Notes under the pieces: model-generated
The model's input: the letters and a program-made list of their open reading frames with translations, nothing else
The model's database searches: none
Told to the model about the DNA's origin: nothing
Shown: positions 1 to 64,000 of the stretch, piece by piece
Position numbering within the stretch: the first letter of the stretch is position 1
How the letters are laid out: each line of letters starts with the position of its first letter
DNA from: Ignavibacteriota bacterium
GTDB lineage: Bacteria > Bacteroidota > Ignavibacteria > UBA10030
Direction of reading: 5' to 3'
DNA: 64,000 nucleotides
Assembly (NCBI GenBank): GCA_963701295.1
Contig: OY969585.1
Coordinates: 1,728,001 to 1,792,000 of the forward strand
Made by a program: the position numbers and the translations under genes

Positions 1-315
1 TATATAGACACAGGTGATACCAAAGGCCGGTTGTTCTTCCACCACGAAGTCGGCTTGTTCGTGCCTGTGTCTATTTGTGAGTAATGTGAACAAATGACTT
101 TCACTTTCTACCATATCTTTTCAGCTGTCACATTTTCGTGTCTTCCCAGTGGAGCGCCTGGCGATATTCCATCGTTCCCACTGAATCCCCTTCCACGGCT
201 TCTTTGGCATAGTACTGGTCCGATTCTTTCCCCTATTTCCTGCCTACAGTAGACTAGAAGATTTCGCTTGATGATATTAACCAGCAGAGTTTTGCCTGTC
301 TTTCTATTGGAGGAA

Positions 316-3147
316 TTATCTTAATGTGTATGTAAATGTTAGCATACAATAACGAGTTAAAGCAGTATTACTTACGTCCTCTGTGTATGTGTCGGTAATG
401 TTGCGGGTGATGCTTTTATTTTGGCCGAGCAAATCGGATACGCCTAATTTCAGTTCTCCGCGCTGGTTTGAAAGAAATTTCTTTCCAAAACTCATATTCC
501 ACAAAAGGATATTCTGGTTGTATCCGCTGGAAAGACCGCTCGTGACTGTGCTATTCAGTTCGTTTCTGAACACGATCCCATTCCAAAAAATCCAATTGAA
601 CTTGAAGCTCGCCGTATGTGAATAATAATTGCTGTTTTGATCCGGCTGCAGCTGAGTGCGGCTGATATTGAAGTTGCCTGAGTACGCAAGAGTGAAATCG
701 ACTTCAGGACTAATGTTGCTTCCAAGCGTGAATCCTTGAGTGATGGCATATGTGTTTGTCATATCTAAAAGAGTATTTATTTCAGCCGGGGTACGTGTGT
801 ATGTTAAACCCGTACTCAAGTTCAACATACTGCTGAGAAAGTTTACTGGAAAGCCGTATGTAAAGAATGAACGAACGTTTGCATATCCATTGAGATTGAC
901 GGGAATAGTTAGCTGCGAACCTTGCGCCAATTTTGTTCCATTAGAAAGCACGGTATCACGCATCGCCAGAGTTGTCGCGTTGCCGATGTACTCATTCGTA
1001 AATGTTGCAGAGAGCAGGAGGAACATGCTTCTGGCTTTTTGGGGAGTCGTAATGGAATACCGAACGTTAAGAGCATTACTATACGATTCTTGCAAATCAG
1101 GATTGCCGGATGTGAGCAGCAGCGGGTTTGAATTGTTGATAACATTTTGTAATTGTGCAATGTTCGGCGGTCGTGTGGACGCGCGGTACATCACACGCAA
1201 ATTTTCATGCGCACCCAGTGCAAGGCTGAGGAGTGCATTCGGAAGGTAATCGATAAATGATTTTGAAAGATTCCCTGCAAGTGGAAATGTTTGATCGTTT
1301 TTCAATTCTGCAGATTGGACGGAGAATCCCGCCATCGCGTTCAGTCCATCTCCCCGAATTCGATAACCCATGCCGGCACTCTGCGTGATATATTCATTTT
1401 CATACGTATTGGAGAGTAGAGTATCGAAATCCGAATATTGCTGTCGCATTGCATTGAAATTATATGTTCGCATATCTGCGGTAGTTTTTGAATACAAGGC
1501 GTTGTATGTCAGTTGCAATTGACTATTGAAGGTTATCGGCTCTGTGTAGGTGAGTGTTGGAGAAATGGTGTACCCGAGTGTTGTAGAATGTGCTTGCTGG
1601 TTCGAAGTATCGACGCCAATAGAATCGCCCGTTTGTTGCGTTAAGGCATCGTAAAGTGTCGATGTCAGTTTTTGATTATGCGCCAGAGAGAAATCTAAGG
1701 AGATTGTTCTTCCGGGAAGCTCGAATTTGTGGCGAAAAGTAATATGGCCGGTAAAATTGTGCCCGGACGCGTCCGTCTGATTGTCGATCTGCGATTCGCT
1801 GAGAGGGACATTCGTTGGAAGAGAACTCGTCGCATTTAAGACATTGGATATATCGTTCTGTTGAAAAAGAAGTTGCGGTGTGACAATAATGGAATTCGAG
1901 GAGTCCATGGTATAGACGATGCGGGCATTCGCTCGGTGGTTATAATTTTTACTGTCGGCATCTGTCTGCTGATCATAAAGGCTTCCGGAACTTCCCGCAT
2001 TATAATATTGTCTGTTCGTTGTCTGATCATTTTGGTTGTTGACCTGATTGAAGAAATAGCTCCCCTGTGCAAATACTTGAGAAGAGAGACTGTCGATATA
2101 ATTACCGCCGATCATATTTGTTGTATTGATTCCTTGCGGTTGCGTAGAAGAGAAGCTATTGGTGCTCCCGCTGCTTCCACCGAAAGAGAACTGACTTCCT
2201 GGAGGACGTCCACCCTGGCTCCCGCCTCCACCAGACGATGAAGATCGCCTTCCTCCGGGAAGCCTCTGCGATGTATTCACACCTGGACCAGTACCGAGAA
2301 CATCCTGCGCAGTAAAATTTTGTTGGTTGACGTTATTGGTTAATCCAACAAGAGAAAGTCTGGAATCGCCGTCAAATTTATTCAGCGCCGCACCGACTAT
2401 GTAACGACCATCATCATCTCCGTATCCGGCGGAGAATTTTCCAAATTCTGAATGCGCATTTGCAGTGCGGGTAATAACATTCATTGCTTTCACCGATTGG
2501 CCGTCATCGAATCCTGTAAATTGTGCCTGATCACTCATTTGATCGAAAACCTGAATTTTCTCAACGACTTCAGCAGGTAAATTGCGCAATGCCAGTGTGG
2601 GATCATCACCAAAGAAAGGTTTGCCGTCTACAAGGACACGTTGTACCGTTTCGCCTCCGACACTCACGGTGCCTGAACTATTCACTGTAATGCCCGGCAT
2701 TTTAGTTACGAGATCTTCTACAACTGCATCAGGATTAGTTTTGAAAGCACGTGCAATGTATTCTGTTGTGTCACCGTTCTGCACGGCAGCCGGAACATTG
2801 GCTTCGACCACGACTTCTCTAACTGTGATGGGAATTTCTGTCATGGTCAACGCATCCAAGTCCATAGAGTGTTTATCGACAGAAATTGTTTTCACGATTT
2901 TTTGATAGCCGATGTACGTTGCCTCCAGACGATATTGATGTGACTCGGCCAGCAAGAAAAAGAAATATCCATTCCGGTCGGTTATGGTAAAAAAGGTTTT
3001 TGTAGTATCCTGAAGGTTGATAACGCGAATATCTACGGCAAAGAGCGGTATTTTCTTTGAGTCCTGAATAATTCCATGCACTGAGATGTTTTGTGCCTGC
3101 ATTGTCGGAATAAGGAAGAAAAGAAATATCGCAACACTCTTCTTCAT
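316..3147 (-). CDS. Outer-membrane beta-barrel / TonB-dependent-receptor-like protein with N-terminal carboxypeptidase-regulatory-like domain
   Basis: 943-aa ORF with signal peptide. The plug-like segment GDTTEYIARAFKTNPDAVVEDLVTKMPG..VLVDGKPFFGDDP..KIQVFD is typical of this FCB OMP family. Also has a Gly/Ser-rich loop, a GNPDL motif and a terminal beta-strand (LTFTYTLR). Confidence 0.8.
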   Translation of the reverse strand: MKKSVAIFLFFLIPTMQAQNISVHGIIQDSKKIPLFAVDIRVINLQDTTKTFFTITDRNGYFFFLLAESHQYRLEATYIGYQKIVKTISVDKHSMDLDALTMTEIPITVREVVVEANVPAAVQNGDTTEYIARAFKTNPDAVVEDLVTKMPGITVNSSGTVSVGGETVQRVLVDGKPFFGDDPTLALRNLPAEVVEKIQVFDQMSDQAQFTGFDDGQSVKAMNVITRTANAHSEFGKFSAGYGDDDGRYIVGAALNKFDGDSRLSLVGLTNNVNQQNFTAQDVLGTGPGVNTSQRLPGGRRSSSSGGGGSQGGRPPGSQFSFGGSSGSTNSFSSTQPQGINTTNMIGGNYIDSLSSQVFAQGSYFFNQVNNQNDQTTNRQYYNAGSSGSLYDQQTDADSKNYNHRANARIVYTMDSSNSIIVTPQLLFQQNDISNVLNATSSLPTNVPLSESQIDNQTDASGHNFTGHITFRHKFELPGRTISLDFSLAHNQKLTSTLYDALTQQTGDSIGVDTSNQQAHSTTLGYTISPTLTYTEPITFNSQLQLTYNALYSKTTADMRTYNFNAMRQQYSDFDTLLSNTYENEYITQSAGMGYRIRGDGLNAMAGFSVQSAELKNDQTFPLAGNLSKSFIDYLPNALLSLALGAHENLRVMYRASTRPPNIAQLQNVINNSNPLLLTSGNPDLQESYSNALNVRYSITTPQKARSMFLLLSATFTNEYIGNATTLAMRDTVLSNGTKLAQGSQLTIPVNLNGYANVRSFFTYGFPVNFLSSMLNLSTGLTYTRTPAEINTLLDMTNTYAITQGFTLGSNISPEVDFTLAYSGNFNISRTQLQPDQNSNYYSHTASFKFNWIFWNGIVFRNELNSTVTSGLSSGYNQNILLWNMSFGKKFLSNQRGELKLGVSDLLGQNKSITRNITDTYTEDVSNTALTRYCMLTFTYTLR

Positions 3148-3202
3148 TGCGGTAATGTACCGGTTATTCGATGATAGAGGATGATGTTCAATATATTATT
3201 TG

Positions 3203-4069
3203 CTACAGCGCAAGGTGGACACGAAGGCTGAAAGAAATTGGCTCGGGTGAAGTCTTTCCTTCGCCATTGTGTCCTCCAGAATTCCCTCCTCCACCGCCAG
3301 AATAATCACCGCCATGTGTCCCTTCGTTACCCGGCATACTACCACCTGCCGGCGGTGTTTCACCGTTCGGAATGCTGCCGCCGTGCCTTCGTCTCCCGCC
3401 GCCCGTACTTTCACCTTGATGTTTTCCGCCGGAAGGCATTTCGATCTTTCCCGATTCGATGTTCATATTCAAAGTGTTGTCGATTCCAGCTCCATAGGGC
3501 TCTTGTTTTGCTTTGCGCGGAATTTTCAATTCAAGAATAGCAAGCCCGGACGAATCGCGGAATGCAGCGGCAATGCCGTACTCGCTTTCGGATGTTAGCG
3601 TTGAGCTCTGGGTTATCGCGTCTTTTTCAGGTCCCAATATCTCCATCTCGGTTCGATTACCGGAAGAGTCGATCCCTGCTGCAACTGAAGGCCTGCCCAT
3701 TTGGAGAGGGTAATGAATTCCAAATTTCTTCCCATGTTCAGGTTCGATCCAGACAATCATTCCCGCCGCATTCATCCGCTGTGCTGTTGTTCTATCGGTG
3801 GATATAAGGCAGATATACATATTGCTTGCGTCGTTTTGAATGCCGACCAATAATCCTTTGTCTTTTAGATCTAGCATTTTCTTTCCGTTCCATTTATCGG
3901 CACGGCCGTCAACAACATATGTCCCGCTTAACAATTCGCTGTTCAATTCTTTTGTCGAGGAACACCCTGAAATGACCGCAGTTTGGAGCAATGAGAAAGA
4001 AAAAAACGTCGCTTTTACACACATTCTAAATTTCCATCTTGACATACAAAACCCTCTTGATGAGTGCAA
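3203..4069 (-). CDS. Hypothetical lipoprotein with Gly-rich C-terminal region
   Basis: 288-aa ORF with lipobox-like AVISG-C followed by SSTK. Same strand as, and directly upstream of, the OMP. The true start is probably one of the downstream ATGs. Confidence 0.65.
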   Translation of the reverse strand: MHSSRGFCMSRWKFRMCVKATFFSFSLLQTAVISGCSSTKELNSELLSGTYVVDGRADKWNGKKMLDLKDKGLLVGIQNDASNMYICLISTDRTTAQRMNAAGMIVWIEPEHGKKFGIHYPLQMGRPSVAAGIDSSGNRTEMEILGPEKDAITQSSTLTSESEYGIAAAFRDSSGLAILELKIPRKAKQEPYGAGIDNTLNMNIESGKIEMPSGGKHQGESTGGGRRRHGGSIPNGETPPAGGSMPGNEGTHGGDYSGGGGGNSGGHNGEGKTSPEPISFSLRVHLAL

Positions 4070-4701
4070 TGAACCGATTGTCTATTAGATGCAATATGTA
4101 TGTGTAAAGTTTAAGATAAGGTATGCCTATTGAAAAATATTTCCTATGAGCTTTATAAATTTTTGCAACTTCATTGCATAATAAGAATCAAGTTGTATTG
4201 TAATTTCGTGGAGGAAGCTGCACACTCGAAGACAAGAGTGCAAAGGTGGCTCGAATTAGTTCCGGAGTGCGATTCCATTACAGCAAGGATCTTTTCGTGC
4301 GTTGCATGGATAGCTTTATCTGAAAGTTGTTGCATCGTTAGACGATATCCTTCAAGAATTATTTACCTATATGCAGCTCCACAAACATTATTGGCCAAGT
4401 ATAAAATCCACTAATGTCATAGATTTCAAGTTGTTTGACGTTGCAGGTTCAACTCGGGGCTGTGAAAAACGATAACGAAACTTTTAGAATCGGTTTTTGG
4501 AGTAGCGAAAAAAAACATGTAACGTCGGGAAAGATTCCTAAGAATAAAACCTTCTTAAATTCATGCAGCTACACCAATAAAGTATCAGCACATACCAACT
4601 CAATGGTAAACTGTTCGTAAAAAAATGAAGGGAAATAATATAAGTTATCTGAACGCTCCTTTACTACTAAAAAGAGTATAATAATCTGCTTTCAGATATG
4701 A

Positions 4702-5733
4702 TCAGGTGTTCAAGACCTTAGATGACTGTCTGACAATAAATTCTGTCTCTAAAATAACTCGTTCAATCGGCATAATCGTCGAAGATTCGATATTACGGAT
4801 TAAAATTTCTGCAGCCATTATTCCAATCTCTTGTTGAGGTGCCCTTATTGTTGTCAGGGGAATTGGATACATTTTCGCATAATAAATATCATCGTTTCCA
4901 ATAATAGATATATCGTCGGGTACGCGAATATTGAGTTCCTTCAATGCCAGCATAACTGCAAGAGCTTGCTGATCATTGAAACAAACAATTGCGGTCGGGT
5001 AATTATCACGGTTTCTATTCTTAAAATACTCGAGGGTTTTATCAAAACATTCTTCAAAATGAGATCCCACCGAGATGATCATATCTTTATGAAAGACCAA
5101 TGTGCTTTCACTGAAAGCATAACGGAATCCTTCCATTCGTTCTTGTGTATGTGATGACTGTGGAGGACCTGCAAAATGTACAATTTTTGTGTGACCGCTA
5201 TCTATTAAATATTTCACTGCTCTTTTTATTGCCTTTTTGTTGTCAATTGCCACAACGTTTGCTTGAATCCCCTTAACATCTTCTAATAAGACAAAAGGAT
5301 AATTAATCATTTTTAGTTTAAAAAGATGTTCAATTTCAGCTGTTCCTTCAACTATGGGAGCGATAATAATGCCTTTGATATCCTTCGTGGAGAAAAGCCG
5401 AGATAAATTCTTTTCACTTTCATGACTGTCATCTGAACTGGAAACAATGACAGAATATCCTTTGCTGTTTGCATATTCACTTACACCTTTTGCTATCGTA
5501 GTGTAGAAAGGATAAGTTAAATCCTTGATGATTATTCCAATACTTTTATCATAGTTTTCATTTTTAAAATTTCTTGCCACACCGTTGGGACGGAAGTTGA
5601 GTTCTTTCATTACTTCTAATATGAAATCTCTTGTTGCTGGCTTGACCGTTTTCTTCGCATTTATGACAGCAGAAACAGTTCCTTTTGAAACTCTCGCTCG
5701 CTTAGCAACATCCTCAATGGTTATCTTTTTCAT
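4702..5733 (-). CDS. LacI-family transcriptional regulator (probable xylan-locus repressor)
   Basis: HTH ITIEDVAKRARVSKGTVSAVIN and sugar-binding domain motifs NDQQALAV and VPDDISIIGNDD. Divergent from GH43. Confidence 0.95.
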   Translation of the reverse strand: MKKITIEDVAKRARVSKGTVSAVINAKKTVKPATRDFILEVMKELNFRPNGVARNFKNENYDKSIGIIIKDLTYPFYTTIAKGVSEYANSKGYSVIVSSSDDSHESEKNLSRLFSTKDIKGIIIAPIVEGTAEIEHLFKLKMINYPFVLLEDVKGIQANVVAIDNKKAIKRAVKYLIDSGHTKIVHFAGPPQSSHTQERMEGFRYAFSESTLVFHKDMIISVGSHFEECFDKTLEYFKNRNRDNYPTAIVCFNDQQALAVMLALKELNIRVPDDISIIGNDDIYYAKMYPIPLTTIRAPQQEIGIMAAEILIRNIESSTIMPIERVILETEFIVRQSSKVLNT

Positions 5734-5899
5734 TTATTGCCTTAGCTCTCTCCTATGGATCAATTTATCACACCTGTCTCATTCAAAGATAACATGTAAC
5801 AGCACAATCAATTTTTTTATTCTCTGTTAAATCAATCACCAATGAACAATATATATTGCAGACATAAGTTTAAGACAAATTATTCGAACAATCAAACCG

Positions 5900-5913
5900 T
5901 TGAAACAGTTCAA
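5900..5913. promoter_or_regulatory. Putative LacI operator TTGAAACAGTTCAA (copy 1)
   Basis: Near-palindrome in the lacI/GH43 divergent spacer. Identical copy at 6012 and a one-mismatch copy at 16588. Confidence 0.7.
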
Positions 5914-5983
5914 TTATTGTGTGGTATGAGTAGAAAATCACCAGAATGTTTTGATAAGTTGTAATAAGTGTTGATTTTTATGC

Positions 5984-6025
5984 TTGCTATTACAATGGAA
6001 CATCTTTAGTATTGAAACAGTTCAA
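5984..6025 (+). promoter_or_regulatory. Putative sigma70-type promoter (TTGCTA-17 bp-TAGTAT) overlapped by operator copy 2 (6012-6025)
   Basis: -35 at 5984-5989 and -10 at 6007-6012. TTGAAACAGTTCAA starts at the last base of the -10 box. Confidence 0.6.
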
Positions 6026-6180
6026 AATATATTCAACAAATGAAGTATCTCTTTGGCTCCCATGATCATCTTGGAATAGTGATGCAAAAAATAGTTGTAG
6101 AAACCGGCGAAGTGAAACCAAGTTATTTAGGACCGCCAGAAAGTTATCATCAGATTTTTACAAGAAAAGGAGAATTCCAT

Positions 6181-7887
6181 GTGAATAGGTCATTAATGTT
6201 CGTTTTATGTTTTTTTATTACTCTATGTTTTATTTTATCTGCGCAGGACAAAAAAATGTTCACAAATCCAATCCTAGCTGGATTTTACCCTGATCCGAGT
6301 ATTTGCAGAGTCGGCGGCGATTATTTTCTGGTGAACTCTACGTTTTCCTACTTCCCGGGAATCACAATATTTCAAAGCAAAGATCTCGTGAACTGGAAAC
6401 TCATTGGTTATGTTTTAGATAGACCAGAACAATTAAATTTGGAAGGCCAGGGAGTCTCTCGAGGCATTTATGCTCCAGCAATAAGGTATCATAATGGTAC
6501 GTATTATGTGACTTGTACATTAGTTGATATCGGTGGAAATTTTGTAGTCACTTCAAAATCGGCTTCTGGTCCATGGTCTAATCCAGTCTGGATTCCTCAA
6601 ATTAATGGGATAGACCCTTCTCTGTTTTTTGACAAAAATGGAAAGGCATACATACTCTATAATAGTGTACCTCCAGGCGATAAGCCGCTTTATAATGGAC
6701 ACAGAACATTGAGAATGTACGAATTTGACATTGAGAATCTTAAAGTGGTCGGTGAAGAAAAAATTTTAGTCAATGGCGGAGTAGACATTAGTAAAAGACC
6801 TGCTTGGATAGAAGGACCTCATATTTTTCAAAAGGACAATTATTACTATCTGATCGCTGCCGAAGGTGGCACAGGTGATCAACACTCCGTGGTCGTATTT
6901 AGAAGTAAAAGTGTTGACGGTCCATATATCCCTTATGAAAAGAATCCCAGTTTAACTCAAAGACACTTGGATCCCAAAAGGAATAACCCTATCACATCAA
7001 CTGGACATGCGGATTTTGTCCAGACCGAAGCAGGAGACTGGTGGGCGGTTTTTTTAGGATGCAGACCATACGGTCCATTTGAAGAAGGATATATTAACAC
7101 CGGTAGAGAAACCTTTTTGGCTCCTGTAAAATGGGAGGAAGGTTGGCCCGTTATAACTAAAGGAAAGGAAGAAGTACAATATCATTATCCTCTTCCCATG
7201 CCGTTGAATATCAAAGGCATTGAGAGACCTTACAGCGGGAACTTTACATGGAGAGATGAGTTTAACAAAGAAAGTCTGTGCCGTGACTGGGTGTTCTTAA
7301 GAACACCAAAAGAAAAATGGTACGATTTGAAACAAACGCCAGGTTCTTTGTCGATACAATTAAGACCGGAATCATGTTCTGGAAATGGCAATCCAAGTTT
7401 TTTAGGTTTTCGACAACAACATCTTTGTGGATCCGCAAGTACTGAAATCGATTTTGCGCCAAAGGCGGAAAATGAAAAAGCCGGATTGTTAGTTTTTCAA
7501 AACGAGCAGCACTTCTATTTCCTCTGCAAATCACTGGAAGGTAATCAACCAGTAGTTCAGCTCTATAAATCCGGTGACAATAAAAGTTCCGATGACCCAA
7601 AGGAGTTGATAACTTCTCAAAAAATTCAAAATGAAGAGAAGGGAAAAAAATTGTTGCTCAAAATAGAAGCTCAAGGGTCTGTGTATTCCTTTTCTTATGC
7701 ATATGAGCCTCAGAAATGGATCCTCTTAAAAGATAGTGTTGACGCCAGATTCTTAAGCACAAGAGTTTCAGGAGGATTTGTAGGCTGTATGTATGCTTTG
7801 TATGCGACCTCTATGGGCAAATCCAGCAAAAATGTATCCAAATATAATTGGTTTGAATATCGCGGAGATGATGAAGTATACAGATGA
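6181..7887 (+). CDS. GH43 beta-xylosidase/alpha-L-arabinofuranosidase with C-terminal beta-sandwich, secreted
   Basis: Motifs NPILAGFYPDPSICRV, GIDPSLFFD, WIEGPHI, TGHADFV and GRETFL. Start re-called to GTG 6181, which follows the RBS AAAGGAG and precedes a signal peptide; the ORF track starts at 6040. Confidence 0.92.
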   Translation: MNRSLMFVLCFFITLCFILSAQDKKMFTNPILAGFYPDPSICRVGGDYFLVNSTFSYFPGITIFQSKDLVNWKLIGYVLDRPEQLNLEGQGVSRGIYAPAIRYHNGTYYVTCTLVDIGGNFVVTSKSASGPWSNPVWIPQINGIDPSLFFDKNGKAYILYNSVPPGDKPLYNGHRTLRMYEFDIENLKVVGEEKILVNGGVDISKRPAWIEGPHIFQKDNYYYLIAAEGGTGDQHSVVVFRSKSVDGPYIPYEKNPSLTQRHLDPKRNNPITSTGHADFVQTEAGDWWAVFLGCRPYGPFEEGYINTGRETFLAPVKWEEGWPVITKGKEEVQYHYPLPMPLNIKGIERPYSGNFTWRDEFNKESLCRDWVFLRTPKEKWYDLKQTPGSLSIQLRPESCSGNGNPSFLGFRQQHLCGSASTEIDFAPKAENEKAGLLVFQNEQHFYFLCKSLEGNQPVVQLYKSGDNKSSDDPKELITSQKIQNEEKGKKLLLKIEAQGSVYSFSYAYEPQKWILLKDSVDARFLSTRVSGGFVGCMYALYATSMGKSSKNVSKYNWFEYRGDDEVYR

Positions 7888-8378
7888 TTTATTTTTGATA
7901 ACCCTTTTCACAGTACGCAGTATCGGTTCACTCATTGTAAGAGATGGTCTATATTATTCATAATGAATCATACATCATTGTTTTCGTATCGAAATAAATC
8001 TAGTATTTTTGAATATTAAAGAGATTTTCAAAATGAATTTCTTTTCATGGTTCGTTGAGAAGGAAAGCAATTTTTGCAGGGCTGAATTTTCTTTTCTGCT
8101 GTCACCCAGTTCGAATATTTCATTTGTGCCGGGTATCAGGTACCTCTTTCTAAAAGAGTGGTCTATGGTAATAATCGAGCAGACTTTTTCTTCTTTGGCG
8201 GCGGTATCGTCCAGGGAGTTCTTATTCTCAAACCCGATTTTCCTGAAAATAAAGAAGAATGGCCGTTCTTTTGGGGGAGGAATTGAATATGTGATTGGAG
8301 GGGATCCATCATACATATGCTTGGTACGCACTGTTGGGGATATTCTACAAGAGAAAAAATAGAAAGCTGGAGTATGCC

Positions 8379-9578
8379 ATGAAACAAACATGTGCACTTG
8401 TCGGTGTTGGAATAGGGCTTGTTTGCGGAATTCTTTTTGCACAACAGCCGCATCTTCCCCAAAACTATCCTCCGGGATTATACGATGAATCCAAAGTCCC
8501 AAAGTATACATTGCCAGATCCATTGACATTACTCAACGGCGATAAGGTAACTGACATAAGAATCTGGAAGGAGAAACGAAGGCCAGAGATATTGAGACTC
8601 TTTGAAATCAATGTTTATGGAAAGACCATGATTGGTAAACCTAAGGAAATGACGTGGGAAGTTACATTGGAAGACAGGAAGGCAATGCATGATTCGGTAA
8701 TTGTAAAGAAAGTAACGATTTACTTCACTGCAAAAAAAGACTGGCCAAAGATGGAACTGAATATTGTCCTTCCCAATCATACGTCTCGACCTGTTCCAGT
8801 ATTCTTTGTTCCAGGATGGATGCGCAATCAGGAGCTGCTTCTGAAGCGCGGATATGGCCTTGTAAACTTTAATCCATGGGAAATAGAACCAGATAGAAAA
8901 GACAGTGCATACGAAAAAAGTATTCGCAAGTTCTTTGCTCGTCCCGGTCAAATGCAACCAGATTCCAACGAATGGGGAGCAATTGGAGCTTGGGCTTGGG
9001 CGATGAGCCGTGCAATGGATTACATTGAAACCGATTCTGATATCGATGCATATAAAGTATGTATCATGGGTGTATCACGGTTTGGAAAAGTTGTTATGTG
9101 GGCAGGGGCTCAAGATGAGCGATTTGCGATTGTCTTCTCTTGTGAATCCGGTTGCGGTGGTGCGATTATCGTTCGTCGCGGATTTGGCGAAACAGTCAAA
9201 TCGATTAATGGTTACGCCCCTCATTGGTTCAACAGTAATTTCAAAGAATATGGTGATCGGGTCAATGATCTCCCTGTTGATTGGCACATGCTCGTTGCAT
9301 TGATGGCGCCAAGACCTGTTTATATTGCAACAGCTGAGGAAGATTACTGGGGCGATCCGCGCGGCTCATTTCTTTCAGGGAAATATGCTGAACCAGTTTA
9401 TAAGCTATTTGGAAAAGGCGGACTTAGCGTAGATAGTATGCCTGCGGTAGGAATTTCTGTAGGCGACTTTATTGGTTATCATAACAGGAAGGGCGGGCAC
9501 GGATTAAACGAATACGATTGGGAGCAGTTTCTCAAATTTGCAGATCATCATTTTGGCATTACGAAAGACGAAAGGTAA
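8379..9578 (+). CDS. CE15-family glucuronoyl-esterase-like protein
   Basis: Nucleophile motif GVSRFGK plus WGAIGAWAWAMSRAMDY, ESGCGG, LPVDWHMLVALMAPRP and GGH. Start re-called to ATG 8379 (RBS GGAG, signal peptide). Confidence 0.85.
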   Translation: MKQTCALVGVGIGLVCGILFAQQPHLPQNYPPGLYDESKVPKYTLPDPLTLLNGDKVTDIRIWKEKRRPEILRLFEINVYGKTMIGKPKEMTWEVTLEDRKAMHDSVIVKKVTIYFTAKKDWPKMELNIVLPNHTSRPVPVFFVPGWMRNQELLLKRGYGLVNFNPWEIEPDRKDSAYEKSIRKFFARPGQMQPDSNEWGAIGAWAWAMSRAMDYIETDSDIDAYKVCIMGVSRFGKVVMWAGAQDERFAIVFSCESGCGGAIIVRRGFGETVKSINGYAPHWFNSNFKEYGDRVNDLPVDWHMLVALMAPRPVYIATAEEDYWGDPRGSFLSGKYAEPVYKLFGKGGLSVDSMPAVGISVGDFIGYHNRKGGHGLNEYDWEQFLKFADHHFGITKDER

Positions 9579-9825
9579 TTCTTAATACTCTCCAATAGAA
9601 GAACTTCAAAAAAATTCTTATAAAGAAACAGAGTTAATCAGACAAATTATTCAAAATGAAGATTCAACTTCTCCCATTTCTTTTGATTACAATGCTGAGT
9701 GGCGCAGTCGTTAGTGCAAAAAGTTGATGATATCCCGCATCTCAAAAAACAGGAAACTGCTTAATAGCTAATCACTTATAAATTGTGATATTCAAAGAGT
9801 CTTTCTCTAGGGGATTCTTTTCTTC

Positions 9826-9879
9826 TTGACATTTAGAAAAAAAATCATTACTTACACGAGTAAGTAATCGAGTAAGTAA
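9826..9879 (+). promoter_or_regulatory. Promoter (-35 TTGACA 9826-9831) with palindromic operator TTACTTAC-ACGA-GTAAGTAA (9848-9867) and direct repeat CGAGTAAGTAA
   Basis: Perfect 8-bp inverted repeat over the expected -10 region. CGAGTAAGTAA occurs at 9857-9867 and 9869-9879, just before the lacI ATG. Confidence 0.65.
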
Positions 9880-9886
9880 GGATATT

Positions 9887-10900
9887 ATGGCATTTCATAC
9901 TCAAACAGATATCGCAAATAAACTCAAAGTCTCACGCGTGACAATTTCAAAAGCTCTTCGGGATCATCCTGATATTTCTCCTGAAATGAAAAGGCGTGTG
10001 AAAGAAGCTGCCGAAGAATTTGGATATACTCCAAATCTTATCGCTAAAAACTTAACCACAAAGAAAACTCTCACCATTGGAATTGTTGTTCCCGATCTTG
10101 AAAATAGTTTTTTTTCATATGCCGTAGATAGTATAATCGATGCTGCTTCGGAACATCATTACCATACGATTCTTACAGTCTCGAGGGAAAACGAGCAGAA
10201 TGAAAAGTCTAACATTCAAAGTTTGATAGGTATGCGAGTCGACGGGTTATTGGTCTGCGTCTCTCAACGTACGTCCGATCCTCATGTCTTCGAAGAAGTG
10301 AAAAAAAAGAATATTCCATTTGTTTTCTTTGATCGTCAACTAGAAGGGATAGGTTTTAAAAGTATCACATTCAATGACAAGATTGGTGCAATCGATGCTC
10401 TAGATCAAATCATTAAAAATGGGTATTCACGCATTGCACACTTTGCTGGATATATGAATGTTAGCATCGGCCAGAAACGGTGTGAAGGATATAGAAACGC
10501 TTTAGAGAATAATGGATTGAAGGTTGATCCGGCTTGGATTCTTGAGGCAGGATTTGAAATACAGGACGGATACAATTCCTTCATGAAATTATATCAAACA
10601 AAGAAAATACCTGAAATCATTTTTGCAGTGAATGATCGTGTGGCATTAGGTGCATACAAAGCGATACAGGAAGTTGGCATGGCCATTCCAAAAGATATCG
10701 GCATAATGGGATTTGGATTTAACGAAACCGCGCAGATGTTTTCACCGACATTGTCAATTATTCATCAAGATCCTCGTAAACTTGGAACTGCTGCGTTGAA
10801 TGTACTCATCGAAGAGATACAAAACATTGGTCAGAAAAAACCTCGTCAAGTTACTATAGAAGAAGAATTTATTTGGAACAATTCAATTATAAAAAAATAA
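9887..10900 (+). CDS. LacI-family transcriptional regulator
   Basis: HTH TQTDIANKLKVSRVTISKAL; motifs YTPNLIAKNL, NDRVALGA and IPKDIGIMGF. Confidence 0.95.
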   Translation: MAFHTQTDIANKLKVSRVTISKALRDHPDISPEMKRRVKEAAEEFGYTPNLIAKNLTTKKTLTIGIVVPDLENSFFSYAVDSIIDAASEHHYHTILTVSRENEQNEKSNIQSLIGMRVDGLLVCVSQRTSDPHVFEEVKKKNIPFVFFDRQLEGIGFKSITFNDKIGAIDALDQIIKNGYSRIAHFAGYMNVSIGQKRCEGYRNALENNGLKVDPAWILEAGFEIQDGYNSFMKLYQTKKIPEIIFAVNDRVALGAYKAIQEVGMAIPKDIGIMGFGFNETAQMFSPTLSIIHQDPRKLGTAALNVLIEEIQNIGQKKPRQVTIEEEFIWNNSIIKK

Positions 10901-10916
10901 CATTGAGAATAAGATT

Positions 10917-11921
10917 ATGAAAAAAATCATTGTTGCTGGAGCCGGCGGGTTTATCGGCGGTCATTTGACAAAAGCATTGAGCACTATGGGGCACAAAGTG
11001 CGCGCAGTGGATATTAAACCGCTGAACAAATGGTATCAAGTTCATTCTGGCGTCGAAAATATGATCCTCGACTTGCGCGTCAAAGATAACTGTTATCAAG
11101 CAGTGAATGGTTGTAACGAGGTCTTCAATCTTGCAGCGGACATGGGTGGTATGGGATTTATAGAGACTCATAAAGCAGCATGCATGCTCAGTGTGTTGAT
11201 CAACACGCATATATTAATGGCAGCAAAGGACTGCGGGATTGACCGATTATTCTATGCATCATCTGCTTGTGTGTACAACGGAGAAAAGCAAACTGATCCC
11301 AACAATCCCGGACTCAAAGAAGCTGACGCATATCCGGCGCTTGCCGAAGATGGATATGGCTGGGAGAAACTATTCAGTGAACGCATGTGTCGTCATTTCA
11401 GTGAGGACTTTGGATTGGTGACACGTGTTGCACGATTTCACAATGTGTATGGACCGTTTGGCACATACGACGGTGGCAGAGAAAAAGCTCCGGCAGCTAT
11501 TTGCAGGAAGGTAATTGATGGGAAAATATATGGGAAGAAAGATATAGTGATTTGGGGGGACGGACATCAGACCAGAAGTTTTATGTACATCGATGATTGC
11601 GTCAAAGGTGTGCTTGATATTATGTACAGCACCATTATGGAACCGATCAATCTTGGTAGCAGTGAAATGGTTTCCATTAACCAATTAGTTGATTATGTGG
11701 AAGAGATTGCCAATTACAAGATGGAAAGGAAGTACGATCTGAAAGCGCCCAAAGGTGTTCGGGGACGCAATAGTGACAACACACTGATTAAGAAATATTT
11801 GGGCTGGGAACCATTCATCCCATTAAAGGTCGGACTAAAGAAAACGTATGATTGGATCAATGAACAAATGATGAGCAACAATGGAAAAGATAGCAAAGCA
11901 GTTGTATTCAATGAGAACTAA
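10917..11921 (+). CDS. GDP-mannose 3,5-epimerase-like extended SDR
   Basis: GAGGFIG, AADMGGMGFI, ASSACVY, YGWEK, GGREKAPAAICRK and GVRGRNSDNT are signature motifs of GME enzymes. Confidence 0.88.
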   Translation: MKKIIVAGAGGFIGGHLTKALSTMGHKVRAVDIKPLNKWYQVHSGVENMILDLRVKDNCYQAVNGCNEVFNLAADMGGMGFIETHKAACMLSVLINTHILMAAKDCGIDRLFYASSACVYNGEKQTDPNNPGLKEADAYPALAEDGYGWEKLFSERMCRHFSEDFGLVTRVARFHNVYGPFGTYDGGREKAPAAICRKVIDGKIYGKKDIVIWGDGHQTRSFMYIDDCVKGVLDIMYSTIMEPINLGSSEMVSINQLVDYVEEIANYKMERKYDLKAPKGVRGRNSDNTLIKKYLGWEPFIPLKVGLKKTYDWINEQMMSNNGKDSKAVVFNEN

Positions 11922-11939
11922 GCCTTTGGAAACGATACA

Positions 11940-13076
11940 TTGAACGGAAAAAAAGTTCTCGTTAGCGGTTGTTATGATTTACTGCATGCTGGTCACATTG
12001 CTTTCTTCAAAACGGCCGCTCAGTTTGGCAAACTATTCGTAGCTGTCGGCGCGGATGAAAATGTTCGTTTGTTAAAAGGAAAGGCGCCATACTATTCTCA
12101 AGAAGAAAGAGTTTATATGGTTAACTCCGTCCGCTATGTCGAAAGCGCCTTTATTGCATCAGGTTCGGGTATGCTAGACTTTGGACCCGATATTGAACGG
12201 ATCAAACCCGATATTTTTATTGTGAACCACGATGGCCATACTCTAGACAAAGAAGCATTGTGCAAAAAATTCTGTATCGAATATAAAGTATTGGAAAGAA
12301 TTCCAGAACCGAGACTTCCGGTGCGGGCAAGTTCGTCTACAAAACAAGAATTACAATTTCCATATAGAATTTGTTTAGCCGGTGGTTGGATGGACCAACC
12401 ATGGGTTTCGGAAATTTATCCTGGTAGCGTTGTTGTTGCTCAATTGTGTCCGACAATTGAATTCAATGACCGTTCTGGTATGGCGACCAGTTCAAGAAAA
12501 ATCGCTGTTGAAATTTGGGGAAATAGACTTCCAGACGGAAATCCAATTAACAATGCAAGAATTTTATTCGGTGCTGAAAATCCTCCTGGTTCAAAGTACA
12601 TTTCCGGTTCACAAGATCACATTGGCTTGCTGAATCAGGGAATCAGCCGTCTTTATTATAAAGGCAAATATTGGCCTGATAAAATTGATTCTACAAGAGA
12701 CGAAGATATTTGCGATTGGCTTTCTAATGTAATTCATTTAATTCCCCTGGAACCTAGGCCGGTCGGCTATGATCCCCTCAAAGAGAAAAAACTTACTATC
12801 AACAATGTTAAAGAACTTGGCGATGCAGGCGAACAATGCTGGAAAAGCATTCTTCGGAAAGACGCCGCAGGTTTGGGCCAGTCGATGACAAAATCTTTTC
12901 TTGCATGGAAAAAGATGTTCCCTTACACTGTTCCGGAATATGTTATGAAAGAAATGGAAGAGAAATATTTACCTCATTATCTTGGTGCCATAACTTCTGG
13001 CAGTGGCGGAGGCTATATGGTTGTTGCGTCGGAAATAGAAATAGATGGATCTCTTAAAATCAAAGTTAGGTCATAA
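11940..13076 (+). CDS. Fusion of HxGH-type nucleotidyltransferase (cytidyltransferase-like) and GHMP-family sugar kinase
   Basis: N-terminal VSGCYDLLHAGH..LKGKAPYY..ER motif. C-terminal PYRICLAGGWMD, RSGMATSS, SGSQD and SGSGGGY resemble fucokinase/HddA-type GHMP motifs. TTG start. Confidence 0.78.
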   Translation: MNGKKVLVSGCYDLLHAGHIAFFKTAAQFGKLFVAVGADENVRLLKGKAPYYSQEERVYMVNSVRYVESAFIASGSGMLDFGPDIERIKPDIFIVNHDGHTLDKEALCKKFCIEYKVLERIPEPRLPVRASSSTKQELQFPYRICLAGGWMDQPWVSEIYPGSVVVAQLCPTIEFNDRSGMATSSRKIAVEIWGNRLPDGNPINNARILFGAENPPGSKYISGSQDHIGLLNQGISRLYYKGKYWPDKIDSTRDEDICDWLSNVIHLIPLEPRPVGYDPLKEKKLTINNVKELGDAGEQCWKSILRKDAAGLGQSMTKSFLAWKKMFPYTVPEYVMKEMEEKYLPHYLGAITSGSGGGYMVVASEIEIDGSLKIKVRS

Positions 13077-13167
13077 ATATTGAATAAATTCAAATGCTTT
13101 TACAAAACTGTATTTAAGATATATATATTTTTAGAATGCGTAGTCAATTATTTTAAAGGAAGTCATT

Positions 13168-14508
13168 ATGAATTTGTCCAAGATGTTTAAAACGGAAGAA
13201 GGTAAAAATTATGTATTCACGTTTGCACTCGTCAGCACATTATTCCTATTATGGGGAACTTGTAATGGAATGATCGATGTGATGGACAAGCACTTTCAGG
13301 ATCAGCTGCATCTGACGAAAGCACAGTCAGCATGGGTGCAGTTTGCACATTATTTGGGTTATCTTTTAATGGCCATGCCTGCAAGTTGGCTGGCGCGCAA
13401 ACTTGGTTATAAAGGCGGTATCATTTCAGGGCTGCTGCTCGTAGCGCTGGGCGGATTCTGGTTTGTCCCGGCTACATATATTTCGTCATTCTGGGCGTTC
13501 CTGCTGGGTGTGTGTGTCATCGCAATGGGATTGACAATTCTTGAGACGGTAGCTAATCCCTATACTACTGTGCTCGGTCCTAAGAACTTCGCAGCAGCGC
13601 GTATCAATTTTGCGCAATCGTTCAATGGCGTTGGTTGGATTTTCGGCCCGATCATTGGTGGAGTGTTCTTCTATTCTGCAGGTGGCTCAGAGGTCGCTCA
13701 AGGTCAACTCTACATTCCGTACCTTGCGGTGGCAGTCATCGTCCTTGCTATGTCCGTGGTCTTCTTCTTCGCCAACGTCCCCGACCTTAATACGGAGGAT
13801 GAGTATCACTTAAGTGATACAACTGCAACCAATGTCAAGCGGTCCATCTGGTCACACCCCCACTTCATCGGCGCAGTCGCAGCTCAGTTCTTATACGTCG
13901 CGGCGCAAGCGGGCATTTTTAGTTTTTTCATTAACTATATAACTGAGGAAATGCCTTCAATTTCGCATGGACTATCAAGCAGTTGGTTCTTTAAAGACCG
14001 CGCTATGTTGCGTGAAGGTGCTTACTACGTGAACGAGCAAGGAGCTACTTTTCTGCTCGGTACAATTGGATTTCCGCTCTTCCTGATCGGCCGCGCCACG
14101 GGGGCGGCAATTCTGAGGAAATTGAAAGCGCATCGGGTGCTGGGTACGTACGCAATTGCTAATGTTTTTCTCTGCGGCATTGTCATTCTTAGACTTGGTT
14201 GGATTTCGGTTGCAGCGATGTTTCTGAGTTTTTTTTTCATGTCGATTATGTTTCCGACGATATTCGCACTTGGTATCTACGGTCTTGGCGTACAGGCGAA
14301 GAGAGCATCAGGTTTCATCGTCATGGCTATTATTGGCGGAGCAATCATGCCGAAGCTTATGGGTTACCTCGGAGATGTCTACAATATGTCTGTCAGCTTT
14401 CTCATGCCACTAGGTTGCTTCGCGCTCATCGCGATGTATGGATATTCGTGGCCTAGACTGAGCAAGGCGGATGCTCAAGAAAGTTTTTCCAGTGTAAAAG
14501 GACACTGA
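13168..14508 (+). CDS. FucP-like MFS sugar:H+ symporter
   Basis: About 12 hydrophobic segments. LFLLWG, ILETVANPY, RINFAQSFNG, QFLYVAAQ, MSIMFPTIF and MAIIGGA are characteristic of the fucose-permease family. Confidence 0.9.
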   Translation: MNLSKMFKTEEGKNYVFTFALVSTLFLLWGTCNGMIDVMDKHFQDQLHLTKAQSAWVQFAHYLGYLLMAMPASWLARKLGYKGGIISGLLLVALGGFWFVPATYISSFWAFLLGVCVIAMGLTILETVANPYTTVLGPKNFAAARINFAQSFNGVGWIFGPIIGGVFFYSAGGSEVAQGQLYIPYLAVAVIVLAMSVVFFFANVPDLNTEDEYHLSDTTATNVKRSIWSHPHFIGAVAAQFLYVAAQAGIFSFFINYITEEMPSISHGLSSSWFFKDRAMLREGAYYVNEQGATFLLGTIGFPLFLIGRATGAAILRKLKAHRVLGTYAIANVFLCGIVILRLGWISVAAMFLSFFFMSIMFPTIFALGIYGLGVQAKRASGFIVMAIIGGAIMPKLMGYLGDVYNMSVSFLMPLGCFALIAMYGYSWPRLSKADAQESFSSVKGH

Positions 14509-16112
14509 ATGTGAAGGTAAGACAACATTAAGAAGAATTTTATCTTATTTCATAGGATGAAAATTATTCAATAGAATCACAGACTATAACCAAACCGTCA
14601 GAGAACCCTCTCAAAGTATTTATTAATCCCCCCGAATGTGCAGAGCCTTGTGTTTTGTGGATGCGGATAGGGTCGAACATAAGTAAAGAAGGCATTACGA
14701 AAGATCTGGAAGCTTTGAAAAAAGCAGGATTTAAGAGAACAATTATGTTCAGTCTGGCAGATATTACTACTCCTTGGGTCAGTGAGTATAGACAAGAGCC
14801 CGACACCGGAAATTATTTCCTGGACAGAACCCTTGTGGAAATTGGTGCACCATGCAGTGGAAGAATCAGAACGCTTGGGTATGGATTTTGGCGTGTTCAA
14901 TGGCCCAAGTTATGAATCAAGCGGTGGTGTATGGATGACACCTGAGTTATCGATGCAGGAAATTTGCTGGTCTCAAAAAAGGAATGCCGGCGACAAACAT
15001 ATAAGTATAATTCTTGACCGGGCTTCTGTTGATCCCCATGCGAACCATCCTTATCCTTTATTTAATCCCAAAAACAGGCTTAGTAGAAAAGCCGATAATA
15101 GAGGCACGGAAAACGTACTACAAAGATATTACAGGTACTGGCAGTTCCGGCAAAGGGAATAGTTTCCCAAAAAGTATCATTAGTCTGACCGAAAAGATGA
15201 AATCAAATGGGTAGTTGGGATGGGATGCTCTAACCGGAGACTGGATAATCTATAGGTTTGGCTATACAACGGGGGGGCGTTAATACAGCCTGCACAATGG
15301 AAGGCGACAGGTTTAGAATGCGATAAAATAAGCCAGAATGCAGTAGATTTCCACATGAATCATGTGTGATAGGTGAAATTCGAATTTAAAGTATATTCAC
15401 AGAAATAGTGATAAATATGGATGTATATTTTGTTGCGAATACAGCTTGCGAAGCCGGTTCTGCAACTTATACTTTTAAAATATTGGGGATGCAACCTGAT
15501 CTTTGGGACCTGTTACTGGAGCGATGCGAAGTCTCTCACAATTTGAAATCAGTAATGACATAACTTTAATTCCACTTAATTTTGCTGAGGCTCAAAGTTT
15601 TTTTTATCGTCTTTCGGAATAAATCTCCCAGTTCAGGTTCAAGTGGAAAAAGTATTTTTCCTTCCATGAAAGAAATAGTGACTATTAATGAACCATGGCA
15701 GGTTCAATTTGATTCTGCATAGGGAAGTCCTGCCAAACCTGTTACTTTTACAACACTCATTGACTGGACAAACCATCCTGAACCAGGCATTAAGTACTTT
15801 AGTGGTACAGCAGTTTACCAAACATCGTTCGATATACCTACTTCACAAATCTCAGATAAACTTTCTGTATTGAAGTCACTAATGTATGGGTCAACCGCTT
15901 ATAGGAAACGAACAGGAGCCCGCTGATTGCAAATGGTCAGCAGGTCATTTTGGAGGTTCCTTTTTACAAGAATTCCCTGATCGGTTCCTAAAAAATCAAT
16001 CTCGCCCTTCTAAGGAGGATATTGTTCTACAACTTGGAATTATTTTACCAACGATTCCTCATTAATTCCTTCCGGTTTGTTAGGACCCGCGAGGATAATG
16101 GCAGGGGATTAA
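14509..16112 (+). pseudogene. Degraded GH106 (alpha-L-rhamnosidase-like) pseudogene
   Basis: Fragments in shifting frames: FINPPECAEPCVLW..SKEGITKDLEALKKAG; HHAVEESERLGMDFG..SSGGVWMTPELSMQ; GDWIIYRFGYTT; GLECDK; DVYFVAN; DWTNHPEPGIKYFSGTAVY; VTNVWVNRLIG; PSGLLGP. Frameshifts, an in-frame stop (TAG 15212-15214) and large internal deletions are present. The 5' boundary is approximate. Confidence 0.8.
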
Positions 16113-16360
16113 CCAAGATGAATGATTTAAGTAAATAATGAATGATCTCTTTAAAAATAAAACGTTTGCATATATTTAGAAAAAATTGTCATTAAACAGT
16201 TTTTAAAAAACTTTGAGATTTTGATATTATAAGAATCTAACAAATCAGTTAATACTTCTACGGAAGAACATATCATTTAAGTATCGCGAATACTCGAAAG
16301 ACTAACAGCAACTTCCATCTCGTATCAACTGATAGTGTAAATGATCACCTCTATAGAATA

Positions 16361-16539
16361 CTAGAAGTCATCTCAAAATACGTTGTCACTCCCGAAAGTT
16401 TCAATCGGGAGTCCAGGGTTTTGGATATCCGACTGACTTCGCCGAGATCTCATTTCGATTTCTTAATCGAAAAGGACTTAAAATCCGCAGGTATGACAAG
16501 AGTATTTTGGCACGTCATCATTTTTGAAATAGGTTCTAG
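16361..16539. mobile_element. Putative MITE with imperfect terminal inverted repeats, CTAG at both ends and an internal REP-like palindrome
   Basis: ACTAGAAGTCATCTCAAAA (16360-16378) matches the reverse complement of TTTTGAAATAGGTTCTAGT (16522-16540) at 15/19 positions. Internal stem ACTCCCGA..TCGGGAGT and TTGTCA..TGACAA ends. No coding capacity. Confidence 0.55.
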
Positions 16540-16559
16540 TTTGAACGGCAATTTTTCTC

Positions 16560-16601
16560 TTGACATTTAAAGTCAAGATTTATTACATTGAAACGGTTCA
16601 A
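16560..16601 (+). promoter_or_regulatory. Promoter (TTGACA-18 bp-TACATT) overlapped by operator copy 3 TTGAAACGGTTCAA (16588-16601)
   Basis: Same promoter/operator geometry as upstream of GH43. A weaker site AAAGCGTTTCAA lies at 16652-16663. Confidence 0.7.
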
Positions 16602-16750
16602 CTGTAATTAAACCTCTTTAATTCGTTAAACCGAATGTGATTTATCGGGACAAAGCGTTTCAACTCGAGATGTGGATGTAATATGCTGCAGTCTTTTTAA
16701 CGAAAGAGATTTCCATTGACGATTTCTATCTTCAAACATAGGACGTAAAA

Positions 16751-19072
16751 ATGTTGGATAAGAATTCAAAGAATGAATTAGTAGAACAAGAAGAGTTGTT
16801 GGAATATAAAAATTCAGAATTATCGATTGAAGTTCGTGTTGCTGACTTAATAAGTCGGATGACACTTGAAGAAAAAGTAGCTCAGATGCTTTGTATCTGG
16901 GGACAAAAAAAGACTGCTCTATTCGATAAGGAAAGTAACTTCAATCTCAAAAACTTAGAACTTCATTTCAAACATGGTGTCGGTCAAATAGCAAGATTGA
17001 GTGATACGGGCAAAGGTCAGAATGCGCGTGAAATGGCGGCGTTAGCAAATACCATTCAAAAATATTTCGCTGAAGAAACTCGTTTAGGCATTCCAGTTAT
17101 TTTTCATGAAGAATGTTTGCACGGCCTTGCTGCTAAAGAAGCCACCAGTTTTCCTCAGCCAATCGGATTAGCATCTACGTTTAATCCTGATCTTATAGAA
17201 GAAATATATACAGCAATTGCTGAAGACACTCGTTCTCGAGGTGCACATCAAGCTTTAACTCCCGTTGTCGATGTCGCTCGCGATCCTCGCTGGGGACGAG
17301 TAGAAGAAACGTTTGGTGAAGATCCATACCTTGTAGCTCAAATGGGTATTTCGGCAGTAAAAGGTTTTCAAGGTGATGGAAGTTTTAAGAACAAGAAACG
17401 AATTATTGCAACATTGAAACATTTCGCAGCACATGGGCAACCAGAGTCTGGCATCAATTGTGGTCCTGTCAATATCTCTGAACGTCTCTTGCGGGATACG
17501 TTCCTTTATACATTTAGAGAAGTAGTGAAAAAAGCCGACGCCATAAGTGTGATGGCATCATACAATGAGATTGATGGTGTTTCATCGCATGCTAATAAAT
17601 GGCTGTTGAAGGATGTACTGCGAGATGAGTGGGGTTTTAAAGGATATGTTGTTTCAGATTATTATGCGATTACCGAATTGAACTTTCGAGAAGAAGCGAT
17701 AAGCCACGCTATGGCTAAGGACAAGACTGAGGCCGCTTTGCTTTCGGTAGAAGCGGGTGTCAATATCGAATTACCGGATCCTGATTGTTATCCCAATCTC
17801 ATTCAACTCGTTCAAAGCGGCAAATTATGCGAATCAGTTTTAGATGGATTAGTCGCCTCGCTCTTAAAGTATAAATTCCAACTCGGTCTTTTTGATGACC
17901 CTTATGTCGATCCGGAGTTGATTCATAGTGAAACGAGACTTGAAAAAGAAAGAACACTTGCTTTGCAGGCAGCTCATGAGACAATTACTCTGCTTAAGAA
18001 CGAAGGGAATATATTACCCCTCAATAGAAAGGAAATTACTACTCTTGCCGTGATTGGCCCGAATGCGGATCGGAAGTTGCTGGGAGGGTACAGCGGTGAG
18101 CCAAAGTACTATACTTCTGTCCTGCAAGGAATAAAAGAAAAAATTGGGAAAGATATTCATGTCCTTTACAGTGAAGGTTGTAAGATTACACTTGGTGGAT
18201 CATGGAATGAAGATGCAATAACATTCTCAGATCCGGAAGAAGATCGAAGATCAATTGCTCAGGCTGTTGCTATAGCTCAAAAGGCTGACACCATCATTCT
18301 TGTTTTGGGCGGCAATGAACAAACCTCACGAGAGGCATGGAATAAAACCCACATGGGTGATAGAGCCAACTTAGATCTCTTTGGTATGCAGAACGATTTG
18401 GTAAAAGCAATTTTAGAAACAGGAAAACCCGTTGTCGTGGTGCTTTTCAATGGCAGGCCGAACTCCATAACCTATCTTCAGAGACACATACCGGCGATTC
18501 TCGAGTGCTGGTATTTAGGACAGGAGACAGGGAATGCCGTGGCAGATGTTCTTTTTGGAGATTACAATCCCGGGGGAAAACTTCCGATCTCTATTCCTAG
18601 ATCTGTAGGACATTTGCCTTGTTACTATAATTATAAACCTTCCGCGCGTCGTGGCTATTTAAACGATGATGTTTCTTCACTTTACCCATTTGGCTTTGGT
18701 TTAAGTTATACTACATTTAGTTTCAATAACCTCCGACTTGAGAAATCTTCGATTAGCGTAAATGAATCGACGAGTGTATCCATCGATGTAAAGAATACAG
18801 GCCATCGTTCTGGCGATGAGGTTGTGCAGATGTATATCCGAGATATTTTTAGCTCGGTCACTCGCCCGATCAAAGAGTTACGTGGATTTAAGAAGATTCA
18901 TCTCAATCCGGGTGAAACGAAGACTGTGGCCATACCAATCGAACCGGAACATTTAGCCTTTACGGATATCAACAAGAAGAATATTGTTGAACCTGGAGAT
19001 TTCATGATTATGGTCGGTAACTCGTCACAAGATTCCGATTTACAGAAACTTATTTTAACCGTTCAGAAATAA
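16751..19072 (+). CDS. GH3 beta-xylosidase/beta-glucosidase, apparently cytoplasmic
   Basis: Motifs RLGIPVIFHEECLHG, RDPRWGRVEETFGEDP, LKHF and nucleophile VVSDY, with a C-terminal FN3-like domain (GDEVVQMY, KELRGF). No signal peptide. Confidence 0.93.
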   Translation: MLDKNSKNELVEQEELLEYKNSELSIEVRVADLISRMTLEEKVAQMLCIWGQKKTALFDKESNFNLKNLELHFKHGVGQIARLSDTGKGQNAREMAALANTIQKYFAEETRLGIPVIFHEECLHGLAAKEATSFPQPIGLASTFNPDLIEEIYTAIAEDTRSRGAHQALTPVVDVARDPRWGRVEETFGEDPYLVAQMGISAVKGFQGDGSFKNKKRIIATLKHFAAHGQPESGINCGPVNISERLLRDTFLYTFREVVKKADAISVMASYNEIDGVSSHANKWLLKDVLRDEWGFKGYVVSDYYAITELNFREEAISHAMAKDKTEAALLSVEAGVNIELPDPDCYPNLIQLVQSGKLCESVLDGLVASLLKYKFQLGLFDDPYVDPELIHSETRLEKERTLALQAAHETITLLKNEGNILPLNRKEITTLAVIGPNADRKLLGGYSGEPKYYTSVLQGIKEKIGKDIHVLYSEGCKITLGGSWNEDAITFSDPEEDRRSIAQAVAIAQKADTIILVLGGNEQTSREAWNKTHMGDRANLDLFGMQNDLVKAILETGKPVVVVLFNGRPNSITYLQRHIPAILECWYLGQETGNAVADVLFGDYNPGGKLPISIPRSVGHLPCYYNYKPSARRGYLNDDVSSLYPFGFGLSYTTFSFNNLRLEKSSISVNESTSVSIDVKNTGHRSGDEVVQMYIRDIFSSVTRPIKELRGFKKIHLNPGETKTVAIPIEPEHLAFTDINKKNIVEPGDFMIMVGNSSQDSDLQKLILTVQK

Positions 19073-19094
19073 ATTACCCAAGAGAAAATAGACT

Positions 19095-20633
19095 ATGGCA
19101 GAAGAACACTTCCATCAAAAACTCTCTTTCGTCGAAAAAGCGGGGTATAGTGCCGCTGATGCTGCAGCGAATTTCGTCTTCATGACAATGATTCTTTTCC
19201 AGACGAATTTTTACACAGATGTCTTTGGCATCACCGCGGGTGCTGCAGCAACTATTCTCATGGTCGCCCGGTTATGGGACGCTTTCGCCGATCCGATTGT
19301 TGGTGTGCTTGCCGACCGCACGGACACTCGCTGGGGAAAATTCCGTCCATGGGTTCTTTTCACGGCACTACCTTGGTGTATCGTGATGGTGCTGGCATAC
19401 ACCACGCCAAAGGGCTGGGGCATGACCTCGATGATTGTATATGCCGCAATCACCAACATTCTGCTGATGAGCATCTATTCCATGAACAATATGCCATACT
19501 CAGCGCTGGGCGGTGTCATGACCGGCGATATCAACGAGCGCGCCAAGCTTAACTCCTACCGGTTTATCGCAGTGAATGCAGCACAATTCATTGTAGGTGG
19601 TTTCACTCTGCCGTTGATTGCTAAATTCGCAGTCGGGCATGACAGGCAGTACGGCTGGCAAATGACCATGACTATTTGGGCTGTTGTGTGTTTCATTCTG
19701 TTCCTTATTACATTTGCTACGACAAAAGAACGCATTAAACCCGAGCCTCATCAAAAATCTTCACCGAAAGAGGATTTTGTTAATCTGCTCAAGAACAATC
19801 CGTGGAAAGTAATGTTTTTCATGACGCTGGTGCACTTTGCGATTCTTTCGTTCAGGGGTGCCGCGCTCTATAACTATTATCATCATTTTGCTGACAAAGC
19901 TGCATTATACGATTGGGTACAGAGCATGGGTTTGACTGCGCCTTCGCTCACTCCTGGTGCCCCTGCACCCGGCGGCATTCTTGAATGGCTCGGATACATC
20001 GTCCACGGAGAAAAAGCAAACCTTGCGAGTTCAAACGTTGCCGATGTTGCTAATAGCATCATCAATATGATCGGAACCGGTATCACTATTATTGTCATCA
20101 TTCTCTCGCCGGCCCTTTCTAAGAGGTTTGGAAAAAAGGCAGTTGCGATTAGCGGTTTCGCTCTAGCGAGCATCGGGACACTGGCATTCTATATGCTTGG
20201 ACCTACGAATGTTACCGGCATGGTCGTGCTGACAATTCTCATCGCGATAGCATACGCTCCAACCATTCCATTGATTTGGGCGATCTATGCGGATGTGGCG
20301 GACTACTCTGAATGGAAGACGGGACGACGCTTTACAGGAATCGTTTTTGCAACCATTGGTTTTGCTTTGAAAGGCGGTTTAGCGCTTGGCTCTTCTTCGT
20401 TCCTCTGGATCATGGCCGGCTTATTCTGCTATGACACCCAGATGCCTGATGCACCTCAAGCGCTAGAGGGGTTCCGCACATGCAGCGGAATTGTTGTCGG
20501 CATTATGTTTATGATCTGTACCATCTTGCTCACTGCTTACCAGATCAATAAAAAGATGACGATTCAAATGGCTGATGAGTTAGCAGAACGGCGAAGAGCA
20601 TTCGCATCGAGAACTCGAACACATGAAGCTTGA
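19095..20633 (+). CDS. GPH-family (glycoside-pentoside-hexuronide) symporter, probable xylo-oligosaccharide importer
   Basis: EKAGY, ARLWDAFADPIVGVLADRTDTRWGKFRPW, NMPYSAL, TKERI and ADVADYSEWKTGRR motifs. Confidence 0.9.
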   Translation: MAEEHFHQKLSFVEKAGYSAADAAANFVFMTMILFQTNFYTDVFGITAGAAATILMVARLWDAFADPIVGVLADRTDTRWGKFRPWVLFTALPWCIVMVLAYTTPKGWGMTSMIVYAAITNILLMSIYSMNNMPYSALGGVMTGDINERAKLNSYRFIAVNAAQFIVGGFTLPLIAKFAVGHDRQYGWQMTMTIWAVVCFILFLITFATTKERIKPEPHQKSSPKEDFVNLLKNNPWKVMFFMTLVHFAILSFRGAALYNYYHHFADKAALYDWVQSMGLTAPSLTPGAPAPGGILEWLGYIVHGEKANLASSNVADVANSIINMIGTGITIIVIILSPALSKRFGKKAVAISGFALASIGTLAFYMLGPTNVTGMVVLTILIAIAYAPTIPLIWAIYADVADYSEWKTGRRFTGIVFATIGFALKGGLALGSSSFLWIMAGLFCYDTQMPDAPQALEGFRTCSGIVVGIMFMICTILLTAYQINKKMTIQMADELAERRRAFASRTRTHEA

Positions 20634-20674
20634 AGAGAAAAACATCTTCTACATAAAATATTAGGAAAAAGACT

Positions 20675-22297
20675 ATGAAACAAAAATGCAGACTTGTTGT
20701 TTCAACTAGTATAGTGCTATTCTTCTTAATCACCGTACCTAAGGAAATATTTGCTGCTGATGGAACAATAAAAGCTAAAGAGACTCATCAAGTAATGATA
20801 GGTTTTGGTGCCTCTATTGCATGGGCCGATGATCAATTAACTACACATCCAGCAAAGGGTGAAATTTATAATTACATTTTTAAGGATCTCGGTTTGGATA
20901 TCCTGCGGATTCGAAATATGTATCGGAATAATCCATTGGACTTTGCACCAACGTTTGCTGAAATTGTTGATACAATGTATGCCCTTTCACCTCAGAGGCC
21001 GAAAATTCTTATTTCTTCATGGTCGCCCCCTGCTGATATAAAGAGTAATAATGACGTCGAAAATGGCGGAACATTGATAAAGCAAAATGGAAAATATGTT
21101 TATGGTGCATTTGCTCAATACTGGGTAGACGCCATAAATGCTTATAGAGCTATTGGTATTGATCCGGATTATATCACTATTCAAAATGAGCCAGATTTTT
21201 CGGCAACATGGGAATCATGTCTTTTCAACCCCACAGAAACATCAACTATTGCTGGCTATAATCGTGCATTGGATACTGTGTATATTGGACTGCAACAGTT
21301 GCAATCACCTCCAAAAATATTGGGTCCAGAGGTTTTGGGAATTGGCTATAGTGAATTCCAAAAATATGGGTCGTCTTTTAATCAGAGTCATCTTGATGGA
21401 TATGCGTATCATTTATATCACGGCGAATCTGATAATGTTAACGATAATCACAACCCTGATTTGTTTATCACGAATCTTACTACCATAGCAAACAGCTATC
21501 AGGGTAAACCGATATTTCAAACAGAATATGACCGTGGTGATTGGTTCAATACAGCCTGGTTGATGCACAACTGTTTAGTCTATGGAAATGTTTCAGCGTA
21601 TCTCTGGTGGGAATTGGTGTGGGGATCGGGCGGCAATCCCCTGATAGAAATGGAATCAGACACCTATACAATTACTAAATACTATTGGGCGTTCAGACAA
21701 TATTCAAAATATATTGATTCCGGTTATGAAAGGGTGACTGCATCAGTTAATGCAGATAGCCTCAGGATGTCCGCTTTCATTAATCCTGGCGGTAATAAGT
21801 TGACGGTAGTGGTGCTAAACATTGGGTCGCAGGCTCAATCGATGAATTTTGATATCCAAGATTTCAGCGTTGATAGCGGGATGGTTATTCGTACTTCTGA
21901 GACCGAATCGGGTGATACAATAAGTAATAGTTATGATGGCAAATCAGCATTGGATTTTCCTGTTCGTTCTATTACCACGCTCTCGTTTTCCGGTGCGTTG
22001 GCCACCAATGTCGACAATAAACCAGTAATGCCAGTAAAATTTTCATTATCTCAAAATTATCCTAATCCTTTTAATCCAACCACAACAATTGAATATTCTT
22101 TAGGAAGAGAAAGTTTCGTTCGACTAAAGATCTATGATGTTTTGGGCCGGGAAATAACAACATTGGTTCAGGAAAGAATGGCAGCAGGAAAACATACTGT
22201 TCAATTTGACGCAAAGGATATGAATTCAGGTATCTATTTCTATAAAATAATGGCGGGAGATTTTATTCAATCTAATAAAATGATGGTGATAAAATAA
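20675..22297 (+). CDS. GH30 (glucuronoxylanase-like) with T9SS C-terminal sorting domain
   Basis: Signal peptide; GFGAS, SWSPP, acid/base IQNEPD, nucleophile FQTEY and SAYLWW. CTD is LSQNYPNPFNPTTTI..GIYFYK..KMMVIK. Confidence 0.88.
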   Translation: MKQKCRLVVSTSIVLFFLITVPKEIFAADGTIKAKETHQVMIGFGASIAWADDQLTTHPAKGEIYNYIFKDLGLDILRIRNMYRNNPLDFAPTFAEIVDTMYALSPQRPKILISSWSPPADIKSNNDVENGGTLIKQNGKYVYGAFAQYWVDAINAYRAIGIDPDYITIQNEPDFSATWESCLFNPTETSTIAGYNRALDTVYIGLQQLQSPPKILGPEVLGIGYSEFQKYGSSFNQSHLDGYAYHLYHGESDNVNDNHNPDLFITNLTTIANSYQGKPIFQTEYDRGDWFNTAWLMHNCLVYGNVSAYLWWELVWGSGGNPLIEMESDTYTITKYYWAFRQYSKYIDSGYERVTASVNADSLRMSAFINPGGNKLTVVVLNIGSQAQSMNFDIQDFSVDSGMVIRTSETESGDTISNSYDGKSALDFPVRSITTLSFSGALATNVDNKPVMPVKFSLSQNYPNPFNPTTTIEYSLGRESFVRLKIYDVLGREITTLVQERMAAGKHTVQFDAKDMNSGIYFYKIMAGDFIQSNKMMVIK

Positions 22298-22444
22298 TAT
22301 CAAATGGTATTAGAGGCATGGATAATACGTCCATAAATTTTTTAGAAAAGCTCAATAAAAAAGATTGAACAATACAAAGCGATGAACGAATAAATAATTA
22401 TCCAATTAATAAACTAATTTCCAACAAACAATGGAGGTTGTAAA

Positions 22445-23584
22445 ATGAAAAACTTATTATTTAGTTTTTTCATGATAGTCTTGATCTTTACTTCTGGAAA
22501 AGCACAGGGCTTTATCACAATTGATGCCCAAAGGGATGCTTTTTTTGATGGCTTAACTAATCCTAATGATGGAAAAATATTTATACCATCAAGGGCTTAC
22601 CTGCCGGAAGATACCGGCAAATACGGACCTCCGTGGGGTGACGCAGATATTTCCGGAATAGTATGGACTGCATGGGACACTACATATCTATACTACTATG
22701 TTGAAGTAAAAGATAATATCATTATTGACAATCAGAAAGCTAATTGGTCAAATGATAAAATTGAACTTAAATTTGATCCGAATCCTACACTAAAATTGAC
22801 AGGACAGGGTAATTGTATTCAGGTCGGTATGACGGCATTAGACCGTGGTGATGCTCAGTTAGACACAGCAGTAGATAATTTGGACTTAGACCAGAAGATT
22901 GCTAATGGGAAAGAAATGATAGATACATCTGGAAACCCATTTTGGTCTACACCTAATGATTATGCACGTAGAGAAACTGCTGATGGTTATGTTTTAGAAT
23001 TCAGGCTTCCTTTCAAATATATTAATAAATCGAAAAATTGGCTTCGGCCTGTAGCAGTGGGTTTACAATTCGGAAGTGCGATAAATTTAAATGATAACGA
23101 TAGTACTGGAAGAATGAATGCTGTGAATTGGTCTGCTGGACATAAAGATGCAGTTTGGAATACTCCAAAGTACGATGGCACAGTAACGTTATTAGACGGC
23201 CATAAGTGTAAATATGAAGCCAAAAGCCTTCAAGACTCAACTATTGTTAATGATAGTGCTGCGGTTTGGTATTTTGGTGGCACACCATTCACATCCGTAA
23301 AATCTTTTAGTGGTACTCCAGAATCTTTCAATTTAATGCAGAATTATCCCAATCCATTTAATCCGACAACAACCATTAAATTCACGTTACCACAGCGCAG
23401 CGATGTCCGGATTGTCCTTATAAACGTGTTAGGACAAGTCTTGAAAGAAATCGCCAAGGGCAACTACAGTGCCGGCAGTCATCAGGTGACGTTGGATGCT
23501 TCGCGTCTTGCAAGTGGCATTTATTTCTACAAACTACAGGCAGGTTCATTGAGCGATACAAAGAAGTTAGTGCTTATGAAATAA
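22445..23584 (+). CDS. Non-catalytic CBM9/DOMON-like sugar-binding protein with T9SS CTD
   Basis: Signal peptide; WTAWDTTYLYYYVEVKDN..W.NDKIELKFD, GYVLEFRLPF and INLNDND resemble CBM9. CTD LMQNYPNPFNP. Strong RBS GGAGG. No catalytic domain recognised. Confidence 0.78.
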   Translation: MKNLLFSFFMIVLIFTSGKAQGFITIDAQRDAFFDGLTNPNDGKIFIPSRAYLPEDTGKYGPPWGDADISGIVWTAWDTTYLYYYVEVKDNIIIDNQKANWSNDKIELKFDPNPTLKLTGQGNCIQVGMTALDRGDAQLDTAVDNLDLDQKIANGKEMIDTSGNPFWSTPNDYARRETADGYVLEFRLPFKYINKSKNWLRPVAVGLQFGSAINLNDNDSTGRMNAVNWSAGHKDAVWNTPKYDGTVTLLDGHKCKYEAKSLQDSTIVNDSAAVWYFGGTPFTSVKSFSGTPESFNLMQNYPNPFNPTTTIKFTLPQRSDVRIVLINVLGQVLKEIAKGNYSAGSHQVTLDASRLASGIYFYKLQAGSLSDTKKLVLMK

Positions 23585-23613
23585 TACTTCTTCCTGTCAT
23601 GATGTTCGTGCAT

Positions 23614-23663
23614 GCTCGCTTATTTCTGCCCTCTTCGTATCGGAAGAGGGCAGATGAGCGAGT
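23614..23663 (+). terminator. Strong intergenic hairpin (terminator or mRNA stabiliser)
   Basis: Perfect 12-bp stem TCTGCCCTCTTC/GAAGAGGGCAGA (23625-23654), extendable by GCTCGCT/AGCGAGT. No downstream U-tract. Confidence 0.6.
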
Positions 23664-23802
23664 GCATAAAGATTATGAACACAAGATAACTCGTTAAGAA
23701 AATGAAGATGGATGTATAGATAAATATTACTGTGGATAATAAGTAGTGTGGGTATTTCAAACAATTACAAGTAGGTAAAGAGGGTATCGCAAAAAGGAAC
23801 AT

Positions 23803-23895
23803 GTCATTGCGATCCCGATTCATCGGGAGAAGCAATCCGATAAAATGAGTAAAAAAGGAAAAGAGAAAAAGAGAAATTGCTCCGTTCGCAATGAC
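23803..23895. repeat. REP-like palindromic element GTCATTGCGA...TCGCAATGAC
   Basis: Perfect 10-bp terminal inverted repeat, an internal TCCCGAT-TC-ATCGGGA hairpin and AGCAAT/ATTGCT pairing. Confidence 0.65.
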
Positions 23896-23973
23896 TCTGA
23901 GGCAACTTTTTAGACAGCCGCACATCACAAGAACTATATTTTAAGTAAAATCAGTTAGTACATACGCGCATTC

Positions 23974-25479
23974 ATGATGAAAATTTTTAAATCGATATTC
24001 TGTATCAAGAGTTTTGCAGGGTTCCTGTACTGCATGAGTATTCCGCTTTTAGGACAAATGAAGTCTGTCATCCCTGCCGGCGGTTCTCTCGGTATAGAAA
24101 ACGGCAATGATGCGTTAGCTATAGTGGGCGAAAAAATAATTACGGTAAGAGATTTCAGGGAACGCAGTGAATTTACGGTTCGCCCTCAGAATTTTAAAGA
24201 CAAGAATATCACATTAAACAATTTAATTTTTGAAAAGATTCTTACCCTAGAAGCAGAACAAGAGGCGAAGTCTGCAGTACATCCTGGGATGCAGGCCATG
24301 CTAGATGGCATTAAAGAACAACAGATGCGGGCTCAGCTCTACTATGAGGTTGCTTATAACAAAGTGAAATTCAATTCCGCTGAATTGGAAAAAGCGTACA
24401 CGCTGTCCACTCGTGAATACGAACTCGAGTTTTATCGCTTACCGAATAAGAAGTTCGCATACAAAATTCAAACAGCGATCGATGCTGGACCTACACGAGC
24501 CGATTCCTTATTTAAGGAAGTGGAAGAGATTCTGGGAAAGAAACCTGTCCATAAAACAAAATTTGACGATAACGATGACGATGCTATTCATAAAGCATTG
24601 TACACGGAGGCGCTGGATCCGGGGAAGATTGTTGGACCTGTGAGACTCGGTGATGGCGGATATATCGTTATGAAAGTGTTGACATGGGTTGATTATCCTC
24701 TTATAAGCGGTGAAGAACAGCAAGCAAGGTGGAATAAAGTAGGGGACATTATCCAAAACCGAAAAGCAGAGCAGCAGTGGCGCTCCTACCAGGCAAGTGT
24801 CATGAAGGGGAAGCGATTAGTATTTGATAAGCATTCTTTTGATGTGTTATCGGCCTGGGCGATGGAAAATTATTATTCCCACAAACAAAACGATTCTCTG
24901 AATATTCACATTGCAGAAATTGAAGGAAAGAAACCGGAAATTGATTTTAACAACCCTTTCTTTACGCTCGATAAAAAAGTATGGACTCTAAAAGACTTTC
25001 GAAAAGTGCTTCGTACTCATCCCCTCGTCTATAGAACGACTGCGCTTGACAGTACAAATTTTCGGAAACAATTCAAATTGGCAATCATTGATTTGATGCG
25101 GGATCATTATTTGACACAGGCGGCTTATAAGCGTTCTTTGGACAAGCATGAAAACGTGAAAAATACAGTCGGAATGTGGAGAGATTCTTTTTTGGCAACG
25201 GAAAAAGCAAAGAGTATTGTTGATACGGGCGTAGCTCAGGGGATCGTCAAGAGAAACGATGAGCGCGGCTTATCGGAATTTTGGAATTCGCAAGTGATCA
25301 TATTGCAGCAGAAATATGGCAAATCGATCTGGATAAACCATCCTTTGCTGGATCGTCTTGCATTAACAAGAATTGATATGATTGCCTTAAAACCAGGTTT
25401 TCCCTATCCTCTTGAGGTCCCTCAATTCCCGACATTGATCGTTTCCGAGAATCTTGACTATGCGACACTTAAAAAATGA
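23974..25479 (+). CDS. SurA/parvulin-like periplasmic protein (putative foldase), xylan cassette
   Basis: Signal-like N-terminus. The LAIVGEKIITVRDF..LNNLIFEKILTLEA pattern resembles SurA/PrsA N-domains, and GKIVGPVRLGDGGYIVMKV resembles a degenerate rotamase. Parallels ORF 47568. Confidence 0.55.
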   Translation: MMKIFKSIFCIKSFAGFLYCMSIPLLGQMKSVIPAGGSLGIENGNDALAIVGEKIITVRDFRERSEFTVRPQNFKDKNITLNNLIFEKILTLEAEQEAKSAVHPGMQAMLDGIKEQQMRAQLYYEVAYNKVKFNSAELEKAYTLSTREYELEFYRLPNKKFAYKIQTAIDAGPTRADSLFKEVEEILGKKPVHKTKFDDNDDDAIHKALYTEALDPGKIVGPVRLGDGGYIVMKVLTWVDYPLISGEEQQARWNKVGDIIQNRKAEQQWRSYQASVMKGKRLVFDKHSFDVLSAWAMENYYSHKQNDSLNIHIAEIEGKKPEIDFNNPFFTLDKKVWTLKDFRKVLRTHPLVYRTTALDSTNFRKQFKLAIIDLMRDHYLTQAAYKRSLDKHENVKNTVGMWRDSFLATEKAKSIVDTGVAQGIVKRNDERGLSEFWNSQVIILQQKYGKSIWINHPLLDRLALTRIDMIALKPGFPYPLEVPQFPTLIVSENLDYATLKK

Positions 25480-25581
25480 TATTGAAGATAGATTACAGTA
25501 CTGACAAAGACATCAATAAGTTTGATTCATGTACATTGTTTTTTGATATAACTTATGGTAAACAAAGGAAGGGTTGTTAAA

Positions 25582-28569
25582 ATGAAAAAACTAACTACAA
25601 TCTTTTTGTCAATTTTCTTCCTCCTTGCTGCAAGTGCAAGTATGCTCTATGCTGGAGTAGCAGGAAAAATTTCTGGCAGGCTGATCGATAAAGCAACGCA
25701 AGAGCCATTAATAACGGCAAATGTCATCATTAAGGGAACCTCGCTAGGTGCATCAAGTGATATCGATGGAAGTTATTCGATATTAAATATTCCTCCTGGG
25801 GTCTATACTGTCAGTATATCCGTCGTTGGATATCGAAAGGTACAGATTGAAAATGTCCGTGTGAATATAGATCTTACGACTACCGTTGATGTCGCGCTTG
25901 AACCAGAAGCCGTTGAAATGGATGCTGTCGTTATTTCAGCGGAGAGACCTCTGGTGACAAAAGATATGACATCGTCTCTTTCAACCGTTACATCTGAGCA
26001 GATTCAAAATCTGCCGGTCGATAACATTGCACAAGTTCTGAGATTAAATGCGGGTATAGTCATGAGTGGAGGTCAGATTACGATTCGCGGCGGCAGGACG
26101 GGTGAAGTGGCATATTGGGTTGATGGTATTTCATCGACTGATGTCTATAATGGGACACAGGGTGTGACGGTGGAAAACTCTTCTATTCAGGAACTTCAGA
26201 TTGTAAGCGGTACCTTCAACTCTGAATACGGACAGGCAATGTCGGGTATTGTCAATATTGTCACGAAAGATGGCGGCAGCAATTATACCGGGCAGATAAA
26301 AATTTATGGAGGGAGTTACTTAAGCGGTGATGATGTGTTTAGTCTGTACAAACATCTTGTTACGGCGGAAAATCCTGTTGCCAATTCGAATGGGATTAAT
26401 ACAACACAGATCGTAAGCAGCGAAAAATATTATCCGTTGAAAAAAATAAATCCTCTTTATAGCGGAGAATTTACACTGAGCGGTCCGGTGCCTTTCTTGG
26501 AAAATAATTTAAAATTCTTTGCAAACGGTCGTTACTATTCAGACGATGGATATTTTTATGGGGCAAATTGGTACTTGCCAGATGGAGTTGCAGGTGATTC
26601 CTCTATAGTGACGATGAATCCATATCAGAATATCTCCGCCCAGGGAAAACTCACCTACAACTTAATGGGTGGCAATATACGGATGAGCTATGAGTTCTTC
26701 GGGAATAAGTGGAAGAGAGACAGGACTTACTATCCGTTTTCATCGAGCGATTTTCCTTACAATTTTAATGCTCATGATTATTTGTACGATCCGTATGGAT
26801 TGCCAAAATCCTTTGGCGATGCATACACTCACCTTTTTTCATTGAGTCATGTTTTGTCTTCATCAACCTTTTACGAACTGCGTGTCAGCAGATATCAATC
26901 AGAAATGAATCAATACGTATTTGAGAATCCAACACAAGCAGTAAGATATTTGGACAGTACAGGCACGGTCGATCCAAATGGTCCAGATGGCTATCTCCAA
27001 CCAAACAATAGTGGAGGTTATTCAGCACCCGCTTCCAACAGTTTCAATAACAAAGGTATGGATCCAACCCATACAAGCCGCAGTACGGCTTATTGGGCCG
27101 CAAAATTCGATCTTACCAGCCAGGTTAATAAATCTCACGAAATGAAATTCGGTGCAGAAGCAAGACTTCATGAACTCACATTAGATAGATATCAAATCGT
27201 GAGCGCAACGGATGCAAGCGGAACGATAATAACTCCATTTGTTCCGGCTGTGCCAAATCAAAGCAGCATTTACAGAAGTTTGTATGATAGAAAACCGCAA
27301 GAGTATTCTGCCTATGTGCAGGACAAAATGGAGTACAACCAAATCATCGTTAACATTGGATTGAGGTACGATTATTTCGATGCAAATGCATCAATGCTGA
27401 CAGATCCAACTGACCCTGATATATACTCACCAGTTAAACCTGAACACATCTATGCCGGATGGATCCCTTTACCAGACAGTTATTCCGGAACACTCGATCA
27501 ATGGATCGCAGATAACTTAGCAAACGGAACCTTCAGGGAATATACTCCCGATGAACGAAGAGCTTTTATGCAGCAAAAAGTCAGTGCCAAGATGGCTCTA
27601 AGCCCGCGGCTCGGCATTGCGTTCCCGATTACCGATAAAGGAGTTATCCATTTTTCCTATGGGCATTTCTTCCAAATTCCGCAATTCCAGTATCTCTATG
27701 CTAATCCCGATTTCAAAATCAGCAGCGGCAGCACTTCCAGTGCCACACTCTTTGGAAATCCAGATCTGAAACCTCAAAGGACTGTGATGTATGAACTTGG
27801 ATTGCAGCAACAGCTTTCTGATAACATTGGAATAGATGTGACAATGTTCTACAGAGATGTACGCGATTGGGTGGGAACAAGCAGTGTGCCAATTTCAGTA
27901 TATGGGGGAAGTGCGACGTATGCGATGTTTGTGAATAAAGACTATGAAAATGTGCGCGGAGTGACATTAAAATTCGAGAGACGAATGAGCAATAATTTTT
28001 CATTCCGTGCCGATTATACATACCAGATTGCTGATGGAACGTATTCTAATCCGACGGATGCCTTCAATGCGATATCCAGCAATCAAGCGCCAGTCTTAGC
28101 TCTCGTTCCTATGAATTGGGACCAGAGACATACTCTCAATGCGCAATTGATCTACAGTAATTCCGATTGGATTATTTCACTTATCGGCACATACTGGAGC
28201 GGACAGCCATACACGCCAAGTTTTCCCTCGAGTGAAGCGACAGGTTCCTCAGCAGTTACAGGCCTGACGACAAATAGCGAGAATATGCCAGACCAGAAAA
28301 ATATTGATTTAACAATCAGCAAAAAAATCCAAATGAGCCATTCTCTCTCTCTCGAATTTTTTATGAATATTTATAACTTACTCGATGAAAGAGATGCAAC
28401 GAATGTTTATTCCGACACAGGAAACCCGGATTACACGACAAACCCTCGGCGACTTTCGCAAGTATCATATAATTCAGATAGGGTAAGCACACCGGAAGAT
28501 AATATGAATCAACCCGCTTGGCATACTGCACCGCGCCAAATTCAACTTGGTATAACATTAGGATTCTAA
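25582..28569 (+). CDS. TonB-dependent receptor (non-SusC type) with N-terminal carboxypeptidase-regulatory-like domain, xylan cassette
   Basis: Signal peptide, plug IRGGRTGEVAYWVDG..IQELQIVSGTFNSEYGQAMSGIVNIVTK, NIGLRYDYF, GNPDLKP and a C-terminal Phe. Start re-called to ATG 25582. Confidence 0.9.
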   Translation: MKKLTTIFLSIFFLLAASASMLYAGVAGKISGRLIDKATQEPLITANVIIKGTSLGASSDIDGSYSILNIPPGVYTVSISVVGYRKVQIENVRVNIDLTTTVDVALEPEAVEMDAVVISAERPLVTKDMTSSLSTVTSEQIQNLPVDNIAQVLRLNAGIVMSGGQITIRGGRTGEVAYWVDGISSTDVYNGTQGVTVENSSIQELQIVSGTFNSEYGQAMSGIVNIVTKDGGSNYTGQIKIYGGSYLSGDDVFSLYKHLVTAENPVANSNGINTTQIVSSEKYYPLKKINPLYSGEFTLSGPVPFLENNLKFFANGRYYSDDGYFYGANWYLPDGVAGDSSIVTMNPYQNISAQGKLTYNLMGGNIRMSYEFFGNKWKRDRTYYPFSSSDFPYNFNAHDYLYDPYGLPKSFGDAYTHLFSLSHVLSSSTFYELRVSRYQSEMNQYVFENPTQAVRYLDSTGTVDPNGPDGYLQPNNSGGYSAPASNSFNNKGMDPTHTSRSTAYWAAKFDLTSQVNKSHEMKFGAEARLHELTLDRYQIVSATDASGTIITPFVPAVPNQSSIYRSLYDRKPQEYSAYVQDKMEYNQIIVNIGLRYDYFDANASMLTDPTDPDIYSPVKPEHIYAGWIPLPDSYSGTLDQWIADNLANGTFREYTPDERRAFMQQKVSAKMALSPRLGIAFPITDKGVIHFSYGHFFQIPQFQYLYANPDFKISSGSTSSATLFGNPDLKPQRTVMYELGLQQQLSDNIGIDVTMFYRDVRDWVGTSSVPISVYGGSATYAMFVNKDYENVRGVTLKFERRMSNNFSFRADYTYQIADGTYSNPTDAFNAISSNQAPVLALVPMNWDQRHTLNAQLIYSNSDWIISLIGTYWSGQPYTPSFPSSEATGSSAVTGLTTNSENMPDQKNIDLTISKKIQMSHSLSLEFFMNIYNLLDERDATNVYSDTGNPDYTTNPRRLSQVSYNSDRVSTPEDNMNQPAWHTAPRQIQLGITLGF

Positions 28570-28588
28570 TCGAAAATTAGGAGATAAC

Positions 28589-31500
28589 ATGAAAAATAAA
28601 TTCTTTTATTCTATTTTTGCTGTCCTTTCATGGATTGGGTTATCCAATTCAATTGTGCAAGCCCAGATGCGATACCTTCATGGAGATGATCGAGAATACC
28701 GAATCGGAATGCATTCCGGGAATCAATTCAGGACAACTTTTTTCAATGATGGAACATGGGGTGGAAATACGAGCAATACACCAGGAATGAGCATTGTAAA
28801 GACTCAAATTGCTGGTGAATGGCCTATTAATTCAGGCCACTGGTACCTTATTGATGGAGATACTTTTGTCCTTTCGGAAGTTGCTGACAATTATGATCCG
28901 CTTGAACATTATTTCTTGGCAGACTCGGGTAAAGTGGGTAGAGTTCATCACATTCAGAGCACCGTCAAAGCTGCACCTGGAGGAGGTACTGTAGGTGATC
29001 AAGATCCAAACACTAAAAAGTGGTGGACTTTCTTACCGTTACCGGGATTTGCAAATCCAAGAGATCAGATCATTGCTATGGCAAAGGGAGACCAACAATG
29101 GTATGACGATGCAAAGTCAGCGGGATCCTGGCCTCTCTTCTGGCCAGATATTAGAGATCCACAAAACCCTTACAAAATATATTCCGCCGATGGGTGGGCT
29201 GGTTCCTGGAATGGATATTTTGGCAGAAATAAATTTAATGCTGATGAAGAGAGTTACTTTGTTGCCGATGATTATGCAAAACAGAAGTTCCCTTCGTTCA
29301 GGCCGGATACAACAGATGTACTTAGAGGCGGATTAGGCATACGAATGTATGTGAGAGGATTTCAATGGGCAAAAATGCCCGTACAGGATGCTTTATTTAT
29401 CGTGAGCGATCTGCAGAATATTGGAACCTATCAGCACAATAAAGTGGTGTTCGGATATAAGATTGGCAACAACATGGGTCAAACAAACGGTGGAGCCGAT
29501 GCAGGTGATGACGGCGGCAGTTATAGTATTGTTGATAATTTATGTTGGACGTGGGATCAAAACGGTCTTGGCGCTTCAGATTGGGGACCAACTCCTGTTG
29601 GAATATCAGGCGCCGCGCTTCTGGAGACCCCGGGTAATCCTTTTGATGGAATCGATAATGATAATGATGGAAACCCAAATAGTCCCAATTATGGTATGAA
29701 AAACAAAGAAACAGGTCCCGTGACGCTACATACCGTTAATGGACCACAAACATTTTATGCTGGTTCAGGGCCGACTATTTCAACGAATACGTTTGCACCG
29801 AAGGTGCTTGGACTTAACGACCAGATCGTATTGATTGATTACAAAGACCCACATTATAAGCGAACTGTTACAACGTTCAAACAGGCTCTTCTCGCTCAGG
29901 GCAAAACATTGGCCACGGATACTCTTCTCATTCCATTTGGTGGAATCACGTACAAGTTTTGGGTTGGAGATACATTGAAAGAAATCGGCGATAATTTATT
30001 CGATGATAATTTAAATGGTATCATTGATGAAAACAGAGGAGTTACAAATCCATCGACTGGAGTAACGACCTATCTGTATCTAGACCATAAGTACATTGAC
30101 TATTTGAACCCTGATGTAACCACAAATGGATCGCTGAATCCTCTTATTGATGAACGCAGGGATGATGGTATTGATAACAATGATAATTGGGATCCTGCTA
30201 AAGATGATGTTGGCCAGGATGGTTTAGGTCCTACAGATCTCGGTTACCCGGGGCCTGATATCGGAGAAGGTGACGGGAAGCCGACACCGGGAGAACCCCA
30301 TTTTGATAAAACAGATATCAATGAAAGCGACATGATAGGGTTGACGAGCTTTAATTTGTACCTATGGGCTCAGAAAGACCAGTTTGGAGACGGGACACAG
30401 CAAGATGATGAAGGTTTTTGGAATAGGCTTGCTCCAGGCTCTTTTTATGCCTACCCCAGTGCAGACAATGTCGAATTATTATTCGGTTCCGGATATTTCC
30501 CGTTGCCCCCGGGTGATCTTGAAAGAATTTCCTATGCGTTTATTGTTGTGAGCGGCCCTGCGGGCGGTTGGAAAGGCGGTTCTGGCGAAGTTGCACCACC
30601 TGATAATTTACTTTTGGAAAAGACCAATGTGCAATCGGCTTACGATCAAAATTATAATTTTGCCAAGGCTCCTTTTATACCTGCCGTTATAGCTGTTGCA
30701 GGTGATAAGAGAGTGACTTTATTTTGGGATGATATAGCAGAATCTTCTGTTGACGCAAACAATGTTGTAAATTTTGAGGGATACAAAATTTATCGTTCCA
30801 CAGATCCTGGCTGGAATGACATGACTCCAATTACCGACGGCCATGGTAACGTGGTAATGCGCCAACCGTTAGCACAGTATGATCTTGATGATACATATTC
30901 TGGCTATATTTCTGCAACTCCAAATACAGGAGTTCGTTTTTGGTTAGGGAGTAATACCGGTCTGAGACATTTTTATATCGATACAACTGTAACGAATGGA
31001 ACTACCTATTATTATGCAGTGACGTCGTACAACTTTGGCGATGTCAATAAGGGAATCGATCCTTCTGAATGCGTTAAATACGTTGCCGTTCAATCATCTG
31101 GCGATGTCGAAAAAGGGAAGAATGTGGTTGTCGTTCGACCGGAAGCACCTGCCGCAGGATATGTCCCAGCAAATTTTAAAGATTCAAAAGTCACAGCCTT
31201 ACCTGGTAGCACGGGTACAGGAGTAGCTGGTTATAAAATTTTGGATGATACTCGAATTAAGAATAGCCATACCTATCAAATCACATTCAAAGATACAGTC
31301 ACTGGTATAGCAAAAGGTTTAGCAGAATCGACAAAGAGTTTTACACTTACCGATATCACCGTGATAGACACTCCGAAAATTTTATTAAAGGATAACTCGT
31401 TTACGGGAGACAATGGAGGACTTCCGGTGACAGATGGTTTTCAGTTATCGTTCTCCAGTAATCCTGAAAAACTGAGCTATGATTCAGCAAGTTCTGGATG

Positions 31501-32311
31501 GAGTAGATCGGGTATTCCAGCATTCGAAATGAATCCATTTGCAGTGCCCAATATGCCAGTGAAGCTTATGGCTGGTGATTTTAAAATTATCTTTAGCGAT
31601 GTAGGCGTTAGTACTTCAAAACGATTTAAACGAGCTTCTACGATGCTCCCAGCAATACCGGTGAACTTCAAAATATATAATACAACAACAAATAAAGAAG
31701 TGGATTTTGCCTTTTATGAACTCGCCTATTTATTACCCAGTGAAGTAGCAGGTGACTCTGATAATTTTAATATAAATTTTAAAAATGGTAGATCCGATCA
31801 AATAATATTCTTAAATGATGGAGATTCAGTTGCAAGTTGGCAGGTTGACTTTGTGTATCCATCTCAAGGAGGTACCAGTATGCCTGGGCCAGGAGATAGC
31901 CTAACTCTTAAACTGAATAAACCATTTCTTTCTAACGATACGTTAATTTTTACAACTCTTGCTTCAAGCATTGATAATGAAATGGCAAAAACAGATATGG
32001 GAAAGATAAAAGTAGTTCCTAATCCATATATCGTAACAAATACTTGGGAGCCCCATAATCCTTATTCTAACGGGCGCGGAGAACGGCAACTTCATTTTAT
32101 TCATCTACCTGCAAAATGCACGATAAAAATATTCAATGTAAGGGGTCAATTAGTGAATACGATTGAACATAATAATCCGCTTAATGATGGTACTGAGATA
32201 TGGAATATGTTGTCAAAGGATAATCTAGAAATCTCTTATGGTATTTATATATTTCATGTAGGAGCAGCAGGTGTAGGTGAGAAAATTGGAAAATTTGTGG
32301 TGCTCAAATAG
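28589..32311 (+). CDS. Large secreted hypothetical protein (1240 aa) with Asp-rich Ca-binding-like motifs, an FN3-like domain and a variant T9SS-like CTD
   Basis: Signal peptide; DGIDNDNDG, DDNLNGIIDE and DDGIDNNDNW motifs; AVAGDKRVTLFWD..FEGYKIYRS..YYYAVTSY; C-terminus IKVVPNPY..FIHLP..WNMLSK..GIYIFHV..KFVVLK. Clear paralogue of 40328-44176. Confidence 0.85.
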   Translation: MKNKFFYSIFAVLSWIGLSNSIVQAQMRYLHGDDREYRIGMHSGNQFRTTFFNDGTWGGNTSNTPGMSIVKTQIAGEWPINSGHWYLIDGDTFVLSEVADNYDPLEHYFLADSGKVGRVHHIQSTVKAAPGGGTVGDQDPNTKKWWTFLPLPGFANPRDQIIAMAKGDQQWYDDAKSAGSWPLFWPDIRDPQNPYKIYSADGWAGSWNGYFGRNKFNADEESYFVADDYAKQKFPSFRPDTTDVLRGGLGIRMYVRGFQWAKMPVQDALFIVSDLQNIGTYQHNKVVFGYKIGNNMGQTNGGADAGDDGGSYSIVDNLCWTWDQNGLGASDWGPTPVGISGAALLETPGNPFDGIDNDNDGNPNSPNYGMKNKETGPVTLHTVNGPQTFYAGSGPTISTNTFAPKVLGLNDQIVLIDYKDPHYKRTVTTFKQALLAQGKTLATDTLLIPFGGITYKFWVGDTLKEIGDNLFDDNLNGIIDENRGVTNPSTGVTTYLYLDHKYIDYLNPDVTTNGSLNPLIDERRDDGIDNNDNWDPAKDDVGQDGLGPTDLGYPGPDIGEGDGKPTPGEPHFDKTDINESDMIGLTSFNLYLWAQKDQFGDGTQQDDEGFWNRLAPGSFYAYPSADNVELLFGSGYFPLPPGDLERISYAFIVVSGPAGGWKGGSGEVAPPDNLLLEKTNVQSAYDQNYNFAKAPFIPAVIAVAGDKRVTLFWDDIAESSVDANNVVNFEGYKIYRSTDPGWNDMTPITDGHGNVVMRQPLAQYDLDDTYSGYISATPNTGVRFWLGSNTGLRHFYIDTTVTNGTTYYYAVTSYNFGDVNKGIDPSECVKYVAVQSSGDVEKGKNVVVVRPEAPAAGYVPANFKDSKVTALPGSTGTGVAGYKILDDTRIKNSHTYQITFKDTVTGIAKGLAESTKSFTLTDITVIDTPKILLKDNSFTGDNGGLPVTDGFQLSFSSNPEKLSYDSASSGWSRSGIPAFEMNPFAVPNMPVKLMAGDFKIIFSDVGVSTSKRFKRASTMLPAIPVNFKIYNTTTNKEVDFAFYELAYLLPSEVAGDSDNFNINFKNGRSDQIIFLNDGDSVASWQVDFVYPSQGGTSMPGPGDSLTLKLNKPFLSNDTLIFTTLASSIDNEMAKTDMGKIKVVPNPYIVTNTWEPHNPYSNGRGERQLHFIHLPAKCTIKIFNVRGQLVNTIEHNNPLNDGTEIWNMLSKDNLEISYGIYIFHVGAAGVGEKIGKFVVLK

Positions 32312-32328
32312 AGAATGGAGCGAAGAAA

Positions 32329-33348
32329 ATGAGAAAATATATAAGTGTTATTCTAGGAATGCTGCTGATAGCGCAGATCAGTGTCTATGCACAGGGCGTG
32401 ACGAAAGTTGGAACAACAGCAGCTGGTTTTTTAGGTATAGATATGGGACCGCGAGGTACGGCCATGGGCAGTGCCTATGTGTCGGTAGCAAATGATGTCA
32501 GTGCGATGTATTGGAACCCAGCAGGGATTGCTCGGATCGACGGATTTGAGGCAAGCTTCACCAATACGAAGTGGATCGCAGACCTATCATTGAACTATGC
32601 AGGTGCGGTGTTGCCATTAGGAGATGTCGGGAACATTGGTATCAACGCGACATTTCTAACGATGGATCAAATGGAGCGAACGACCATCGAGCAGCCGGAT
32701 GGGACGGGGGAATTTTTCGACGCGGGCTGCTATGCGTTTGGGTTGAGTTATGCCCGCAACTTGACGAACCAATTTGCCATCGGCATAAATGCCAAATATA
32801 TCAACGAGCGGTATTACCACAGCAACGCTACTGGGTTTGCTTTGGATGTGGGTGCACTATTTGACACAAAATTCAATGGGTTAATGCTGGGCATGAGCAT
32901 CTCAAACTACGGAACGAAGATGCAGTTGGATGGCGAGGATTTTCGTGTGCAGCACGATATTGATGTGAGTGTCTCAGGGAATAATCCTAACATCAATGCG
33001 AATCTGGCGACCGATCCATATGACCTGCCGTTATTGTTCCGTGTCGGGATATCTATGGATGTCCTCAAAGGTGCAGCAAACAGTAACCTGATCATTTCCG
33101 TTGATGCGCTGCATCCAAGTGATGATGTGGAATCGGTAAACGTTGGCGGTGAATATGTTTTTAATAACATATTGGCGCTTAGGGCCGGCTACAAAGGATT
33201 GTTCGCAAAAGATTCTGAACAGGGTTTTAATTTTGGTGGTGGGGTATGGTATACGATAGGAACAACCACTTTACATTTTGATTATGCATACATTAATTTC
33301 GGTATCTTGAATTCTGTACATATGTTTAGTATCGGTTTGGGACTTTAA
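32329..33348 (+). CDS. PorV/PorQ-like (FadL-fold, UPF0164-like) outer-membrane beta-barrel, xylan cassette
   Basis: KVGTTAAGFLGIDMGPRGTAMGSAY..AMYWNPAG is the PorV-like N-terminal signature. Amphipathic strands, LRAGY and DYAY follow. Confidence 0.82.
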   Translation: MRKYISVILGMLLIAQISVYAQGVTKVGTTAAGFLGIDMGPRGTAMGSAYVSVANDVSAMYWNPAGIARIDGFEASFTNTKWIADLSLNYAGAVLPLGDVGNIGINATFLTMDQMERTTIEQPDGTGEFFDAGCYAFGLSYARNLTNQFAIGINAKYINERYYHSNATGFALDVGALFDTKFNGLMLGMSISNYGTKMQLDGEDFRVQHDIDVSVSGNNPNINANLATDPYDLPLLFRVGISMDVLKGAANSNLIISVDALHPSDDVESVNVGGEYVFNNILALRAGYKGLFAKDSEQGFNFGGGVWYTIGTTTLHFDYAYINFGILNSVHMFSIGLGL

Positions 33349-33993
33349 AGACAATTTATTCCTTTTTTAGAATACATAATCCGAAGCTTACTTCGGAAAA
33401 ATAGATTCTTGATAAAAAAAATGCTGGTATAACGACAGAAGAATAAATTATTTCTTCATCAGAATAACAGTCGTGGTGCGCAAACTCAGATGAGCAGCGA
33501 GAAAACAATTCTCTTTCCCTCAACATATGTTCCAACAGGAACGAGATGGGATTTTGATGGTATTCAATTCTCCCCAAGAAGCTCGAATCGATATTCTCAG
33601 AATAATCAAAATTAATAAGTATAAAGCATCAAAAAAGCAAAGCTGCGATTTTCTATGTAGTGGAGGAGATCTATTCGGCTACTTATAGCTTGGTAGAAGT
33701 CCACATAATGCATTCTGATTTCCCGCCTATCAGTGAATCGTGATCGTAAAATCGTAAGGAGGATAGATAAATGGGAATATTAGAACTATGAGACAAACAA
33801 GCCGATTCGCCTGGGGGCGTTTTATTTCTTTTCGGAGAGAGAGTGGAAACTTGACCGAACTCGATTCTGAATTTGAGATTTCTTTCAACGATTTGTTAAA
33901 AATATAATCACTGAAAATTCTACTTACATAAAGTTTTATTGCAACAAGGGAGAACCATCTCAAAGTTATACGCGAAGGTTTTTAAATTAATAC

Positions 33994-34146
33994 CTACAGA
34001 TGGCGGATCTGATCTGCGTATCGACGACTAACGATAAGCTCGGTTTCTCTCTTGTCTTTGAGTCTCACTTTGTATCGTCCGGCGAACCATTTGACAAGCT
34101 CACGAATGAATTTCACATTGATGATGACGGCGCGATGAATGCGCCT
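33994..34146 (-). pseudogene. 3' remnant of a LytTR-domain response regulator
   Basis: RIHRAVIINVKFIRELVKWFAGRYKVRLKD..ELIVSRRY is the LytTR C-terminus. The 5' part is missing. Confidence 0.75.
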
Positions 34147-34333
34147 TGGCACTGTTGATGAAGGGAAAACGGTCTTATTCATTCTGCTGCGGTCAAATCC
34201 ACTTGAGGATATTCGAAATGCCGATCAGATTGAAAGTGTATTCCTGCGCAGCCGCTATTTCAACTGGGCTTATTTGAATCAACTTCAAGCGGGTAATTGT
34301 GATAAAACTAGGACGATTATATTGTTGCAGTAA
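34145..34333 (+). pseudogene. 3' remnant of an amidohydrolase-family gene
   Basis: LGTVDEGKTVLFILLRSNPLEDIRNADQIESVFLRSR matches the G.I..GK.ADLV.L..NPL.DI.N...I..V C-terminal pattern of amidohydrolases. The 5' part is missing. Confidence 0.65.
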
Positions 34334-34407
34334 TGATACCCCAGAGTATTCTGAGTGGCTTTAATTGTAGAAAGAAAGCTTTTCTGGTCTGTAAAAATTG
34401 TTTTCTC

Positions 34408-34436
34408 TTGCCTTTGTGCAATAGCTTCTTTATGTT
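34408..34436 (+). promoter_or_regulatory. Putative sigma70-type promoter of malQ (TTGCCT-17 bp-TATGTT)
   Basis: Consensus-like hexamers with 17-bp spacing about 155 bp upstream of the malQ ATG. Confidence 0.4.
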
Positions 34437-34591
34437 TGACACGTTATATGTGGCACGTGTACACAATATGGAAGCAGTGAGAAGTTAGAGTAGGAAGAAA
34501 TCTCGAGTGAATAATCTTATCTCAGAGAAGTTCAACATTCTTTCTCCGCTTGTGTTACTTAAATACATCGTTTTGTTGAAAGGAATGTTCG

Positions 34592-36115
34592 ATGAAGTTT
34601 CCCCGTAGTAGCGGAATATTATTGCATCCAACATCGTTACCCGGGCCCTATGGTTCAGGTGACCTTGGTGCTTCAGCATATCATTTTGTCGATTGGTTGG
34701 TTTCGGCGGGTCAAACTCTTTGGCAAATGCTTCCTTTAGGTCCTGCAGGTATTGCAAACTCACCATATATGTCACTTTCTGCTTTTGCAGGAAATCCCTT
34801 ACTCATTGATCTCCAGGAATTATGCACACTCGGTTGGCTAACTCAAGAAGATCTTGCAAGTAAATCGGTTGAAGAAGGTACGAAAATCGATTATCAATCT
34901 GCAACACAATTTAGGATGGCCACTCTTGTAAAGGCATCGAACATATTTTTTATTCAAAGTGGAATGGAGGATCGAAAGCTATTTGACAAGTACTGTATGG
35001 CTGAAAAATCATGGCTTGAAGATTATGCACTCTTTCAGGCATTGAATCAAAAATATTGTCAGATGGAATGGTCATCATGGGATTACGATCTCGTACATCG
35101 TACATCAGCCGCATTGAAGAATGCTCGAAAGGAACTTGAAGACCTTATCAACTTTCACAAATTTACTCAATGGTGTTTTGCGCGTCAATGGCACAGTTTG
35201 AAGAAATACGCTAATGATCGAAACATAAAACTTGTTGGTGATATTCCCATTTTTGTAGCTCATCATAGTGCAGATGTTTGGTCAAATCCAGGTGATTTTT
35301 TCTTAGATGAAAAGAGGCTACCTACCATTGTTGCAGGTGTTCCTCCAGATTATTTCAGTGAGGACGGACAACGCTGGGGCAATCCATTATATAGATGGAA
35401 TGTCATGAAAAGGGAACAATACAAATGGTGGATCGAACGTTTCAGAAAAACATTTGAATTATTCGATATACTTCGTATTGACCACTTTAGAGGATTCGAG
35501 GCATACTGGGAAATTCCGGCTAAAGAAAAGACAGCACGAATTGGTCGATGGGTCAAAGGTCCCGGTGAAGATCTTTTTAAAACAGTAAAACAAAAATTGG
35601 GCAATTTGCCTATTATAGCCGAAGATCTTGGAGTTGTAACACAGGAAGTCGTAACACTCCGAAAGAAATTCAAATTCCCGGGAATGAAAGTATTACAGTT
35701 TGCATTCTCTACAGATCAGAATGACGCTTTCCTTCCGCATAATTATGACAGGAATTGTGTTGTGTACACGGGAACACATGATAATGACACGACTATAGGA
35801 TGGTATGAGAAAGCATCAGAACATGAACGTGACTTTATCAGGCGGTATTGTAAAACAGATGGACGCAAAATTAATTGGGATTTGATCAAACTATCTCTTC
35901 AATCCATTGCCGAGATGGCCATTCTTCCATTTCAAGATATATTAGATCTCGGAAGTGAGGGAAGGATGAACTTCCCTGGTACTATCGATGGGAATTGGGA
36001 ATGGCGATTTACATGGAACGAAATTAAGCCATGGATGACAGAACAGTTGTTTGAGTTGACTACTCTTTATGGACGATGTAACTCTGATAAGATAAAACTT
36101 CAACAAAAAAAATAG
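34592..36115 (+). CDS. malQ: 4-alpha-glucanotransferase (amylomaltase, GH77)
   Basis: RSSGILLHPTSLPG, WQMLPLGP, SPY, GDIPIFV, GVPPDYFSEDGQRWGNP, RIDHFRGF, IAEDLG, YTGTHDNDT and RMNFPG. Confidence 0.97.
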   Translation: MKFPRSSGILLHPTSLPGPYGSGDLGASAYHFVDWLVSAGQTLWQMLPLGPAGIANSPYMSLSAFAGNPLLIDLQELCTLGWLTQEDLASKSVEEGTKIDYQSATQFRMATLVKASNIFFIQSGMEDRKLFDKYCMAEKSWLEDYALFQALNQKYCQMEWSSWDYDLVHRTSAALKNARKELEDLINFHKFTQWCFARQWHSLKKYANDRNIKLVGDIPIFVAHHSADVWSNPGDFFLDEKRLPTIVAGVPPDYFSEDGQRWGNPLYRWNVMKREQYKWWIERFRKTFELFDILRIDHFRGFEAYWEIPAKEKTARIGRWVKGPGEDLFKTVKQKLGNLPIIAEDLGVVTQEVVTLRKKFKFPGMKVLQFAFSTDQNDAFLPHNYDRNCVVYTGTHDNDTTIGWYEKASEHERDFIRRYCKTDGRKINWDLIKLSLQSIAEMAILPFQDILDLGSEGRMNFPGTIDGNWEWRFTWNEIKPWMTEQLFELTTLYGRCNSDKIKLQQKK

Positions 36116-36305
36116 TTTCACTGCAATATTAACTAAAATGAGAAAATGATAAGTAGTATATAGTCGACTGCTGTTAAAAGATATAAAAACTCCGCTTTTT
36201 CTAATAAATAAACAAATTTTGTACCATTGGTTCTGACGATGCACGCTCTTCCATCAGAAGAATACAGATTCCTCAAGAGATCTTTAAAATAATTTGAAAT
36301 AATAC

Positions 36306-36349
36306 TTGACTCTTAAAAAGAAAATCCGGAATTTTTGGAAGCGCTTCCA
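36306..36349 (+). promoter_or_regulatory. Promoter region (-35 TTGACT) with perfect LacI-type operator TGGAAGCGCTTCCA (36336-36349)
   Basis: 14-bp perfect palindrome with central CG, 21 bp upstream of the lacI ATG. Confidence 0.8.
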
Positions 36350-36370
36350 CAAAAATTGAACGTTGAGATC

Positions 36371-37405
36371 ATGACGCCGACAATTTACGATATCGCTAAG
36401 AAAGCAAAAGTGGGAATAGGGACTGTTTCGCGTGTGTTCAACAACCATCCTAGTGTTTCCAAAGAGACAAGGAATCGTGTTCTTCACATTGCGAACAGGA
36501 TGGATTATCACCCTCATCCGTATGCACGAGGTCTTGCTAGTAAACGAACAAACTCAATCCTTGCGATTATCCCGTACTTTACAACATTCTTCTTTGTTGA
36601 GATTTTACAAGCAGTCCAGGCCATTCTTGCAGAATCAGAATGCGACCTTATTCTTCACGGAGTCACTCACCCAGATCATGCTGAAGGGACGTTAAAGAAA
36701 AATACCGTGCGGGGCAGAGTGGATGGGATGCTTATTTTTTCACTGAAGATGCCGGATAAATTTGCTCGTGAATATGTTAATTCACGTGTTCCTGTAGTTC
36801 TTGTTGATACGTATCATCCAGATTTTGATTCATTTACAGTCGAGAATGTCCGAGGTGCATATATTGCTACGAATTATCTCATATCACTCGGACATACACG
36901 TATTGGAATCCTGAACGCGAATCTCGAGAGCCCTCCAGCACGTGAGCGTTTAAAAGGTTTTAAAAAGGCATTGAGAGAAGCACAGATTCCAATTGAACCA
37001 TGTTTGATAAAATATAGCAGGTCGGCTCATCTTGATGGGTTTACACATGAAGACGGGTATGAGATGATGAAACAATTCCTTTCTCTCGGCGCACGCAGAC
37101 CAACTGCTGTTTTTGTGACAAGTGATATTCAAGCATCCGGCGCATTAGAAGCAATGAATGAGAAGGACGTTCGCTGCCCAGAAGACATTACTGTGGTCGG
37201 CTTTGATGATATTGAATTAGCACGACATATAGGATTGACCACCATGAGGCAACCTATGGTGGAGATGGGGTCGCTTGCGGTTCAACGTTTGTTTGAACGA
37301 ATGAAAGATCCAAACTTAAAGCCTATCTTTAAAACGTTTCTTCCAACGCTTGTTGTTCGTCGAACATCGTGTTCGATTCACCCTGTAAGAAAAATGATTC
37401 AATAG
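36371..37405 (+). CDS. LacI-family regulator (probable maltose/starch-locus repressor)
   Basis: HTH TIYDIAKKAKVGIGTVSRVFN and PEDITVVGFDD..GLTTMRQP. Start re-called to ATG 36371 because the upstream TTG lies in the operator. Confidence 0.95.
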   Translation: MTPTIYDIAKKAKVGIGTVSRVFNNHPSVSKETRNRVLHIANRMDYHPHPYARGLASKRTNSILAIIPYFTTFFFVEILQAVQAILAESECDLILHGVTHPDHAEGTLKKNTVRGRVDGMLIFSLKMPDKFAREYVNSRVPVVLVDTYHPDFDSFTVENVRGAYIATNYLISLGHTRIGILNANLESPPARERLKGFKKALREAQIPIEPCLIKYSRSAHLDGFTHEDGYEMMKQFLSLGARRPTAVFVTSDIQASGALEAMNEKDVRCPEDITVVGFDDIELARHIGLTTMRQPMVEMGSLAVQRLFERMKDPNLKPIFKTFLPTLVVRRTSCSIHPVRKMIQ

Positions 37406-37478
37406 TAAACGGAATGAGTATAGATTTTTATTCATACAACAAATTGATAGGAAAAAACAGGAAATAAGGAGAACCATT

Positions 37479-40325
37479 TTGATACGCATATTGACTCCTC
37501 TCTTGCTGGTATCGCTCCTACTTTCTTTCGCGCTTGGTGGATCTACAGGAAAGATTGCAGGAGTCGTAAAAGATAAAAAATCGGGCGATCCAATTGTTGG
37601 GGCAAACGTAAGAATTGAAGGCACTAATTTTGGAGGGGCTACCGATTTTGATGGTAAGTACTTCATCATTAATGTTCCTCCCGATGATTATAGTTTAAAT
37701 GTAACGATGATAGGTTACACACCTTCCAAAATAACAGGTGTACGCGTCAGGGGCGATCTGACTACTGCTATAGATGTTGAACTCTCCGAGACGATTCTGC
37801 AAGTTGGCCAAGAAGTTGTTGTTGTTGCTGAAAGACCGCTCGTTCAAAAAGACCTTACAGCGAAAACGGCTATTGTAAGCGGGAACGAGATATCTGTGAT
37901 GCCGGTGACAGAAATTAGTTCGGTCATTTCGATGCAGGCGGGATTTGTTGCGGGTAGTCTTCGAGGCGGGCGTGTTGGTGAAGTAGCGTATTGGATTGAT
38001 GGAGTACCTGTGATGGATGCATATGATGGAAGTCAAGTTGTTGAGGTGAATAAAAGTCTTGTACAGGAACTTCAAGTAATATCAGGAGCATTTAATGCCG
38101 AATATGGACAGGCGATGTCAGGTATTGTGAACATCTCATCCAAAGAAGGAGGTGAGAAGTTTACAGGCGGCTTAGGAATTTATGGCGGCGATTATCTTCC
38201 AACAAATGATGGAATTTTTCCGGGCGAAAACTTTAAGTACAATAACATACGAAATATCGAAGGGAATTTAAGCGGTCCTCTTTTTACCAATGATCTTACA
38301 TTCTTTGCTAATGCTCGATATATTTATTTCAACGGATATGAAAAGGGTTATCGGAGATTCAATCCATGGAATCTCTCTCAAGATGTACAACTTCCATCAG
38401 GAACTGATACGTTAGTATCTGTGGTCCCGGGCGGATTGGGAGATAGCTCTGTTGTTCCCATGGACTGGAGTAAACGATCTTATGCTCAGGGTAAACTGAC
38501 ATGGCATATCTCTTCACTGATGAAGCTTTCGGTAAATTATATTTACGATAATAGAATAAATAAAAAGTTTGACCCAAATAATGACCGGATTTATTTCTAT
38601 AACCCGGATGGGAAGGGAAATGAATATAATCTGAGTAACACATTGATTTTTCAATTTAACCATTCTCTCAGTCCGAGCACTTTCTATACAATTGGAGGAT
38701 CCGTTTTTTTAAAAGACTATAAGTACTATTTATATGATTTACAATACAAAGACTCAACAACAGCCCAGGGGGATCATATTAAATTAGAAGTTGTGGATCC
38801 CTATGGTCCTCATTATGTAGATCCCCAATTGTCAGTTGCACTTCCATATAGTTTCATGACTGGTGGTACAGATCTCAATCGATCTCATCGTTCTACAGAA
38901 ACGGGACTTCTCAAGTTTGATTTGACCAGTCAAATTGATGGGATGAATATGATTAAATTCGGTGTAGAGTATCGTTCACACATTATTCAAAATGAAAGCA
39001 TTACCTTGATCAAAGCTGGTTCACAAACGGGGTTCGATTATGTGAATGTTCCACAGTCAGTTGTCTATATTCGAACAGAAATCCCAGATATCACAGCCCC
39101 CGGACACGATTACTATGAGCATCATCCAAAAGAGTTTTCCTCATATATCCAGGATAAAATGGAATATAAGAATGTCATTGTTAATGTCGGATTGAGGTTT
39201 GATTACTTTAATCCGGATGGTCAGGTGTTGAATGATTCGCATCCAGATCCCAATGATCCTCTTCATTATATGTATACTGTCGATGATCCGAGTATTGACG
39301 CTCCAATACGTGTTGATCATCTTAATATGAGTCTTCAAGATCGAGAAGCTTTTTGGTACAAACAGGCATCAATAAAGTACGCCGTAAGCCCGCGTTTAGG
39401 AGTTTCTTTCCCGATTACAGACAGAGGAATTGTTCATTTCTCGTATGGTCATTTTTTCCAGATTCCACATTTTGAAATACTCTACGAAAATCCTAGATTT
39501 AAAATCAGTCAAGCTACCTCGGATAACGCGGGAACAATGGGTAATGCTGACCTCAATCCAGAACTAACTGTGAGTGCGGAACTTGGTGTGCAGCAACAGT
39601 TATCGGATGATATCGCTTTTGACATGACAGCATATATGCGCGATATTCGAGGGCTCAGTGGAACACAGGGCGATGCCATCCATATCTTTAGTGGAGGACA
39701 GTATTACCAATATACCAATAGTGACTTTGGAATAGTTAAAGGTATCGTATTAACAATAGATAAAAAGTTTTCAAATAGTATCACCGCACGGATAGATTAT
39801 ACATATCAGATTGCATCCGGAACTGCATCCGATCCTCAGCAAGCTCAAAAGGCAAAGGCTGGTGGAGCGCTTCCTGATGTTGAGATGGTTCCTTTGAATT
39901 GGGATCAACGGCATACTCTCAATATCTCATTAAATTATTCAATGAATAATTGGGGTATAAGTTCTATCATTCAGTATGGTTCTGGAAAACCGTATACTCC
40001 TGCACTTCAGTACAGTAATATGGTGTCCACTTTGGTTACAAATAGTCAAATCCAACCACCGACTTTTGATTGTGATCTTCGCGCATATTACGAGATTAAT
40101 TTTAAGCCTGTAAAGATGGTGTTTTTCACGCGCGTATTTAATCTGTTTGATACCAGGAACCAGACGAATGTCTATCCTTCCACCGGTCGTTCCGATTATT
40201 CTCGTGATGCGGATATTGCGAGAACAACTTCAATGGTTGTAAATACCGTAGACCAATGGTTCACTGATCCTACAAGGTACTCAGAACCGCGCCGTGTTGA
40301 ATTTGGTTTGAATCTGGAGTTTTAA
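37479..40325 (+). CDS. TonB-dependent receptor (non-SusC type), starch cassette
   Basis: TTG start after RBS AAGGAG; signal peptide; LRGGRVGEVAYWIDG..VQELQVISGAFNAEYGQAMSGIVNI; SPRLGVSFPITD; C-terminal Phe. Paralogue of 25582-28569. Confidence 0.9.
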   Translation: MIRILTPLLLVSLLLSFALGGSTGKIAGVVKDKKSGDPIVGANVRIEGTNFGGATDFDGKYFIINVPPDDYSLNVTMIGYTPSKITGVRVRGDLTTAIDVELSETILQVGQEVVVVAERPLVQKDLTAKTAIVSGNEISVMPVTEISSVISMQAGFVAGSLRGGRVGEVAYWIDGVPVMDAYDGSQVVEVNKSLVQELQVISGAFNAEYGQAMSGIVNISSKEGGEKFTGGLGIYGGDYLPTNDGIFPGENFKYNNIRNIEGNLSGPLFTNDLTFFANARYIYFNGYEKGYRRFNPWNLSQDVQLPSGTDTLVSVVPGGLGDSSVVPMDWSKRSYAQGKLTWHISSLMKLSVNYIYDNRINKKFDPNNDRIYFYNPDGKGNEYNLSNTLIFQFNHSLSPSTFYTIGGSVFLKDYKYYLYDLQYKDSTTAQGDHIKLEVVDPYGPHYVDPQLSVALPYSFMTGGTDLNRSHRSTETGLLKFDLTSQIDGMNMIKFGVEYRSHIIQNESITLIKAGSQTGFDYVNVPQSVVYIRTEIPDITAPGHDYYEHHPKEFSSYIQDKMEYKNVIVNVGLRFDYFNPDGQVLNDSHPDPNDPLHYMYTVDDPSIDAPIRVDHLNMSLQDREAFWYKQASIKYAVSPRLGVSFPITDRGIVHFSYGHFFQIPHFEILYENPRFKISQATSDNAGTMGNADLNPELTVSAELGVQQQLSDDIAFDMTAYMRDIRGLSGTQGDAIHIFSGGQYYQYTNSDFGIVKGIVLTIDKKFSNSITARIDYTYQIASGTASDPQQAQKAKAGGALPDVEMVPLNWDQRHTLNISLNYSMNNWGISSIIQYGSGKPYTPALQYSNMVSTLVTNSQIQPPTFDCDLRAYYEINFKPVKMVFFTRVFNLFDTRNQTNVYPSTGRSDYSRDADIARTTSMVVNTVDQWFTDPTRYSEPRRVEFGLNLEF

Positions 40326-40327
40326 TT

Positions 40328-43300
40328 ATGAAGACTATCACTTATTCCATTCTTTTTTATTCGATCATCTTCTTGAGCGTTGCGAGCGTTTTCGCACAGA
40401 CTCAGGAACCGAGCGGCCGTGTCTATCGGCGATTTGCAATTATGAACGGAAACCAGGTGATGACTGTATTTGGCAATTACGGCGTCATTGGTCAGCCAGC
40501 AGAACAAGGATACAGAGGTGCATGGAAATATCCGAACAATGGATATCTTGGAGATGTAAGCCCGTTAATTGGTGCTGAGGTAAGGTACGATTCGGTGTTC
40601 AGAAATGGCCAGTGGGTGCATAACTTTCACTCTGTTGCCACCTGCCCGGTCGATCGTCCGACACTATTAACGGATACAGATCCCCGGACGGGAAAGTACT
40701 GGACCTTCGAACCAGAAGCTGGATATTTTAATCCGAGTAAAGAAAAAGTCGCTATGAGCGATGATAAAACTTCGTGGCCACCGACGTGGCCGGATAAAAC
40801 GGGAGATCCTACGGATCCAGGTTGGCCTGGTTCCTGGAATGGCTATTTTGGTAAAAACAAAAAAAATGCTGATCTGGAAACATATTTCGTAATGGATGAT
40901 AATAATGACGAGCGTTTTAACAATGCAGCAAACAATCAATATGGAATAGCATTCAAACCTGATTCGACTAATCCAAGCAGGAACGGACTTGGTTTAGTGA
41001 TGAATGTGCGCGCAATGCAATGGGCACAGTTCCTAGCAAAAGATAATATTTTCTGGCTTTATGAAGTCACCAATACAGGGACGACAAATTACGATCGAGC
41101 AGTGTTTGGAATGCTTGTCGGGACCTATGTCGGTGTTACTTCGACAGAGGATTATGGTGAGTATGACGATGACTGGTCTTTTTTTGATGTGAATAATAAT
41201 CTCACTTATACCGGTGACATCAAAGCGATTAATGGCCGGTGTATGAAAAACCCTCTCTGGCAACCTACACCATGCAGCGGAGCGGGGCTAGTGGGATATG
41301 CATTTCTTGAAAGCCCCGGAAATCCCTATGATGGGATTGACAACGATGGAGATGCTGATTCTTCTTTGACCGGAAGGCTTGCCCCTCGATTTACTGCAGC
41401 AAGCTTTGATTCGACTTTGCTTACTGCGGGTATGCAAATTGTGTTGATCCGAGATGATTATAGTCGATATCTCTATACAATTCCTTCTGCTGATTCGGTT
41501 CAGATAACAACTCGTGGACTGACTCGATGGATTTATCCGGGGAAAACCTGGGTGAGCGAGGGGAATGTACTGCCTAATGGATCTATCAATCCAAATGCTT
41601 ATGACGGTGTTGATAACAATTATAATGGTCTTATCGATGAAAATTACTATCTGCATTATCGACAGGTGAAAAGAGAGCCGGATGGAACAATCCTTTTTGA
41701 TTTACTCCGGCCAGTAGCATATATCGATTATTTTAAAGGTATTGGCAATGATCCTTATAGTATGATCGATGAACGGCGCGATGATAGAATCGACAACAAT
41801 AAAAACTGGAACATTCTTCATGATGATGTAGGCAGAGATGGTATTCCCAATACAGGAGATTATGGCGAAGGAGATGGCCGGCCAACATCCGGTTATGATG
41901 ACAATGGAAATGATACAGGTCTTCCAGGTGAACCACATGTAGATAAAACAGATGTGAATGAGTCTGATCAAATTGGCCTGTCAAGTTTCTTCTATTTTAC
42001 CCCTGCCGGTAATTTCAAGATGGGTGATAAGGATACCATGTGGATATATCTTGCGCCGGGTTTCTTTGATGTACCGAATGTGATTCAGAATAATAGACCT
42101 GTTGAAGGCGCAGATGGAGATTTTATTTACGGGTCCGGGTATTTTCCGCTGCGCGCAAAAAAAACCGAACGATTTTCTCTCGCCCTGGTGTATGGAGGCG
42201 GTAAACAACAAGGGTACGATGTTGATGTTGCCGACTTATTGAAAAATAAGAAGACTGTTCAAAAGATTTATGATGCAAATTATCAATTTCCCCAACCTCC
42301 GGATTTGCCGACTCTGACAGCTGTTCCGGGTGATAAGCAAGTAACGCTCTACTGGGATCGGGTTGCAGAACAGACAATCGATCCTCTTCTTCAAACTAAA
42401 ACGTTTGAAGGATATAAAATCTATCGCTCCACTGATCCAACCTTTAACGATATTCTAACGGTCACAGACGGATCTGGTTCAGCTGTTGCATACCGGCCAT
42501 TAAAGCAATACGATTTAATAGATGGGATTACTGGATATTTTCATACGTCAGGTGAGTTATATAATGATATTTCAGGGTTTGCATACTACCTTGGGAGCGA
42601 TAATGGCATTGTACATAGCTATGTCGATAGTTCTGTTCAGAATGGAAGAACCTATTATTATGCGTTAGTTGCTTACAACCATGGCGATGAATATTTGGAA
42701 ATTCTTCCCGCTGAGAATAAAATCAGTATTTCAATTTCACCAACAGGTGCCGTGACTCTCGGTCAGAATTGCGCTATGGTTGTGCCCAATGCGAAGACTC
42801 TCAATTATCTTCGTCCAGCGAATGGAGTGCTGCTTGATCATCTTTCTGGTGTTGGGACGGGAGATGCTTACTACAAAGTGGATGATGATACGAAAACTAC
42901 AGGACATCGTTATCGGGTCGAATTTCTCGATACACAAGTGGATGGAGTCGATAATAATAGTAATGGACTTATCGATCTGGCCGACTCTACGGAGTGGGAT
43001 CGCCTGACAGTAAATTATAGCGTAAGAGATTTGACCGAACGTACTGACACTCTCGTTTCTATGGATACAACGCTTGTCACCTTGCAGCGGAAGAATTTTG
43101 TTCCGGGAACAATAACCGTCTATAATGCACAAGGCTTCGTCGTACCGGATTCATTATATAAGTTAAACTCTAAATCTGGTCAAATCCGGGGAATGCGTAG
43201 TGGAACATTTCCTCCGGGACTGTATACAATCAAGTATCAATATTTTCCAGTCTATCAGAGTCAGTATATCCGTGGAACTCCATTTGTAAGTGATAGTAAG

Positions 43301-44176
43301 GATGCTGATGTGTTCGACGGAGTGGAAATTATTTTCAACAATCCTTGGGATGTTGTCAAGGTTGATTCATTAACGAAATGGATCAGCAGTAAATTAGGGT
43401 ATCGATTAAATATGTTACCAATAGATTTGTATGACAATCAAGGGCAGCCCTTAGCGAAAGGATATAAAAAACCTTGTGATTATGAGTTTCAATTTGATTC
43501 GACTGCATTCATAGATACTTCATATGCGGACCCGATTCTTGGAACGGATCCGGTTCCTACGAATTTCCGGATTTATAATAAAACGGAGAAAACATTCGTC
43601 AAATTTAGTTATACGACATTAAACTTTGATACCCGTGGAAGGCTCTCCCCCAAAGATGATATCTTCCTTTATGAAAAAAATCCACGTGGCGGAATGAGTT
43701 ATTCATGGGAATTATTTTTTGACTCCAATGATGGTAAGGTCATTCCATATCATAAAAATGATACACTTCTGATCATCACATCAAAACCGTTTGAACAAGG
43801 TGATACTCTGACGTTTATGACAACGAAACCAACGTTAGATAATACCCTGACACAAACTGCATTATCAAGAATTCGTGTCGTTCCCAACCCATACGTTGTA
43901 GCATCGACGCTTGAATCGCCATTACCCCCCAGCGTCACTAGTGGTCGCCTCCGTCGGATTGACTTTATTCATTTACCTGCATCAGCAAAAATTCATATCT
44001 ATACTTCGCGTGGTGATCATGTCATTACATTAGTACATGATGGAAACATAGAAGATGGACATGTCTCGTGGAATTTAAAATCAAAAGAGAATCTCGACGT
44101 AGCATTCGGGGTATATTTCTATGTAGTGGAATCTTCAGTTGGCACTAAAACCGGTAAAATTGCGATTATTAAGTAA
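40328..44176 (+). CDS. Large secreted hypothetical protein (1282 aa), paralogue of 28589-32311
   Basis: Shares GSWNGYFG, PGNPYDGIDNDGD, IDERRDD, GEPHVDKTDVNESDQIGL, GSGYFPL, FEGYKIYRSTDP and the C-terminal IRVVPNPY..FIHLP..WNLKSK..GVYFYVV..KIAIIK. Starts 2 bp after the TBDR stop. Confidence 0.85.
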   Translation: MKTITYSILFYSIIFLSVASVFAQTQEPSGRVYRRFAIMNGNQVMTVFGNYGVIGQPAEQGYRGAWKYPNNGYLGDVSPLIGAEVRYDSVFRNGQWVHNFHSVATCPVDRPTLLTDTDPRTGKYWTFEPEAGYFNPSKEKVAMSDDKTSWPPTWPDKTGDPTDPGWPGSWNGYFGKNKKNADLETYFVMDDNNDERFNNAANNQYGIAFKPDSTNPSRNGLGLVMNVRAMQWAQFLAKDNIFWLYEVTNTGTTNYDRAVFGMLVGTYVGVTSTEDYGEYDDDWSFFDVNNNLTYTGDIKAINGRCMKNPLWQPTPCSGAGLVGYAFLESPGNPYDGIDNDGDADSSLTGRLAPRFTAASFDSTLLTAGMQIVLIRDDYSRYLYTIPSADSVQITTRGLTRWIYPGKTWVSEGNVLPNGSINPNAYDGVDNNYNGLIDENYYLHYRQVKREPDGTILFDLLRPVAYIDYFKGIGNDPYSMIDERRDDRIDNNKNWNILHDDVGRDGIPNTGDYGEGDGRPTSGYDDNGNDTGLPGEPHVDKTDVNESDQIGLSSFFYFTPAGNFKMGDKDTMWIYLAPGFFDVPNVIQNNRPVEGADGDFIYGSGYFPLRAKKTERFSLALVYGGGKQQGYDVDVADLLKNKKTVQKIYDANYQFPQPPDLPTLTAVPGDKQVTLYWDRVAEQTIDPLLQTKTFEGYKIYRSTDPTFNDILTVTDGSGSAVAYRPLKQYDLIDGITGYFHTSGELYNDISGFAYYLGSDNGIVHSYVDSSVQNGRTYYYALVAYNHGDEYLEILPAENKISISISPTGAVTLGQNCAMVVPNAKTLNYLRPANGVLLDHLSGVGTGDAYYKVDDDTKTTGHRYRVEFLDTQVDGVDNNSNGLIDLADSTEWDRLTVNYSVRDLTERTDTLVSMDTTLVTLQRKNFVPGTITVYNAQGFVVPDSLYKLNSKSGQIRGMRSGTFPPGLYTIKYQYFPVYQSQYIRGTPFVSDSKDADVFDGVEIIFNNPWDVVKVDSLTKWISSKLGYRLNMLPIDLYDNQGQPLAKGYKKPCDYEFQFDSTAFIDTSYADPILGTDPVPTNFRIYNKTEKTFVKFSYTTLNFDTRGRLSPKDDIFLYEKNPRGGMSYSWELFFDSNDGKVIPYHKNDTLLIITSKPFEQGDTLTFMTTKPTLDNTLTQTALSRIRVVPNPYVVASTLESPLPPSVTSGRLRRIDFIHLPASAKIHIYTSRGDHVITLVHDGNIEDGHVSWNLKSKENLDVAFGVYFYVVESSVGTKTGKIAIIK

Positions 44177-44188
44177 GCGGAGACGGTT

Positions 44189-45223
44189 ATGATGATCAAA
44201 AAAAACAAAGAACTCGGAACTCTTGCAGCGATCGCATGTGTTTTTTTATTGGGATATTCAGAATCTAATGCACAATCTAAAATTGGCACGACAGCAGCTC
44301 AATTCTTAGGTATTCCGGTTGGAGCACAGGCTTTGGGTATGGGTGGAACATCAGTTGCCGCAATGTCTGATGTCGGAACAATTTACTTTAATCCTGGTGC
44401 ATTTGCACAAGCTCAGAAGACAGAAGTGCTGGTCTCATCAACGGATTGGCTTGTCGGCTCGAAACTACGATGGTTAGGAGCGATGGTGAATTTCGATGGA
44501 ACGAATGCTTTTGGTTTAAGCATAACTCAACTTGATTACGGTGAAGAAGAAGTCACAACTGAAGACAACCCTGATGGAACAGGCGAACGATGGTCTGCAC
44601 AGGATTTCGCGGTGGCACTTTCCTACTCCCGCAATTTAACTGATCGCTTTTCTATCGGAGGCTCTGCAAAATATATCAGCCAATCAATCTGGAACGAATC
44701 AGCGAGTACGTTTGCCTTTGATATCGGATTATTGTTTGTCACCGGATTTCATGATATGCGCCTCGGAATGTCCATAGCGAATTTTGGCGGTAATATGACG
44801 ATGGACGGACGCGATCTTAAGAAGGTTATCGATATCGATCCCAGTGATGCAGGTTCTAACAAACTCAATGTAGCCAAATTAAATACCGATCCATGGCCCA
44901 TCCCATTGTTGTTCCGCGTCGGGCTTGCGATGGATGTTCTCAAGAGTGAATTATGTACGCTTACGATTGAAAGTGATGCACTTCGTCCTAGCGATAATGT
45001 TGAAGTGGTGAATCTTGGAGCTGAAGTAACACTTTTAAATATTATTTGTCTGCGTGGCGGGTACAAATCTCTGTTCCAAACAGATTCGGAAGAAGGATTG
45101 ACTCTTGGAATCGGCGTGAAATATGCTGAACCAAGTTCTATGGGGTTGGAAGTAAATTATGCCTATCAGCAGTTTGGCCGATTTGGCAATATCAATACAT
45201 TCTCGGTTGCAGTGTGCTTCTAG
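44189..45223 (+). CDS. PorV/PorQ-like outer-membrane beta-barrel, starch cassette
   Basis: KIGTTAAQFLGIPVGAQALGMGG..IYFNPG, PDGTGE, PLLFRVG, LRGGY and a terminal Phe. Paralogue of 32329-33348. Confidence 0.82.
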   Translation: MMIKKNKELGTLAAIACVFLLGYSESNAQSKIGTTAAQFLGIPVGAQALGMGGTSVAAMSDVGTIYFNPGAFAQAQKTEVLVSSTDWLVGSKLRWLGAMVNFDGTNAFGLSITQLDYGEEEVTTEDNPDGTGERWSAQDFAVALSYSRNLTDRFSIGGSAKYISQSIWNESASTFAFDIGLLFVTGFHDMRLGMSIANFGGNMTMDGRDLKKVIDIDPSDAGSNKLNVAKLNTDPWPIPLLFRVGLAMDVLKSELCTLTIESDALRPSDNVEVVNLGAEVTLLNIICLRGGYKSLFQTDSEEGLTLGIGVKYAEPSSMGLEVNYAYQQFGRFGNINTFSVAVCF

Positions 45224-45377
45224 CCCATGAGTTATGATGTGTAATAAATTCAATCACCGAAACAATCATCAATAAGGAAAGGGATCATACTATTGAAAGC
45301 GTACATGGAAAGAGGTCAAAACAATTGTTTGAAACAAAACTATTAATATCTTTTCAAAAAAGATAGAAGGAGGAATT

Positions 45378-47489
45378 ATGAAATACAAAATTATCGTTTT
45401 TCTTCTTATGAGCATGATGTTTGTGTTTTATTCATCAGTTGCTCAAACAATAGATACTGTCACCGTGACATTCCTGATCAATACTTCCACAATACCCGAT
45501 ACGATGAAAGCAACGTCAACCGTACAAGTTCGCGGCGACACTCCGCCGCTCTCGTGGGACAGTTCAATCCCGCTGTTCAAGAACGATTCAACCAAAGTAT
45601 TCGCGAAAAACATCGGAGGCGACTATTGGACGGCGACGGTGAAGTTCCCGCTCAAACGTGATTCAAGTAAAACGATTCTATACAAATTCTTCACAAACGT
45701 AAAGGATTCAATCGTGGAGAGTGATGTCGGTTGGGAAAACAACTTAACAGGTGTGGGTCAAAATGGAAATCGGATGCTAAAAATCGGTCCGTATACCGGG
45801 AATACAGACACCGCTATTGCTCTTCAGTATGCAAATGGCAGAACGATCCAAGCACAATTTTGGAAACCGTACGTTCCTTCGGCTGACAGTGTGGCTGTAA
45901 TGTTTCGTGTGAATATGCAAGCAAATGAAGGCTTCAACAAATCGACCATGAAGCTGGGTGTCCGCGGTGATATGGCACCATTATCTATGAGCACTACAAT
46001 TTTTCTCAAAAAGGAATCGTCGCATGGTAACGGTGGCCAGGATCCGTATGACGGAACAAATTTCTGGTCTGCAGTAGTGAAATTCCCCAAAACCGCTGTA
46101 GCAGATACTGTCCATTACAAATTTGTTATCCATGCCCTCGCAGATGATTCGGCTGCATCTCCGGCCTATGAAAACAATATAACTGCCGCTCCGGATGTAG
46201 GAGCAAATGGTTATCGATTCTTTAATTTCCGTCCCGATATGCCGGACACCACACTCTACTGGAAATTCTGGCAAAATATGCCGCCGGGGATCATTGCCTT
46301 TTCGGATAACGTTATCATTACTTTCCGTGCAGATCTTGCCAGAGCAATTTCAGAAAATGGATTTGCTTATGGTGATACACTTGTAGTACGTTCCGGCTAT
46401 ATCAACAGTGCTTCTTCAATCCGAGAAAAGAAAATGTTAAGGGTCGGTGCGTCTTCGAAGTACCAGGTCGTTGATACCGTGACCACGAAGCTTAGGACAC
46501 CACTCTTTTATCAATATTATGAAACGCCATTAAGTGGTGAAATAAGAGAGATTTATTATAACTTTGCAGATCCCGGAACCGGTGCAGAATCAGAGAAACG
46601 CAGGGACACAATGTCTGCGTATACATTAACAATTCAGGACACGATTATTTCGACGTCAGAAGAACACCGAATGCCAAGGTTCCAAAATATGAATCCATTG
46701 TCTCAAAATGTTCTTGTCACATATACATGCGATGTACGTCCTGCGATCTATGAACTGAAAGCCGGAAAACAACTGATTTCGACAAATATCACAAACTATC
46801 TTATTACTGATCCAGACAGCGTATTGATCGATGGAGTTTGGATGGATGGTCCGGCGGTTGGCGGATGGGATATAGGTGGTGCTTGGGGAGCAGATCGTCG
46901 GTTGGTTGATACTGCTAAGATGTGGGATGATGGCACTCATGGTGATCTTGTAGCTCATGATTCCATTTTCACACTTCAGTATTTTTATACAACCTCTACA
47001 ACACTTGGACCTACGACAATTGGACAGGAATTCAAATTCGGTATTTATGGATGCGATAATGAAGGCGGCTATGGGAATAACCACATTGAGAATATCAATG
47101 ATGCGAATCCGACTTATACACTAGCCTCGCAGTTTGGTAGCATCGATCCGGTCTTCTACAGTGCCTGGGATTATACCAATGAACGTCCAGCAGGCGCAAC
47201 CAGTGTTAAAGGAGCAGGAATCCCGTTGGCATATAGTCTTGCGCAAAACTATCCGAACCCCTTCAATCCATCGACTATGATCAATTACGAAATCAAACAA
47301 TCAGGGTCAGTTACACTGAAGGTGTTTAATGTGCTGGGACAAGTAGTTGCCACATTGACTGACGGGAAACAAGAAGCTGGCAAACATTCTATTAAGTTTG
47401 ATGCTTCTCGGTTTTCCTCTGGCATATATTTTTATCAGATCACTGCTGGCAATTTTATTGCTACAAAGAAGATGATGCTCTTAAAGTAA
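45378..47489 (+). CDS. Non-catalytic multi-module protein (tandem CBM20-like/starch-binding-like beta-sandwiches) with T9SS CTD
   Basis: Four modules each starting with a V.F.V-type strand (VTFLINT, VMFRVNM, ITFRADL, VTYTCDV). Shared VRGD..PLS and YKF..E features, an MWDDGTHGD motif, CTD LAQNYPNPFNP and strong RBS AAGGAGG. Confidence 0.72.
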   Translation: MKYKIIVFLLMSMMFVFYSSVAQTIDTVTVTFLINTSTIPDTMKATSTVQVRGDTPPLSWDSSIPLFKNDSTKVFAKNIGGDYWTATVKFPLKRDSSKTILYKFFTNVKDSIVESDVGWENNLTGVGQNGNRMLKIGPYTGNTDTAIALQYANGRTIQAQFWKPYVPSADSVAVMFRVNMQANEGFNKSTMKLGVRGDMAPLSMSTTIFLKKESSHGNGGQDPYDGTNFWSAVVKFPKTAVADTVHYKFVIHALADDSAASPAYENNITAAPDVGANGYRFFNFRPDMPDTTLYWKFWQNMPPGIIAFSDNVIITFRADLARAISENGFAYGDTLVVRSGYINSASSIREKKMLRVGASSKYQVVDTVTTKLRTPLFYQYYETPLSGEIREIYYNFADPGTGAESEKRRDTMSAYTLTIQDTIISTSEEHRMPRFQNMNPLSQNVLVTYTCDVRPAIYELKAGKQLISTNITNYLITDPDSVLIDGVWMDGPAVGGWDIGGAWGADRRLVDTAKMWDDGTHGDLVAHDSIFTLQYFYTTSTTLGPTTIGQEFKFGIYGCDNEGGYGNNHIENINDANPTYTLASQFGSIDPVFYSAWDYTNERPAGATSVKGAGIPLAYSLAQNYPNPFNPSTMINYEIKQSGSVTLKVFNVLGQVVATLTDGKQEAGKHSIKFDASRFSSGIYFYQITAGNFIATKKMMLLK

Positions 47490-47502
47490 GCAATGATCCA
47501 TA

Positions 47503-47532
47503 GATAAGGCGGGAAGAGATTCCCGCCTTATC
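47503..47532 (+). terminator. Perfect 13-bp hairpin with GAGA tetraloop (terminator or mRNA stabiliser)
   Basis: GATAAGGCGGGAA-GAGA-TTCCCGCCTTATC begins 14 bp after the stop codon, followed by only a weak U-tract (ATTTG). Confidence 0.65.
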
Positions 47533-47567
47533 ATTTGATGATTCCTTCCTGTGTTGCATCGCATCGA

Positions 47568-49391
47568 ATGAATAAATATTCCCTGAATATTGTATTGCTC
47601 TGTGTTTGTATATCTGCCAGCAGAACTCAACCTATTGAAAATCAAGGACCGTATATTGCCAGAGCAGGGAATATATATATATCTGAACAAGAATTTTTAG
47701 AACGGTATGAACTTCTTCCAGGCCAATATCGGAATCGCCAAAATAATGTTGAAGAATCAAAACTTGTTTTCCTGTATTCTTTGATAGCTGAAAAGCTATT
47801 GGTGCAGGAGGCAGTAGCTCGTCACATTGATCAAGATAGTTTGTATCAAGTAGCCATAGAAGGTATAAAGAAAAAGTTGGTGCGTGACCAGCTCTATCGA
47901 GAAGAAATAAGCGGGAAAGTCAAAGTGACGAAGGCAGAGATACAAAAAGCTGCGATTGATGCACGCCGCCAGCTCTCCATTTCGTTTCTTTATTTTGAAG
48001 ATAGTACGGATGCAGCGTTTGTCAGGAAGCAACTCAAAAATTGTAAACAATTCAGCCATTTTCAAATTGATACCGCTATGGCAATTATCTGCGATACGGT
48101 TACATTACAGTGGGGCGAAGCAGAAGCACCTATTGAACAGGCAGGATTTCTATTAAAGAAGGGGGAATGTTCACCGGTTATAGAAGCTTCAACAGGATAT
48201 TATATACTTCATTTAGAAAAAGAATCTCCCAATCCATTTTATATTGCCATGCAGCCAGGTGTTCTTAATGAGCGAGTTGAGACGAAACTCCGGCTCAGGA
48301 AAGAAAAAGCACGGTTTGATGAATACGTACAAAATGTTCTTCATACGAAAACCGGTTTTTCTCTTCCTCGTCCATTTAAAATCGTTGCACAGACATTGAA
48401 CACTATTTGGAAAGATGTACCCCCGGCAACAGAACAGATGATAACAGATTCTCTTCTGGAGATCGTGCAAGAGCGGTGTCATTCGATTCTACAGGATTCA
48501 ATGGAAGTGGTCGGTTCTTCATGGTGGAGTGTGCAAGATGTATTATTTAAATTGCGTGGTAAGATTTTTAAAATTGATCCAAGTCGCACAACGGGAATCG
48601 CAGCACAATTGAACAGCCATCTGCGTATTCTGGTGCAGCAAGAATTACTCTCAGAAGAGGCGCTTTCCAGGAAACTGGATGAACACTGGTCCACGAAAAA
48701 GGAATTGGATGTTTGGTGTCAACAGATACTTGCCAAGTACGAAGAAACTGATATTCAAAGAAAGGTTCAACTATCCGATCAAGAACTATTTCAATATGTC
48801 TCGGAAACATCTCCTGATGTGCACTTTCCTCGCGTCCAAATTCGAGAATTACATACGACGGATGCAACAGCCATGGAACATGCTCTTGCTGAGGTACATT
48901 CGGGAGTTCCATTAGACGAGGTTATTCGGAAACGCTCAAGCGACGCTCACTCTGCACAGAATGGCGGACTTTCAGAGGGATTCACAATTAATACACGGCA
49001 ACCGCTCGGCATACTTTCGTGGAGAATGAATGTGGGTGCGCAACAGGGTCCTATTCATTTGAAAGATGACTATATTTACTTTGAGCTTATCAAAAAAGAA
49101 TTACCTGCCGGAGTAAGTGATTCGTCCTTTACTGCGGCAATGCAAAAAGCTGCTTCAGCAGCGCATTCTCTCAAGCAGAAAAAAATATTAGATGCTTTTA
49201 TCGCGAAGAGTGCTCAACAACGTGGGTACGATATCTATGAAGATCGATTGAAGCTTCTCAAAGTAACGAGTGCACCGATGATGACCTATCGTATTCTCGG
49301 ATTTGGAGGAAGAATGTTTGCGGCTCCTTTCGTGACCCGGCTGGTTGATTGGATAGGTGTTGAGAATCCGGACAATATCGTAGTACCATGA
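47568..49391 (+). CDS. SurA/parvulin (PpiC)-type peptidyl-prolyl-isomerase-like protein, starch cassette
   Basis: IARAGNIYISEQEF..LYSLIAEKLLVQEA, SPVIEASTGYYILHL, and the parvulin-like RSSDAHSAQNGGL..GPIHLKDDYIYF. Start re-called to ATG 47568; the track starts at 47535. Confidence 0.7.
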   Translation: MNKYSLNIVLLCVCISASRTQPIENQGPYIARAGNIYISEQEFLERYELLPGQYRNRQNNVEESKLVFLYSLIAEKLLVQEAVARHIDQDSLYQVAIEGIKKKLVRDQLYREEISGKVKVTKAEIQKAAIDARRQLSISFLYFEDSTDAAFVRKQLKNCKQFSHFQIDTAMAIICDTVTLQWGEAEAPIEQAGFLLKKGECSPVIEASTGYYILHLEKESPNPFYIAMQPGVLNERVETKLRLRKEKARFDEYVQNVLHTKTGFSLPRPFKIVAQTLNTIWKDVPPATEQMITDSLLEIVQERCHSILQDSMEVVGSSWWSVQDVLFKLRGKIFKIDPSRTTGIAAQLNSHLRILVQQELLSEEALSRKLDEHWSTKKELDVWCQQILAKYEETDIQRKVQLSDQELFQYVSETSPDVHFPRVQIRELHTTDATAMEHALAEVHSGVPLDEVIRKRSSDAHSAQNGGLSEGFTINTRQPLGILSWRMNVGAQQGPIHLKDDYIYFELIKKELPAGVSDSSFTAAMQKAASAAHSLKQKKILDAFIAKSAQQRGYDIYEDRLKLLKVTSAPMMTYRILGFGGRMFAAPFVTRLVDWIGVENPDNIVVP

Positions 49392-49437
49392 TAGAAAATT
49401 GAAATTGTAGAATCTTAATATCAATTACGAGGTCATA

Positions 49438-52400
49438 TTGAAGTCAATTTCTTTTTTCTTGATTGCATTTTATATTTGTGTAGTACAAACGTTCGCACAA
49501 GACAGTGTTGATGTAACATTTCGATATAAACCTACGGTTTCCGCGACACGAGTTTATGTTCCAGGTGAATTCAATTCTTGGGCAAATAATAGCTCTGGGA
49601 CAATATCTTCAAGTAATACAAATGCTGTTATGACCTTTGACAACGCATCACGATCGTGGTACCGAACGGTTAGATTACTTGTCGGGTGGATCGGAGGTGC
49701 AATTAATGGCGCGTATCAGTATAAATTTAATGTCAACGGAACAAGCGATGGTTGGACAAATGATCCACTTAATCCACGAACAAATCCAGACGATAACAAC
49801 AATTCCTTTCTTTATGTGAAGGATCCAACGATCTATCAATTCATTCCGAATCAAGTTTCTGGACTTGTAAGAACAGGTACGCCGGTGATTACAGCTTATA
49901 TTTTTCCCAAAGTTGGCGCATCTGTAGATACATCTACCATCAGTATAACGATAGATGGAACACAATATAAAAACATTGGCGCTCATTACGATACATCGTC
50001 AAAACAGTTGACTTTTCCAATACCATCATCCCTCCAAAACGGGAAGCATATAGTATTTCTTTCAGTCGGCTCTTCGGCAGGCGGTACAAATGCTGATACT
50101 GTCAACTTTACGACGCAAGCCGGTTTTATTCAGATCACGACACAGGGAGGATATGTTACATACAATCCTATAAGAATGATTCGCGGTGTCGTGATGGATA
50201 CGTCTATTCACAGTGTAAAACTTATTCGCAATTCTATAGATACAACAAACGTTTCCGTTTCAAATGGATTGTACAGTATCATCGATACATTGGTCGAAGG
50301 AATGAACAGTTTCAAAGCAATTGTTGATGCGAACGGAGCATTTGTGAGTTCCGATTCAATAATGTTTACATTGTGTATAAATCACACGCCATATGCAAAA
50401 GCATTGATGAGCTCCTATACATCAAGTCAAGTAACGTTGAGTGCCGTGGGCAGTACTGATCCGGATGGGAAGACACTGACCTTTACGTGGATAGACGATG
50501 CCAAAACTCCATTACGGCTCAATGGCCAACACGGTTCAACTGTAACGATAACAAAGCCAACACAACCCGGTGAATATTATTTTTATTTAGCTGCGTCTAA
50601 CTCTTCCGGTTTGACAGATACGATACGTTCATATTTTACAATTAATGACGATGGTTCATGCACGAGTCCGACAATTGTCAGCAATCCGGAATGGGCGAAA
50701 CGTGCACGCGTCTATTTTCTTTTTCCGAAAGCCTTCACATCAACAGGAACAATTCCTGCAGCGGCGCAGCGTCTTCAATACATTCATGATATGGGATTCA
50801 ATGTTATTTGGATGATGCCCGTGATGAAGAATGCCTACCCGATAGATCAGCATTACGGACCGGGCTATAATATAGTGGATTTCTATACTGTCGCACCGGA
50901 GTATGGCACGAATAACGATTTTAAAAATTTCGTTTCACAAGCACATTCACTAGGAGTAAAAGTTATTCTCGATGTAACACCGAATCATACAAGCCGATTT
51001 CATCCATGGTCTGTAGATGCACATTTATTTCATGAAGATTCGCAGTATTGGACATGGTACGAACATAATGAAATAACAGCTAATACAAACGGACTTGGCG
51101 ATGCACTGGATGCAGATGGATTCAATTACTACAGCGGCTTCAGCGATCAGTTATTGAATTACAATTGGAAAGATATCGATGCGCGTACTGAAATGATCAA
51201 CGCGTACAAATACTGGATCAAGTATTTGGATCTGGATGGCTATCGGTTCGACGTGTATTGGGGACCGCATCGCCGTTATGGCGAAGTGTATATGGGAGAT
51301 CCGGTTCGTGAAGCTCTGAAGCATATTAAACCGGATATTCTACTTCTTGGCGAAGATGACGGTACCGGTGTAGGCACACAATATATCTATGCCGACGCGG
51401 GCGGTGGTCTTGATGCAGCGTATGATTTTAAATTGTATTTCAATGATATCGAAAGTTTTGGATTCACATCTGCGGCTGTAGATAATCTCGATGCTGATGT
51501 CAGTAATAACGGTTATTACCCTGGTCCAAATTCACTCTATATGAGATTCATGGAATCGCAGGACGAGGATCGTATTACATATTTCTATTCCAATGGCAAT
51601 TCGCTTGATGCAACGACTACCTTCAACCGTACTAAGCCGATGGCAACTACAATATTTTCTGTGCCTGGTTTTCCGATGATCTGGAACGGTCAAGAAGTGG
51701 GTTGGGGATACGGAATTTCCGGTGCGAAAGAAGATCGTAACCGCAGCACCATTGGGTGGAATTTTCAAGGAGGACCAATTCTCATTCCGCATTATCAACG
51801 ACTCGCTTGGATTCGCGGTACGTTCCCGGCGTTTGCGACTCAAATATTTGAACGCATCGAAACTGGAAATGGTACTGTGTACGGCATTTTGCGAAAGTAT
51901 CAAAACGAAAATGCAATCTCATTATGTAATTTTGGAAATGTGAGTGCATCGGTTTCGTTAACGCTGACTGCAACCGGAACGCCGAATGTGCTGCTGCCAG
52001 ACCCGCAAGATGGAAAAACATTTTACGCGAGTGATGTATATAATGACTCGATATATCAAATTACGTTCACGAGCGGGACGACAAATTTTTCTATGAATAT
52101 TCCTGCATATGGTTCTGCAGTATTGATTATATCTGATTCGGTGAAGAAAATATCTATGCCGACAATAACCTCTGTGAAAACGAATACTGCTGCTTTATTA
52201 CCGACAGCATTTGAACTATATCAAAACTATCCTAATCCATTCAATCCAAGTACCACCATCCAATTTGCTGTCCCCAAAACTGGACGATTGAGTATACGCA
52301 TTTTTAATTTGCTTGGCGAAGAAATTGCTGTGATTGCAAATGGTAACTATACAGCAGGTATGTATCAAGTAATATGGGATGGGCACATCCACGATGGTTT

Positions 52401-52482
52401 AACTGCATCCTCCGGCGTTTATTTTGTACATCTCGAAGCTGGTACTTACATGGCTACGAAGAAAATTGTTCTCATGAAATAA
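49438..52482 (+). CDS. Secreted multidomain GH13 alpha-amylase-family enzyme (CBM48-like, Ig/PKD-like, GH13, T9SS CTD)
   Basis: VTFRY..VYVPGEFNSW..YQYKF..W.NDPLNP; STDPDG; catalytic regions DVTPNH, GYRFDV, LLGE and FMESQD; CTD LYQNYPNPFNP. Confidence 0.9.
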   Translation: MKSISFFLIAFYICVVQTFAQDSVDVTFRYKPTVSATRVYVPGEFNSWANNSSGTISSSNTNAVMTFDNASRSWYRTVRLLVGWIGGAINGAYQYKFNVNGTSDGWTNDPLNPRTNPDDNNNSFLYVKDPTIYQFIPNQVSGLVRTGTPVITAYIFPKVGASVDTSTISITIDGTQYKNIGAHYDTSSKQLTFPIPSSLQNGKHIVFLSVGSSAGGTNADTVNFTTQAGFIQITTQGGYVTYNPIRMIRGVVMDTSIHSVKLIRNSIDTTNVSVSNGLYSIIDTLVEGMNSFKAIVDANGAFVSSDSIMFTLCINHTPYAKALMSSYTSSQVTLSAVGSTDPDGKTLTFTWIDDAKTPLRLNGQHGSTVTITKPTQPGEYYFYLAASNSSGLTDTIRSYFTINDDGSCTSPTIVSNPEWAKRARVYFLFPKAFTSTGTIPAAAQRLQYIHDMGFNVIWMMPVMKNAYPIDQHYGPGYNIVDFYTVAPEYGTNNDFKNFVSQAHSLGVKVILDVTPNHTSRFHPWSVDAHLFHEDSQYWTWYEHNEITANTNGLGDALDADGFNYYSGFSDQLLNYNWKDIDARTEMINAYKYWIKYLDLDGYRFDVYWGPHRRYGEVYMGDPVREALKHIKPDILLLGEDDGTGVGTQYIYADAGGGLDAAYDFKLYFNDIESFGFTSAAVDNLDADVSNNGYYPGPNSLYMRFMESQDEDRITYFYSNGNSLDATTTFNRTKPMATTIFSVPGFPMIWNGQEVGWGYGISGAKEDRNRSTIGWNFQGGPILIPHYQRLAWIRGTFPAFATQIFERIETGNGTVYGILRKYQNENAISLCNFGNVSASVSLTLTATGTPNVLLPDPQDGKTFYASDVYNDSIYQITFTSGTTNFSMNIPAYGSAVLIISDSVKKISMPTITSVKTNTAALLPTAFELYQNYPNPFNPSTTIQFAVPKTGRLSIRIFNLLGEEIAVIANGNYTAGMYQVIWDGHIHDGLTASSGVYFVHLEAGTYMATKKIVLMK

Positions 52483-52496
52483 AAGCAAACAATACG

Positions 52497-54860
52497 ATGA
52501 GTCGATCCATCTTCAAGAAGTATATCCTTCCCATCTTTTGCAGTTCCTTAATGTTCTCAACGATACTTGCACAGCCACGGAACCAAATAGATAGTATGAG
52601 TTTTACTCGAGTAGGCCAACGTCAGACAGTCACTTCATCCCATGACTCATGTCCAAAGACAGGTAAGCCCCTTTATCTGAATATTATCTGGCATCAACAT
52701 CAACCACTCTACCTTGACCCGGCGAAAGATCAGTTGCAGGGGCCCTGGGTGAGAACTCATGGAACCAAAGATTATTACGATATGGCCGCGCTGGTGGGGA
52801 AATATCCGGAGATTCATTGCACGATCAACCTTACGTCGTCGTTGTTATATCAGCTTGATGATTACTATGTTCAAAGATTGAAACCATTCGTTGATCTGAA
52901 AAAAAATCGGATTGATTCGAAAAAGTTTCTGAACGAATATGGGGGAAAAACCGATCCGTGGATCGATCTGGCGTTGAAACCGACAGCAGAATTTACCGGG
53001 GATGAACTCTCGTTCTTATTATACAACCTGTGGAATGCATTTGGGATCAGCGATGTTATGATCAATCGCTTTCCACAGTACAACGCTCTGAAGGAAAAAT
53101 ATAAGACTTTCGGTGTGGGGAACCTTTCTCAGCAGGATCGTCGTGACATAAAGTTCTGGTTCTTTTTAGCATATTTCGATCCAGATTTCTTTGAACAACG
53201 CATAGCACTTGCGAATGGGCTGACCGTCGATGTACGGGATCTCATCGAAAAACGAAGTGATGGAACTTATACACTGAAAAAGACCATCAGTGAAGATGAC
53301 TGCAATAGGATTATCGCCGAGACGTACAAAATACTTTCAGCGATTATACCAATCCATAAAAAGCTCATGTATCATCCTGATTCGTATAAAGGTCAAATAG
53401 AGATTGTTACGACTCCGTTTTACCACCCTATTCTCCCTTTAATCTATGACAGCGATTTAGAAAAAATCTGTCAACCAAACGACCCAGTCCCTTCCCGATT
53501 TCACTACCCGCAAGATGCGGATGCCCAGGTAGCAAAAGCTGTTGCCTACTATACAAAACAGTTTGGTATACCTCCGACAGGGATGTGGCCAGGTGAAGGA
53601 TCAGTTGCCAACGATGTCATTCCGATTTTTACAGCACACAAAATCACATGGATAGCTACGGATGAAAAAATATTAGCCCGTTCAACGCCGAATAACCAGC
53701 CGAAGTACTATCCATACACTTTACAAAGCGATACTGACAGAAATCAGGGCATCGTTGTTGTTTTTAGGGATACAGAGCTCTCGGATAAGATTGGTTTCAC
53801 ATATAAAAATTATCATGGCGAAGATGCAGCAGGTGATTTTGTGAAAAGTGTGTCGAAGTATGTACCGAGAGAGGATGATTCTGATCGACTTCTCACTGTC
53901 ATTTTGGATGGCGAAAATGCATGGGAATCGTATCGGTATGATAACGATGGGAAAGAATTTCTCAATGCACTGTACAGAAAGCTGTCCGGGTTATACGAAA
54001 CAAATCAGGTGAAAACCGTGACGGTAACAGAATATATTAAAGGAAACCCAAAACGAAATATTCCTGCGCATCCTCTGGTTTCAATTCCAAAACTTCAATG
54101 GCTCTGGCCCGGCTCGTGGATCAATGCAAATTACGACACATGGATTGGTGAAGTTGAGGAGAATCAAGCGTGGGAATATCTTCTCACAGCCAGAAAAGAC
54201 CTTGAACAATCGGGTTTACAGGCGCCTGATCCGAAAGCTCTCGCTCCAAAAAAAGGAACACAATCCTGGTTTGCCTACAAGGCATGGGAATCGATGTACG
54301 CCGCTGAAGGATCCGATTGGTTCTGGTGGTATGGCGATGATCAAACTGCTCCCGGAGGAGACAAACCGTTTGATAGGGCATTCATTACTTTGATCAAGAA
54401 TGTTTACAGCTTTTCGCAACAAACAGGTGTAGAAATGCCAACAAGAGAATTTCTGCCAATCATTGTTGATAATGTAGATGCCGTAGGTAAGGAACAGGGA
54501 ACGATGGCACAAAGCAAAAAGGATATGGTAACCGTGCTCTTTCAGGTTGATGCGACAAAAATTCAAGTTCCGAAATCAATTTACATCGTCGGCAATCTCA
54601 ATGAACTTGGCAATTGGACACCCAATCTTATTAAGATGTATGACGATGGAACGCATGGTGATGAGAAAAAAGGCGACGGTATTTGGTCGATTGAATTGCT
54701 GGTGCCATTGAATATCAAAGTGGAATATAAATATACCAATAGCGGCTACGAGGGTGTCTGGGTGCCGAGCGAAGAGTTTCCGGCGAATAATCGTGAACTT
54801 ATGATTACAGCAAAGCCAGGCGAGCGCCAGTCTGTCAAAGATATATTCGGTTTAAAATAA
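52497..54860 (+). CDS. GH57 amylopullulanase-like enzyme with C-terminal CBM20-like module
   Basis: GH57 conserved regions WHQHQP, GQIEIVTTPFYHPILP, MWPGEG, ILDGENAWE and AEGSDWFWW. C-terminal IYIVGNLNELGNW..EYKY. Signal peptide from the re-called ATG 52497. Confidence 0.9.
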   Translation: MSRSIFKKYILPIFCSSLMFSTILAQPRNQIDSMSFTRVGQRQTVTSSHDSCPKTGKPLYLNIIWHQHQPLYLDPAKDQLQGPWVRTHGTKDYYDMAALVGKYPEIHCTINLTSSLLYQLDDYYVQRLKPFVDLKKNRIDSKKFLNEYGGKTDPWIDLALKPTAEFTGDELSFLLYNLWNAFGISDVMINRFPQYNALKEKYKTFGVGNLSQQDRRDIKFWFFLAYFDPDFFEQRIALANGLTVDVRDLIEKRSDGTYTLKKTISEDDCNRIIAETYKILSAIIPIHKKLMYHPDSYKGQIEIVTTPFYHPILPLIYDSDLEKICQPNDPVPSRFHYPQDADAQVAKAVAYYTKQFGIPPTGMWPGEGSVANDVIPIFTAHKITWIATDEKILARSTPNNQPKYYPYTLQSDTDRNQGIVVVFRDTELSDKIGFTYKNYHGEDAAGDFVKSVSKYVPREDDSDRLLTVILDGENAWESYRYDNDGKEFLNALYRKLSGLYETNQVKTVTVTEYIKGNPKRNIPAHPLVSIPKLQWLWPGSWINANYDTWIGEVEENQAWEYLLTARKDLEQSGLQAPDPKALAPKKGTQSWFAYKAWESMYAAEGSDWFWWYGDDQTAPGGDKPFDRAFITLIKNVYSFSQQTGVEMPTREFLPIIVDNVDAVGKEQGTMAQSKKDMVTVLFQVDATKIQVPKSIYIVGNLNELGNWTPNLIKMYDDGTHGDEKKGDGIWSIELLVPLNIKVEYKYTNSGYEGVWVPSEEFPANNRELMITAKPGERQSVKDIFGLK

Positions 54861-54880
54861 ACCTATCAAAGGAAACATGC

Positions 54881-56167
54881 ATGCGGCGCATTCAAGAACA
54901 ACTGACAAAATCATTCTACGTGTTACTCAGTTTACCGTCAACGGCAATGGGATTTGCACTCTCCATACAAATATCTGCGTTGAGCTGGCTGCTGACTACG
55001 AAATACAATCTCCACATCGATGAAGTCGGATTTGTGTGGGCAGCCGGACCGCTTGCCGGAATTTTTGGTCAAGTCTTAATCGGATTAATTAGCGATAAGG
55101 TCTGGTTCTGGGGTGGACGCCGCCGTCCGTTCGTGTTGATTGGCGGAGTGCTTGCATCGGGAATGCTCTTAGCGTTGCCGAACATCGGTATCATAAGTGG
55201 AAAACTGGGTATAGGCAGCTTGCTGGTGGTCGCAATTGCGGTGGCATTGACGCTCGATCTGGCGATCAACATCAGTTTCAATCCGACCCGCTCCATCATT
55301 GCTGATGTGACACCAGAAGGGAATCCGCGCACCAAGGGATACACTTGGATGCAAACCATCTCCGGCTTTTTTGGTGTGCTGGCATATGTTATTGGTGCAA
55401 CACTTGGGAATTACGTTCTCATCTATGTTGGCGTGGTGCTCGTGTTTCTCTTTTCTATCGTTCCGATGTTCTTTATTACTGAAAATAGAGAGCTCAAAAC
55501 CGCCGAGGAAGAAGCGAAGAGCAAGACAGCAACGGAATGGGGGCAGCTCTTTAGAGTTTATTTCGCGCATGGATTTTCATGGATCGGTATTCAAACCATG
55601 TTTGTCTACATTATTGCTTTTATTCAACAAAAATACTTTTCAGGTGTGACTGATCAAGAAATTATCAATGCACATTCGGGGCAGATTATTGCAATCGCGT
55701 TTGCAGTTCTGAATACTATTGGGTTTATCCTACCGGCATTTGTTCTCGAGCCTCTTGTCGAAAAGATAGGCCGTGTGAAGACGCATATACTCTGTGTTGC
55801 GATTATGTCGTTGGGATATTTTGGAATTGTTTTCCTCGGCAGCACACCAATGATTCTCTATGTACTGATGGCTGTCGCCGGTATTGGCTGGGCAGCAGTG
55901 GTAAGCTTGCCATTTGCAATTATGACGGAAAAGATCGATCAGAGCAGGACAGGATTCTTTATGGGCATATTCAATCTGTCAGTTGTTTTACCCCAATTAT
56001 TGGTAAGTCTGTTCGTCGGAACTATCATCAAAAATGCCATTGACAAAAATATTATTTTCATTATAAGTAGTGTGTCGCTGGCACTATCCGCATTGCTCTG
56101 GATGATGGTGAAGGAAAAACGGATTGACGGTAGAGCAAAATCATCTGTGTGGCCTTCGTCGCATTAA
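54881..56167 (+). CDS. MFS transporter, SLC45/sucrose-maltose type
   Basis: WAAGPLAG..IGLISDK..GRRRPF, INISFNPTRSIIAD and MGIFNLSVVLPQ; about 12 TM segments. Confidence 0.88.
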   Translation: MRRIQEQLTKSFYVLLSLPSTAMGFALSIQISALSWLLTTKYNLHIDEVGFVWAAGPLAGIFGQVLIGLISDKVWFWGGRRRPFVLIGGVLASGMLLALPNIGIISGKLGIGSLLVVAIAVALTLDLAINISFNPTRSIIADVTPEGNPRTKGYTWMQTISGFFGVLAYVIGATLGNYVLIYVGVVLVFLFSIVPMFFITENRELKTAEEEAKSKTATEWGQLFRVYFAHGFSWIGIQTMFVYIIAFIQQKYFSGVTDQEIINAHSGQIIAIAFAVLNTIGFILPAFVLEPLVEKIGRVKTHILCVAIMSLGYFGIVFLGSTPMILYVLMAVAGIGWAAVVSLPFAIMTEKIDQSRTGFFMGIFNLSVVLPQLLVSLFVGTIIKNAIDKNIIFIISSVSLALSALLWMMVKEKRIDGRAKSSVWPSSH

Positions 56168-56193
56168 AAATGAACCGATAATCAAATTGATTT

Positions 56194-58617
56194 ATGAGTA
56201 AAATTGCGAAATTTAAAAGCACGTATGCGATTGTCCTTCTGTTTAACCTGATCGGTTTTTCTGTACAGAATTATGCCCAGGAAATTACCGATCTCATTCA
56301 GCCCGTAAAAATAAGTTACGGGCGAGTGGATACTATTTTGGTGAGCGATCTCTTCTATGCAAAAACATATGATCTAGAATTTGGCGCAAATGATAATGTC
56401 CAAATAAGTTATAATAGAGATCAGAACACAGTTGTCTTTCAACCGGTAAATAATTTCCTTGGTGCGACTTTCGTCGAATTCACTCTTGGAGGTGCGGTAT
56501 ATCAGATTCCCATTATCGTTCAAGGATCAAGTTCATCTCAGCAGCTGCATACATTTTCGTATAAACCGCTGGAGAAGGTGAAAAGAGTAGTAGTGACAGG
56601 AAGCTTCAATAATTGGAGCAGAGAAAAGGATCAGTTGCTTGATAAAGGGAACGGTGTGTATGAATTAACTCTGCCGTTGGATCCCGGAAACTACATCTAC
56701 AAATATATTGTCGATGGGAAAGAAATAGTCGATCCTGTAAATTCCGAAAAAGCGCCGACAGGATTTGATAATTTCAATTCAGTTCTGCGAATCAGTGAAA
56801 CAGATACCGTTCAGATGTTTCTCCATGTCGGTTCATTCAAAGAGTCAAAGGATCGAGTGTCCTTATCATTTATCTATGAAAACTCTGTTGATTCATCATC
56901 TCTCAATAGCAAAGAGATTATCGCGCTCTTAGATAATCAAAAAGTCAACTCAAAAAAAGTTACTCTCGAAGCAAACACGATCAACATTCAATTGACAAAG
57001 AAAGAACTCAAAGGAGAGAAAACGCTTCGAGTACTTGTTTCTCGGAAATGTAAAACAACCAACATACAACAAGCGATCCTTTATAATGGAATTCCTACGG
57101 GACAGTCAACATCTCTGTGGTCCTGGTATGATGGTTCGATCTATTCTATTATGATTGATCGCTTTGCTGATGGTGATAAAACAAACGATAAACCTGTTGT
57201 GCACGATTCCATCTTTTATCCGGCAAATTATCAGGGAGGGGATTTCAAAGGAATCATCAACAAAATTGAGGAAGGGTATTTTGATTCATTGGGCATCAAT
57301 ATACTTTGGATTTCCCCTGTCAACGATAATCCGGATGTTGCTTTCCGCGAGTATCCTCCCCCGCACCGATGGTATAGCGGTTACCATGGCTACTGGCCAA
57401 TCAGCGAGAAGAGAGTTGAAGAGAAATTTGGCACGATGAGGGATTTAAAGCAACTGGTTGCAAAAGCACATAAGCATAAAATAAAAGTATTGTTGGATTT
57501 TGTTGCTCATCATGTGCATATCGATCACCCTTTCTACAAGAAACATCCTGAATGGTTCGGCACTTTGGATTTACCCGACGGAAGGAAAAATTTACGTCTT
57601 TGGGATGAACAGCGGCTAACGACATGGTTCGAACCCTATATGCCATCGTTTGACTTTACGAAATCAGTAGAAGCGTTGAACGTGGTTTCCAATAATGCAA
57701 TCTGGTGGTTGAAAGAAACTGGTGCCGATGGATTTCGTCATGATGCAGTGAAGCATGTTCCTAATAGTTTCTGGCGGACACTGACACGGAAACTTAAAGA
57801 ACAGATTGAGGTGCCGATGCATAAGAAAGTGTATCAAATTGGCGAAACATTCGGTGAATATGGTCTCATCGGATCGTATGTGAACAACGGCCAGCTCAAC
57901 GCGCAGTTTAATTTCAACCTGTCGTATTTTGCTATTCCTGTCTTCCTTGAAAAAGATCGGTCGTTTTCTGCCATCGATTTTCATATTAAAAAGTCATTCG
58001 ATACGTTTGGATATAACCATATCATGGGAAACATCATGGATAGCCACGATAAGGTGCGTTACATGGCATATGCTGATGGAAAAGTGAAGAATCAAGGTGT
58101 CGATACGCGGGAGATGGCATGGAATAATCCACCAACGGTAGATCATGCCTCGAGCTATAAGAAAGCAGAATTGTACTATGCATACATGTTCACAATTCCA
58201 GGGTTGCCGGTAATTTATTATGGCTCAGAATTTGGCATGACCGGTGTTGACGATCCTGATAATCGCCGCATGATGCGTTTCGGCGACCAGTTATCTATCT
58301 TTGAAAAGAGAATGTTGAAAGAGACGAGCAAGATCGTGAAAATGCGCAATCAGCATTCGGCATTGCGCTACGGTGATTTTTATACGTTGAAAGCAGATAC
58401 CAGCATGTATGCGTATGTGCGTTCCGATTTCCATGAGCGGCTTCTTGTGATTTTAAATAAAACAGAAGGGGCTCAGGAAGTTGTTCTTCATCTTCCGGAT
58501 ATCTATCAAGCTCAACTGTTGATCGACGTGCAAAGCGGAGAGATAGTGCGCATTCACCAACATCAAGCGAGTATTATTGTTCCTTCGATAGGATGGCGTA
58601 TATTTAGTATCAAATAA
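56194..58617 (+). CDS. GH13 alpha-amylase/neopullulanase-like enzyme with CBM48-like module
   Basis: Signal peptide; VTGSFNNW..YIYKYIVDG; IDRFADGD, YQGGDFKG, YHGYW, DFVAHH, GFRHDAVKHV, IGE, DSHD and PVIYYG. Confidence 0.9.
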   Translation: MSKIAKFKSTYAIVLLFNLIGFSVQNYAQEITDLIQPVKISYGRVDTILVSDLFYAKTYDLEFGANDNVQISYNRDQNTVVFQPVNNFLGATFVEFTLGGAVYQIPIIVQGSSSSQQLHTFSYKPLEKVKRVVVTGSFNNWSREKDQLLDKGNGVYELTLPLDPGNYIYKYIVDGKEIVDPVNSEKAPTGFDNFNSVLRISETDTVQMFLHVGSFKESKDRVSLSFIYENSVDSSSLNSKEIIALLDNQKVNSKKVTLEANTINIQLTKKELKGEKTLRVLVSRKCKTTNIQQAILYNGIPTGQSTSLWSWYDGSIYSIMIDRFADGDKTNDKPVVHDSIFYPANYQGGDFKGIINKIEEGYFDSLGINILWISPVNDNPDVAFREYPPPHRWYSGYHGYWPISEKRVEEKFGTMRDLKQLVAKAHKHKIKVLLDFVAHHVHIDHPFYKKHPEWFGTLDLPDGRKNLRLWDEQRLTTWFEPYMPSFDFTKSVEALNVVSNNAIWWLKETGADGFRHDAVKHVPNSFWRTLTRKLKEQIEVPMHKKVYQIGETFGEYGLIGSYVNNGQLNAQFNFNLSYFAIPVFLEKDRSFSAIDFHIKKSFDTFGYNHIMGNIMDSHDKVRYMAYADGKVKNQGVDTREMAWNNPPTVDHASSYKKAELYYAYMFTIPGLPVIYYGSEFGMTGVDDPDNRRMMRFGDQLSIFEKRMLKETSKIVKMRNQHSALRYGDFYTLKADTSMYAYVRSDFHERLLVILNKTEGAQEVVLHLPDIYQAQLLIDVQSGEIVRIHQHQASIIVPSIGWRIFSIK

Positions 58618-58640
58618 TACCATGTTATAATTAGAATATC

Positions 58641-60170
58641 ATGACTAAACCTCGATTAAACTTTTGGCAAATCTGGAACATGAGTTTTGGATTCCTTGGA
58701 ATTCAATTTGGCTTTGCATTACAAAATGCAAACGTCAGCAGAATTTTTGAGACGCTCGGAGCGAAGATTGACGACATTCCGATTCTCTGGATTGCTGCGC
58801 CTGTAACTGGCTTGATTGTTCAACCGATTATCGGACATATGAGTGATAAAACATGGGGAAGGCTTGGACGACGACGACCGTTCTTCTTATCTGGCGCTCT
58901 TGCAGCATCGCTTGCGTTGTTAGTGATGCCGAATTCCCCAGTGCTGTGGGTTGCCGCGGGAATGCTATGGCTTATGGATGCATCCATCAATGTTTCGATG
59001 GAACCATTTCGCGCATTTGTTGGTGATATGCTTCCATCTGAGCAGCGGACGATTGGTTTTTCGATGCAGAGTTTCTTTATTGGCACAGGTGCTGTCATCG
59101 CTTCTGCATTGCCCTATATGATGACGAATTGGTTCGGGATTTCGAATACGGCGCCATCTGGAACTATTCCGGATTCCGTTAAATATTCGTTTTACTTTGG
59201 CGGTGCGATTTTTTTCTGTGCAGTTCTTTGGACGGTTGTCAGAACGAAAGAATATTCACCGGAAGAATTAGCAAATTACTCCAAGGCAGACAGTGATTCT
59301 TCAAAAATGAAAGATGAAAACAGCATAGCTTCTTTTATCTCATCAGAAAAATTCCGACGTGATGGACTTGTCTGGCTTGTTGTTGGATTGGTTGGTTCCT
59401 TGGTAGTATGGTTGGTTTTCCATCAAACTGACTACGGTTTGTATGTCTTGTTCGTTGGTTCGGCAATCTTTGGGATTCTTCAATTGATTGTTTCCATCTT
59501 TACTAAACAAGAAAAGACTGAAAACGGAATGATAACAGTATTTAATGATTTTTACCAGATGCCTAAAACCATGAAACAATTAGCAGTCGTCCAGTTCTTT
59601 TCCTGGTTTGCATTGTTTGCTATGTGGATTTATACGACACCGGCTGTCACACACAATATTTTTGGTGCAACCGATCCAACTTCTGAAATTTATAATAGAG
59701 GAGCCGATTGGGTTGGTGTATTGATGGCAGTCTATAACGGTTTTGCTGCTGTGATGGCATTTGTGCTTGTATGGTTGGCGAAGAAAACTAATCGGAAGAC
59801 AGTCCATTTGATTAGTCTTGTGTGTGGTAGCTTGGCACTTTTTTCTTTTTACTTTATCAAGGATCCGAATTACCTTCTCGTCTCTGAGCTAGGAATCGGA
59901 CTTGCATGGGCTTCAATTCTTGCTATGCCGTATGCGATTCTCGCTGGTTCTCTGCCGGCACAGAAGATGGGTGTGTATATGGGGATCTTCAATTTCTTTA
60001 TTGTCATTCCACAAATTACCGCAGCGGCAATTCTTGGCTGGTATGTAAAGCATGTATGCGCTGGCGATGCGATGTACGCACTTCTGCTTGGCAGTGCTTC
60101 CATGCTTCTTGCCGGACTTCTGGTGCTTCGCGTAAGTGATGTTGATGAAACTGTCATACGTAAAAATTGA
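58641..60170 (+). CDS. MFS maltose/maltodextrin transporter (SLC45-like)
   Basis: FWQIWNMSFGFLGIQFGFALQN, GRRRPF, DASINVSMEPFRAFVGD and MGVYMGIFNFFIVIPQ. Confidence 0.9.
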   Translation: MTKPRLNFWQIWNMSFGFLGIQFGFALQNANVSRIFETLGAKIDDIPILWIAAPVTGLIVQPIIGHMSDKTWGRLGRRRPFFLSGALAASLALLVMPNSPVLWVAAGMLWLMDASINVSMEPFRAFVGDMLPSEQRTIGFSMQSFFIGTGAVIASALPYMMTNWFGISNTAPSGTIPDSVKYSFYFGGAIFFCAVLWTVVRTKEYSPEELANYSKADSDSSKMKDENSIASFISSEKFRRDGLVWLVVGLVGSLVVWLVFHQTDYGLYVLFVGSAIFGILQLIVSIFTKQEKTENGMITVFNDFYQMPKTMKQLAVVQFFSWFALFAMWIYTTPAVTHNIFGATDPTSEIYNRGADWVGVLMAVYNGFAAVMAFVLVWLAKKTNRKTVHLISLVCGSLALFSFYFIKDPNYLLVSELGIGLAWASILAMPYAILAGSLPAQKMGVYMGIFNFFIVIPQITAAAILGWYVKHVCAGDAMYALLLGSASMLLAGLLVLRVSDVDETVIRKN

Positions 60171-60189
60171 ATTGAGGAAGAAGTGAAAA

Positions 60190-62004
60190 ATGCGTAAGGC
60201 ATTTGTTAAGCTTACTATAGTACTATTGATCCTTGTACAAGGAGAGTATGCTATGCAAAAAAAGCTGCTAGCTCTGGAAGGGAAATGGATATTCCAAGTG
60301 GATTCATTGAATAAAGGATTATCAGAGCAATGGTATAGTACTACGTACAACCGCAGCAAATGGATTGAAATAGAAGTTCCTGGTTCCTGGGATCGCTATC
60401 ATGGTATGGCAACGTATGATGGGGTTGGATGGTATGCACGAACAGTAGAGGTAAAAGAAATTATTCAGCCGCTTTCAATATTCTTTGGCGGAGTAGATGA
60501 TGACGCCGATGTATGGGTGAATGGGACGAGGGTTGGAACGCATAATGGATACAGCGAGCCGTTTAGTATGCCGATTGATCAAGCGGTGAGAGTGGGAACA
60601 AATGAAATTGTCGTACGCGTGATTGATAATAGCGGCCCAGGTGGAATTTATAAACCGGTAGCAATCGTTCCGACGGGTGAACTCGACCAATTGCTTCGAA
60701 CAAAATATGCTAAGATGGAAGCAAAAAAAAGTGCCGAGTGGGTGAAAGACGCGATCATCTATGAAGTTTATCTCCGCTCATTTTCAAAAGAAGGAACCCT
60801 CAAAGCACTCGAATCAAGGATCCTAGAGATCAAAAAGCTGGGAACGACAGTTGTCTGGCTGATGCCGATTCACCCGGTTGGAAAGATTCATCGGAAAGGG
60901 TTGCTTGGGAGTCCATATTCGGTTCAGGATTACTACGCGATTAATCCGGAATTCGGAACGCTAGACGATTTCAAATCATTAGTAAATACTTTTCATCAAC
61001 AAGGATTGAAAATAATTATCGATCTTGTAGCAAATCATACTGCCTGGGATAATCCGATGCTGAGAGAACATCCGGAATGGTACACGCACAATGCATCCGG
61101 AAAAATTATTTCGCCTAACCCGGATTGGACAGATGTTGCTGACCTTAATTACGATAATCAAGAGTTGCGAAAGTACATGATCACGATGATGAAATACTGG
61201 GTGCATGATATTGGAATAGATGGTTATCGCTGTGATGTGGCTGAACTTGTTCCGACAGACTTCTGGGAGACTGCCGTAAAGGAATTAGAAACGATCAAAC
61301 CGGTACTGATGCTGTCGGAGGGGACGCTTCCGGAACATCATGTCAAAGCATTCGATTTGACATACTCGTGGAATATGTATGATGTTCTTGAAAAGGTCAT
61401 AAGAGGTTCGACGCCAGCAACAATTTTTCATGATCTTTTGAAAATGGAGTCGTATCAATTCCCGCGTGGCTCGCTGCGGATGCGTTTCAACACCAATCAT
61501 GACAAAAATGCATGGGATGGACCTGCGGTAGAAAAATTCACTCCACAAGGAGCGAAAGCTACAGCTGCGCTCGTGTTTACCTATCCTGGAGTTCCTTTGA
61601 TTTACAACGGCGAAGAAGTTGGGAATAATAAGAAATTGGGGCTATTCGAAAAAACAGATATTGATTGGTCAAAGAATGATGATTTCAGAATGTTGTATGA
61701 AAAGTTGTCATTACTCCGCAAGAAGCATCCGGCATTGGTCGACGGTTCGTATTCGGCAGTGCAGAATTCTGACAGAAAACAAGTGTTGTCCTTCATTCGG
61801 ATCAAAGGAGAAGATTCGGTCCTTGTTGTCCTTAATTTTAGTTCAACCGCTATAAAAGTGGACCTAGTACTTCCATCAAATTCAAACAACACGTGGACGG
61901 ATTTCTTTACAAATAAAATTTATGAACCGACGAGTCATCAATACAATATTGCATTACCCTCATTGGGATTCGTTGTCTTAAACCCGTCACAGAAAGTCAG
62001 ATAA
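60190..62004 (+). CDS. GH13 alpha-amylase-family enzyme with N-terminal GH2-type sugar-binding jelly-roll domain
   Basis: N-terminus LEGKWIF..IEVPGSW..YDGVGWY..FGGVDD.ADVWVNG..GGIYKPV. C-terminus IYEVYLRSF, GSPYSVQDY, DLVANH, GYRCDVA, LSE and TNHD. Confidence 0.88.
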   Translation: MRKAFVKLTIVLLILVQGEYAMQKKLLALEGKWIFQVDSLNKGLSEQWYSTTYNRSKWIEIEVPGSWDRYHGMATYDGVGWYARTVEVKEIIQPLSIFFGGVDDDADVWVNGTRVGTHNGYSEPFSMPIDQAVRVGTNEIVVRVIDNSGPGGIYKPVAIVPTGELDQLLRTKYAKMEAKKSAEWVKDAIIYEVYLRSFSKEGTLKALESRILEIKKLGTTVVWLMPIHPVGKIHRKGLLGSPYSVQDYYAINPEFGTLDDFKSLVNTFHQQGLKIIIDLVANHTAWDNPMLREHPEWYTHNASGKIISPNPDWTDVADLNYDNQELRKYMITMMKYWVHDIGIDGYRCDVAELVPTDFWETAVKELETIKPVLMLSEGTLPEHHVKAFDLTYSWNMYDVLEKVIRGSTPATIFHDLLKMESYQFPRGSLRMRFNTNHDKNAWDGPAVEKFTPQGAKATAALVFTYPGVPLIYNGEEVGNNKKLGLFEKTDIDWSKNDDFRMLYEKLSLLRKKHPALVDGSYSAVQNSDRKQVLSFIRIKGEDSVLVVLNFSSTAIKVDLVLPSNSNNTWTDFFTNKIYEPTSHQYNIALPSLGFVVLNPSQKVR

Positions 62005-62093
62005 ACTCACAAGGCCATTCATCATCCGTACAGGAATAACGATCGGGGAAATATCATATTGTGAGACGGTGGATCTCTATGGGGAGCATATTT

Positions 62094-64000
62094 ATGAAAA
62101 AAGTTTTGACTGTATTATTCGTTGTGTTTTCATCCGTAGCATCCAGCCAGGCTCTCTTATTTAGATCGGAATCCTTTTCTATTTATTCAACAAAAGTAGT
62201 GCAAGAAAAATACGAAGCATCTGCAGAATCGCCGACCAGGATAGTCTCCAATTATAAGGGTTCAGACCAAAGCCAAATTCACATTGGAACTTTGCAAGAA
62301 TTAATTACAAAAGAATGGACGTTGACGAAAGATATCTCTCCGTTCCCACAATTTCATTCCGATTTTGTTCTTGTGGATGCATTATACACAAAAGCGTTGG
62401 AGGAAATGCTTCTCGATGTTCGCACAGACGGTGCATTTATGGCTGGCGCGAAATGGGATGGCGTTTGGACGCGCGACATCAGCTACAGTATTCTTCTATC
62501 ATTAGCCATTGTCAATCCAGATGTCGCCAAAGTAAGCCTTAAAGCGAAGGTAAAAAACAATCGTATCATTCAGGACACAGGAACGGGCGGTTCTTGGCCG
62601 GTGTCAACAGACCGTGTGGCATGGGCACTGGCCGCATGGGAGGTATATGTCGTAACGGGCGATGAAGAATGGTTGCACTATGCGTATTCAGTAATAAAAA
62701 ATTCTACTCAGGATGATATGCAGAATGCAGTTAACCCATCAACCGGATTAATGAATGGCGAATCGTCATTTCTTGATTGGCGGGAACAAACATATCCGCG
62801 GTGGATGGACCCGAAGGATATTTACCAGTCGCAGGCACTTGGAACAAATGCTGTTCACTTCCGAACATACAAGATTCTTGCGGAGATGGCAAGCTTGTGT
62901 GGAGATAATCCGGAAAAATATTCACAAAGAGCTGAGGACATCAAAATTGGAATCGATCGTTATCTCTGGCTGGAAGACAAAGGATATTATGGACAGTATC
63001 TCTATGGAAGAGTCTTTCACTCGGTCTCGCAAAAATCAGAAGCTCTTGGCGAAGCTTTGATGGTTCTTTTTGATATTGCCAAGAATGGAAGGGCGAAGAC
63101 GATCATCTCGAAAGCACCGGTCGTGGAGTTTGGTGTTCCTTGTATCTACCCGCAAATCCCAGACATTCTTCCATATCATAACAATGCCATTTGGCCGTTC
63201 GTCGAGGCATATTGGACTTGGGCATCGGCGAAAGCAGGCAATGTAAAATCTGTCGAACACGGTTTAGCATCGATCTATCGAGCGGCAGCACTTTTCAATA
63301 CCAATAAAGAGAATATGGTCGCGGGCAGCGGCGACTATGTGGGAACGCAGATCAATTCTGATCGTCAACTTTGGAGTGTGGCGGGTTGTCTGGCAATGGT
63401 ATACCGGATTTTCTTTGGTATGTCGTTTACCAAGGACGGGCTTGCCTTTACTCCGTTTGTCCCGTCTGCATACGGGGGAAACAAATCGCTTTCAAATTTC
63501 AAATACCGGGATGCAGATCTTACAATTAATCTGAAAGGGACGGGGAGTAAAATAAAATTGGCACTGCTGGATAGCGTAATACTACCGGTTGCAGTAATTT
63601 CATCTAAGTTAAAAGGAAAACATACGCTCGATATTCTTTTAGAGCATACTCCTAATGAGAACACCTCGATCAATCTTGTGCAGAATGAGTTTGCTCCTGA
63701 AACGCCAATGGTCAGGAAGGAGGGGGAGAAACTGGTCTGGCAAAACATCGCTGACGCATATATATATCACATCTACAAAAATGGTTGGAAGTTCGCCGAA
63801 AGCCAGAAAGAATACTTTACTCTTCCAAAGAACGCGGGTATTTCTGAATTCCAGGTACTGGCGGTGAATAACAAAGGGTTCGATTCTTTCCTCAGTGAAC
63901 CGGTAGAAGTTGTGAATAACAAGGATGTCACGGTTCTTGATGCATCAGAAGCAAAGCTTCCCTTGCAGAGCGAATACAAAGGCTTTACCAAGAAGGGATA
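62094..64000 (+). CDS. Secreted (alpha/alpha)6-barrel glycoside hydrolase (amylo-alpha-1,6-glucosidase / glycogen-debranching-like), truncated by window end
   Basis: Absent from the ORF track because there is no stop in the window. Manual translation from ATG 62094 (RBS GGGGAG): MKKVLTVLFVVFSSVASSQ..GAKWDGVWTRDISYS..IIQDTGTGGSWPVSTDR..GESSFLDWREQTYP..PYHNNAIWPFVE..NSDRQLWSVAG. Confidence 0.82.
   Translation, partial: MKKVLTVLFVVFSSVASSQALLFRSESFSIYSTKVVQEKYEASAESPTRIVSNYKGSDQSQIHIGTLQELITKEWTLTKDISPFPQFHSDFVLVDALYTKALEEMLLDVRTDGAFMAGAKWDGVWTRDISYSILLSLAIVNPDVAKVSLKAKVKNNRIIQDTGTGGSWPVSTDRVAWALAAWEVYVVTGDEEWLHYAYSVIKNSTQDDMQNAVNPSTGLMNGESSFLDWREQTYPRWMDPKDIYQSQALGTNAVHFRTYKILAEMASLCGDNPEKYSQRAEDIKIGIDRYLWLEDKGYYGQYLYGRVFHSVSQKSEALGEALMVLFDIAKNGRAKTIISKAPVVEFGVPCIYPQIPDILPYHNNAIWPFVEAYWTWASAKAGNVKSVEHGLASIYRAAALFNTNKENMVAGSGDYVGTQINSDRQLWSVAGCLAMVYRIFFGMSFTKDGLAFTPFVPSAYGGNKSLSNFKYRDADLTINLKGTGSKIKLALLDSVILPVAVISSKLKGKHTLDILLEHTPNENTSINLVQNEFAPETPMVRKEGEKLVWQNIADAYIYHIYKNGWKFAESQKEYFTLPKNAGISEFQVLAVNNKGFDSFLSEPVEVVNNKDVTVLDASEAKLPLQSEYKGFTKKG

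Follow-up and report, generated by a model that had tools for sequence, protein, structure and literature searches.

A four-gene operon of an Ignavibacteriota bacterium that likely imports L-galactose and converts it through GDP-sugars to mannose phosphate

Introduction

Why would an operon with its own LacI-family regulator and sugar permease encode a GDP-mannose 3,5-epimerase (GM35E or GME), and which sugar would it serve? We addressed this question for five elements on the + strand at 9887-16112 of the window (the whole 64,000-nucleotide stretch of DNA analysed): a LacI regulator, a GM35E, a nucleotidyltransferase-kinase fusion, a FucP-family permease and a decayed GH106 gene (Table 1). A sequence-only reading had named the same set, and all members were found where it had placed them. 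It had also claimed that no glycosyltransferase or flippase accompanies them, and the ORF list and a domain search found neither within 9887-16112. Its xylan-locus setting is consistent with the flanks, which encode GH43, CE15, GH3, a GPH permease, GH30, CBM9 and a TonB receptor.

We assign a probability of roughly 0.7 to the route in which L-galactose passes through β-L-galactose-1-phosphate, GDP-L-galactose, GDP-D-mannose and mannose-1-phosphate into glycolysis. The four genes likely form an operon for L-galactose import and GDP-sugar conversion to mannose phosphate.

Table 1. Features of the operon and its upstream region, in window coordinates
Feature	Position	Strand	Evidence
TTGACA, -35-like hexamer	9826..9831	+	Sequence; 16 nt upstream of palindrome; putative promoter element
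Predicted LacI operator, palindrome TTACTTACACGAGTAAGTAA	9848-9867, overlapping second site 9860-9879	.	Inverted and direct repeats
LacI-family regulator	9887..10900	+	Pfam PF00356 (LacI), PF00532 (Peripla_BP)
GDP-mannose 3,5-epimerase (GM35E/GME)	10917-11921	+	PDB 2c59 best match, E 4.5e-96
Fusion protein, 378 aa	11940-13076	+	TTG start, matched by ATG starts of homologues
N-terminal HxGH (CTP_transf_like) nucleotidyltransferase domain, residues ~1-130	11940..12329	+	PF01467, residues 8-99, E 6e-12
C-terminal GHMP anomeric sugar kinase domain, L-fucokinase type, 241 aa	12351..13076	+	Profile and fold search
FucP-family MFS sugar:H+ permease	13168-14508	+	TIGR00885 291.5 bits, cut-off 280.4
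Decayed, internally shortened GH106 pseudogene	~14557-16112	+	Three-frame translation, PF17132, blastx

Results

The LacI regulator is likely an autoregulated repressor of the operon. The two sites at 9848-9879 are the sole matches with at most 4 mismatches in the 3.64-Mb genome, and an operator-related site beats 20 shuffles in 22/75 related operon heads (8 of these 22 loci supplied seed sites), mostly 26-55 nt upstream of the first gene. A consensus promoter scan listed nothing at the operon head and called no consensus -10. The LacI cluster was found in 49/80 related loci and splits into two clades, with the window's clade bearing this operator. The palindrome is unlike the one flanking the xylan genes; hence, the operon is likely regulated apart from them.

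After 2c59, the next PDB family matched by the epimerase is UDP-glucuronate decarboxylase (E 3e-28). We found the NAD-binding motif GxxGxxG as GAGGFIG at residue 8, and residues S116, C118, Y147, K151, N176, K190, R220 and R284 correspond to plant S143, C145, Y174, K178, N203, K217, R243 and R306. These eight, which include the triad S116/Y147/K151, the Cys/Lys acid-base pair C118/K190 and the acidifying R284, are invariant in 83/83 aligned homologues, and the segments GGREKAPAA and WGDG are unchanged or nearly so. The window enzyme keeps every GM35E hallmark residue listed in section 5 of PMC8787198; GDP-fucose synthase has His and Lys where GM35E has the Cys/Lys pair. A GalE-type C4 epimerase was rejected (TIGR01179 65.7 bits against a cut-off of 262.3, with the 3,5-epimerase Cys/Lys pair present). 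GM35E interconverts GDP-D-mannose and GDP-L-galactose reversibly, with GDP-mannose favoured (parts of PMC8787198 and PMC6678494), and the window enzyme is predicted to run from GDP-L-galactose to GDP-D-mannose.

The N-terminal domain of the fusion matches the folds of 3glv (Z 17.5), glycerol-3-phosphate cytidylyltransferase 2b7l (Z 17.4) and HldC 5xf2 (Z 15.8), and its D13, H16, G18, H19, E56 and R57 are invariant in 164/164 sequences. From its sequence, we predict that this domain joins L-galactose-1-phosphate to a nucleotide, probably GTP. We know of no GTP-using HxGH nucleotidyltransferase, and the closest solved relatives are cytidylyl- and adenylyltransferases that use CTP or ATP. Those relatives favour an alternative in which the product of the domain is ADP-, CDP- or UDP-L-galactose, the epimerase accepts that carrier and an enzyme other than ManC provides the exit; it is also favoured by the absence of ManC from 47-48/80 related loci and its retention beside oxidative genes in two others. 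Such a carrier is quite unlikely: the epimerase is far closer to the GDP-specific GM35E than to other SDRs and keeps both segments above, the extra nucleotidyltransferase of related operons is of ManC type (PF22640), and a sister clade of the fusion (clade B) lies directly before gmd and fcl, which encode GDP-sugar enzymes.

Pfam missed the GHMP kinase domain in the window, and both fold and profile searches saw it. Profile search gave FKP fucokinase at E 5e-10 and heptose kinases at 4e-6 or weaker; fold search gave the heptokinase WcbL (Z 21.9), FKP 9iip (Z 20.4) and galactokinase (Z 20.1). FKP residues R592, W599, D601 and G759-x-Q761-D762 align to R143, W150, D152 and G223-Q225-D226, which are invariant in 164/164 sequences, with T602 replaced by Q153. 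In the window's clade (clade A), the glycine-rich motif III takes a variant form without the lysine seen in clade B. FKP accepts only sugars that resemble L-fucose at C2-C5, including L-galactose, and makes GDP-L-galactose (PMC11982464, in part). The domain is thus predicted from its residues to be an L-galactose 1-kinase. Its fucokinase type, with the residues that read the L-galacto/L-fuco pattern at C2-C5, is the first of four lines that support the earlier proposal of L-galactose import, phosphorylation, conversion to an NDP-sugar and 3,5-epimerisation to GDP-D-mannose.

The WcbL match and the resemblance of the N-terminal domain to HldC would also suit a role in LPS or capsule synthesis as heptose-7-phosphate kinase and heptose-1-phosphate nucleotidyltransferase. 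However, in favour of the sequence-only reading, heptose kinases score well below FKP by profile (by at least four orders of magnitude), and those of 3k85 and 4n3o have Gly at the position of the sugar-stacking W150. TIGR02199 (RfaE domain II) scores 50 against a cut-off of 181.5 and the HldE model 39.6 against 521 bits, and annotated neighbours in related loci include no heptose-pathway genes. We give the heptose function almost no credence.

FucP is likely the L-galactose importer. It scores below the stricter model NF007524 (236.5 versus 427), and orthologues 75-92% identical to it adjoin both fusion clades.

The GH106 remnant consists of several frameshifted pieces with stops and spans ~1.55 kb, versus ~2.9 kb for an intact gene. 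Two pieces match PF17132, one at 38 bits (above the cut-off of 29) and one at 21.2 bits (below it), and blastx aligned C-terminal pieces to a GH106 that is intact at 981 aa (E 2e-15); the remnant holds fragments of the PF17132 catalytic domain and no intact one. The earlier alternative started from this gene: L-mannose (or L-rhamnose) freed by GH106 would be activated and 3,5-epimerised to NDP-D-galactose, since L-mannose and D-galactose are 3,5-epimers of each other, and relatives have a RhaM-family mutarotase. The proposal was not supported. Besides the decay of the gene, GH106 at 38% identity or more occurs in 0/80 related loci, and one distant piece lies in a locus without the epimerase (L034); GH106 is not among the conserved members of the operon. 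Near a locus with the oxidative genes (L221) there is also an intact GH106 gene; hence, GH106 is no marker of the GDP route. In addition, the residues with which FKP reads the L-galacto pattern are conserved in the kinase, and FKP is restricted in the C2-C5 pattern that it accepts. L-mannose is a very improbable substrate.

We surveyed the 80 closest genomic fusion loci (clade A). The epimerase accompanies the fusion in 78/80, so the pairing exceeds chance, and it ends at most 400 nt upstream of the fusion in the 76 loci with a called ORF. Neighbours include GH29 (40 loci), ManC (32-33 by count), FucP (31), a RhaM-type mutarotase (23), GH95 (13) and FucI (3). One operon GH29 (L059) was compared with the PDB; its best matches, 7snk, 7ljj and 7lnp (E 6e-89), include two labelled exo-α-L-galactosidase, with the rest at 2e-55 or weaker, and 21/41 GH29 ORFs of its cluster share 63% identity or more with it. 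All 11 GH95 ORFs with a readable motif (9 loci) carry Thr at the Thr370 position of the xylan α-L-galactosidase BACOVA_03438, possibly a specificity mark. The resemblance of these GH29 and GH95 proteins to α-L-galactosidases is the second line, and the extra ManC is the third. ManC is missing from the operon in the window's own clade and, as an extra copy, inside it in many Bacteroidales; the operon ManC was the second genomic copy in 5/5 genomes tested.

The fourth line is an exchange of the two core genes, in place, with an oxidative L-galactose-type trio (AKR, amidohydrolase and Zn-dehydrogenase). Among 71 kin genomes of one Bacteroidales family (completeness not given; trio query picked after the pattern was seen), the clade A fusion occurs in 15 and the trio in 21, with 0 overlaps against 4.4 expected; clade B and the trio overlap in 6 (expected 5.9). 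The 29 genomes that have the LacI in common divide into 12 with clade A, 14 with the trio, 3 with neither and 0 with both, and the LacI tree requires at least three changes. Loci L233 and L059 share 74-78% DNA identity in LacI, ManC-GH29 and the flanks; between LacI and ManC-GH29, one holds the trio where the other has epimerase plus fusion. L-galactose dehydrogenase is the best, though distant, PDB match of both trio AKR types (E 5e-11 and 1.6e-21), and UxaA/UxaB are also present in two trio loci. ManC is kept beside the trio in L222 and L233, where it has no job in the GDP route unless it is a leftover.

The LacI clade of this family differs from the window's, and its FucP is ~30% identical to the window's; the bridge to the window consists of an orthologous fusion (60-66%) and epimerase. 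In the window's class, a search of 301 genomes for the trio dehydrogenase gave nothing at E 1e-60, so the exclusion applies to the Bacteroidales family. The exchange is our strongest evidence and points to a second L-galactose route.

In the window's own genome, ManC, phosphohexomutases, PGI/PMI and a GH95 with Thr are encoded outside the operon. A membrane pyrophosphatase is present, and no family I soluble pyrophosphatase was found. Searches with the trio, UxaA and UxaB as queries gave one weak AKR match and nothing else at E 1e-6, and searches of the genome for Fkp and a RhaM-type mutarotase found neither; PF07959 has no match over the cut-off anywhere in it. A second GME-like gene lies beside ugd-, gmd- and fcl-like genes and glycosyltransferases (C1:2.92-2.94 Mb), and there is one copy of the clade B fusion (~45% identity), a clade found in polysaccharide loci.

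ManC normally works in the synthetic direction. That direction, the ManC gene's position outside the window operon, the setting of the second GME-like gene, and clade B, which adjoins gmd in 15/82 and fcl in 11/82 loci, would agree with anabolic salvage, in which L-galactose feeds the GDP-L-galactose, GDP-mannose and GDP-L-fucose pools used in surface glycans, with little of it left for glycolysis. The survey of clade A speaks against this: tblastn found gmd, fcl and the trio in 0/80 loci, and 64 representatives of otherwise unassigned co-oriented neighbours gave one ArnT/PMT-like transferase and 0 GT1/2/4/9 or flippase families at E 1e-15. Moreover, epimerase and fusion are exchanged for a purely catabolic trio, and the dedicated repressor, permease and glycosidases are catabolic hallmarks. 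Salvage into glycans is unlikely. For clade A, the earlier reading thus stood up to its own check on LPS or capsule loci. Clade B has its place in gmd/fcl polysaccharide loci, which means that the fusion family overall is not purely catabolic.

The permease, mutarotase, GH29 and GH95 all bear fucose-type family names, the kinase is of fucokinase type, and FucI occurs in a few loci. These features would fit L-fucose (or D-arabinose) as substrate, with the fusion a compact Fkp substitute and the epimerase a passenger or GDP-D-rhamnose maker. Amuc_1591, the one protein of this architecture with genetic data, was named a fucose enzyme; it makes cells sensitive to D-arabinose and L-fucose relieves the effect, a genetic sign of action on an L-fuco-configured sugar (PMC13313206, in part). 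However, fucose salvage leaves the near-constant epimerase unexplained, and the trio that replaces it would lead to D-tagaturonate, which needs a C6 hydroxyl missing in fucose (inferred from part of PMC12632266). Clade A and clade B fusions also coexist, in one gene run (L138) and in 5/71 genomes, which implies different jobs. A fucose role is distinctly improbable for clade A and fits clade B better.

Discussion

L-galactose of cereal-type xylan side chains, likely freed by the GH95 encoded elsewhere in the genome, would be imported by FucP, and LacI would repress the operon from the 9848-9879 palindrome until the sugar or a derivative appears. The fusion would make β-L-galactose-1-phosphate and then GDP-β-L-galactose, which the epimerase would turn into GDP-D-mannose. 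ManC and pyrophosphate would split this into GTP and mannose-1-phosphate, which phosphomannomutase and then the PGI/PMI enzyme would convert to fructose-6-phosphate, at a net cost of one ATP per sugar.

Our literature search found no published description of a GDP-linked L-galactose catabolic route. If the route is true, GM35E, normally biosynthetic, would serve catabolism by working backwards, and L-galactose, a rare plant sugar, would have a second way of being consumed beside the oxidative route. We lean, with the odds somewhat better than even, towards a joint reading. Anaerobic Bacteroidota and Ignavibacteria would hold an undescribed Leloir-like L-sugar pathway with a GTP-using HxGH fusion, a reversed GM35E and ManC pyrophosphorolysis in a GTP-neutral cycle into glycolysis; it could take the place of the oxidative route directly, with more ATP gained, and would have been swapped with it several times in one regulated cassette, and clade B would be a smaller protein that replaces Fkp in fucose salvage.

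The Leloir pathway comprises GalM, GalK, GalT or, in its pyrophosphorylase variant, UDP-sugar pyrophosphorylase, and GalE. Features in common with the proposed route are a mutarotase, a GHMP anomeric kinase, the formation of an NDP-sugar, an SDR epimerisation that yields a mainstream sugar nucleotide, release as a sugar-1-phosphate and LacI control. In contrast, the route proposed here takes an L-sugar, has a predicted GDP carrier and a double C3/C5 instead of a C4 epimerisation, and its kinase and nucleotidyltransferase are fused; a GalT-type uridylyltransferase is absent from the operon and from the annotated neighbours in related loci.

In the oxidative L-galactose route, a lactonase step lies between the dehydrogenases BVU_0219 and BVU_0222. 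BVU_0222 is the L-galactonate dehydrogenase, the route leads to D-tagaturonate, and a Luteolibacter lgu cluster is also described (PMC12632266, in part). Its substrate is the one predicted here, and in relatives orthologues of LacI, mutarotase, FucP and GH29 surround the trio. However, the oxidative route is redox chemistry into the hexuronate route and the window's would be nucleotide-sugar chemistry into glycolysis, with 0 enzymes in common.

The window epimerase has its fold family and catalytic residues in common with plant GME (2c59) and bacterial MfGM35E. Unlike the role proposed here, those given for GM35E in the relevant parts of PMC8787198 and PMC6678494 are biosynthetic (ascorbate, cell wall, LPS, antibiotics), and the string 'catabol' has 0 occurrences in the GM35E review.

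Compared by description, the fusion agrees with Amuc_1591, the Akkermansia muciniphila 'fucose-nucleotidyltransferase', in having an N-terminal adenylyl/cytidylyltransferase (CTP_transf_like) domain, a flexible linker and an FKP-fucokinase-like C-terminal domain (PMC13313206, in part). Amuc_1591 is co-transcribed with murJ and proposed to be biosynthetic, unlike the window fusion, and the word 'epimerase' is not in the main text of that paper.

Fkp of Bacteroides fragilis (5yys, 9iip, 9iit) likewise has a nucleotidyltransferase and then a GHMP kinase in one chain, with the kinase sugar-site residues in common, and itself makes GDP-L-galactose, with a Km ~100-fold worse than for fucose (PMC11982464, in part). 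However, the fusion has 378 aa versus 949 for Fkp, its nucleotidyltransferase is HxGH-type (PF01467) and that of Fkp a PF07959 pyrophosphorylase, Thr602 of Fkp is Gln, and, unlike Fkp, it is tied to an epimerase and a catabolic cassette. Judged by its domains, the fusion would work like Fkp and is not Fkp.

A LacI-headed operon inside a probable xylan locus

We located on the plus strand all five elements that the sequence-only reading had described: a LacI regulator, an epimerase, a nucleotidyltransferase-kinase fusion, a FucP-type permease and a GH106 remnant (Table). The first four are separated by 16, 18 and 91 nt, and the flanks encode GH43, CE15, GH3, a GPH permease, GH30, CBM9 and TonB-dependent receptors. 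The genome is a single 3.64-Mb contig (99.3% complete), and the closest related loci come from Ignavibacteriae/Ignavibacteriota.

Table. Elements of the operon in the window
Feature	Position	Strand
LacI	9887-10900	+
SDR epimerase	10917-11921	+
378-aa fusion	11940-13076	+
FucP	13168-14508	+
GH106, broken	about 14557-16112	+

Elsewhere in the window, two alike modules lie after the xylan genes (23974-32311) and within a starch/maltose cluster (36335-49391). Each encodes a TonB-dependent receptor, a 1240-1282-aa protein, a PorV-like protein and a lipoprotein-like protein (the second module was identified by eye); the large protein of the first module had no Pfam match.

A CG-centred palindrome at 9848-9867 and a second site at 9860-9879 are unique in the genome. 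This operator-like site recurs at the head of 22/75 related operons (the matrix was seeded from 8 of these 22) and was not found in loci carrying a divergent LacI clade; upstream of the window's LacI gene, no promoter was predicted by a sigma-70 scan. A different 14-bp palindrome, TTGAAAC(A/G)GTTCAA, occurs at 5900-5913, 6012-6025 and 16588-16601, upstream of GH43 and GH3 genes and near a divergent LacI gene (4702-5733), and is absent from the operon head. With up to one mismatch it has only one further match genome-wide, which is intragenic, and it is likely the xylan-regulon operator. Since the two palindromes differ, the operon is likely a separately induced module inside the xylan regulon.

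The epimerase is GME-like and biosynthesis has its own copy

We found that the best solved relatives of the epimerase are plant GDP-mannose 3,5-epimerases (GM35E; E 4.5e-96), with other SDRs far behind. The GM35E residues given in section 5 of PMC8787198 (S143, C145, Y174, K178, N203, K217, R243 and R306) correspond to S116, C118, Y147, K151, N176, K190, R220 and R284 here, and the set is unvarying across 83/83 aligned homologues. A second GME-like gene, 45% identical, belongs to a cluster for surface polysaccharide that also holds ugd-, gmd- and fcl-like genes (named from translated starts). Hence, biosynthesis has its own epimerase copy. That the operon instead salvages L-galactose into surface glycans is unlikely, though it is the alternative to which we give most weight.

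The fusion carries an FKP-type kinase site

The structure model of the fusion (mean pLDDT 85.9) has two domains joined by a flexible linker (129-136): an N-terminal HxGH nucleotidyltransferase, TagD- and HldC-like, and a C-terminal GHMP kinase whose top three fold matches are all anomeric sugar kinases (WcbL, Z 21.9; FKP, the L-fucokinase/GDP-fucose pyrophosphorylase of Bacteroides fragilis, 20.4; galactokinase, 20.1). As a single sequence, the kinase domain found at best mevalonate kinase in the PDB (E 0.34); as a profile of 42 sequences, it ranked FKP first (E 5e-10), with heptose kinases below (4e-6 to 0.02).

FKP binds its sugar through R592, W599, D601, G759, Q761 and D762 (PMC11982464). 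The fusion counterparts are R143, W150, D152, G223, Q225 and D226, and these are invariant in 164/164 full-length homologues (of 176 cluster members, 12 partial or unrelated ones being excluded). Because these residues are kept, the kinase site favours an L-galacto sugar. They argue against L-mannose, which the sequence-only reading had offered as an alternative and which we now regard as very improbable, and also against heptose, the least probable substrate of all given the profile ranking. Amuc_1591, of the same architecture, has genetic evidence of acting on such L-galacto/L-fuco-type sugars (PMC13313206, in part); L-fucose as the operon's own substrate is decidedly improbable.

In one related locus (L151:3930-5714), a 595-aa triple fusion joins a RhaM-type mutarotase domain to the nucleotidyltransferase and kinase, followed by FucP and GH29 genes. 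Fusion genes are broken by a stop or frameshift on G260 C11, G562 C1 and G567 C1, through decay or assembly error.

The clade A operon is widespread, often beside GH29 genes and sometimes GH95 genes

Fusions split into two clades with support 100 in 164 sequences, sampled around the window's fusion (clade A) and its 45% paralogue in the same genome (clade B), so that intermediates were possibly missed. The sequence-only reading had proposed a survey of GME homologues beside LacI and FucP. Among the best 80 of 157 genomic relatives of clade A, the epimerase accompanies the fusion in 76 by ORF calling and in 78 by tblastn (which added L058 and L064); further neighbours were LacI (49), GH29 (40), ManC (33), FucP (31), RhaM-type mutarotase (23) and GH95 (13). 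The clade A operon is real and widespread.

The solved structures nearest to one operon GH29 are labelled exo-α-L-galactosidase; 21/41 GH29 ORFs of its cluster share at least 63% identity with this GH29, the others 30-41%. Where the GH95 motif is readable (eleven ORFs), it has Thr, as in the corn-xylan α-L-galactosidase BACOVA_03438; tentatively, this Thr may mark α-L-galactosidases. In 5/5 genomes, the operon ManC comes in addition to another genomic copy. Among 64 representatives of the other co-oriented neighbours, none matched GT1/2/4/9 or flippases at an E value of 1e-15 and one was ArnT/PMT-like; L014 and L015 carry glycosyltransferases on the opposite strand.

Five loci (L019, L020, L028, L037 and L038) have two tandem divergent GH95-like genes (~900 aa) without the usual motif downstream of the operon. 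L046, L065 and L076 share a conserved protein of 550 aa, secreted-looking and without a Pfam match, whose gene is in or adjoins the operon.

Across 82 loci per clade, clade A has the epimerase in 78, LacI in 50, ManC in 32 and neither gmd nor fcl, and clade B, on shorter contigs, has gmd in 15, fcl in 11, FucI in 5 and the epimerase in 7. The sequence-only reading would have been refuted by epimerase-fusion pairs lying mainly in LPS or capsule loci; clade A does not refute it, while clade B is often found in polysaccharide loci. Clade B fusions directly precede gmd and fcl in polysaccharide clusters (L115 of genome G188, L119 and L175-L204), some with a mutarotase, and resemble a compact replacement of Fkp for salvaging fucose. 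The window genome's clade B paralogue (L081; C1:1217273-1218418) is directly downstream of a class II aldolase gene, as in L126-L129 and L155. In a metagenome locus (L138), a single run of genes encodes a clade B fusion, the epimerase, a clade A fusion and FucP, which suggests two substrates.

The epimerase-fusion pair swaps with an oxidative L-galactose-type trio

In the Bacteroidales family of G401 (71 genomes), we found clade A in 15 genomes and a trio of AKR, amidohydrolase and Zn dehydrogenase in 21. E. coli LgoD was an unspecific probe (57/71 genomes matched), and the search was repeated with a trio member. Of 20 LgoD matches checked by context, 18 were the trio; L226 and L236 were rejected as unrelated dehydrogenases and left out, and G454, G467 and G474 were counted on the trio-member match alone. 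The best matches of the trio AKRs are L-galactose dehydrogenases, and two trio loci also have UxaA and UxaB, as expected of an oxidative route through D-tagaturonate (PMC12632266, in part).

Clade A and the trio never overlap (0 against 4.4 expected), whereas clade B and the trio do (6 against 5.9). Trio-locus genes match their best clade A-locus counterparts at 64-87% (LacI), 70-85% (mutarotase), 52-81% (FucP) and 45-87% (GH29) identity. The shared LacI is present in 29 genomes: clade A accompanies it in 12 and the trio in 14, none has both, and 3 have neither. L233 and L059 share 74-78% DNA identity either side of a gap that holds the trio in L233 and the epimerase and fusion in L059, and the LacI tree requires at least 3 changes between gene sets; the RhaM tree left the swaps unresolved. 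The exclusion p-values (0.003 and 1e-5) are overstated because the genomes are related to one another, the query was picked once the pattern had been noticed and figures for completeness are not given. In a survey of 301 genomes of the class to which the window's genome belongs, the fusion occurs in 12 and the trio dehydrogenase in 0, so exclusion is uninformative there. The swap is the best evidence that the clade A pair and the trio share both function and substrate sugar.

A proposed route from L-galactose to fructose-6-phosphate

From the genes, residues, folds, neighbourhoods and swap observed, we infer the most likely substrates, nucleotide, direction and exit. L-galactose would enter through FucP, be phosphorylated with ATP to β-L-Gal-1-P, and be converted with GTP to GDP-β-L-Gal, which the epimerase would turn into GDP-α-D-Man. 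With PPi, this would yield Man-1-P and regain GTP, and Man-1-P would pass through Man-6-P to Fru-6-P.

The genome encodes ManC (C1:2040510), three phosphohexomutase matches, a bifunctional PGI/PMI and a membrane pyrophosphatase, and has no family I soluble pyrophosphatase, a combination that would help ManC run backwards. A Thr-type GH95 lies among glycosidase genes at C1:3079528. With the queries used, Fkp, RhaM mutarotase and oxidative L-galactose genes were not found in the genome, and its eight AKR genes have no adjacent lactonase or permease (translated starts inspected). A PF02952 match at C1:3057306 was rejected as FucI since it adjoins araD- and araB-like genes (by eye). Two GalK-GalT-like gene pairs (C1:1869958-1872166 and 2449549-2451757, judged from translated starts) lie elsewhere; hence, D-galactose has its usual route outside the operon.

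Least secure are the use of GTP by the HxGH domain, a nucleotide carrier other than GDP being rather improbable, and the ManC exit: in the window's clade, ManC is encoded away from the operon, and it is retained next to the trio in L222 and L233. In L233, ManC fits a leftover, since the LacI there nests among clade A LacIs.

Comparison with known systems

If true, this would be a second bacterial L-galactose route, give a catabolic role to an epimerase so far described as biosynthetic, assign a function to a protein family of at least 5,039 clusters and add GTP to the nucleotides used by HxGH nucleotidyltransferases. It would predict degraders that use L-galactose of cereal xylan, pectin RG-II and porphyran without oxidative genes. 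By reckoning, the hexuronate route should give less ATP per sugar than entry into glycolysis, a difference that would be important for fermenters. Because the Km of Fkp for L-galactose is about 100-fold worse than for fucose (PMC11982464, in part), a 378-aa enzyme giving GDP-L-galactose from the free sugar would be a useful biocatalyst.

We found no description of the route in the mostly open-access literature searched, where the comparison covered parts of PMC8787198, PMC6678494, PMC11982464, PMC13313206, PMC4491172, PMC12632266, PMC7176698 and bioRxiv 10.64898/2026.05.19.726164. The first half of the proposed route works like Fkp, but the fusion has no PF07959 and so is not Fkp. As a whole, the route would operate like the pyrophosphorylase variant of the Leloir pathway, although the operon, with neither GalT nor a C4 epimerase, is not a member of it.

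Follow-up and report, generated by a model that had tools for sequence, protein, structure and literature searches.

A conserved receptor, large-partner and barrel gene unit with a likely role in glycan capture and import in a SusD-free Ignavibacteriota genome

Comparison with described systems

The SusCD pair is the customary hallmark of polysaccharide utilisation loci (PULs). In the SusC/SusD core of a PUL, a TonB-dependent receptor (TBDR) is followed by a dedicated extracellular partner, with one set per glycan; CAZymes, inner-membrane transporters and a regulator surround the pair. The 64,000-nucleotide stretch of an Ignavibacteriota genome analysed here (the window) holds a xylan and a starch locus (Table 1) that share this plan. 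Each is built around a triad of genes encoding a TBDR, a large partner protein and a PorV/PorQ-family barrel, and CAZymes, a transporter and a regulator are co-located with triads as in the PUL core. In contrast to SusC/SusD, the triad lacks the SusC signature and SusD, its partner is a predicted beta-rich protein of 760-1280 aa with a T9SS-type tail, and it has a private barrel gene.

Three described systems may serve as precedents for such a private barrel, by analogy. The PorQ barrel pairs with PorZ, whose CTD is described as remaining uncleaved (PMC10947112); as in PorQ-PorZ and PorV-PorU, a PorV/PorQ-family barrel lies beside a CTD protein in the triad, and the triad tail would also stay uncleaved. 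The triad barrels, however, fall below both the PorQ and PorV equivalog cut-offs and are present in ten copies beside TBDRs. The genome also has genes for SprA and for PorU, the latter with a PorV of its own, and a PorZ-like gene next to which lie two barrels, so that the triad barrels are extra to these separate loci. Type B CTD proteins and PorP/SprF shuttles are reported as genetically linked cognate pairs that fix the final localisation (PMC12618676), a linked cargo-shuttle arrangement resembling the triad, in which, however, the tail is nearer to type A and PorZ tails, the barrel is one of the PorV/PorQ family and a transporter goes with the pair. In the Bacteroidota BAM, the FadL-family barrel BamG is reported to anchor BamH, a surface protein whose fold is of a carbohydrate-binding type, next to the larger barrel BamA (PMC12611786); unlike the triad, BamH is a lipoprotein and the host barrel is BamA.

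The atypical PUL chu_1276-1280 of Cytophaga hutchinsonii is comparable, by its description, in its SusD-less, TBDT-like glycan uptake, but it uses an SGBP-B-like protein, and PorV is unmentioned in the available part of that account (PMC12016534). For Melioribacter roseus, a "sus operon" (Mros0764-0758) was published whose three middle genes were named SusC, SusD and SusE (PMC3534657), and its flanking genes as given there (GH31, GH13, a secreted GH13 and an endoglucanase) match those of the named Melioribacter record in our set, L053. In L053, however, the middle genes are five instead of three (foldase, TBDR, large protein, barrel and CBM protein), and the genome has no PF07980 match. Judging from the gene names in the available part of that paper and the L053 record, the published "susCDE" operon may be a triad cassette; with this possible exception, we found no description of the triad in the literature.

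Table 1. Features of the xylan and starch loci, in positions of the window
Feature	Position	Strand	Remarks
CBM9-like protein with type A T9SS CTD	22445..23584	+	Accessory, xylan locus; PF06452 (E 4e-14), PF18962
Long stem-loop after CBM9 gene	about 23597..23672	+	No T-tract
SurA/PrsA-like foldase A, degenerate	23974..25479	+	Accessory; no Pfam match of its own; profile match to second foldase family, probability 99.8%
TonB-dependent receptor A (non-SusC)	25555..28569	+	Xylan locus; PF00593, PF07715, PF13715
Large partner A	28589..32311	+	Xylan locus; predicted beta-supersandwich, FN3, variant T9SS CTD
PorV/PorQ-family barrel A	32329..33348	+	Xylan locus; NF033709, 203 bits
LacI-family regulator	36335..37405	+	PF00356, PF13377; heads starch cassette; equivalent position in L072
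Perfect palindrome TGGAAGCGCTTCCA, operator candidate	36336..36349		Just 5' of the likely LacI start
TonB-dependent receptor B (non-SusC)	37479..40325	+	Starch locus; PF07715, PF13715; 42% to receptor A
Large partner B, paralogue of A	40328..44176	+	Starch locus; 42% identity to A
PorV/PorQ-family barrel B	44189..45223	+	Starch locus; NF033709, 203 bits
Type A CTD protein	45378..47489	+	Accessory, starch locus; own matches to CTD alone; no catalytic domain detected
Stem-loop between CBM-like gene and foldase	47490..47535	+	Starch locus
SurA/parvulin-like foldase B	47535..49391	+	Accessory; PF13145/PF00639 weak

Layout, spread and context of the three-gene unit

All ten ORFs that a sequence-only reading had assigned to the two loci were found in place, and the short gaps that it claimed within the triads (2-19 bp) were confirmed as 19 and 17 bp in the xylan locus and 2 and 12 bp in the starch locus. 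The loci are paralogous, as it had proposed, with identities over aligned residues of 42% for the TBDRs, 42% for the large proteins, 44% for the barrels and 25% for the foldases. Its five-gene machine of two blocks stood only in part: the three-gene core is conserved, whereas the foldase and CBM genes are variable accessories. The expected synteny in other genomes was borne out, since 50 of the 56 relatives that could be scored, from Ignavibacteria, Calditrichota, KSB1 and Marinimicrobia, keep the gene order of the triad; the receptor lies immediately 5' of the large protein in 71/75 scorable relatives and the barrel immediately 3' of it in 55/60. Matches to the large protein were present in 63 of 121 genomes of the class, and this SusD-free genome alone carries ten copies of the unit.

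The three genes diverge together. For 48 triples, the trees of receptor, partner and barrel are in agreement (r 0.79-0.91; 28-29 of 45 splits in common), the partner tree being closest to that of the receptor (r 0.91), and among the ten in-genome paralogues the identities of receptor, tail and barrel correlate at 0.94-0.98. Co-duplication of the operon would also give such co-divergence.

The association with CAZymes that had been predicted holds for most loci: a CAZyme or CBM gene is present in 37 of the 48 loci that are 15 kb or longer, and an enzyme in 29, compared with 12% of 22-kb windows drawn at random from this genome. No CAZyme was seen in the other 11, nor beside paralogue H, which adjoins ribosomal-protein genes. 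In the tree, the xylan copy clusters with loci holding GH10/43/127/CE15/GH3 and the starch copy with those holding GH13/57/77.

Foldase and CBM genes often accompany the triad but are optional. A foldase usually lies 5' of the TBDR (32/61 scorable relatives), and the family of foldase A occupies this position in L017, L018, L020 and L024; a type A CTD gene lies 3' of the barrel in 29/42. These opposite sides of the triad do not agree with a conserved "CBM protein-hairpin-foldase" block, nor do the two CBM proteins, which have the T9SS tail alone in common, their bodies aligning with a score of 47, whereas shuffled sequences scored 40.5 on average and 60 at most. The foldases are homologous (25% identity, profile probability 99.8%), with rotamase (parvulin) matches that are weak in copy B, absent in copy A and strong in homologues. 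In the starch CTD protein, CBM20/48/53/X25 matches were seen in homologues and not in the protein itself, which likely carries starch-binding CBM20/48-type repeats. Both claimed hairpins exist; the one after the CBM9 gene (-49.5 kcal/mol for 23590-23680) is likely transcript-stabilising.

The LacI-family regulator that heads the starch cassette would control it. The palindrome TGGAAGCGCTTCCA at 36336..36349, which we take to be a LacI-type operator candidate, has a single copy in the genome at no more than one mismatch and is identical in L072 (at 6011). A promoter scan of 33300-37600 gave matches at chance level (12 vs 11.8).

Receptor, barrel and large-partner families

Neither TBDR is of the SusC type, as had been noted from their plugs, which both read G(T/A)FNxEYGQAMSG. 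TIGR04056 (SusC-type) gave 64 and 63 bits against a cut-off of 368, and TIGR04057 gave no match at either receptor and none above cut-off in the genome. The claim that no SusD-like lipoprotein follows either TBDR was extended to the whole closed genome (99.3% complete), in which the SusD Pfams PF07980, PF14322 and PF12771 had no matches while positive controls matched. The large partners showed no sign of SusD-family identity, having no N-terminal Cys and a predicted model that is nearly all beta. The proposal that T9SS proteins replace SusD/SGBP lipoproteins agrees with the lack of SusD here, but lipoproteins are not wholly replaced: a lipoprotein-like gene lies 3' in five of the ten in-genome paralogues, four of them with an IPT/TIG match. 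The idea that SusD and the triad exclude each other was ruled out, as SusD matches are equally common where the genome has the large protein (19/63) and where it does not (17/58). GldM was found in 0/15 genomes of the class versus 15/46 other members of the phylum, which served as positive controls, implying that the export machine is not a canonical motor-driven T9SS. Together, the genomes with both proteins, the five lipoproteins and the lack of GldM speak against a strict replacement of SusD.

The barrels, which had been called PorV-like, belong to the PorV/PorQ family (NF033709, 203 bits for both against a cut-off of 90), and their profile matches solved PorV (E 2e-21). They are orthologues of neither PorV (74/77 bits against an equivalog cut-off of 250) nor PorQ (89/102 against 220), the PorU-side and PorZ-side positions being held by other genes, and the BamG model gave 16-25 bits against 250. 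A tree of the 16 barrels of this genome did not single out a housekeeping parent of the triad barrels.

Large partners are non-lipoproteins with signal-like N-termini. Partner A comprises a putative signal peptide, a predicted beta-supersandwich with an Asp-rich insertion, a predicted FN3 domain and two predicted beta domains, and a putative variant T9SS CTD. Pfam, NCBIfam and PDB sequence searches gave no match, a PDB profile search weak centrin matches alone (E 0.02, on the Asp-rich part), Foldseek FN3-type matches alone and the ESM Atlas unnamed clusters alone. In the structure model of residues 26-1135 (pLDDT 85.6), the core resembles the non-catalytic N-terminal beta-supersandwich with linker helices of GH15/GH65/GH94/GH116 (Z 17-19.6 over two models), reaching Z 19.6 (rmsd 3.3, 260 residues) against a GH94-type sandwich; a second, independent model gave Z 18.6 (rmsd 3.6, 259 residues). 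Coverage of the Asp-rich insertion and of the domains beyond residue 835 was scant in the fold searches, and the 50 matches listed in either search included neither a SusD nor a TPR fold. The model, which leaves only the CTD uncovered, has only short isolated helices and neither an (alpha/alpha)6 nor a TIM barrel; the known-hydrolase fold that would have refuted the sequence-only reading was thus not encountered.

The tail of the partners can be aligned with those of type A, PorZ-like and PorU-like proteins, and that of copy B also weakly matches the PorZ tail. The ten partners share a distinct variant of the CTD, which sets them apart from the type A tails, roughly 99 in number.

A proposed capture-and-import machine and its alternatives

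Our data suggest that the triad is likely a machine for glycan capture at the surface and for import, filling the role of SusC/SusD in bacteria that are mostly without SusD, a reading whose directly supported parts are the operon layout, its conservation and co-divergence, the families of receptor and barrel, and the CAZyme context. The large protein would exit through the T9SS pore SprA. By analogy with PorQ-PorZ, we think it fairly probable that its own barrel would then collect and hold it, the tail uncleaved, setting a glycan-binding lid over the cognate TBDR. Foldase and CBM proteins may assist as optional accessories.

It is rather unlikely that the large protein is instead a barrel-anchored scaffold or assembly partner, either a BamG/BamH-like canopy (PMC12611786) or a platform for CBM and enzyme cargo, with glycans captured by the CBM proteins, joined in the shorter subtype by the lipoprotein. 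The higher conservation of the FN3 domain (0.64) and Asp-rich insertion (0.59) than of the sandwich (0.52), the CBM-type gene after the barrel in 29/42 loci, the triads lacking CAZyme context and the BamG/BamH precedent would all fit a scaffold; nevertheless, the predicted core is a sandwich of carbohydrate-enzyme type kept in both subtypes, the shorter one included, and the partner tree, closest to that of the receptor, tracks substrate context.

We give a lower probability to a new surface enzyme (a supersandwich glycanase, lyase or mutarotase) feeding its product to the receptor. The supersandwich also matched mutarotases, lyases such as PL26 and a GH174 fucanase entry (Z 12-14.5), as well as YidC, so the fold is no proof of passive glycan binding, and E221, D228 and R256 are conserved in the core. 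However, the best matches are non-catalytic N-terminal domains, and partners of a single conserved family occur in loci for xylan, starch and beta-glucan that are already equipped with their own hydrolases.

Just as improbable is that the barrel acts as a generic shuttle or a FadL-type channel and the large protein is periplasmic or released, the three genes being co-regulated without forming a complex. The weak FadL-family matches of the barrels, a type A tail model (TIGR04183) passed marginally by copy B alone (24.5 bits, cut-off 23) and the lack of GldM would lend themselves to this, but not the one barrel per partner in all ten paralogues with matching divergence, the match to solved PorV or the closely spaced genes.

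The triad could be, although we put this at slightly under an even chance, a second, independently built class of glycan import, widespread in the FCB group, in which a supersandwich lid is locked to a TBDR by a private barrel, with a new tail/shuttle class and a T9SS without the known GldLM motor, hidden so far as hypothetical or mislabelled SusCDE proteins.

The SusCD pair is reportedly rare in gene clusters of Ignavibacteriales (PMC10576277), and the triad offers a testable answer to how the SusCD-poor glycan degraders of this order import their substrates. Furthermore, it introduces a new protein family as well as a novel role of T9SS shuttle barrels, has an example in the cultured genus Melioribacter (L053) and, with the large protein in 63/121 genomes of the class, can serve as a marker by which such loci may be found and their substrates predicted.

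Triads in the window and across the host genome

All ten ORFs of the xylan and starch cassettes were found where the sequence-only reading had placed them, and the tight spacing described for the triads (TBDR, large partner protein X, PorV/PorQ-family barrel) was borne out by gaps of 19, 17, 2 and 12 bp. Pfam searches identified GH43, CE15-type, GH3, GPH symporter and GH30 genes on the xylan side, and GH77, LacI, three GH13, GH57-CBM20 and MFS transporter genes on the starch side. Both receptors scored far under the SusC cut-off, in line with the view that they are not of the SusC type. The barrels had been called PorV-like; they passed the PorV/PorQ family model and failed the PorV equivalog cut-off, and those of both loci were also under the cut-offs of the PorQ and BamG equivalog models. 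Stem-loops lie directly 3' of both CBM genes. A perfect 14-bp palindrome with a single occurrence in the host genome, which we take to be a candidate LacI operator, has an identical copy in the relatives' locus L072 and similar ones in L032, L033, L046 and L048.

The host genome is closed (3.64 Mb, 99.3% complete), and the claimed absence of SusD held across it, three SusD Pfams giving no match while controls were positive. It contains ten TBDR - X - barrel triads. In four of them, including both in the window, X has 1150-1280 aa; the other two lie in a beta-glucan locus with GH16/17/30/5/3 and in a locus with GH31/35/59. Another five have a shorter X and, downstream, a lipoprotein-like gene (IPT/TIG match in 4/5); ahead of two of these lie genes for a solute-binding-like protein and a two-component pair. 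The tenth adjoins ribosomal-protein genes. Homology between long and short X extends over their full length (probability 99.6%), and in all ten X terminates in a single CTD variant that differs from the type A tails, of which a motif count gave ~99. The genome encodes SprA elsewhere, as well as PorU paired with PorV and a PorZ-like gene accompanied by two barrels, so the triad barrels are additional. Further observations are collected in the table.

Coordinates of features in the window, in the host contig (C1 of genome G000) and in one relative
Feature	Coordinates	Remark
Xylan locus	window 22445-33348	copy A triad
Starch locus	window 37479-49391	copy B triad
14-bp palindrome	window 36336-36349	
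Separate TBDR-like barrel (PF14905)	window 316-3147 (-)	without partner or barrel genes; beside LacI gene and GH43
Long stretches without any ORF >=100 aa	window 33349-34591, 15163-16750	
Eight further triads (L003-L013)	G000:C1 2797669-3118378, 2007592-2015301, 2277923-2286102, 2504727-2512839	
L010 triad	G000:C1 2006982-2015301	upstream DUF4397 lipoprotein; adjoins the ribosomal-protein operon; no CAZyme seen in the neighbourhood; may be a housekeeping copy or one with a non-glycan role
Disrupted frames	G000:C1 2874333-2877581, 2010761-2014214, 2508043-2510504, 3470808-3477759	comprise one triad receptor with in-frame stop and two partners each in two frames; sprA may be split close to its end (2037-aa frame vs ~2200-2500 in relatives); may be decay or assembly error
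Two 638-aa tandem-CBM9 CTD genes	G000:C1 2286214-2288130, 2495656-2497572	ends match; both genes close to a triad of the short type; recently duplicated
Melioribacter locus L053	L053:1-21451	

Conservation and genomic context in relatives

The best 79 of at least 274 loci in relatives, to which the counts on relatives' loci in this paragraph and the next refer, come, by name, from Ignavibacteria, Calditrichota, KSB1, Marinimicrobia/Fidelibacterota and WOR-3, several 'Cytophagia/Bacteroidia' bins, one Lentisphaeria bin and one Alphaproteobacteria bin; none was named for Rhodothermia or Gemmatimonadota. Leaving out loci with fewer than 500 bases on the side scored, the TBDR was immediately upstream in 71/75, the barrel immediately downstream in 55/60, and both in 50/56, which upholds the proposed synteny; at several non-syntenic loci the expected TBDR or barrel gene was one ORF further off. 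The foldase adjoins the TBDR in 32/61, whereas the gene after the barrel encodes a type A CTD protein in 29/42, so that the two usually stand at opposite sides of the triad, so the second block of the sequence-only reading (CBM-only T9SS protein, hairpin, foldase) is not a unit. At L037, L038, L042 and L081, two or three triads stand in tandem, long and short types mixed, and in one case two large proteins have a single barrel between them.

The anticipated CAZyme association was also found: among loci of at least 15 kb, 37/48 carry a CAZyme or CBM gene and 29/48 an enzyme, both lower bounds with 76 of the 254 neighbour clusters scanned. The same enzyme families occurred in 12% of random 22-kb windows of the host genome, which, coming from a single genome, is a rough control. 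In a downstream cluster of 31 members, 18 of the 23 scanned had a CBM20/48/53/X25-type match and none of the 23 a catalytic-domain match.

Within the class the large protein is present in 63/121 genomes and SusD in 36/121 (one or two matches each), with 19 having both when the two lists are compared. SprA is present in 121/121, while GldM was matched in 0/15 class members versus 15/46 other members of the phylum. SprA, PorU, PorV and the ~99 type A CTD proteins, but no GldM match, point to a T9SS whose motor is either divergent or missing.

Predicted fold of the large protein and a proposed mechanism

Pfam searches with large proteins A and B, and a PDB sequence search with A, gave zero matches. 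The AlphaFold2 model of partner A (residues 26-1135, alignment of 64 sequences; pLDDT 85.6, pTM 0.77) is almost entirely beta. Structure comparison matched its core to the beta-supersandwich found at the N-terminus of GH94/GH15/GH65/GH116 enzymes, best 8rf9 (Z 19.6, rmsd 3.3, 260 residues) and also glucoamylase 1lf6 (Z 18.7, rmsd 2.8, 233 residues). For a paralogue of the short type, the modelled core (pLDDT 90.9) returned the same list (Z 18.6). Long-type X has an Asp-rich insertion, presumably calcium-binding given its DxDxDG-type motifs.

Taken together, our analysis suggests that the triad is probably a SusD-independent capture-and-import machine, in which a private barrel would hold the large protein over the receptor. 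The partner would cross the outer membrane via SprA and be collected by the barrel, which would keep it bound via an uncleaved tail, as the available portions of the reports describe for PorQ-PorZ (PMC10947112) and, as cognate cargo-barrel pairs, for type B CTD proteins (PMC12618676). The barrel may be placed beside the receptor as BamG sits beside BamA (PMC12611786, partial text). The sandwich would bind oligosaccharides freed by secreted hydrolases and hand them to the receptor, the CBM proteins would take the SusE/F part, and the foldase may aid assembly.

That the large protein is instead a scaffold seems unlikely. An enzyme role, suggested by the occurrence of the supersandwich in mutarotases, lyases and a GH174 entry, we regard as improbable; the fold is also found in YidC. 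In the partner A model no catalytic barrel follows the supersandwich, FN3 taking its place, and the known hydrolase fold that would have refuted the sequence-only reading is not seen. It is likewise improbable that the triad genes form no complex. The receptor, partner and barrel trees are concordant for 44 complete relatives from the best 79 of at least 274 loci plus four own triples, and the ten in-genome paralogues agree as well; such concordance shows joint inheritance and not contact.

Relation to described systems

SusD-less PULs are already known as such (PMC12016534, partial text), and susCD is scarce in Ignavibacteriales clusters according to the accessible part of PMC10576277. The terms Ignavibacter-, T9SS and PorV are absent from a 2026 review of glycoside transporters (PMC13543919), and a description of the triad was not found in the literature searched, which covered the accessible parts of papers and few subscription titles. 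A 'sus operon' with susCDE genes was described for Melioribacter roseus (PMC3534657, partial text). The flanks of L053 match the published flanks as far as these are available, and L053 holds the triad cassette instead; PF07980 had no match in the genome of L053. Even though the gene counts differ (three vs five, from the accessible account), the published 'susCDE' operon is likely a triad cassette. The triad would work like the SusCD core, yet it is not a member of it. It is real and conserved, it is apparently undescribed, and its large protein is a new protein family.

Follow-up and report, generated by a model that had tools for sequence, protein, structure and literature searches.

A TonB receptor, a variant-tail cargo and a private PorV-family barrel as a candidate glycan-capture triad in Ignavibacteriales

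Introduction

Which protein partners a TonB-dependent receptor in a polysaccharide locus that has no SusD? Polysaccharide gene clusters of Ignavibacteriales scarcely hold susCD (PMC10576277), and a search with positive controls found no SusD in the genome studied here. The window, a stretch of 64,000 nucleotides from this genome, carries on its forward strand two receptors, each followed by a giant gene. Receptor A (25555..28569) precedes giant A (28589..32311), which has 1240 residues, no annotation and no family match; receptor B (37479..40325), recognised by profile matches, precedes the paralogous giant B (40328..44176; 1282 residues). On balance, at slightly better than an even chance, we read the giant as a glycan-capture protein exported through type IX secretion (T9SS) and tethered by a private PorV beside the receptor.

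Results

Two giant proteins in glycan loci

Triad A lies in a xylan-type context (6040..23584, forward strand) with GH43, glucuronoyl esterase, GH3, a GPH symporter, GH30 and CBM9; the GH30 and CBM9 proteins bear ordinary T9SS tails. The context of triad B (34592..62004, forward strand) is that of an alpha-glucan locus, with GH77, a LacI regulator, three GH13, GH57-CBM20 and MFS transporters. Both receptors were rejected as members of the SusC family (TIGR04056, 63.9 and 62.7 bits vs a cut-off of 368).

A first-pass annotation of this DNA had proposed the giants as SusD replacements. Both open reading frames stood as it gave them, and so did their paralogy: BLASTP aligned 1386 columns with E 1e-164, and 33% of them were identical. 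All nine motif blocks that it listed were recovered in both proteins by pattern match, as were I.VVPNPY, FIHLP and SK.NL of its C-terminal pattern, the remainder being read off the BLASTP alignment. It had also set these C-termini apart from ordinary NYPNPFNP tails on four nearby CAZyme/CBM proteins. The ordinary tails are there (genes at 20675, 22445, 45378 and 49438; TIGR04183, 34-54 bits); the description of their bearers is true for three, because the protein at 45378 has no CAZyme or CBM match in Pfam.

The giant is not itself a SusD: its model is beta-rich, vs an alpha-helical TPR fold, and it has neither a match to SusD or another Pfam family nor a lipobox. The Sec signal peptide of giant A ends at VQA-Q, its first cysteine is residue 319, and a loose lipobox pattern matched 4 of 163 homologues. 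Searches of PDB sequences gave no match; the whole protein matched only unnamed clusters in the Atlas, and residues 27-700 gave no usable named match. The family counts more than 2,200 homologues, and Ignavibacteria and KSB1 are named among the matches; 163 homologues entered the residue-conservation alignment, and complete giants number 194.

Of 121 genomes sampled across the phylum, 49 carry the giant. As a partner of TonB receptors in glycan loci that is not SusD, it is borne out by gene order and co-inheritance. Strict replacement of SusD fails, since SusD (PF07980) occurs alongside the giant in 29 of the 49 giant-positive genomes.

A co-inherited unit of three genes

Directly 3' of each giant lies a gene that the first-pass annotation overlooked. 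It encodes a barrel of the PorV/PorQ family (A, 32329..33348; B, 44189..45223; both forward; NF033709, 203 bits, cut-off 90), whose profile matches F. johnsoniae PorV 6h3i (E 1e-13). This family assignment excludes a PorP/SprF shuttle.

Receptor, variant-tail cargo and private PorV form a triad that occurs in ten copies in the genome. The receptor lies at most 300 nt upstream of the giant in 59/65, 65/80 and 54/61 cases of three sets, and PorV within 300 nt of it in 63/65, 64/80 and 59/61; most giants that miss an adjacent receptor or PorV are at contig ends. Where the order is receptor, PorV, giant (L017, L020, L087, L139, L155, L156 and L169), PorV is still adjacent. Partner distances among 66 triads correlate with r 0.88, 0.76 and 0.84, the receptor–giant pair being the tightest (0.88), and none of 1000 within-genome partner swaps reached these values. 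A search of the genome contigs for related loci with a single giant protein as query returned only three loci.

A frequent accessory gene encodes a SurA/rotamase-like protein, found upstream of triad A (23974..25479) and in locus B (47535..49391; profile match and locus survey), both on the forward strand. It occurs in 30 of 60 loci and beside all four giant loci of this genome. Promoter and terminator scans stayed at chance level. No receptor–giant fusion appeared among 5079 longer candidates, four matches being FnIII repeats; this is weak evidence. Searches of openly accessible papers turned up no account of the triad.

The variant tail and its private barrel

The last domain of giant A (residues 1139-1240, 32003..32308, forward; VVPNPY...KFVVLK) has seven strands in the model (residues 1141-1238) and is closest to the PorZ tail (5m11, Z 11.3, rmsd 2.3, 91 aligned). 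K1235, at position -6, is Lys or Arg in 156 of 163 homologues, and the terminal residue is K in 160 of 163. TIGR04183 gives 21.3 bits for the tail of A and, for B, 24.5 with the whole protein and 17.2 with the tail alone (cut-off 23). With a Sec signal and a C-terminal seven-stranded Ig-like domain that has a conserved Lys in its last strand, the giant shows traits of a type A cargo. Such cargoes travel on the shared PorV and are cut by PorU; the genomic pairing of the giants with a private barrel hints at a different fate. A type B tail was rejected (CHU_C, 15.1 and 19.1 bits vs a cut-off of 27; no TIGR04131 listed). Together with a survey of tails and barrels in the genome, these scores and the PorZ-tail match agree with the earlier description of the tail as T9SS-like and non-canonical.

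Tail type tracks the barrel. All nine variant-tail proteins of this genome are followed by a PorV-family gene, vs none of 99 ordinary-tail proteins, and 187 of the 194 complete giants combine a variant tail with an adjacent PorV gene. The two giants with ordinary tails (L168 and L182) have neither PorV nor receptor; they lie in a mannan locus among GH2, GH5 and CBM35 genes, like their closest triad relatives. The giant body can therefore persist without a receptor, which counts against our preferred reading, as does L077, where a receptor and a variant tail occur, yet no adjacent PorV.

Pairs between tail and PorV were the top four in the first covariation run. In mean-field DCA they are 1219/132 (z 10.0, top), 1235/113, 1221/83 and 1233/84, and the PorV positions concerned (83-84, 113 and 132) align beside two residues of F. 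johnsoniae PorV, Asn87 and Phe115, that bind the conserved T9SS tail Lys (PMC10994853). This covariation and the analogy to PorZ-PorQ argue that the giant tail very probably binds its private barrel.

Possible contacts with the receptor

K197 of PorV A (32917-32919) makes up a repeatedly swapped charge pair with D827 of receptor A (28033-28035). The two positions are minus/plus in 70 cases, plus/minus in 31 and like-charged in 4, with seven charge swaps on the tree; the next best of 898 pairs has two and the like-charge control none. Several points about this pair weigh against our reading: it was chosen post hoc, mean-field DCA puts it no higher than 12th, and a sign test on six independent pairs gives p about 0.06; in paralogues B, C and D the residues are S-N, S-K and R-T, and second-class triads do without the charge pair. 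From this one charge-swapped pair, a contact of the private barrel with the receptor seems reasonably probable. As further contacts, the receptor–PorV pair 767/118 and a size compensation at 746/90 were discarded: neither fell under a neighbour-swap null and both are thus clade signal. Pair 1141/118 dropped only from 8.7 to 7.0 under the same null.

The first-pass annotation had the conserved core of the giant docking on the receptor barrel. No receptor–giant pair exceeded controls (at most three charge swaps, with three in the control as well), a further point against our own reading; the signals are giant–PorV and PorV–receptor. A true lid, the core of which would dock directly on the loops of the receptor and swing open and shut in the manner of SusD, with PorV as no more than an export shuttle or passive anchor, would suit the tight receptor–giant co-inheritance and the absence of the giant from all 20 genomes with at least eight SusD matches; some top receptor–giant pairs also join receptor loops 773-831 with sandwich residues 56-89 and 293-295. 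However, these pairs fall in a clade-specific clique that shared substrate or ancestry accounts for, and no receptor–giant charge swap rises above control. Nor is the anticorrelation with SusD independent, because SusD-rich genomes mostly belong to another lineage; all 29 GldM-positive genomes likewise lack the giant. We consider such a lid unlikely.

Fold and possible function of the giant

The model of giant A (pLDDT 85) is all-beta to beta-rich, with eight short helices. The first part of a galactose-mutarotase-like beta-supersandwich occupies residues 27-346 (28667..29626), and its last strands and a linker helix residues 587-692 (30347..30664); the fold search matched the supersandwich with Z 19.5, rmsd 3.3 and 259 aligned residues. 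Asp-rich loops lie between (residues 347-586, 29627..30346), with an optional beta insert of about 100 residues (366-465) that is absent from many clades. Next comes a long-looped fibronectin type III domain (residues 693-858, 30665..31162; Z 9.0-9.1, rmsd 1.9-2.5, 91-97 aligned), common to a shorter second class of cargoes, and then two variable beta domains (residues 859-1138, 31163..32002). All are on the forward strand. For residues 857-1138 the fold search listed no carbohydrate-binding module, its best match being FlgL (Z 7.6), although a CBM may still lie there.

The Asp-rich loops are strongly conserved, in agreement with the calcium-binding motifs reported earlier: 14 acidic residues reach at least 90%, and each of the 163 homologues has one or more DxDxDG-like motifs, with a mean of 2.3 vs 0.41 in shuffles. 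The loops likely bind calcium; the Ca2+ role is putative.

In GH94, GH65 and GH15, a catalytic (alpha/alpha)6 barrel follows the supersandwich, and the sandwich of aldose 1-epimerases has a conserved catalytic His and Glu. The model of the giant has no such helical barrel, one helix and then FnIII coming after the sandwich, and no sandwich His is conserved at 50% or more across 163 rows, which speaks against an aldose 1-epimerase. The earlier statement that no catalytic motif was recognised is upheld, there being no match to a known enzyme family and no catalytic barrel in the model. From modelled fold and context, the giant likely binds glycan without catalysis.

That the giant founds a new family of enzymes which cut glycans at the cell surface, with its active site in the sandwich and structural calcium loops, tethered by PorV and feeding the receptor like SusG, seems quite unlikely. 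The fold neighbours are glycoside hydrolase, phosphorylase and lyase domains, including the GH174 fucanase (9k1g, Z 13.9), and D219, E221, D228, R256 and E346 are invariant in the sandwich of 163 homologues; these residues could be catalytic, which tells against our reading, and the receptor-free, ordinary-tail copies are kept among GH2, GH5 and CBM35 genes. Yet the best fold matches fall on the accessory sandwich of enzymes whose catalytic helical barrel the model lacks, the sandwich has no conserved His, and a single family is found in loci for xylan, alpha-glucan, beta-glucan and mannan, which have dedicated hydrolases already.

Variable parts had been thought to set glycan specificity. The positions of clade-specific residues lend this no support, 29 of 33 lying in the core sandwich, most of them in its first part, whereas the variable beta domains have none. 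Clusters built from receptor and PorV alone have a uniform neighbouring CAZyme class. Among the sandwich residues of the giant, 56, 88, 89 and 293-295 can be named.

That giant and PorV serve the receptor as a structural or assembly factor, in the way of BamG-BamH in BAM, or form a co-regulated adhesin, with no glycan handover, is very improbable. BAM offers a precedent for a FadL-family barrel that keeps its surface partner next to another, large barrel (PMC12611786), and SurA-like genes are frequent in the loci. Against this, clade-specific residues cluster in a sandwich like that of sugar enzymes, the receptor-free copies have kept to a mannan locus, as have the triads closest to them, and the private barrels, at 15-25 bits, fall well short of the BamG cut-off of 250.

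Secretion machinery

The host has SprA (775 bits), PorU (958 bits) and PorV (260 bits), the housekeeping PorU and PorV being located away from the triads, and SprA occurs in 48 of the 49 giant-positive genomes. SprA is split in two frames in the assembly, a point against T9SS export of the giant. So are two further results: the GldM profile matches 29 of 121 genomes and none of the 49 giant-positive ones, although a divergent motor could be missed, and a search without positive control found no GldL or GldN in the host genome.

Discussion

Gene order, co-inheritance, fold, a tail type that tracks the barrel and substrate-coherent loci we regard as firm. In the mechanism that we propose, the giant likely leaves the cell by way of the SprA translocon, and its uncleaved variant tail likely keeps it bound to its own PorV-family barrel. 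This barrel probably packs against the TonB receptor; the core supersandwich would bind glycan and pass it to the receptor. More tentatively, and short of an even chance, the triad may represent a third kind of outer-membrane glycan importer, in the non-Bacteroidia of the phylum: a T9SS shuttle paralogue turned permanent adaptor against a TonB receptor would hold a glycan-capture protein of 130 kDa above the pore. Each locus would have its own matched tail, adaptor and receptor, and SprA export would proceed without a recognisable GldLM motor.

The triad resembles the SusC/SusD pairs and utilisomes of Bacteroidia in two ways: polysaccharide loci centre on a TonB receptor and, next in gene order, a surface partner inherited along with it, and clades follow substrate. 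It differs in a receptor that is not SusC (64 vs 368 bits) and in a partner twice as long as SusD, all-beta, not a lipoprotein, and provided with a T9SS-type tail and its own barrel.

PorZ-PorQ and PorU-PorV of the T9SS attachment complex in Porphyromonas gingivalis, where the tail is uncleaved (PMC10947112, PMC11285876), share an atypical tail of about 100 residues with the PorZ fold (Z 11.3) and a dedicated PorV-family barrel, assigned here by gene order and covariation. They are, however, single-copy parts of a secretion machine, whereas the genome has ten paralogous pairs, every one linked with a receptor for nutrients, and they carry a propeller or sortase body in place of the supersandwich. 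Type B cargoes and their PorP/SprF shuttles (PMC9143113, PMC12618676) likewise link a cargo gene to its own anchoring shuttle; the giant tail is type A-like and under the type B cut-off, and its shuttle is of the PorV family, not PorP. The type B cargoes known so far are adhesins, and the word TonB is absent from PMC12618676.

The supersandwich recurs in GH94, GH65, GH15, GH116 and aldose 1-epimerases, which match some 260 residues of the giant with Z 12-19.5 at 7-12% identity. Unlike them, the giant has neither the catalytic helical barrel nor the conserved His, and it has a 240-residue insertion of Asp-rich loops, with FnIII and a T9SS tail further on.

The triad is a concrete and testable candidate for glycan capture in Ignavibacteriales. 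Named residues make the tests specific: K1235 of the tail, 113, 132 and 197 of PorV, 827 of the receptor, and 56, 88, 89 and 293-295 of the sandwich. If our reading is true, type IX secretion would be linked to nutrient import and PorV paralogues would gain a role as receptor adaptors; the triad would then serve, like SusCD, as a marker to predict loci and their substrates in these lineages.

Giant proteins in triads with a receptor and a PorV-family barrel

The open reading frames of giant A (28589-32311, forward strand; 1240 aa) and giant B (40328-44176, forward strand; 1282 aa) were verified, and the two align at 33% identity (E 1e-164), in line with the paralogy proposed in the first-pass annotation. 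All nine conserved blocks named there occur in both proteins; of its C-terminal pattern, three pieces were each recovered in giant A and giant B. Giant A starts with a Sec signal ending in VQA-Q, without an early cysteine, and has no match in Pfam and NCBIfam (E 0.01) or in a PDB sequence search. Among 7992 candidates scored, 2227 homologues reach E ≤0.001; the named ones are hypothetical proteins, chiefly of Ignavibacteria and KSB1, and Atlas clusters widen the range to WOR-3 and Fidelibacterota with few records. Paralogue C of the same genome (L003:3411-6872) has an additional choice-of-anchor D domain at its N-terminus.

In this 3.64 Mb genome (99% complete), each giant sits between a TonB-dependent receptor, which is not a SusC (64 bits, cut-off 368), and a barrel of the PorV/PorQ family (203 bits, cut-off 90). 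There are ten such triads: four contain giants and six a shorter, second-class cargo that has the linker helix, FnIII and tail in common with them. The second-class cargoes (contig G000:C1 at 2010761, 2281137, 2508043, 2872061, 3103019 and 3112498) measure 650-870 aa, one about 1150 aa; one carries CBM5/12 repeats, and five are followed by a gene of 410-450 aa, with an IPT/TIG domain in two of the five.

A profile of the giants' variant, VVPNPY-type tail scores nine proteins of the genome, and a PorV-family gene comes next in 9/9; since the profile was derived from giants, the five second-class matches are the independent part of this count. An end filter leaves the tenth triad cargo outside the nine, yet it matches in a separate comparison. 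For proteins with the ordinary NYPNPFNP tail the corresponding count is 0/99. A PorV-family gene also follows two other atypical-tail proteins, PorU and C1:2670529; housekeeping PorU and PorV adjoin each other, away from the triads. Locus L011 (G000:C1:2668671-2672079) encodes an atypical-tail protein of 516 aa, then two PorV/PorQ-family genes, without a receptor, and is possibly a PorZ/PorQ equivalent. A SurA/rotamase-like gene, possibly a dedicated periplasmic chaperone, adjoins all four giant loci (window 23974-25479 and 47535-49391; G000:C1:2794535-2796313 and 2847364-2849223) and 30 of the 60 loci L015-L074.

Tail type goes with the private barrel across genomes

Of the 121 genomes that were sampled from the phylum, 49 encode the giant core. 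The loci comprised 120 stretches around 159 giant-core matches, plus two further sets of 3 and 80. In three sets of giants, a receptor lies within 300 nt upstream in 59/65, 65/80 and 54/61, and farther, within 2.5 kb, for another 4, 2 and 4; for the remainder, the sequence leaves no room in 14 cases and the receptor is absent in 4. PorV lies within 300 nt of 63/65, 64/80 and 59/61; there is no room for it in 12 of the others, and 8 are flagged as absent, two of them with PorV slightly farther and two truncated.

Among 194 complete giants, 187 combine the variant tail with a PorV within 500 nt. Five have the variant tail without PorV: three at contig ends, one 97.5% identical duplicate, and L077, the sole true exception. 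The duplicate (L054:11599-15396), which lacks a receptor or PorV of its own, is separated by 4.4 kb from a complete triad. The remaining two (L168:4850-8368 and L182:1966-5532) bear the ordinary tail and lack both PorV and receptor; they belong to the same genus and probably reflect a single event. A broken third giant copy at L115 likewise terminates in the ordinary tail type, and neither PorV nor receptor accompanies it. All three ordinary-tail giants stand in a mannan-type setting. Tail type therefore goes with the private barrel. In 66 triads, distance matrices correlate at 0.88 (receptor-giant), 0.76 (giant-PorV) and 0.84 (receptor-PorV), with none of 1000 within-genome partner swaps above 0.60.

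Covariation between the partners

In 107 paired triads, all four best giant-PorV pairs link the giant tail to PorV 113-132. Mean-field DCA of 163 triads ranks the tail/PorV pair 1219/132 first and also yields 1235/113, 1221/83 and 1233/84, amid some noise pairs. These PorV positions align adjacent to Asn87 and Phe115 of F. johnsoniae PorV, whose carbonyls are described as binding a conserved tail lysine (PMC10994853); from the register, K1235 of giant A would be that residue.

The best receptor-PorV pair is 827/197 (z 10.2), with charges minus/plus in 70 triads, plus/minus in 31, alike in 4 and neutral on one side in 58. It swapped charge at least seven times on the tree (runner-up 2, among 898 pairs), and among like-charge pairs, used as control, none passes. 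Its z drops to 5.8 under a neighbour-swap null, under which clade-driven pairs do not drop. Against the pair, it was chosen post hoc, ranks 12th by DCA and gives p ~0.06 in a sign test on six independent pairs, and second-class triads have no such charge pair. In the genome's own giant triads the residues are D-K (A), S-N (B), S-K (C) and R-T (D). As for receptor and giant, no pair exceeds the control in the charge-swap test. The giant is like SusD in position and is not a member of that family; that it acts as a direct lid on the receptor, as first proposed, seems unlikely.

Predicted structure of giant A

An AlphaFold2 model of residues 41-1240 (64 alignment rows; pLDDT 85.4, pTM 0.76) places a galactose-mutarotase-like supersandwich in the core (41-346 and 587-690). 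It is nearest to 8rf9 (Z 19.5, rmsd 3.3, 259 aligned), followed by the N-terminal domains of GH94, GH15 and GH65. Those enzymes have a catalytic helical barrel, which the model of giant A lacks; that the giant is a new enzyme, as such neighbours might suggest, is less likely again than a lid. Ordered Asp-rich loops of 240 residues are inserted in the core; 14 of their acidic residues show conservation of 90% or more, and their motifs suggest putative calcium binding. Fold comparison identifies residues 692-853 as FnIII; two beta domains follow (own model pLDDT 93), for which a fold search gave nothing above Z 7.6.

The tail has seven strands, and its nearest structural match is the PorZ tail (Z 11.3, rmsd 2.3, 91 aligned); it scores 21.3 bits with TIGR04183 (cut-off 23) and 15.1 with CHU_C (cut-off 27). 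The giant would be like PorZ-PorQ in its proposed anchoring, without being a member of that system, and a role as assembly factor or adhesin is the least probable reading of all.

Secretion machinery and SusD

SprA of this genome (775 bits; G000:C1:3470808-3477759) is in two frames in the assembly, as are two second-class cargoes (2010761-2014214 and 2508043-2510504) and one receptor (2874333-2877581); these splits are probably assembly indels. No GldL, GldM or GldN match was found in the genome, though PorU, PorV and about 100 ordinary-tail proteins are present; three SusD profiles likewise found nothing in it, while controls matched. SprA occurs in 48/49 giant-positive genomes, GldM in 0/49 versus 29 giant-negative ones (121 sampled), SusD in 29/49 with at most 7 matches each, and giants in 0/20 genomes with at least 8 SusD matches, contrasts that track lineage and are not independent tests. 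SprA without detectable GldM is found in 66/121 genomes. In Ignavibacteriales clusters, susCD is described as scarce (PMC10576277).

Substrate context

Triad A neighbours xylan genes and triad B alpha-glucan genes. Scanning 152 of the 215 nearest neighbours at L015-L074 revealed CAZymes at 24 loci. Clusters cut on receptor and PorV only are each uniform in CAZymes (GH16/GH3/GH2, GH144/GH94, GH10, GH26, GH13, GH66); triad A falls in the GH10 cluster, and paralogue C, whose locus encodes GH16, GH5, GH3 and GH30, in the GH16/GH3/GH2 one. Receptor-free giant copies adjoin GH2, GH5 and CBM35 genes; their closest triad relatives adjoin GH26. Immediately after PorV B, a 703-aa ordinary-tail protein (window 45378-47489) with repeated VTF/VMFRVNM-type segments had no CAZyme match in a Pfam scan and is a candidate starch-binding accessory.

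Eight clusters of at least 6 members were defined without giant sequence. Of the 33 positions that are fixed inside clusters and differ from one cluster to another, the sandwich, which makes up 308 of the 839 columns, contains 29 and the variable beta domains, with 196 columns, none; these domains drift even inside clusters. This argues against the first-pass division of labour, in which variable parts would set glycan specificity around a conserved docking core. Positions 56, 60, 88, 89, 126, 293, 295 and 632 of the giant form a covarying clique.

A proposed route for the giants

Dedicated anchoring shuttles have been described for type B cargoes (PMC9143113, PMC12618676). BAM offers the BamG precedent, in which a FadL-family barrel has a surface partner next to a large barrel (PMC12611786). 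The literature listings searched yielded no description of the triad. We propose, as the most likely route and one somewhat more probable than not as a whole, that the giant leaves the cytoplasm by Sec export, passes through SprA and is picked up by its private PorV. The tail would stay on, by analogy with PorZ and PorU, for which retention is described (PMC10947112, PMC11285876). The barrel with its giant would then dock onto the co-encoded receptor, where the sandwich may capture glycan, the ordinary-tail hydrolases of the locus delivering the oligosaccharides.
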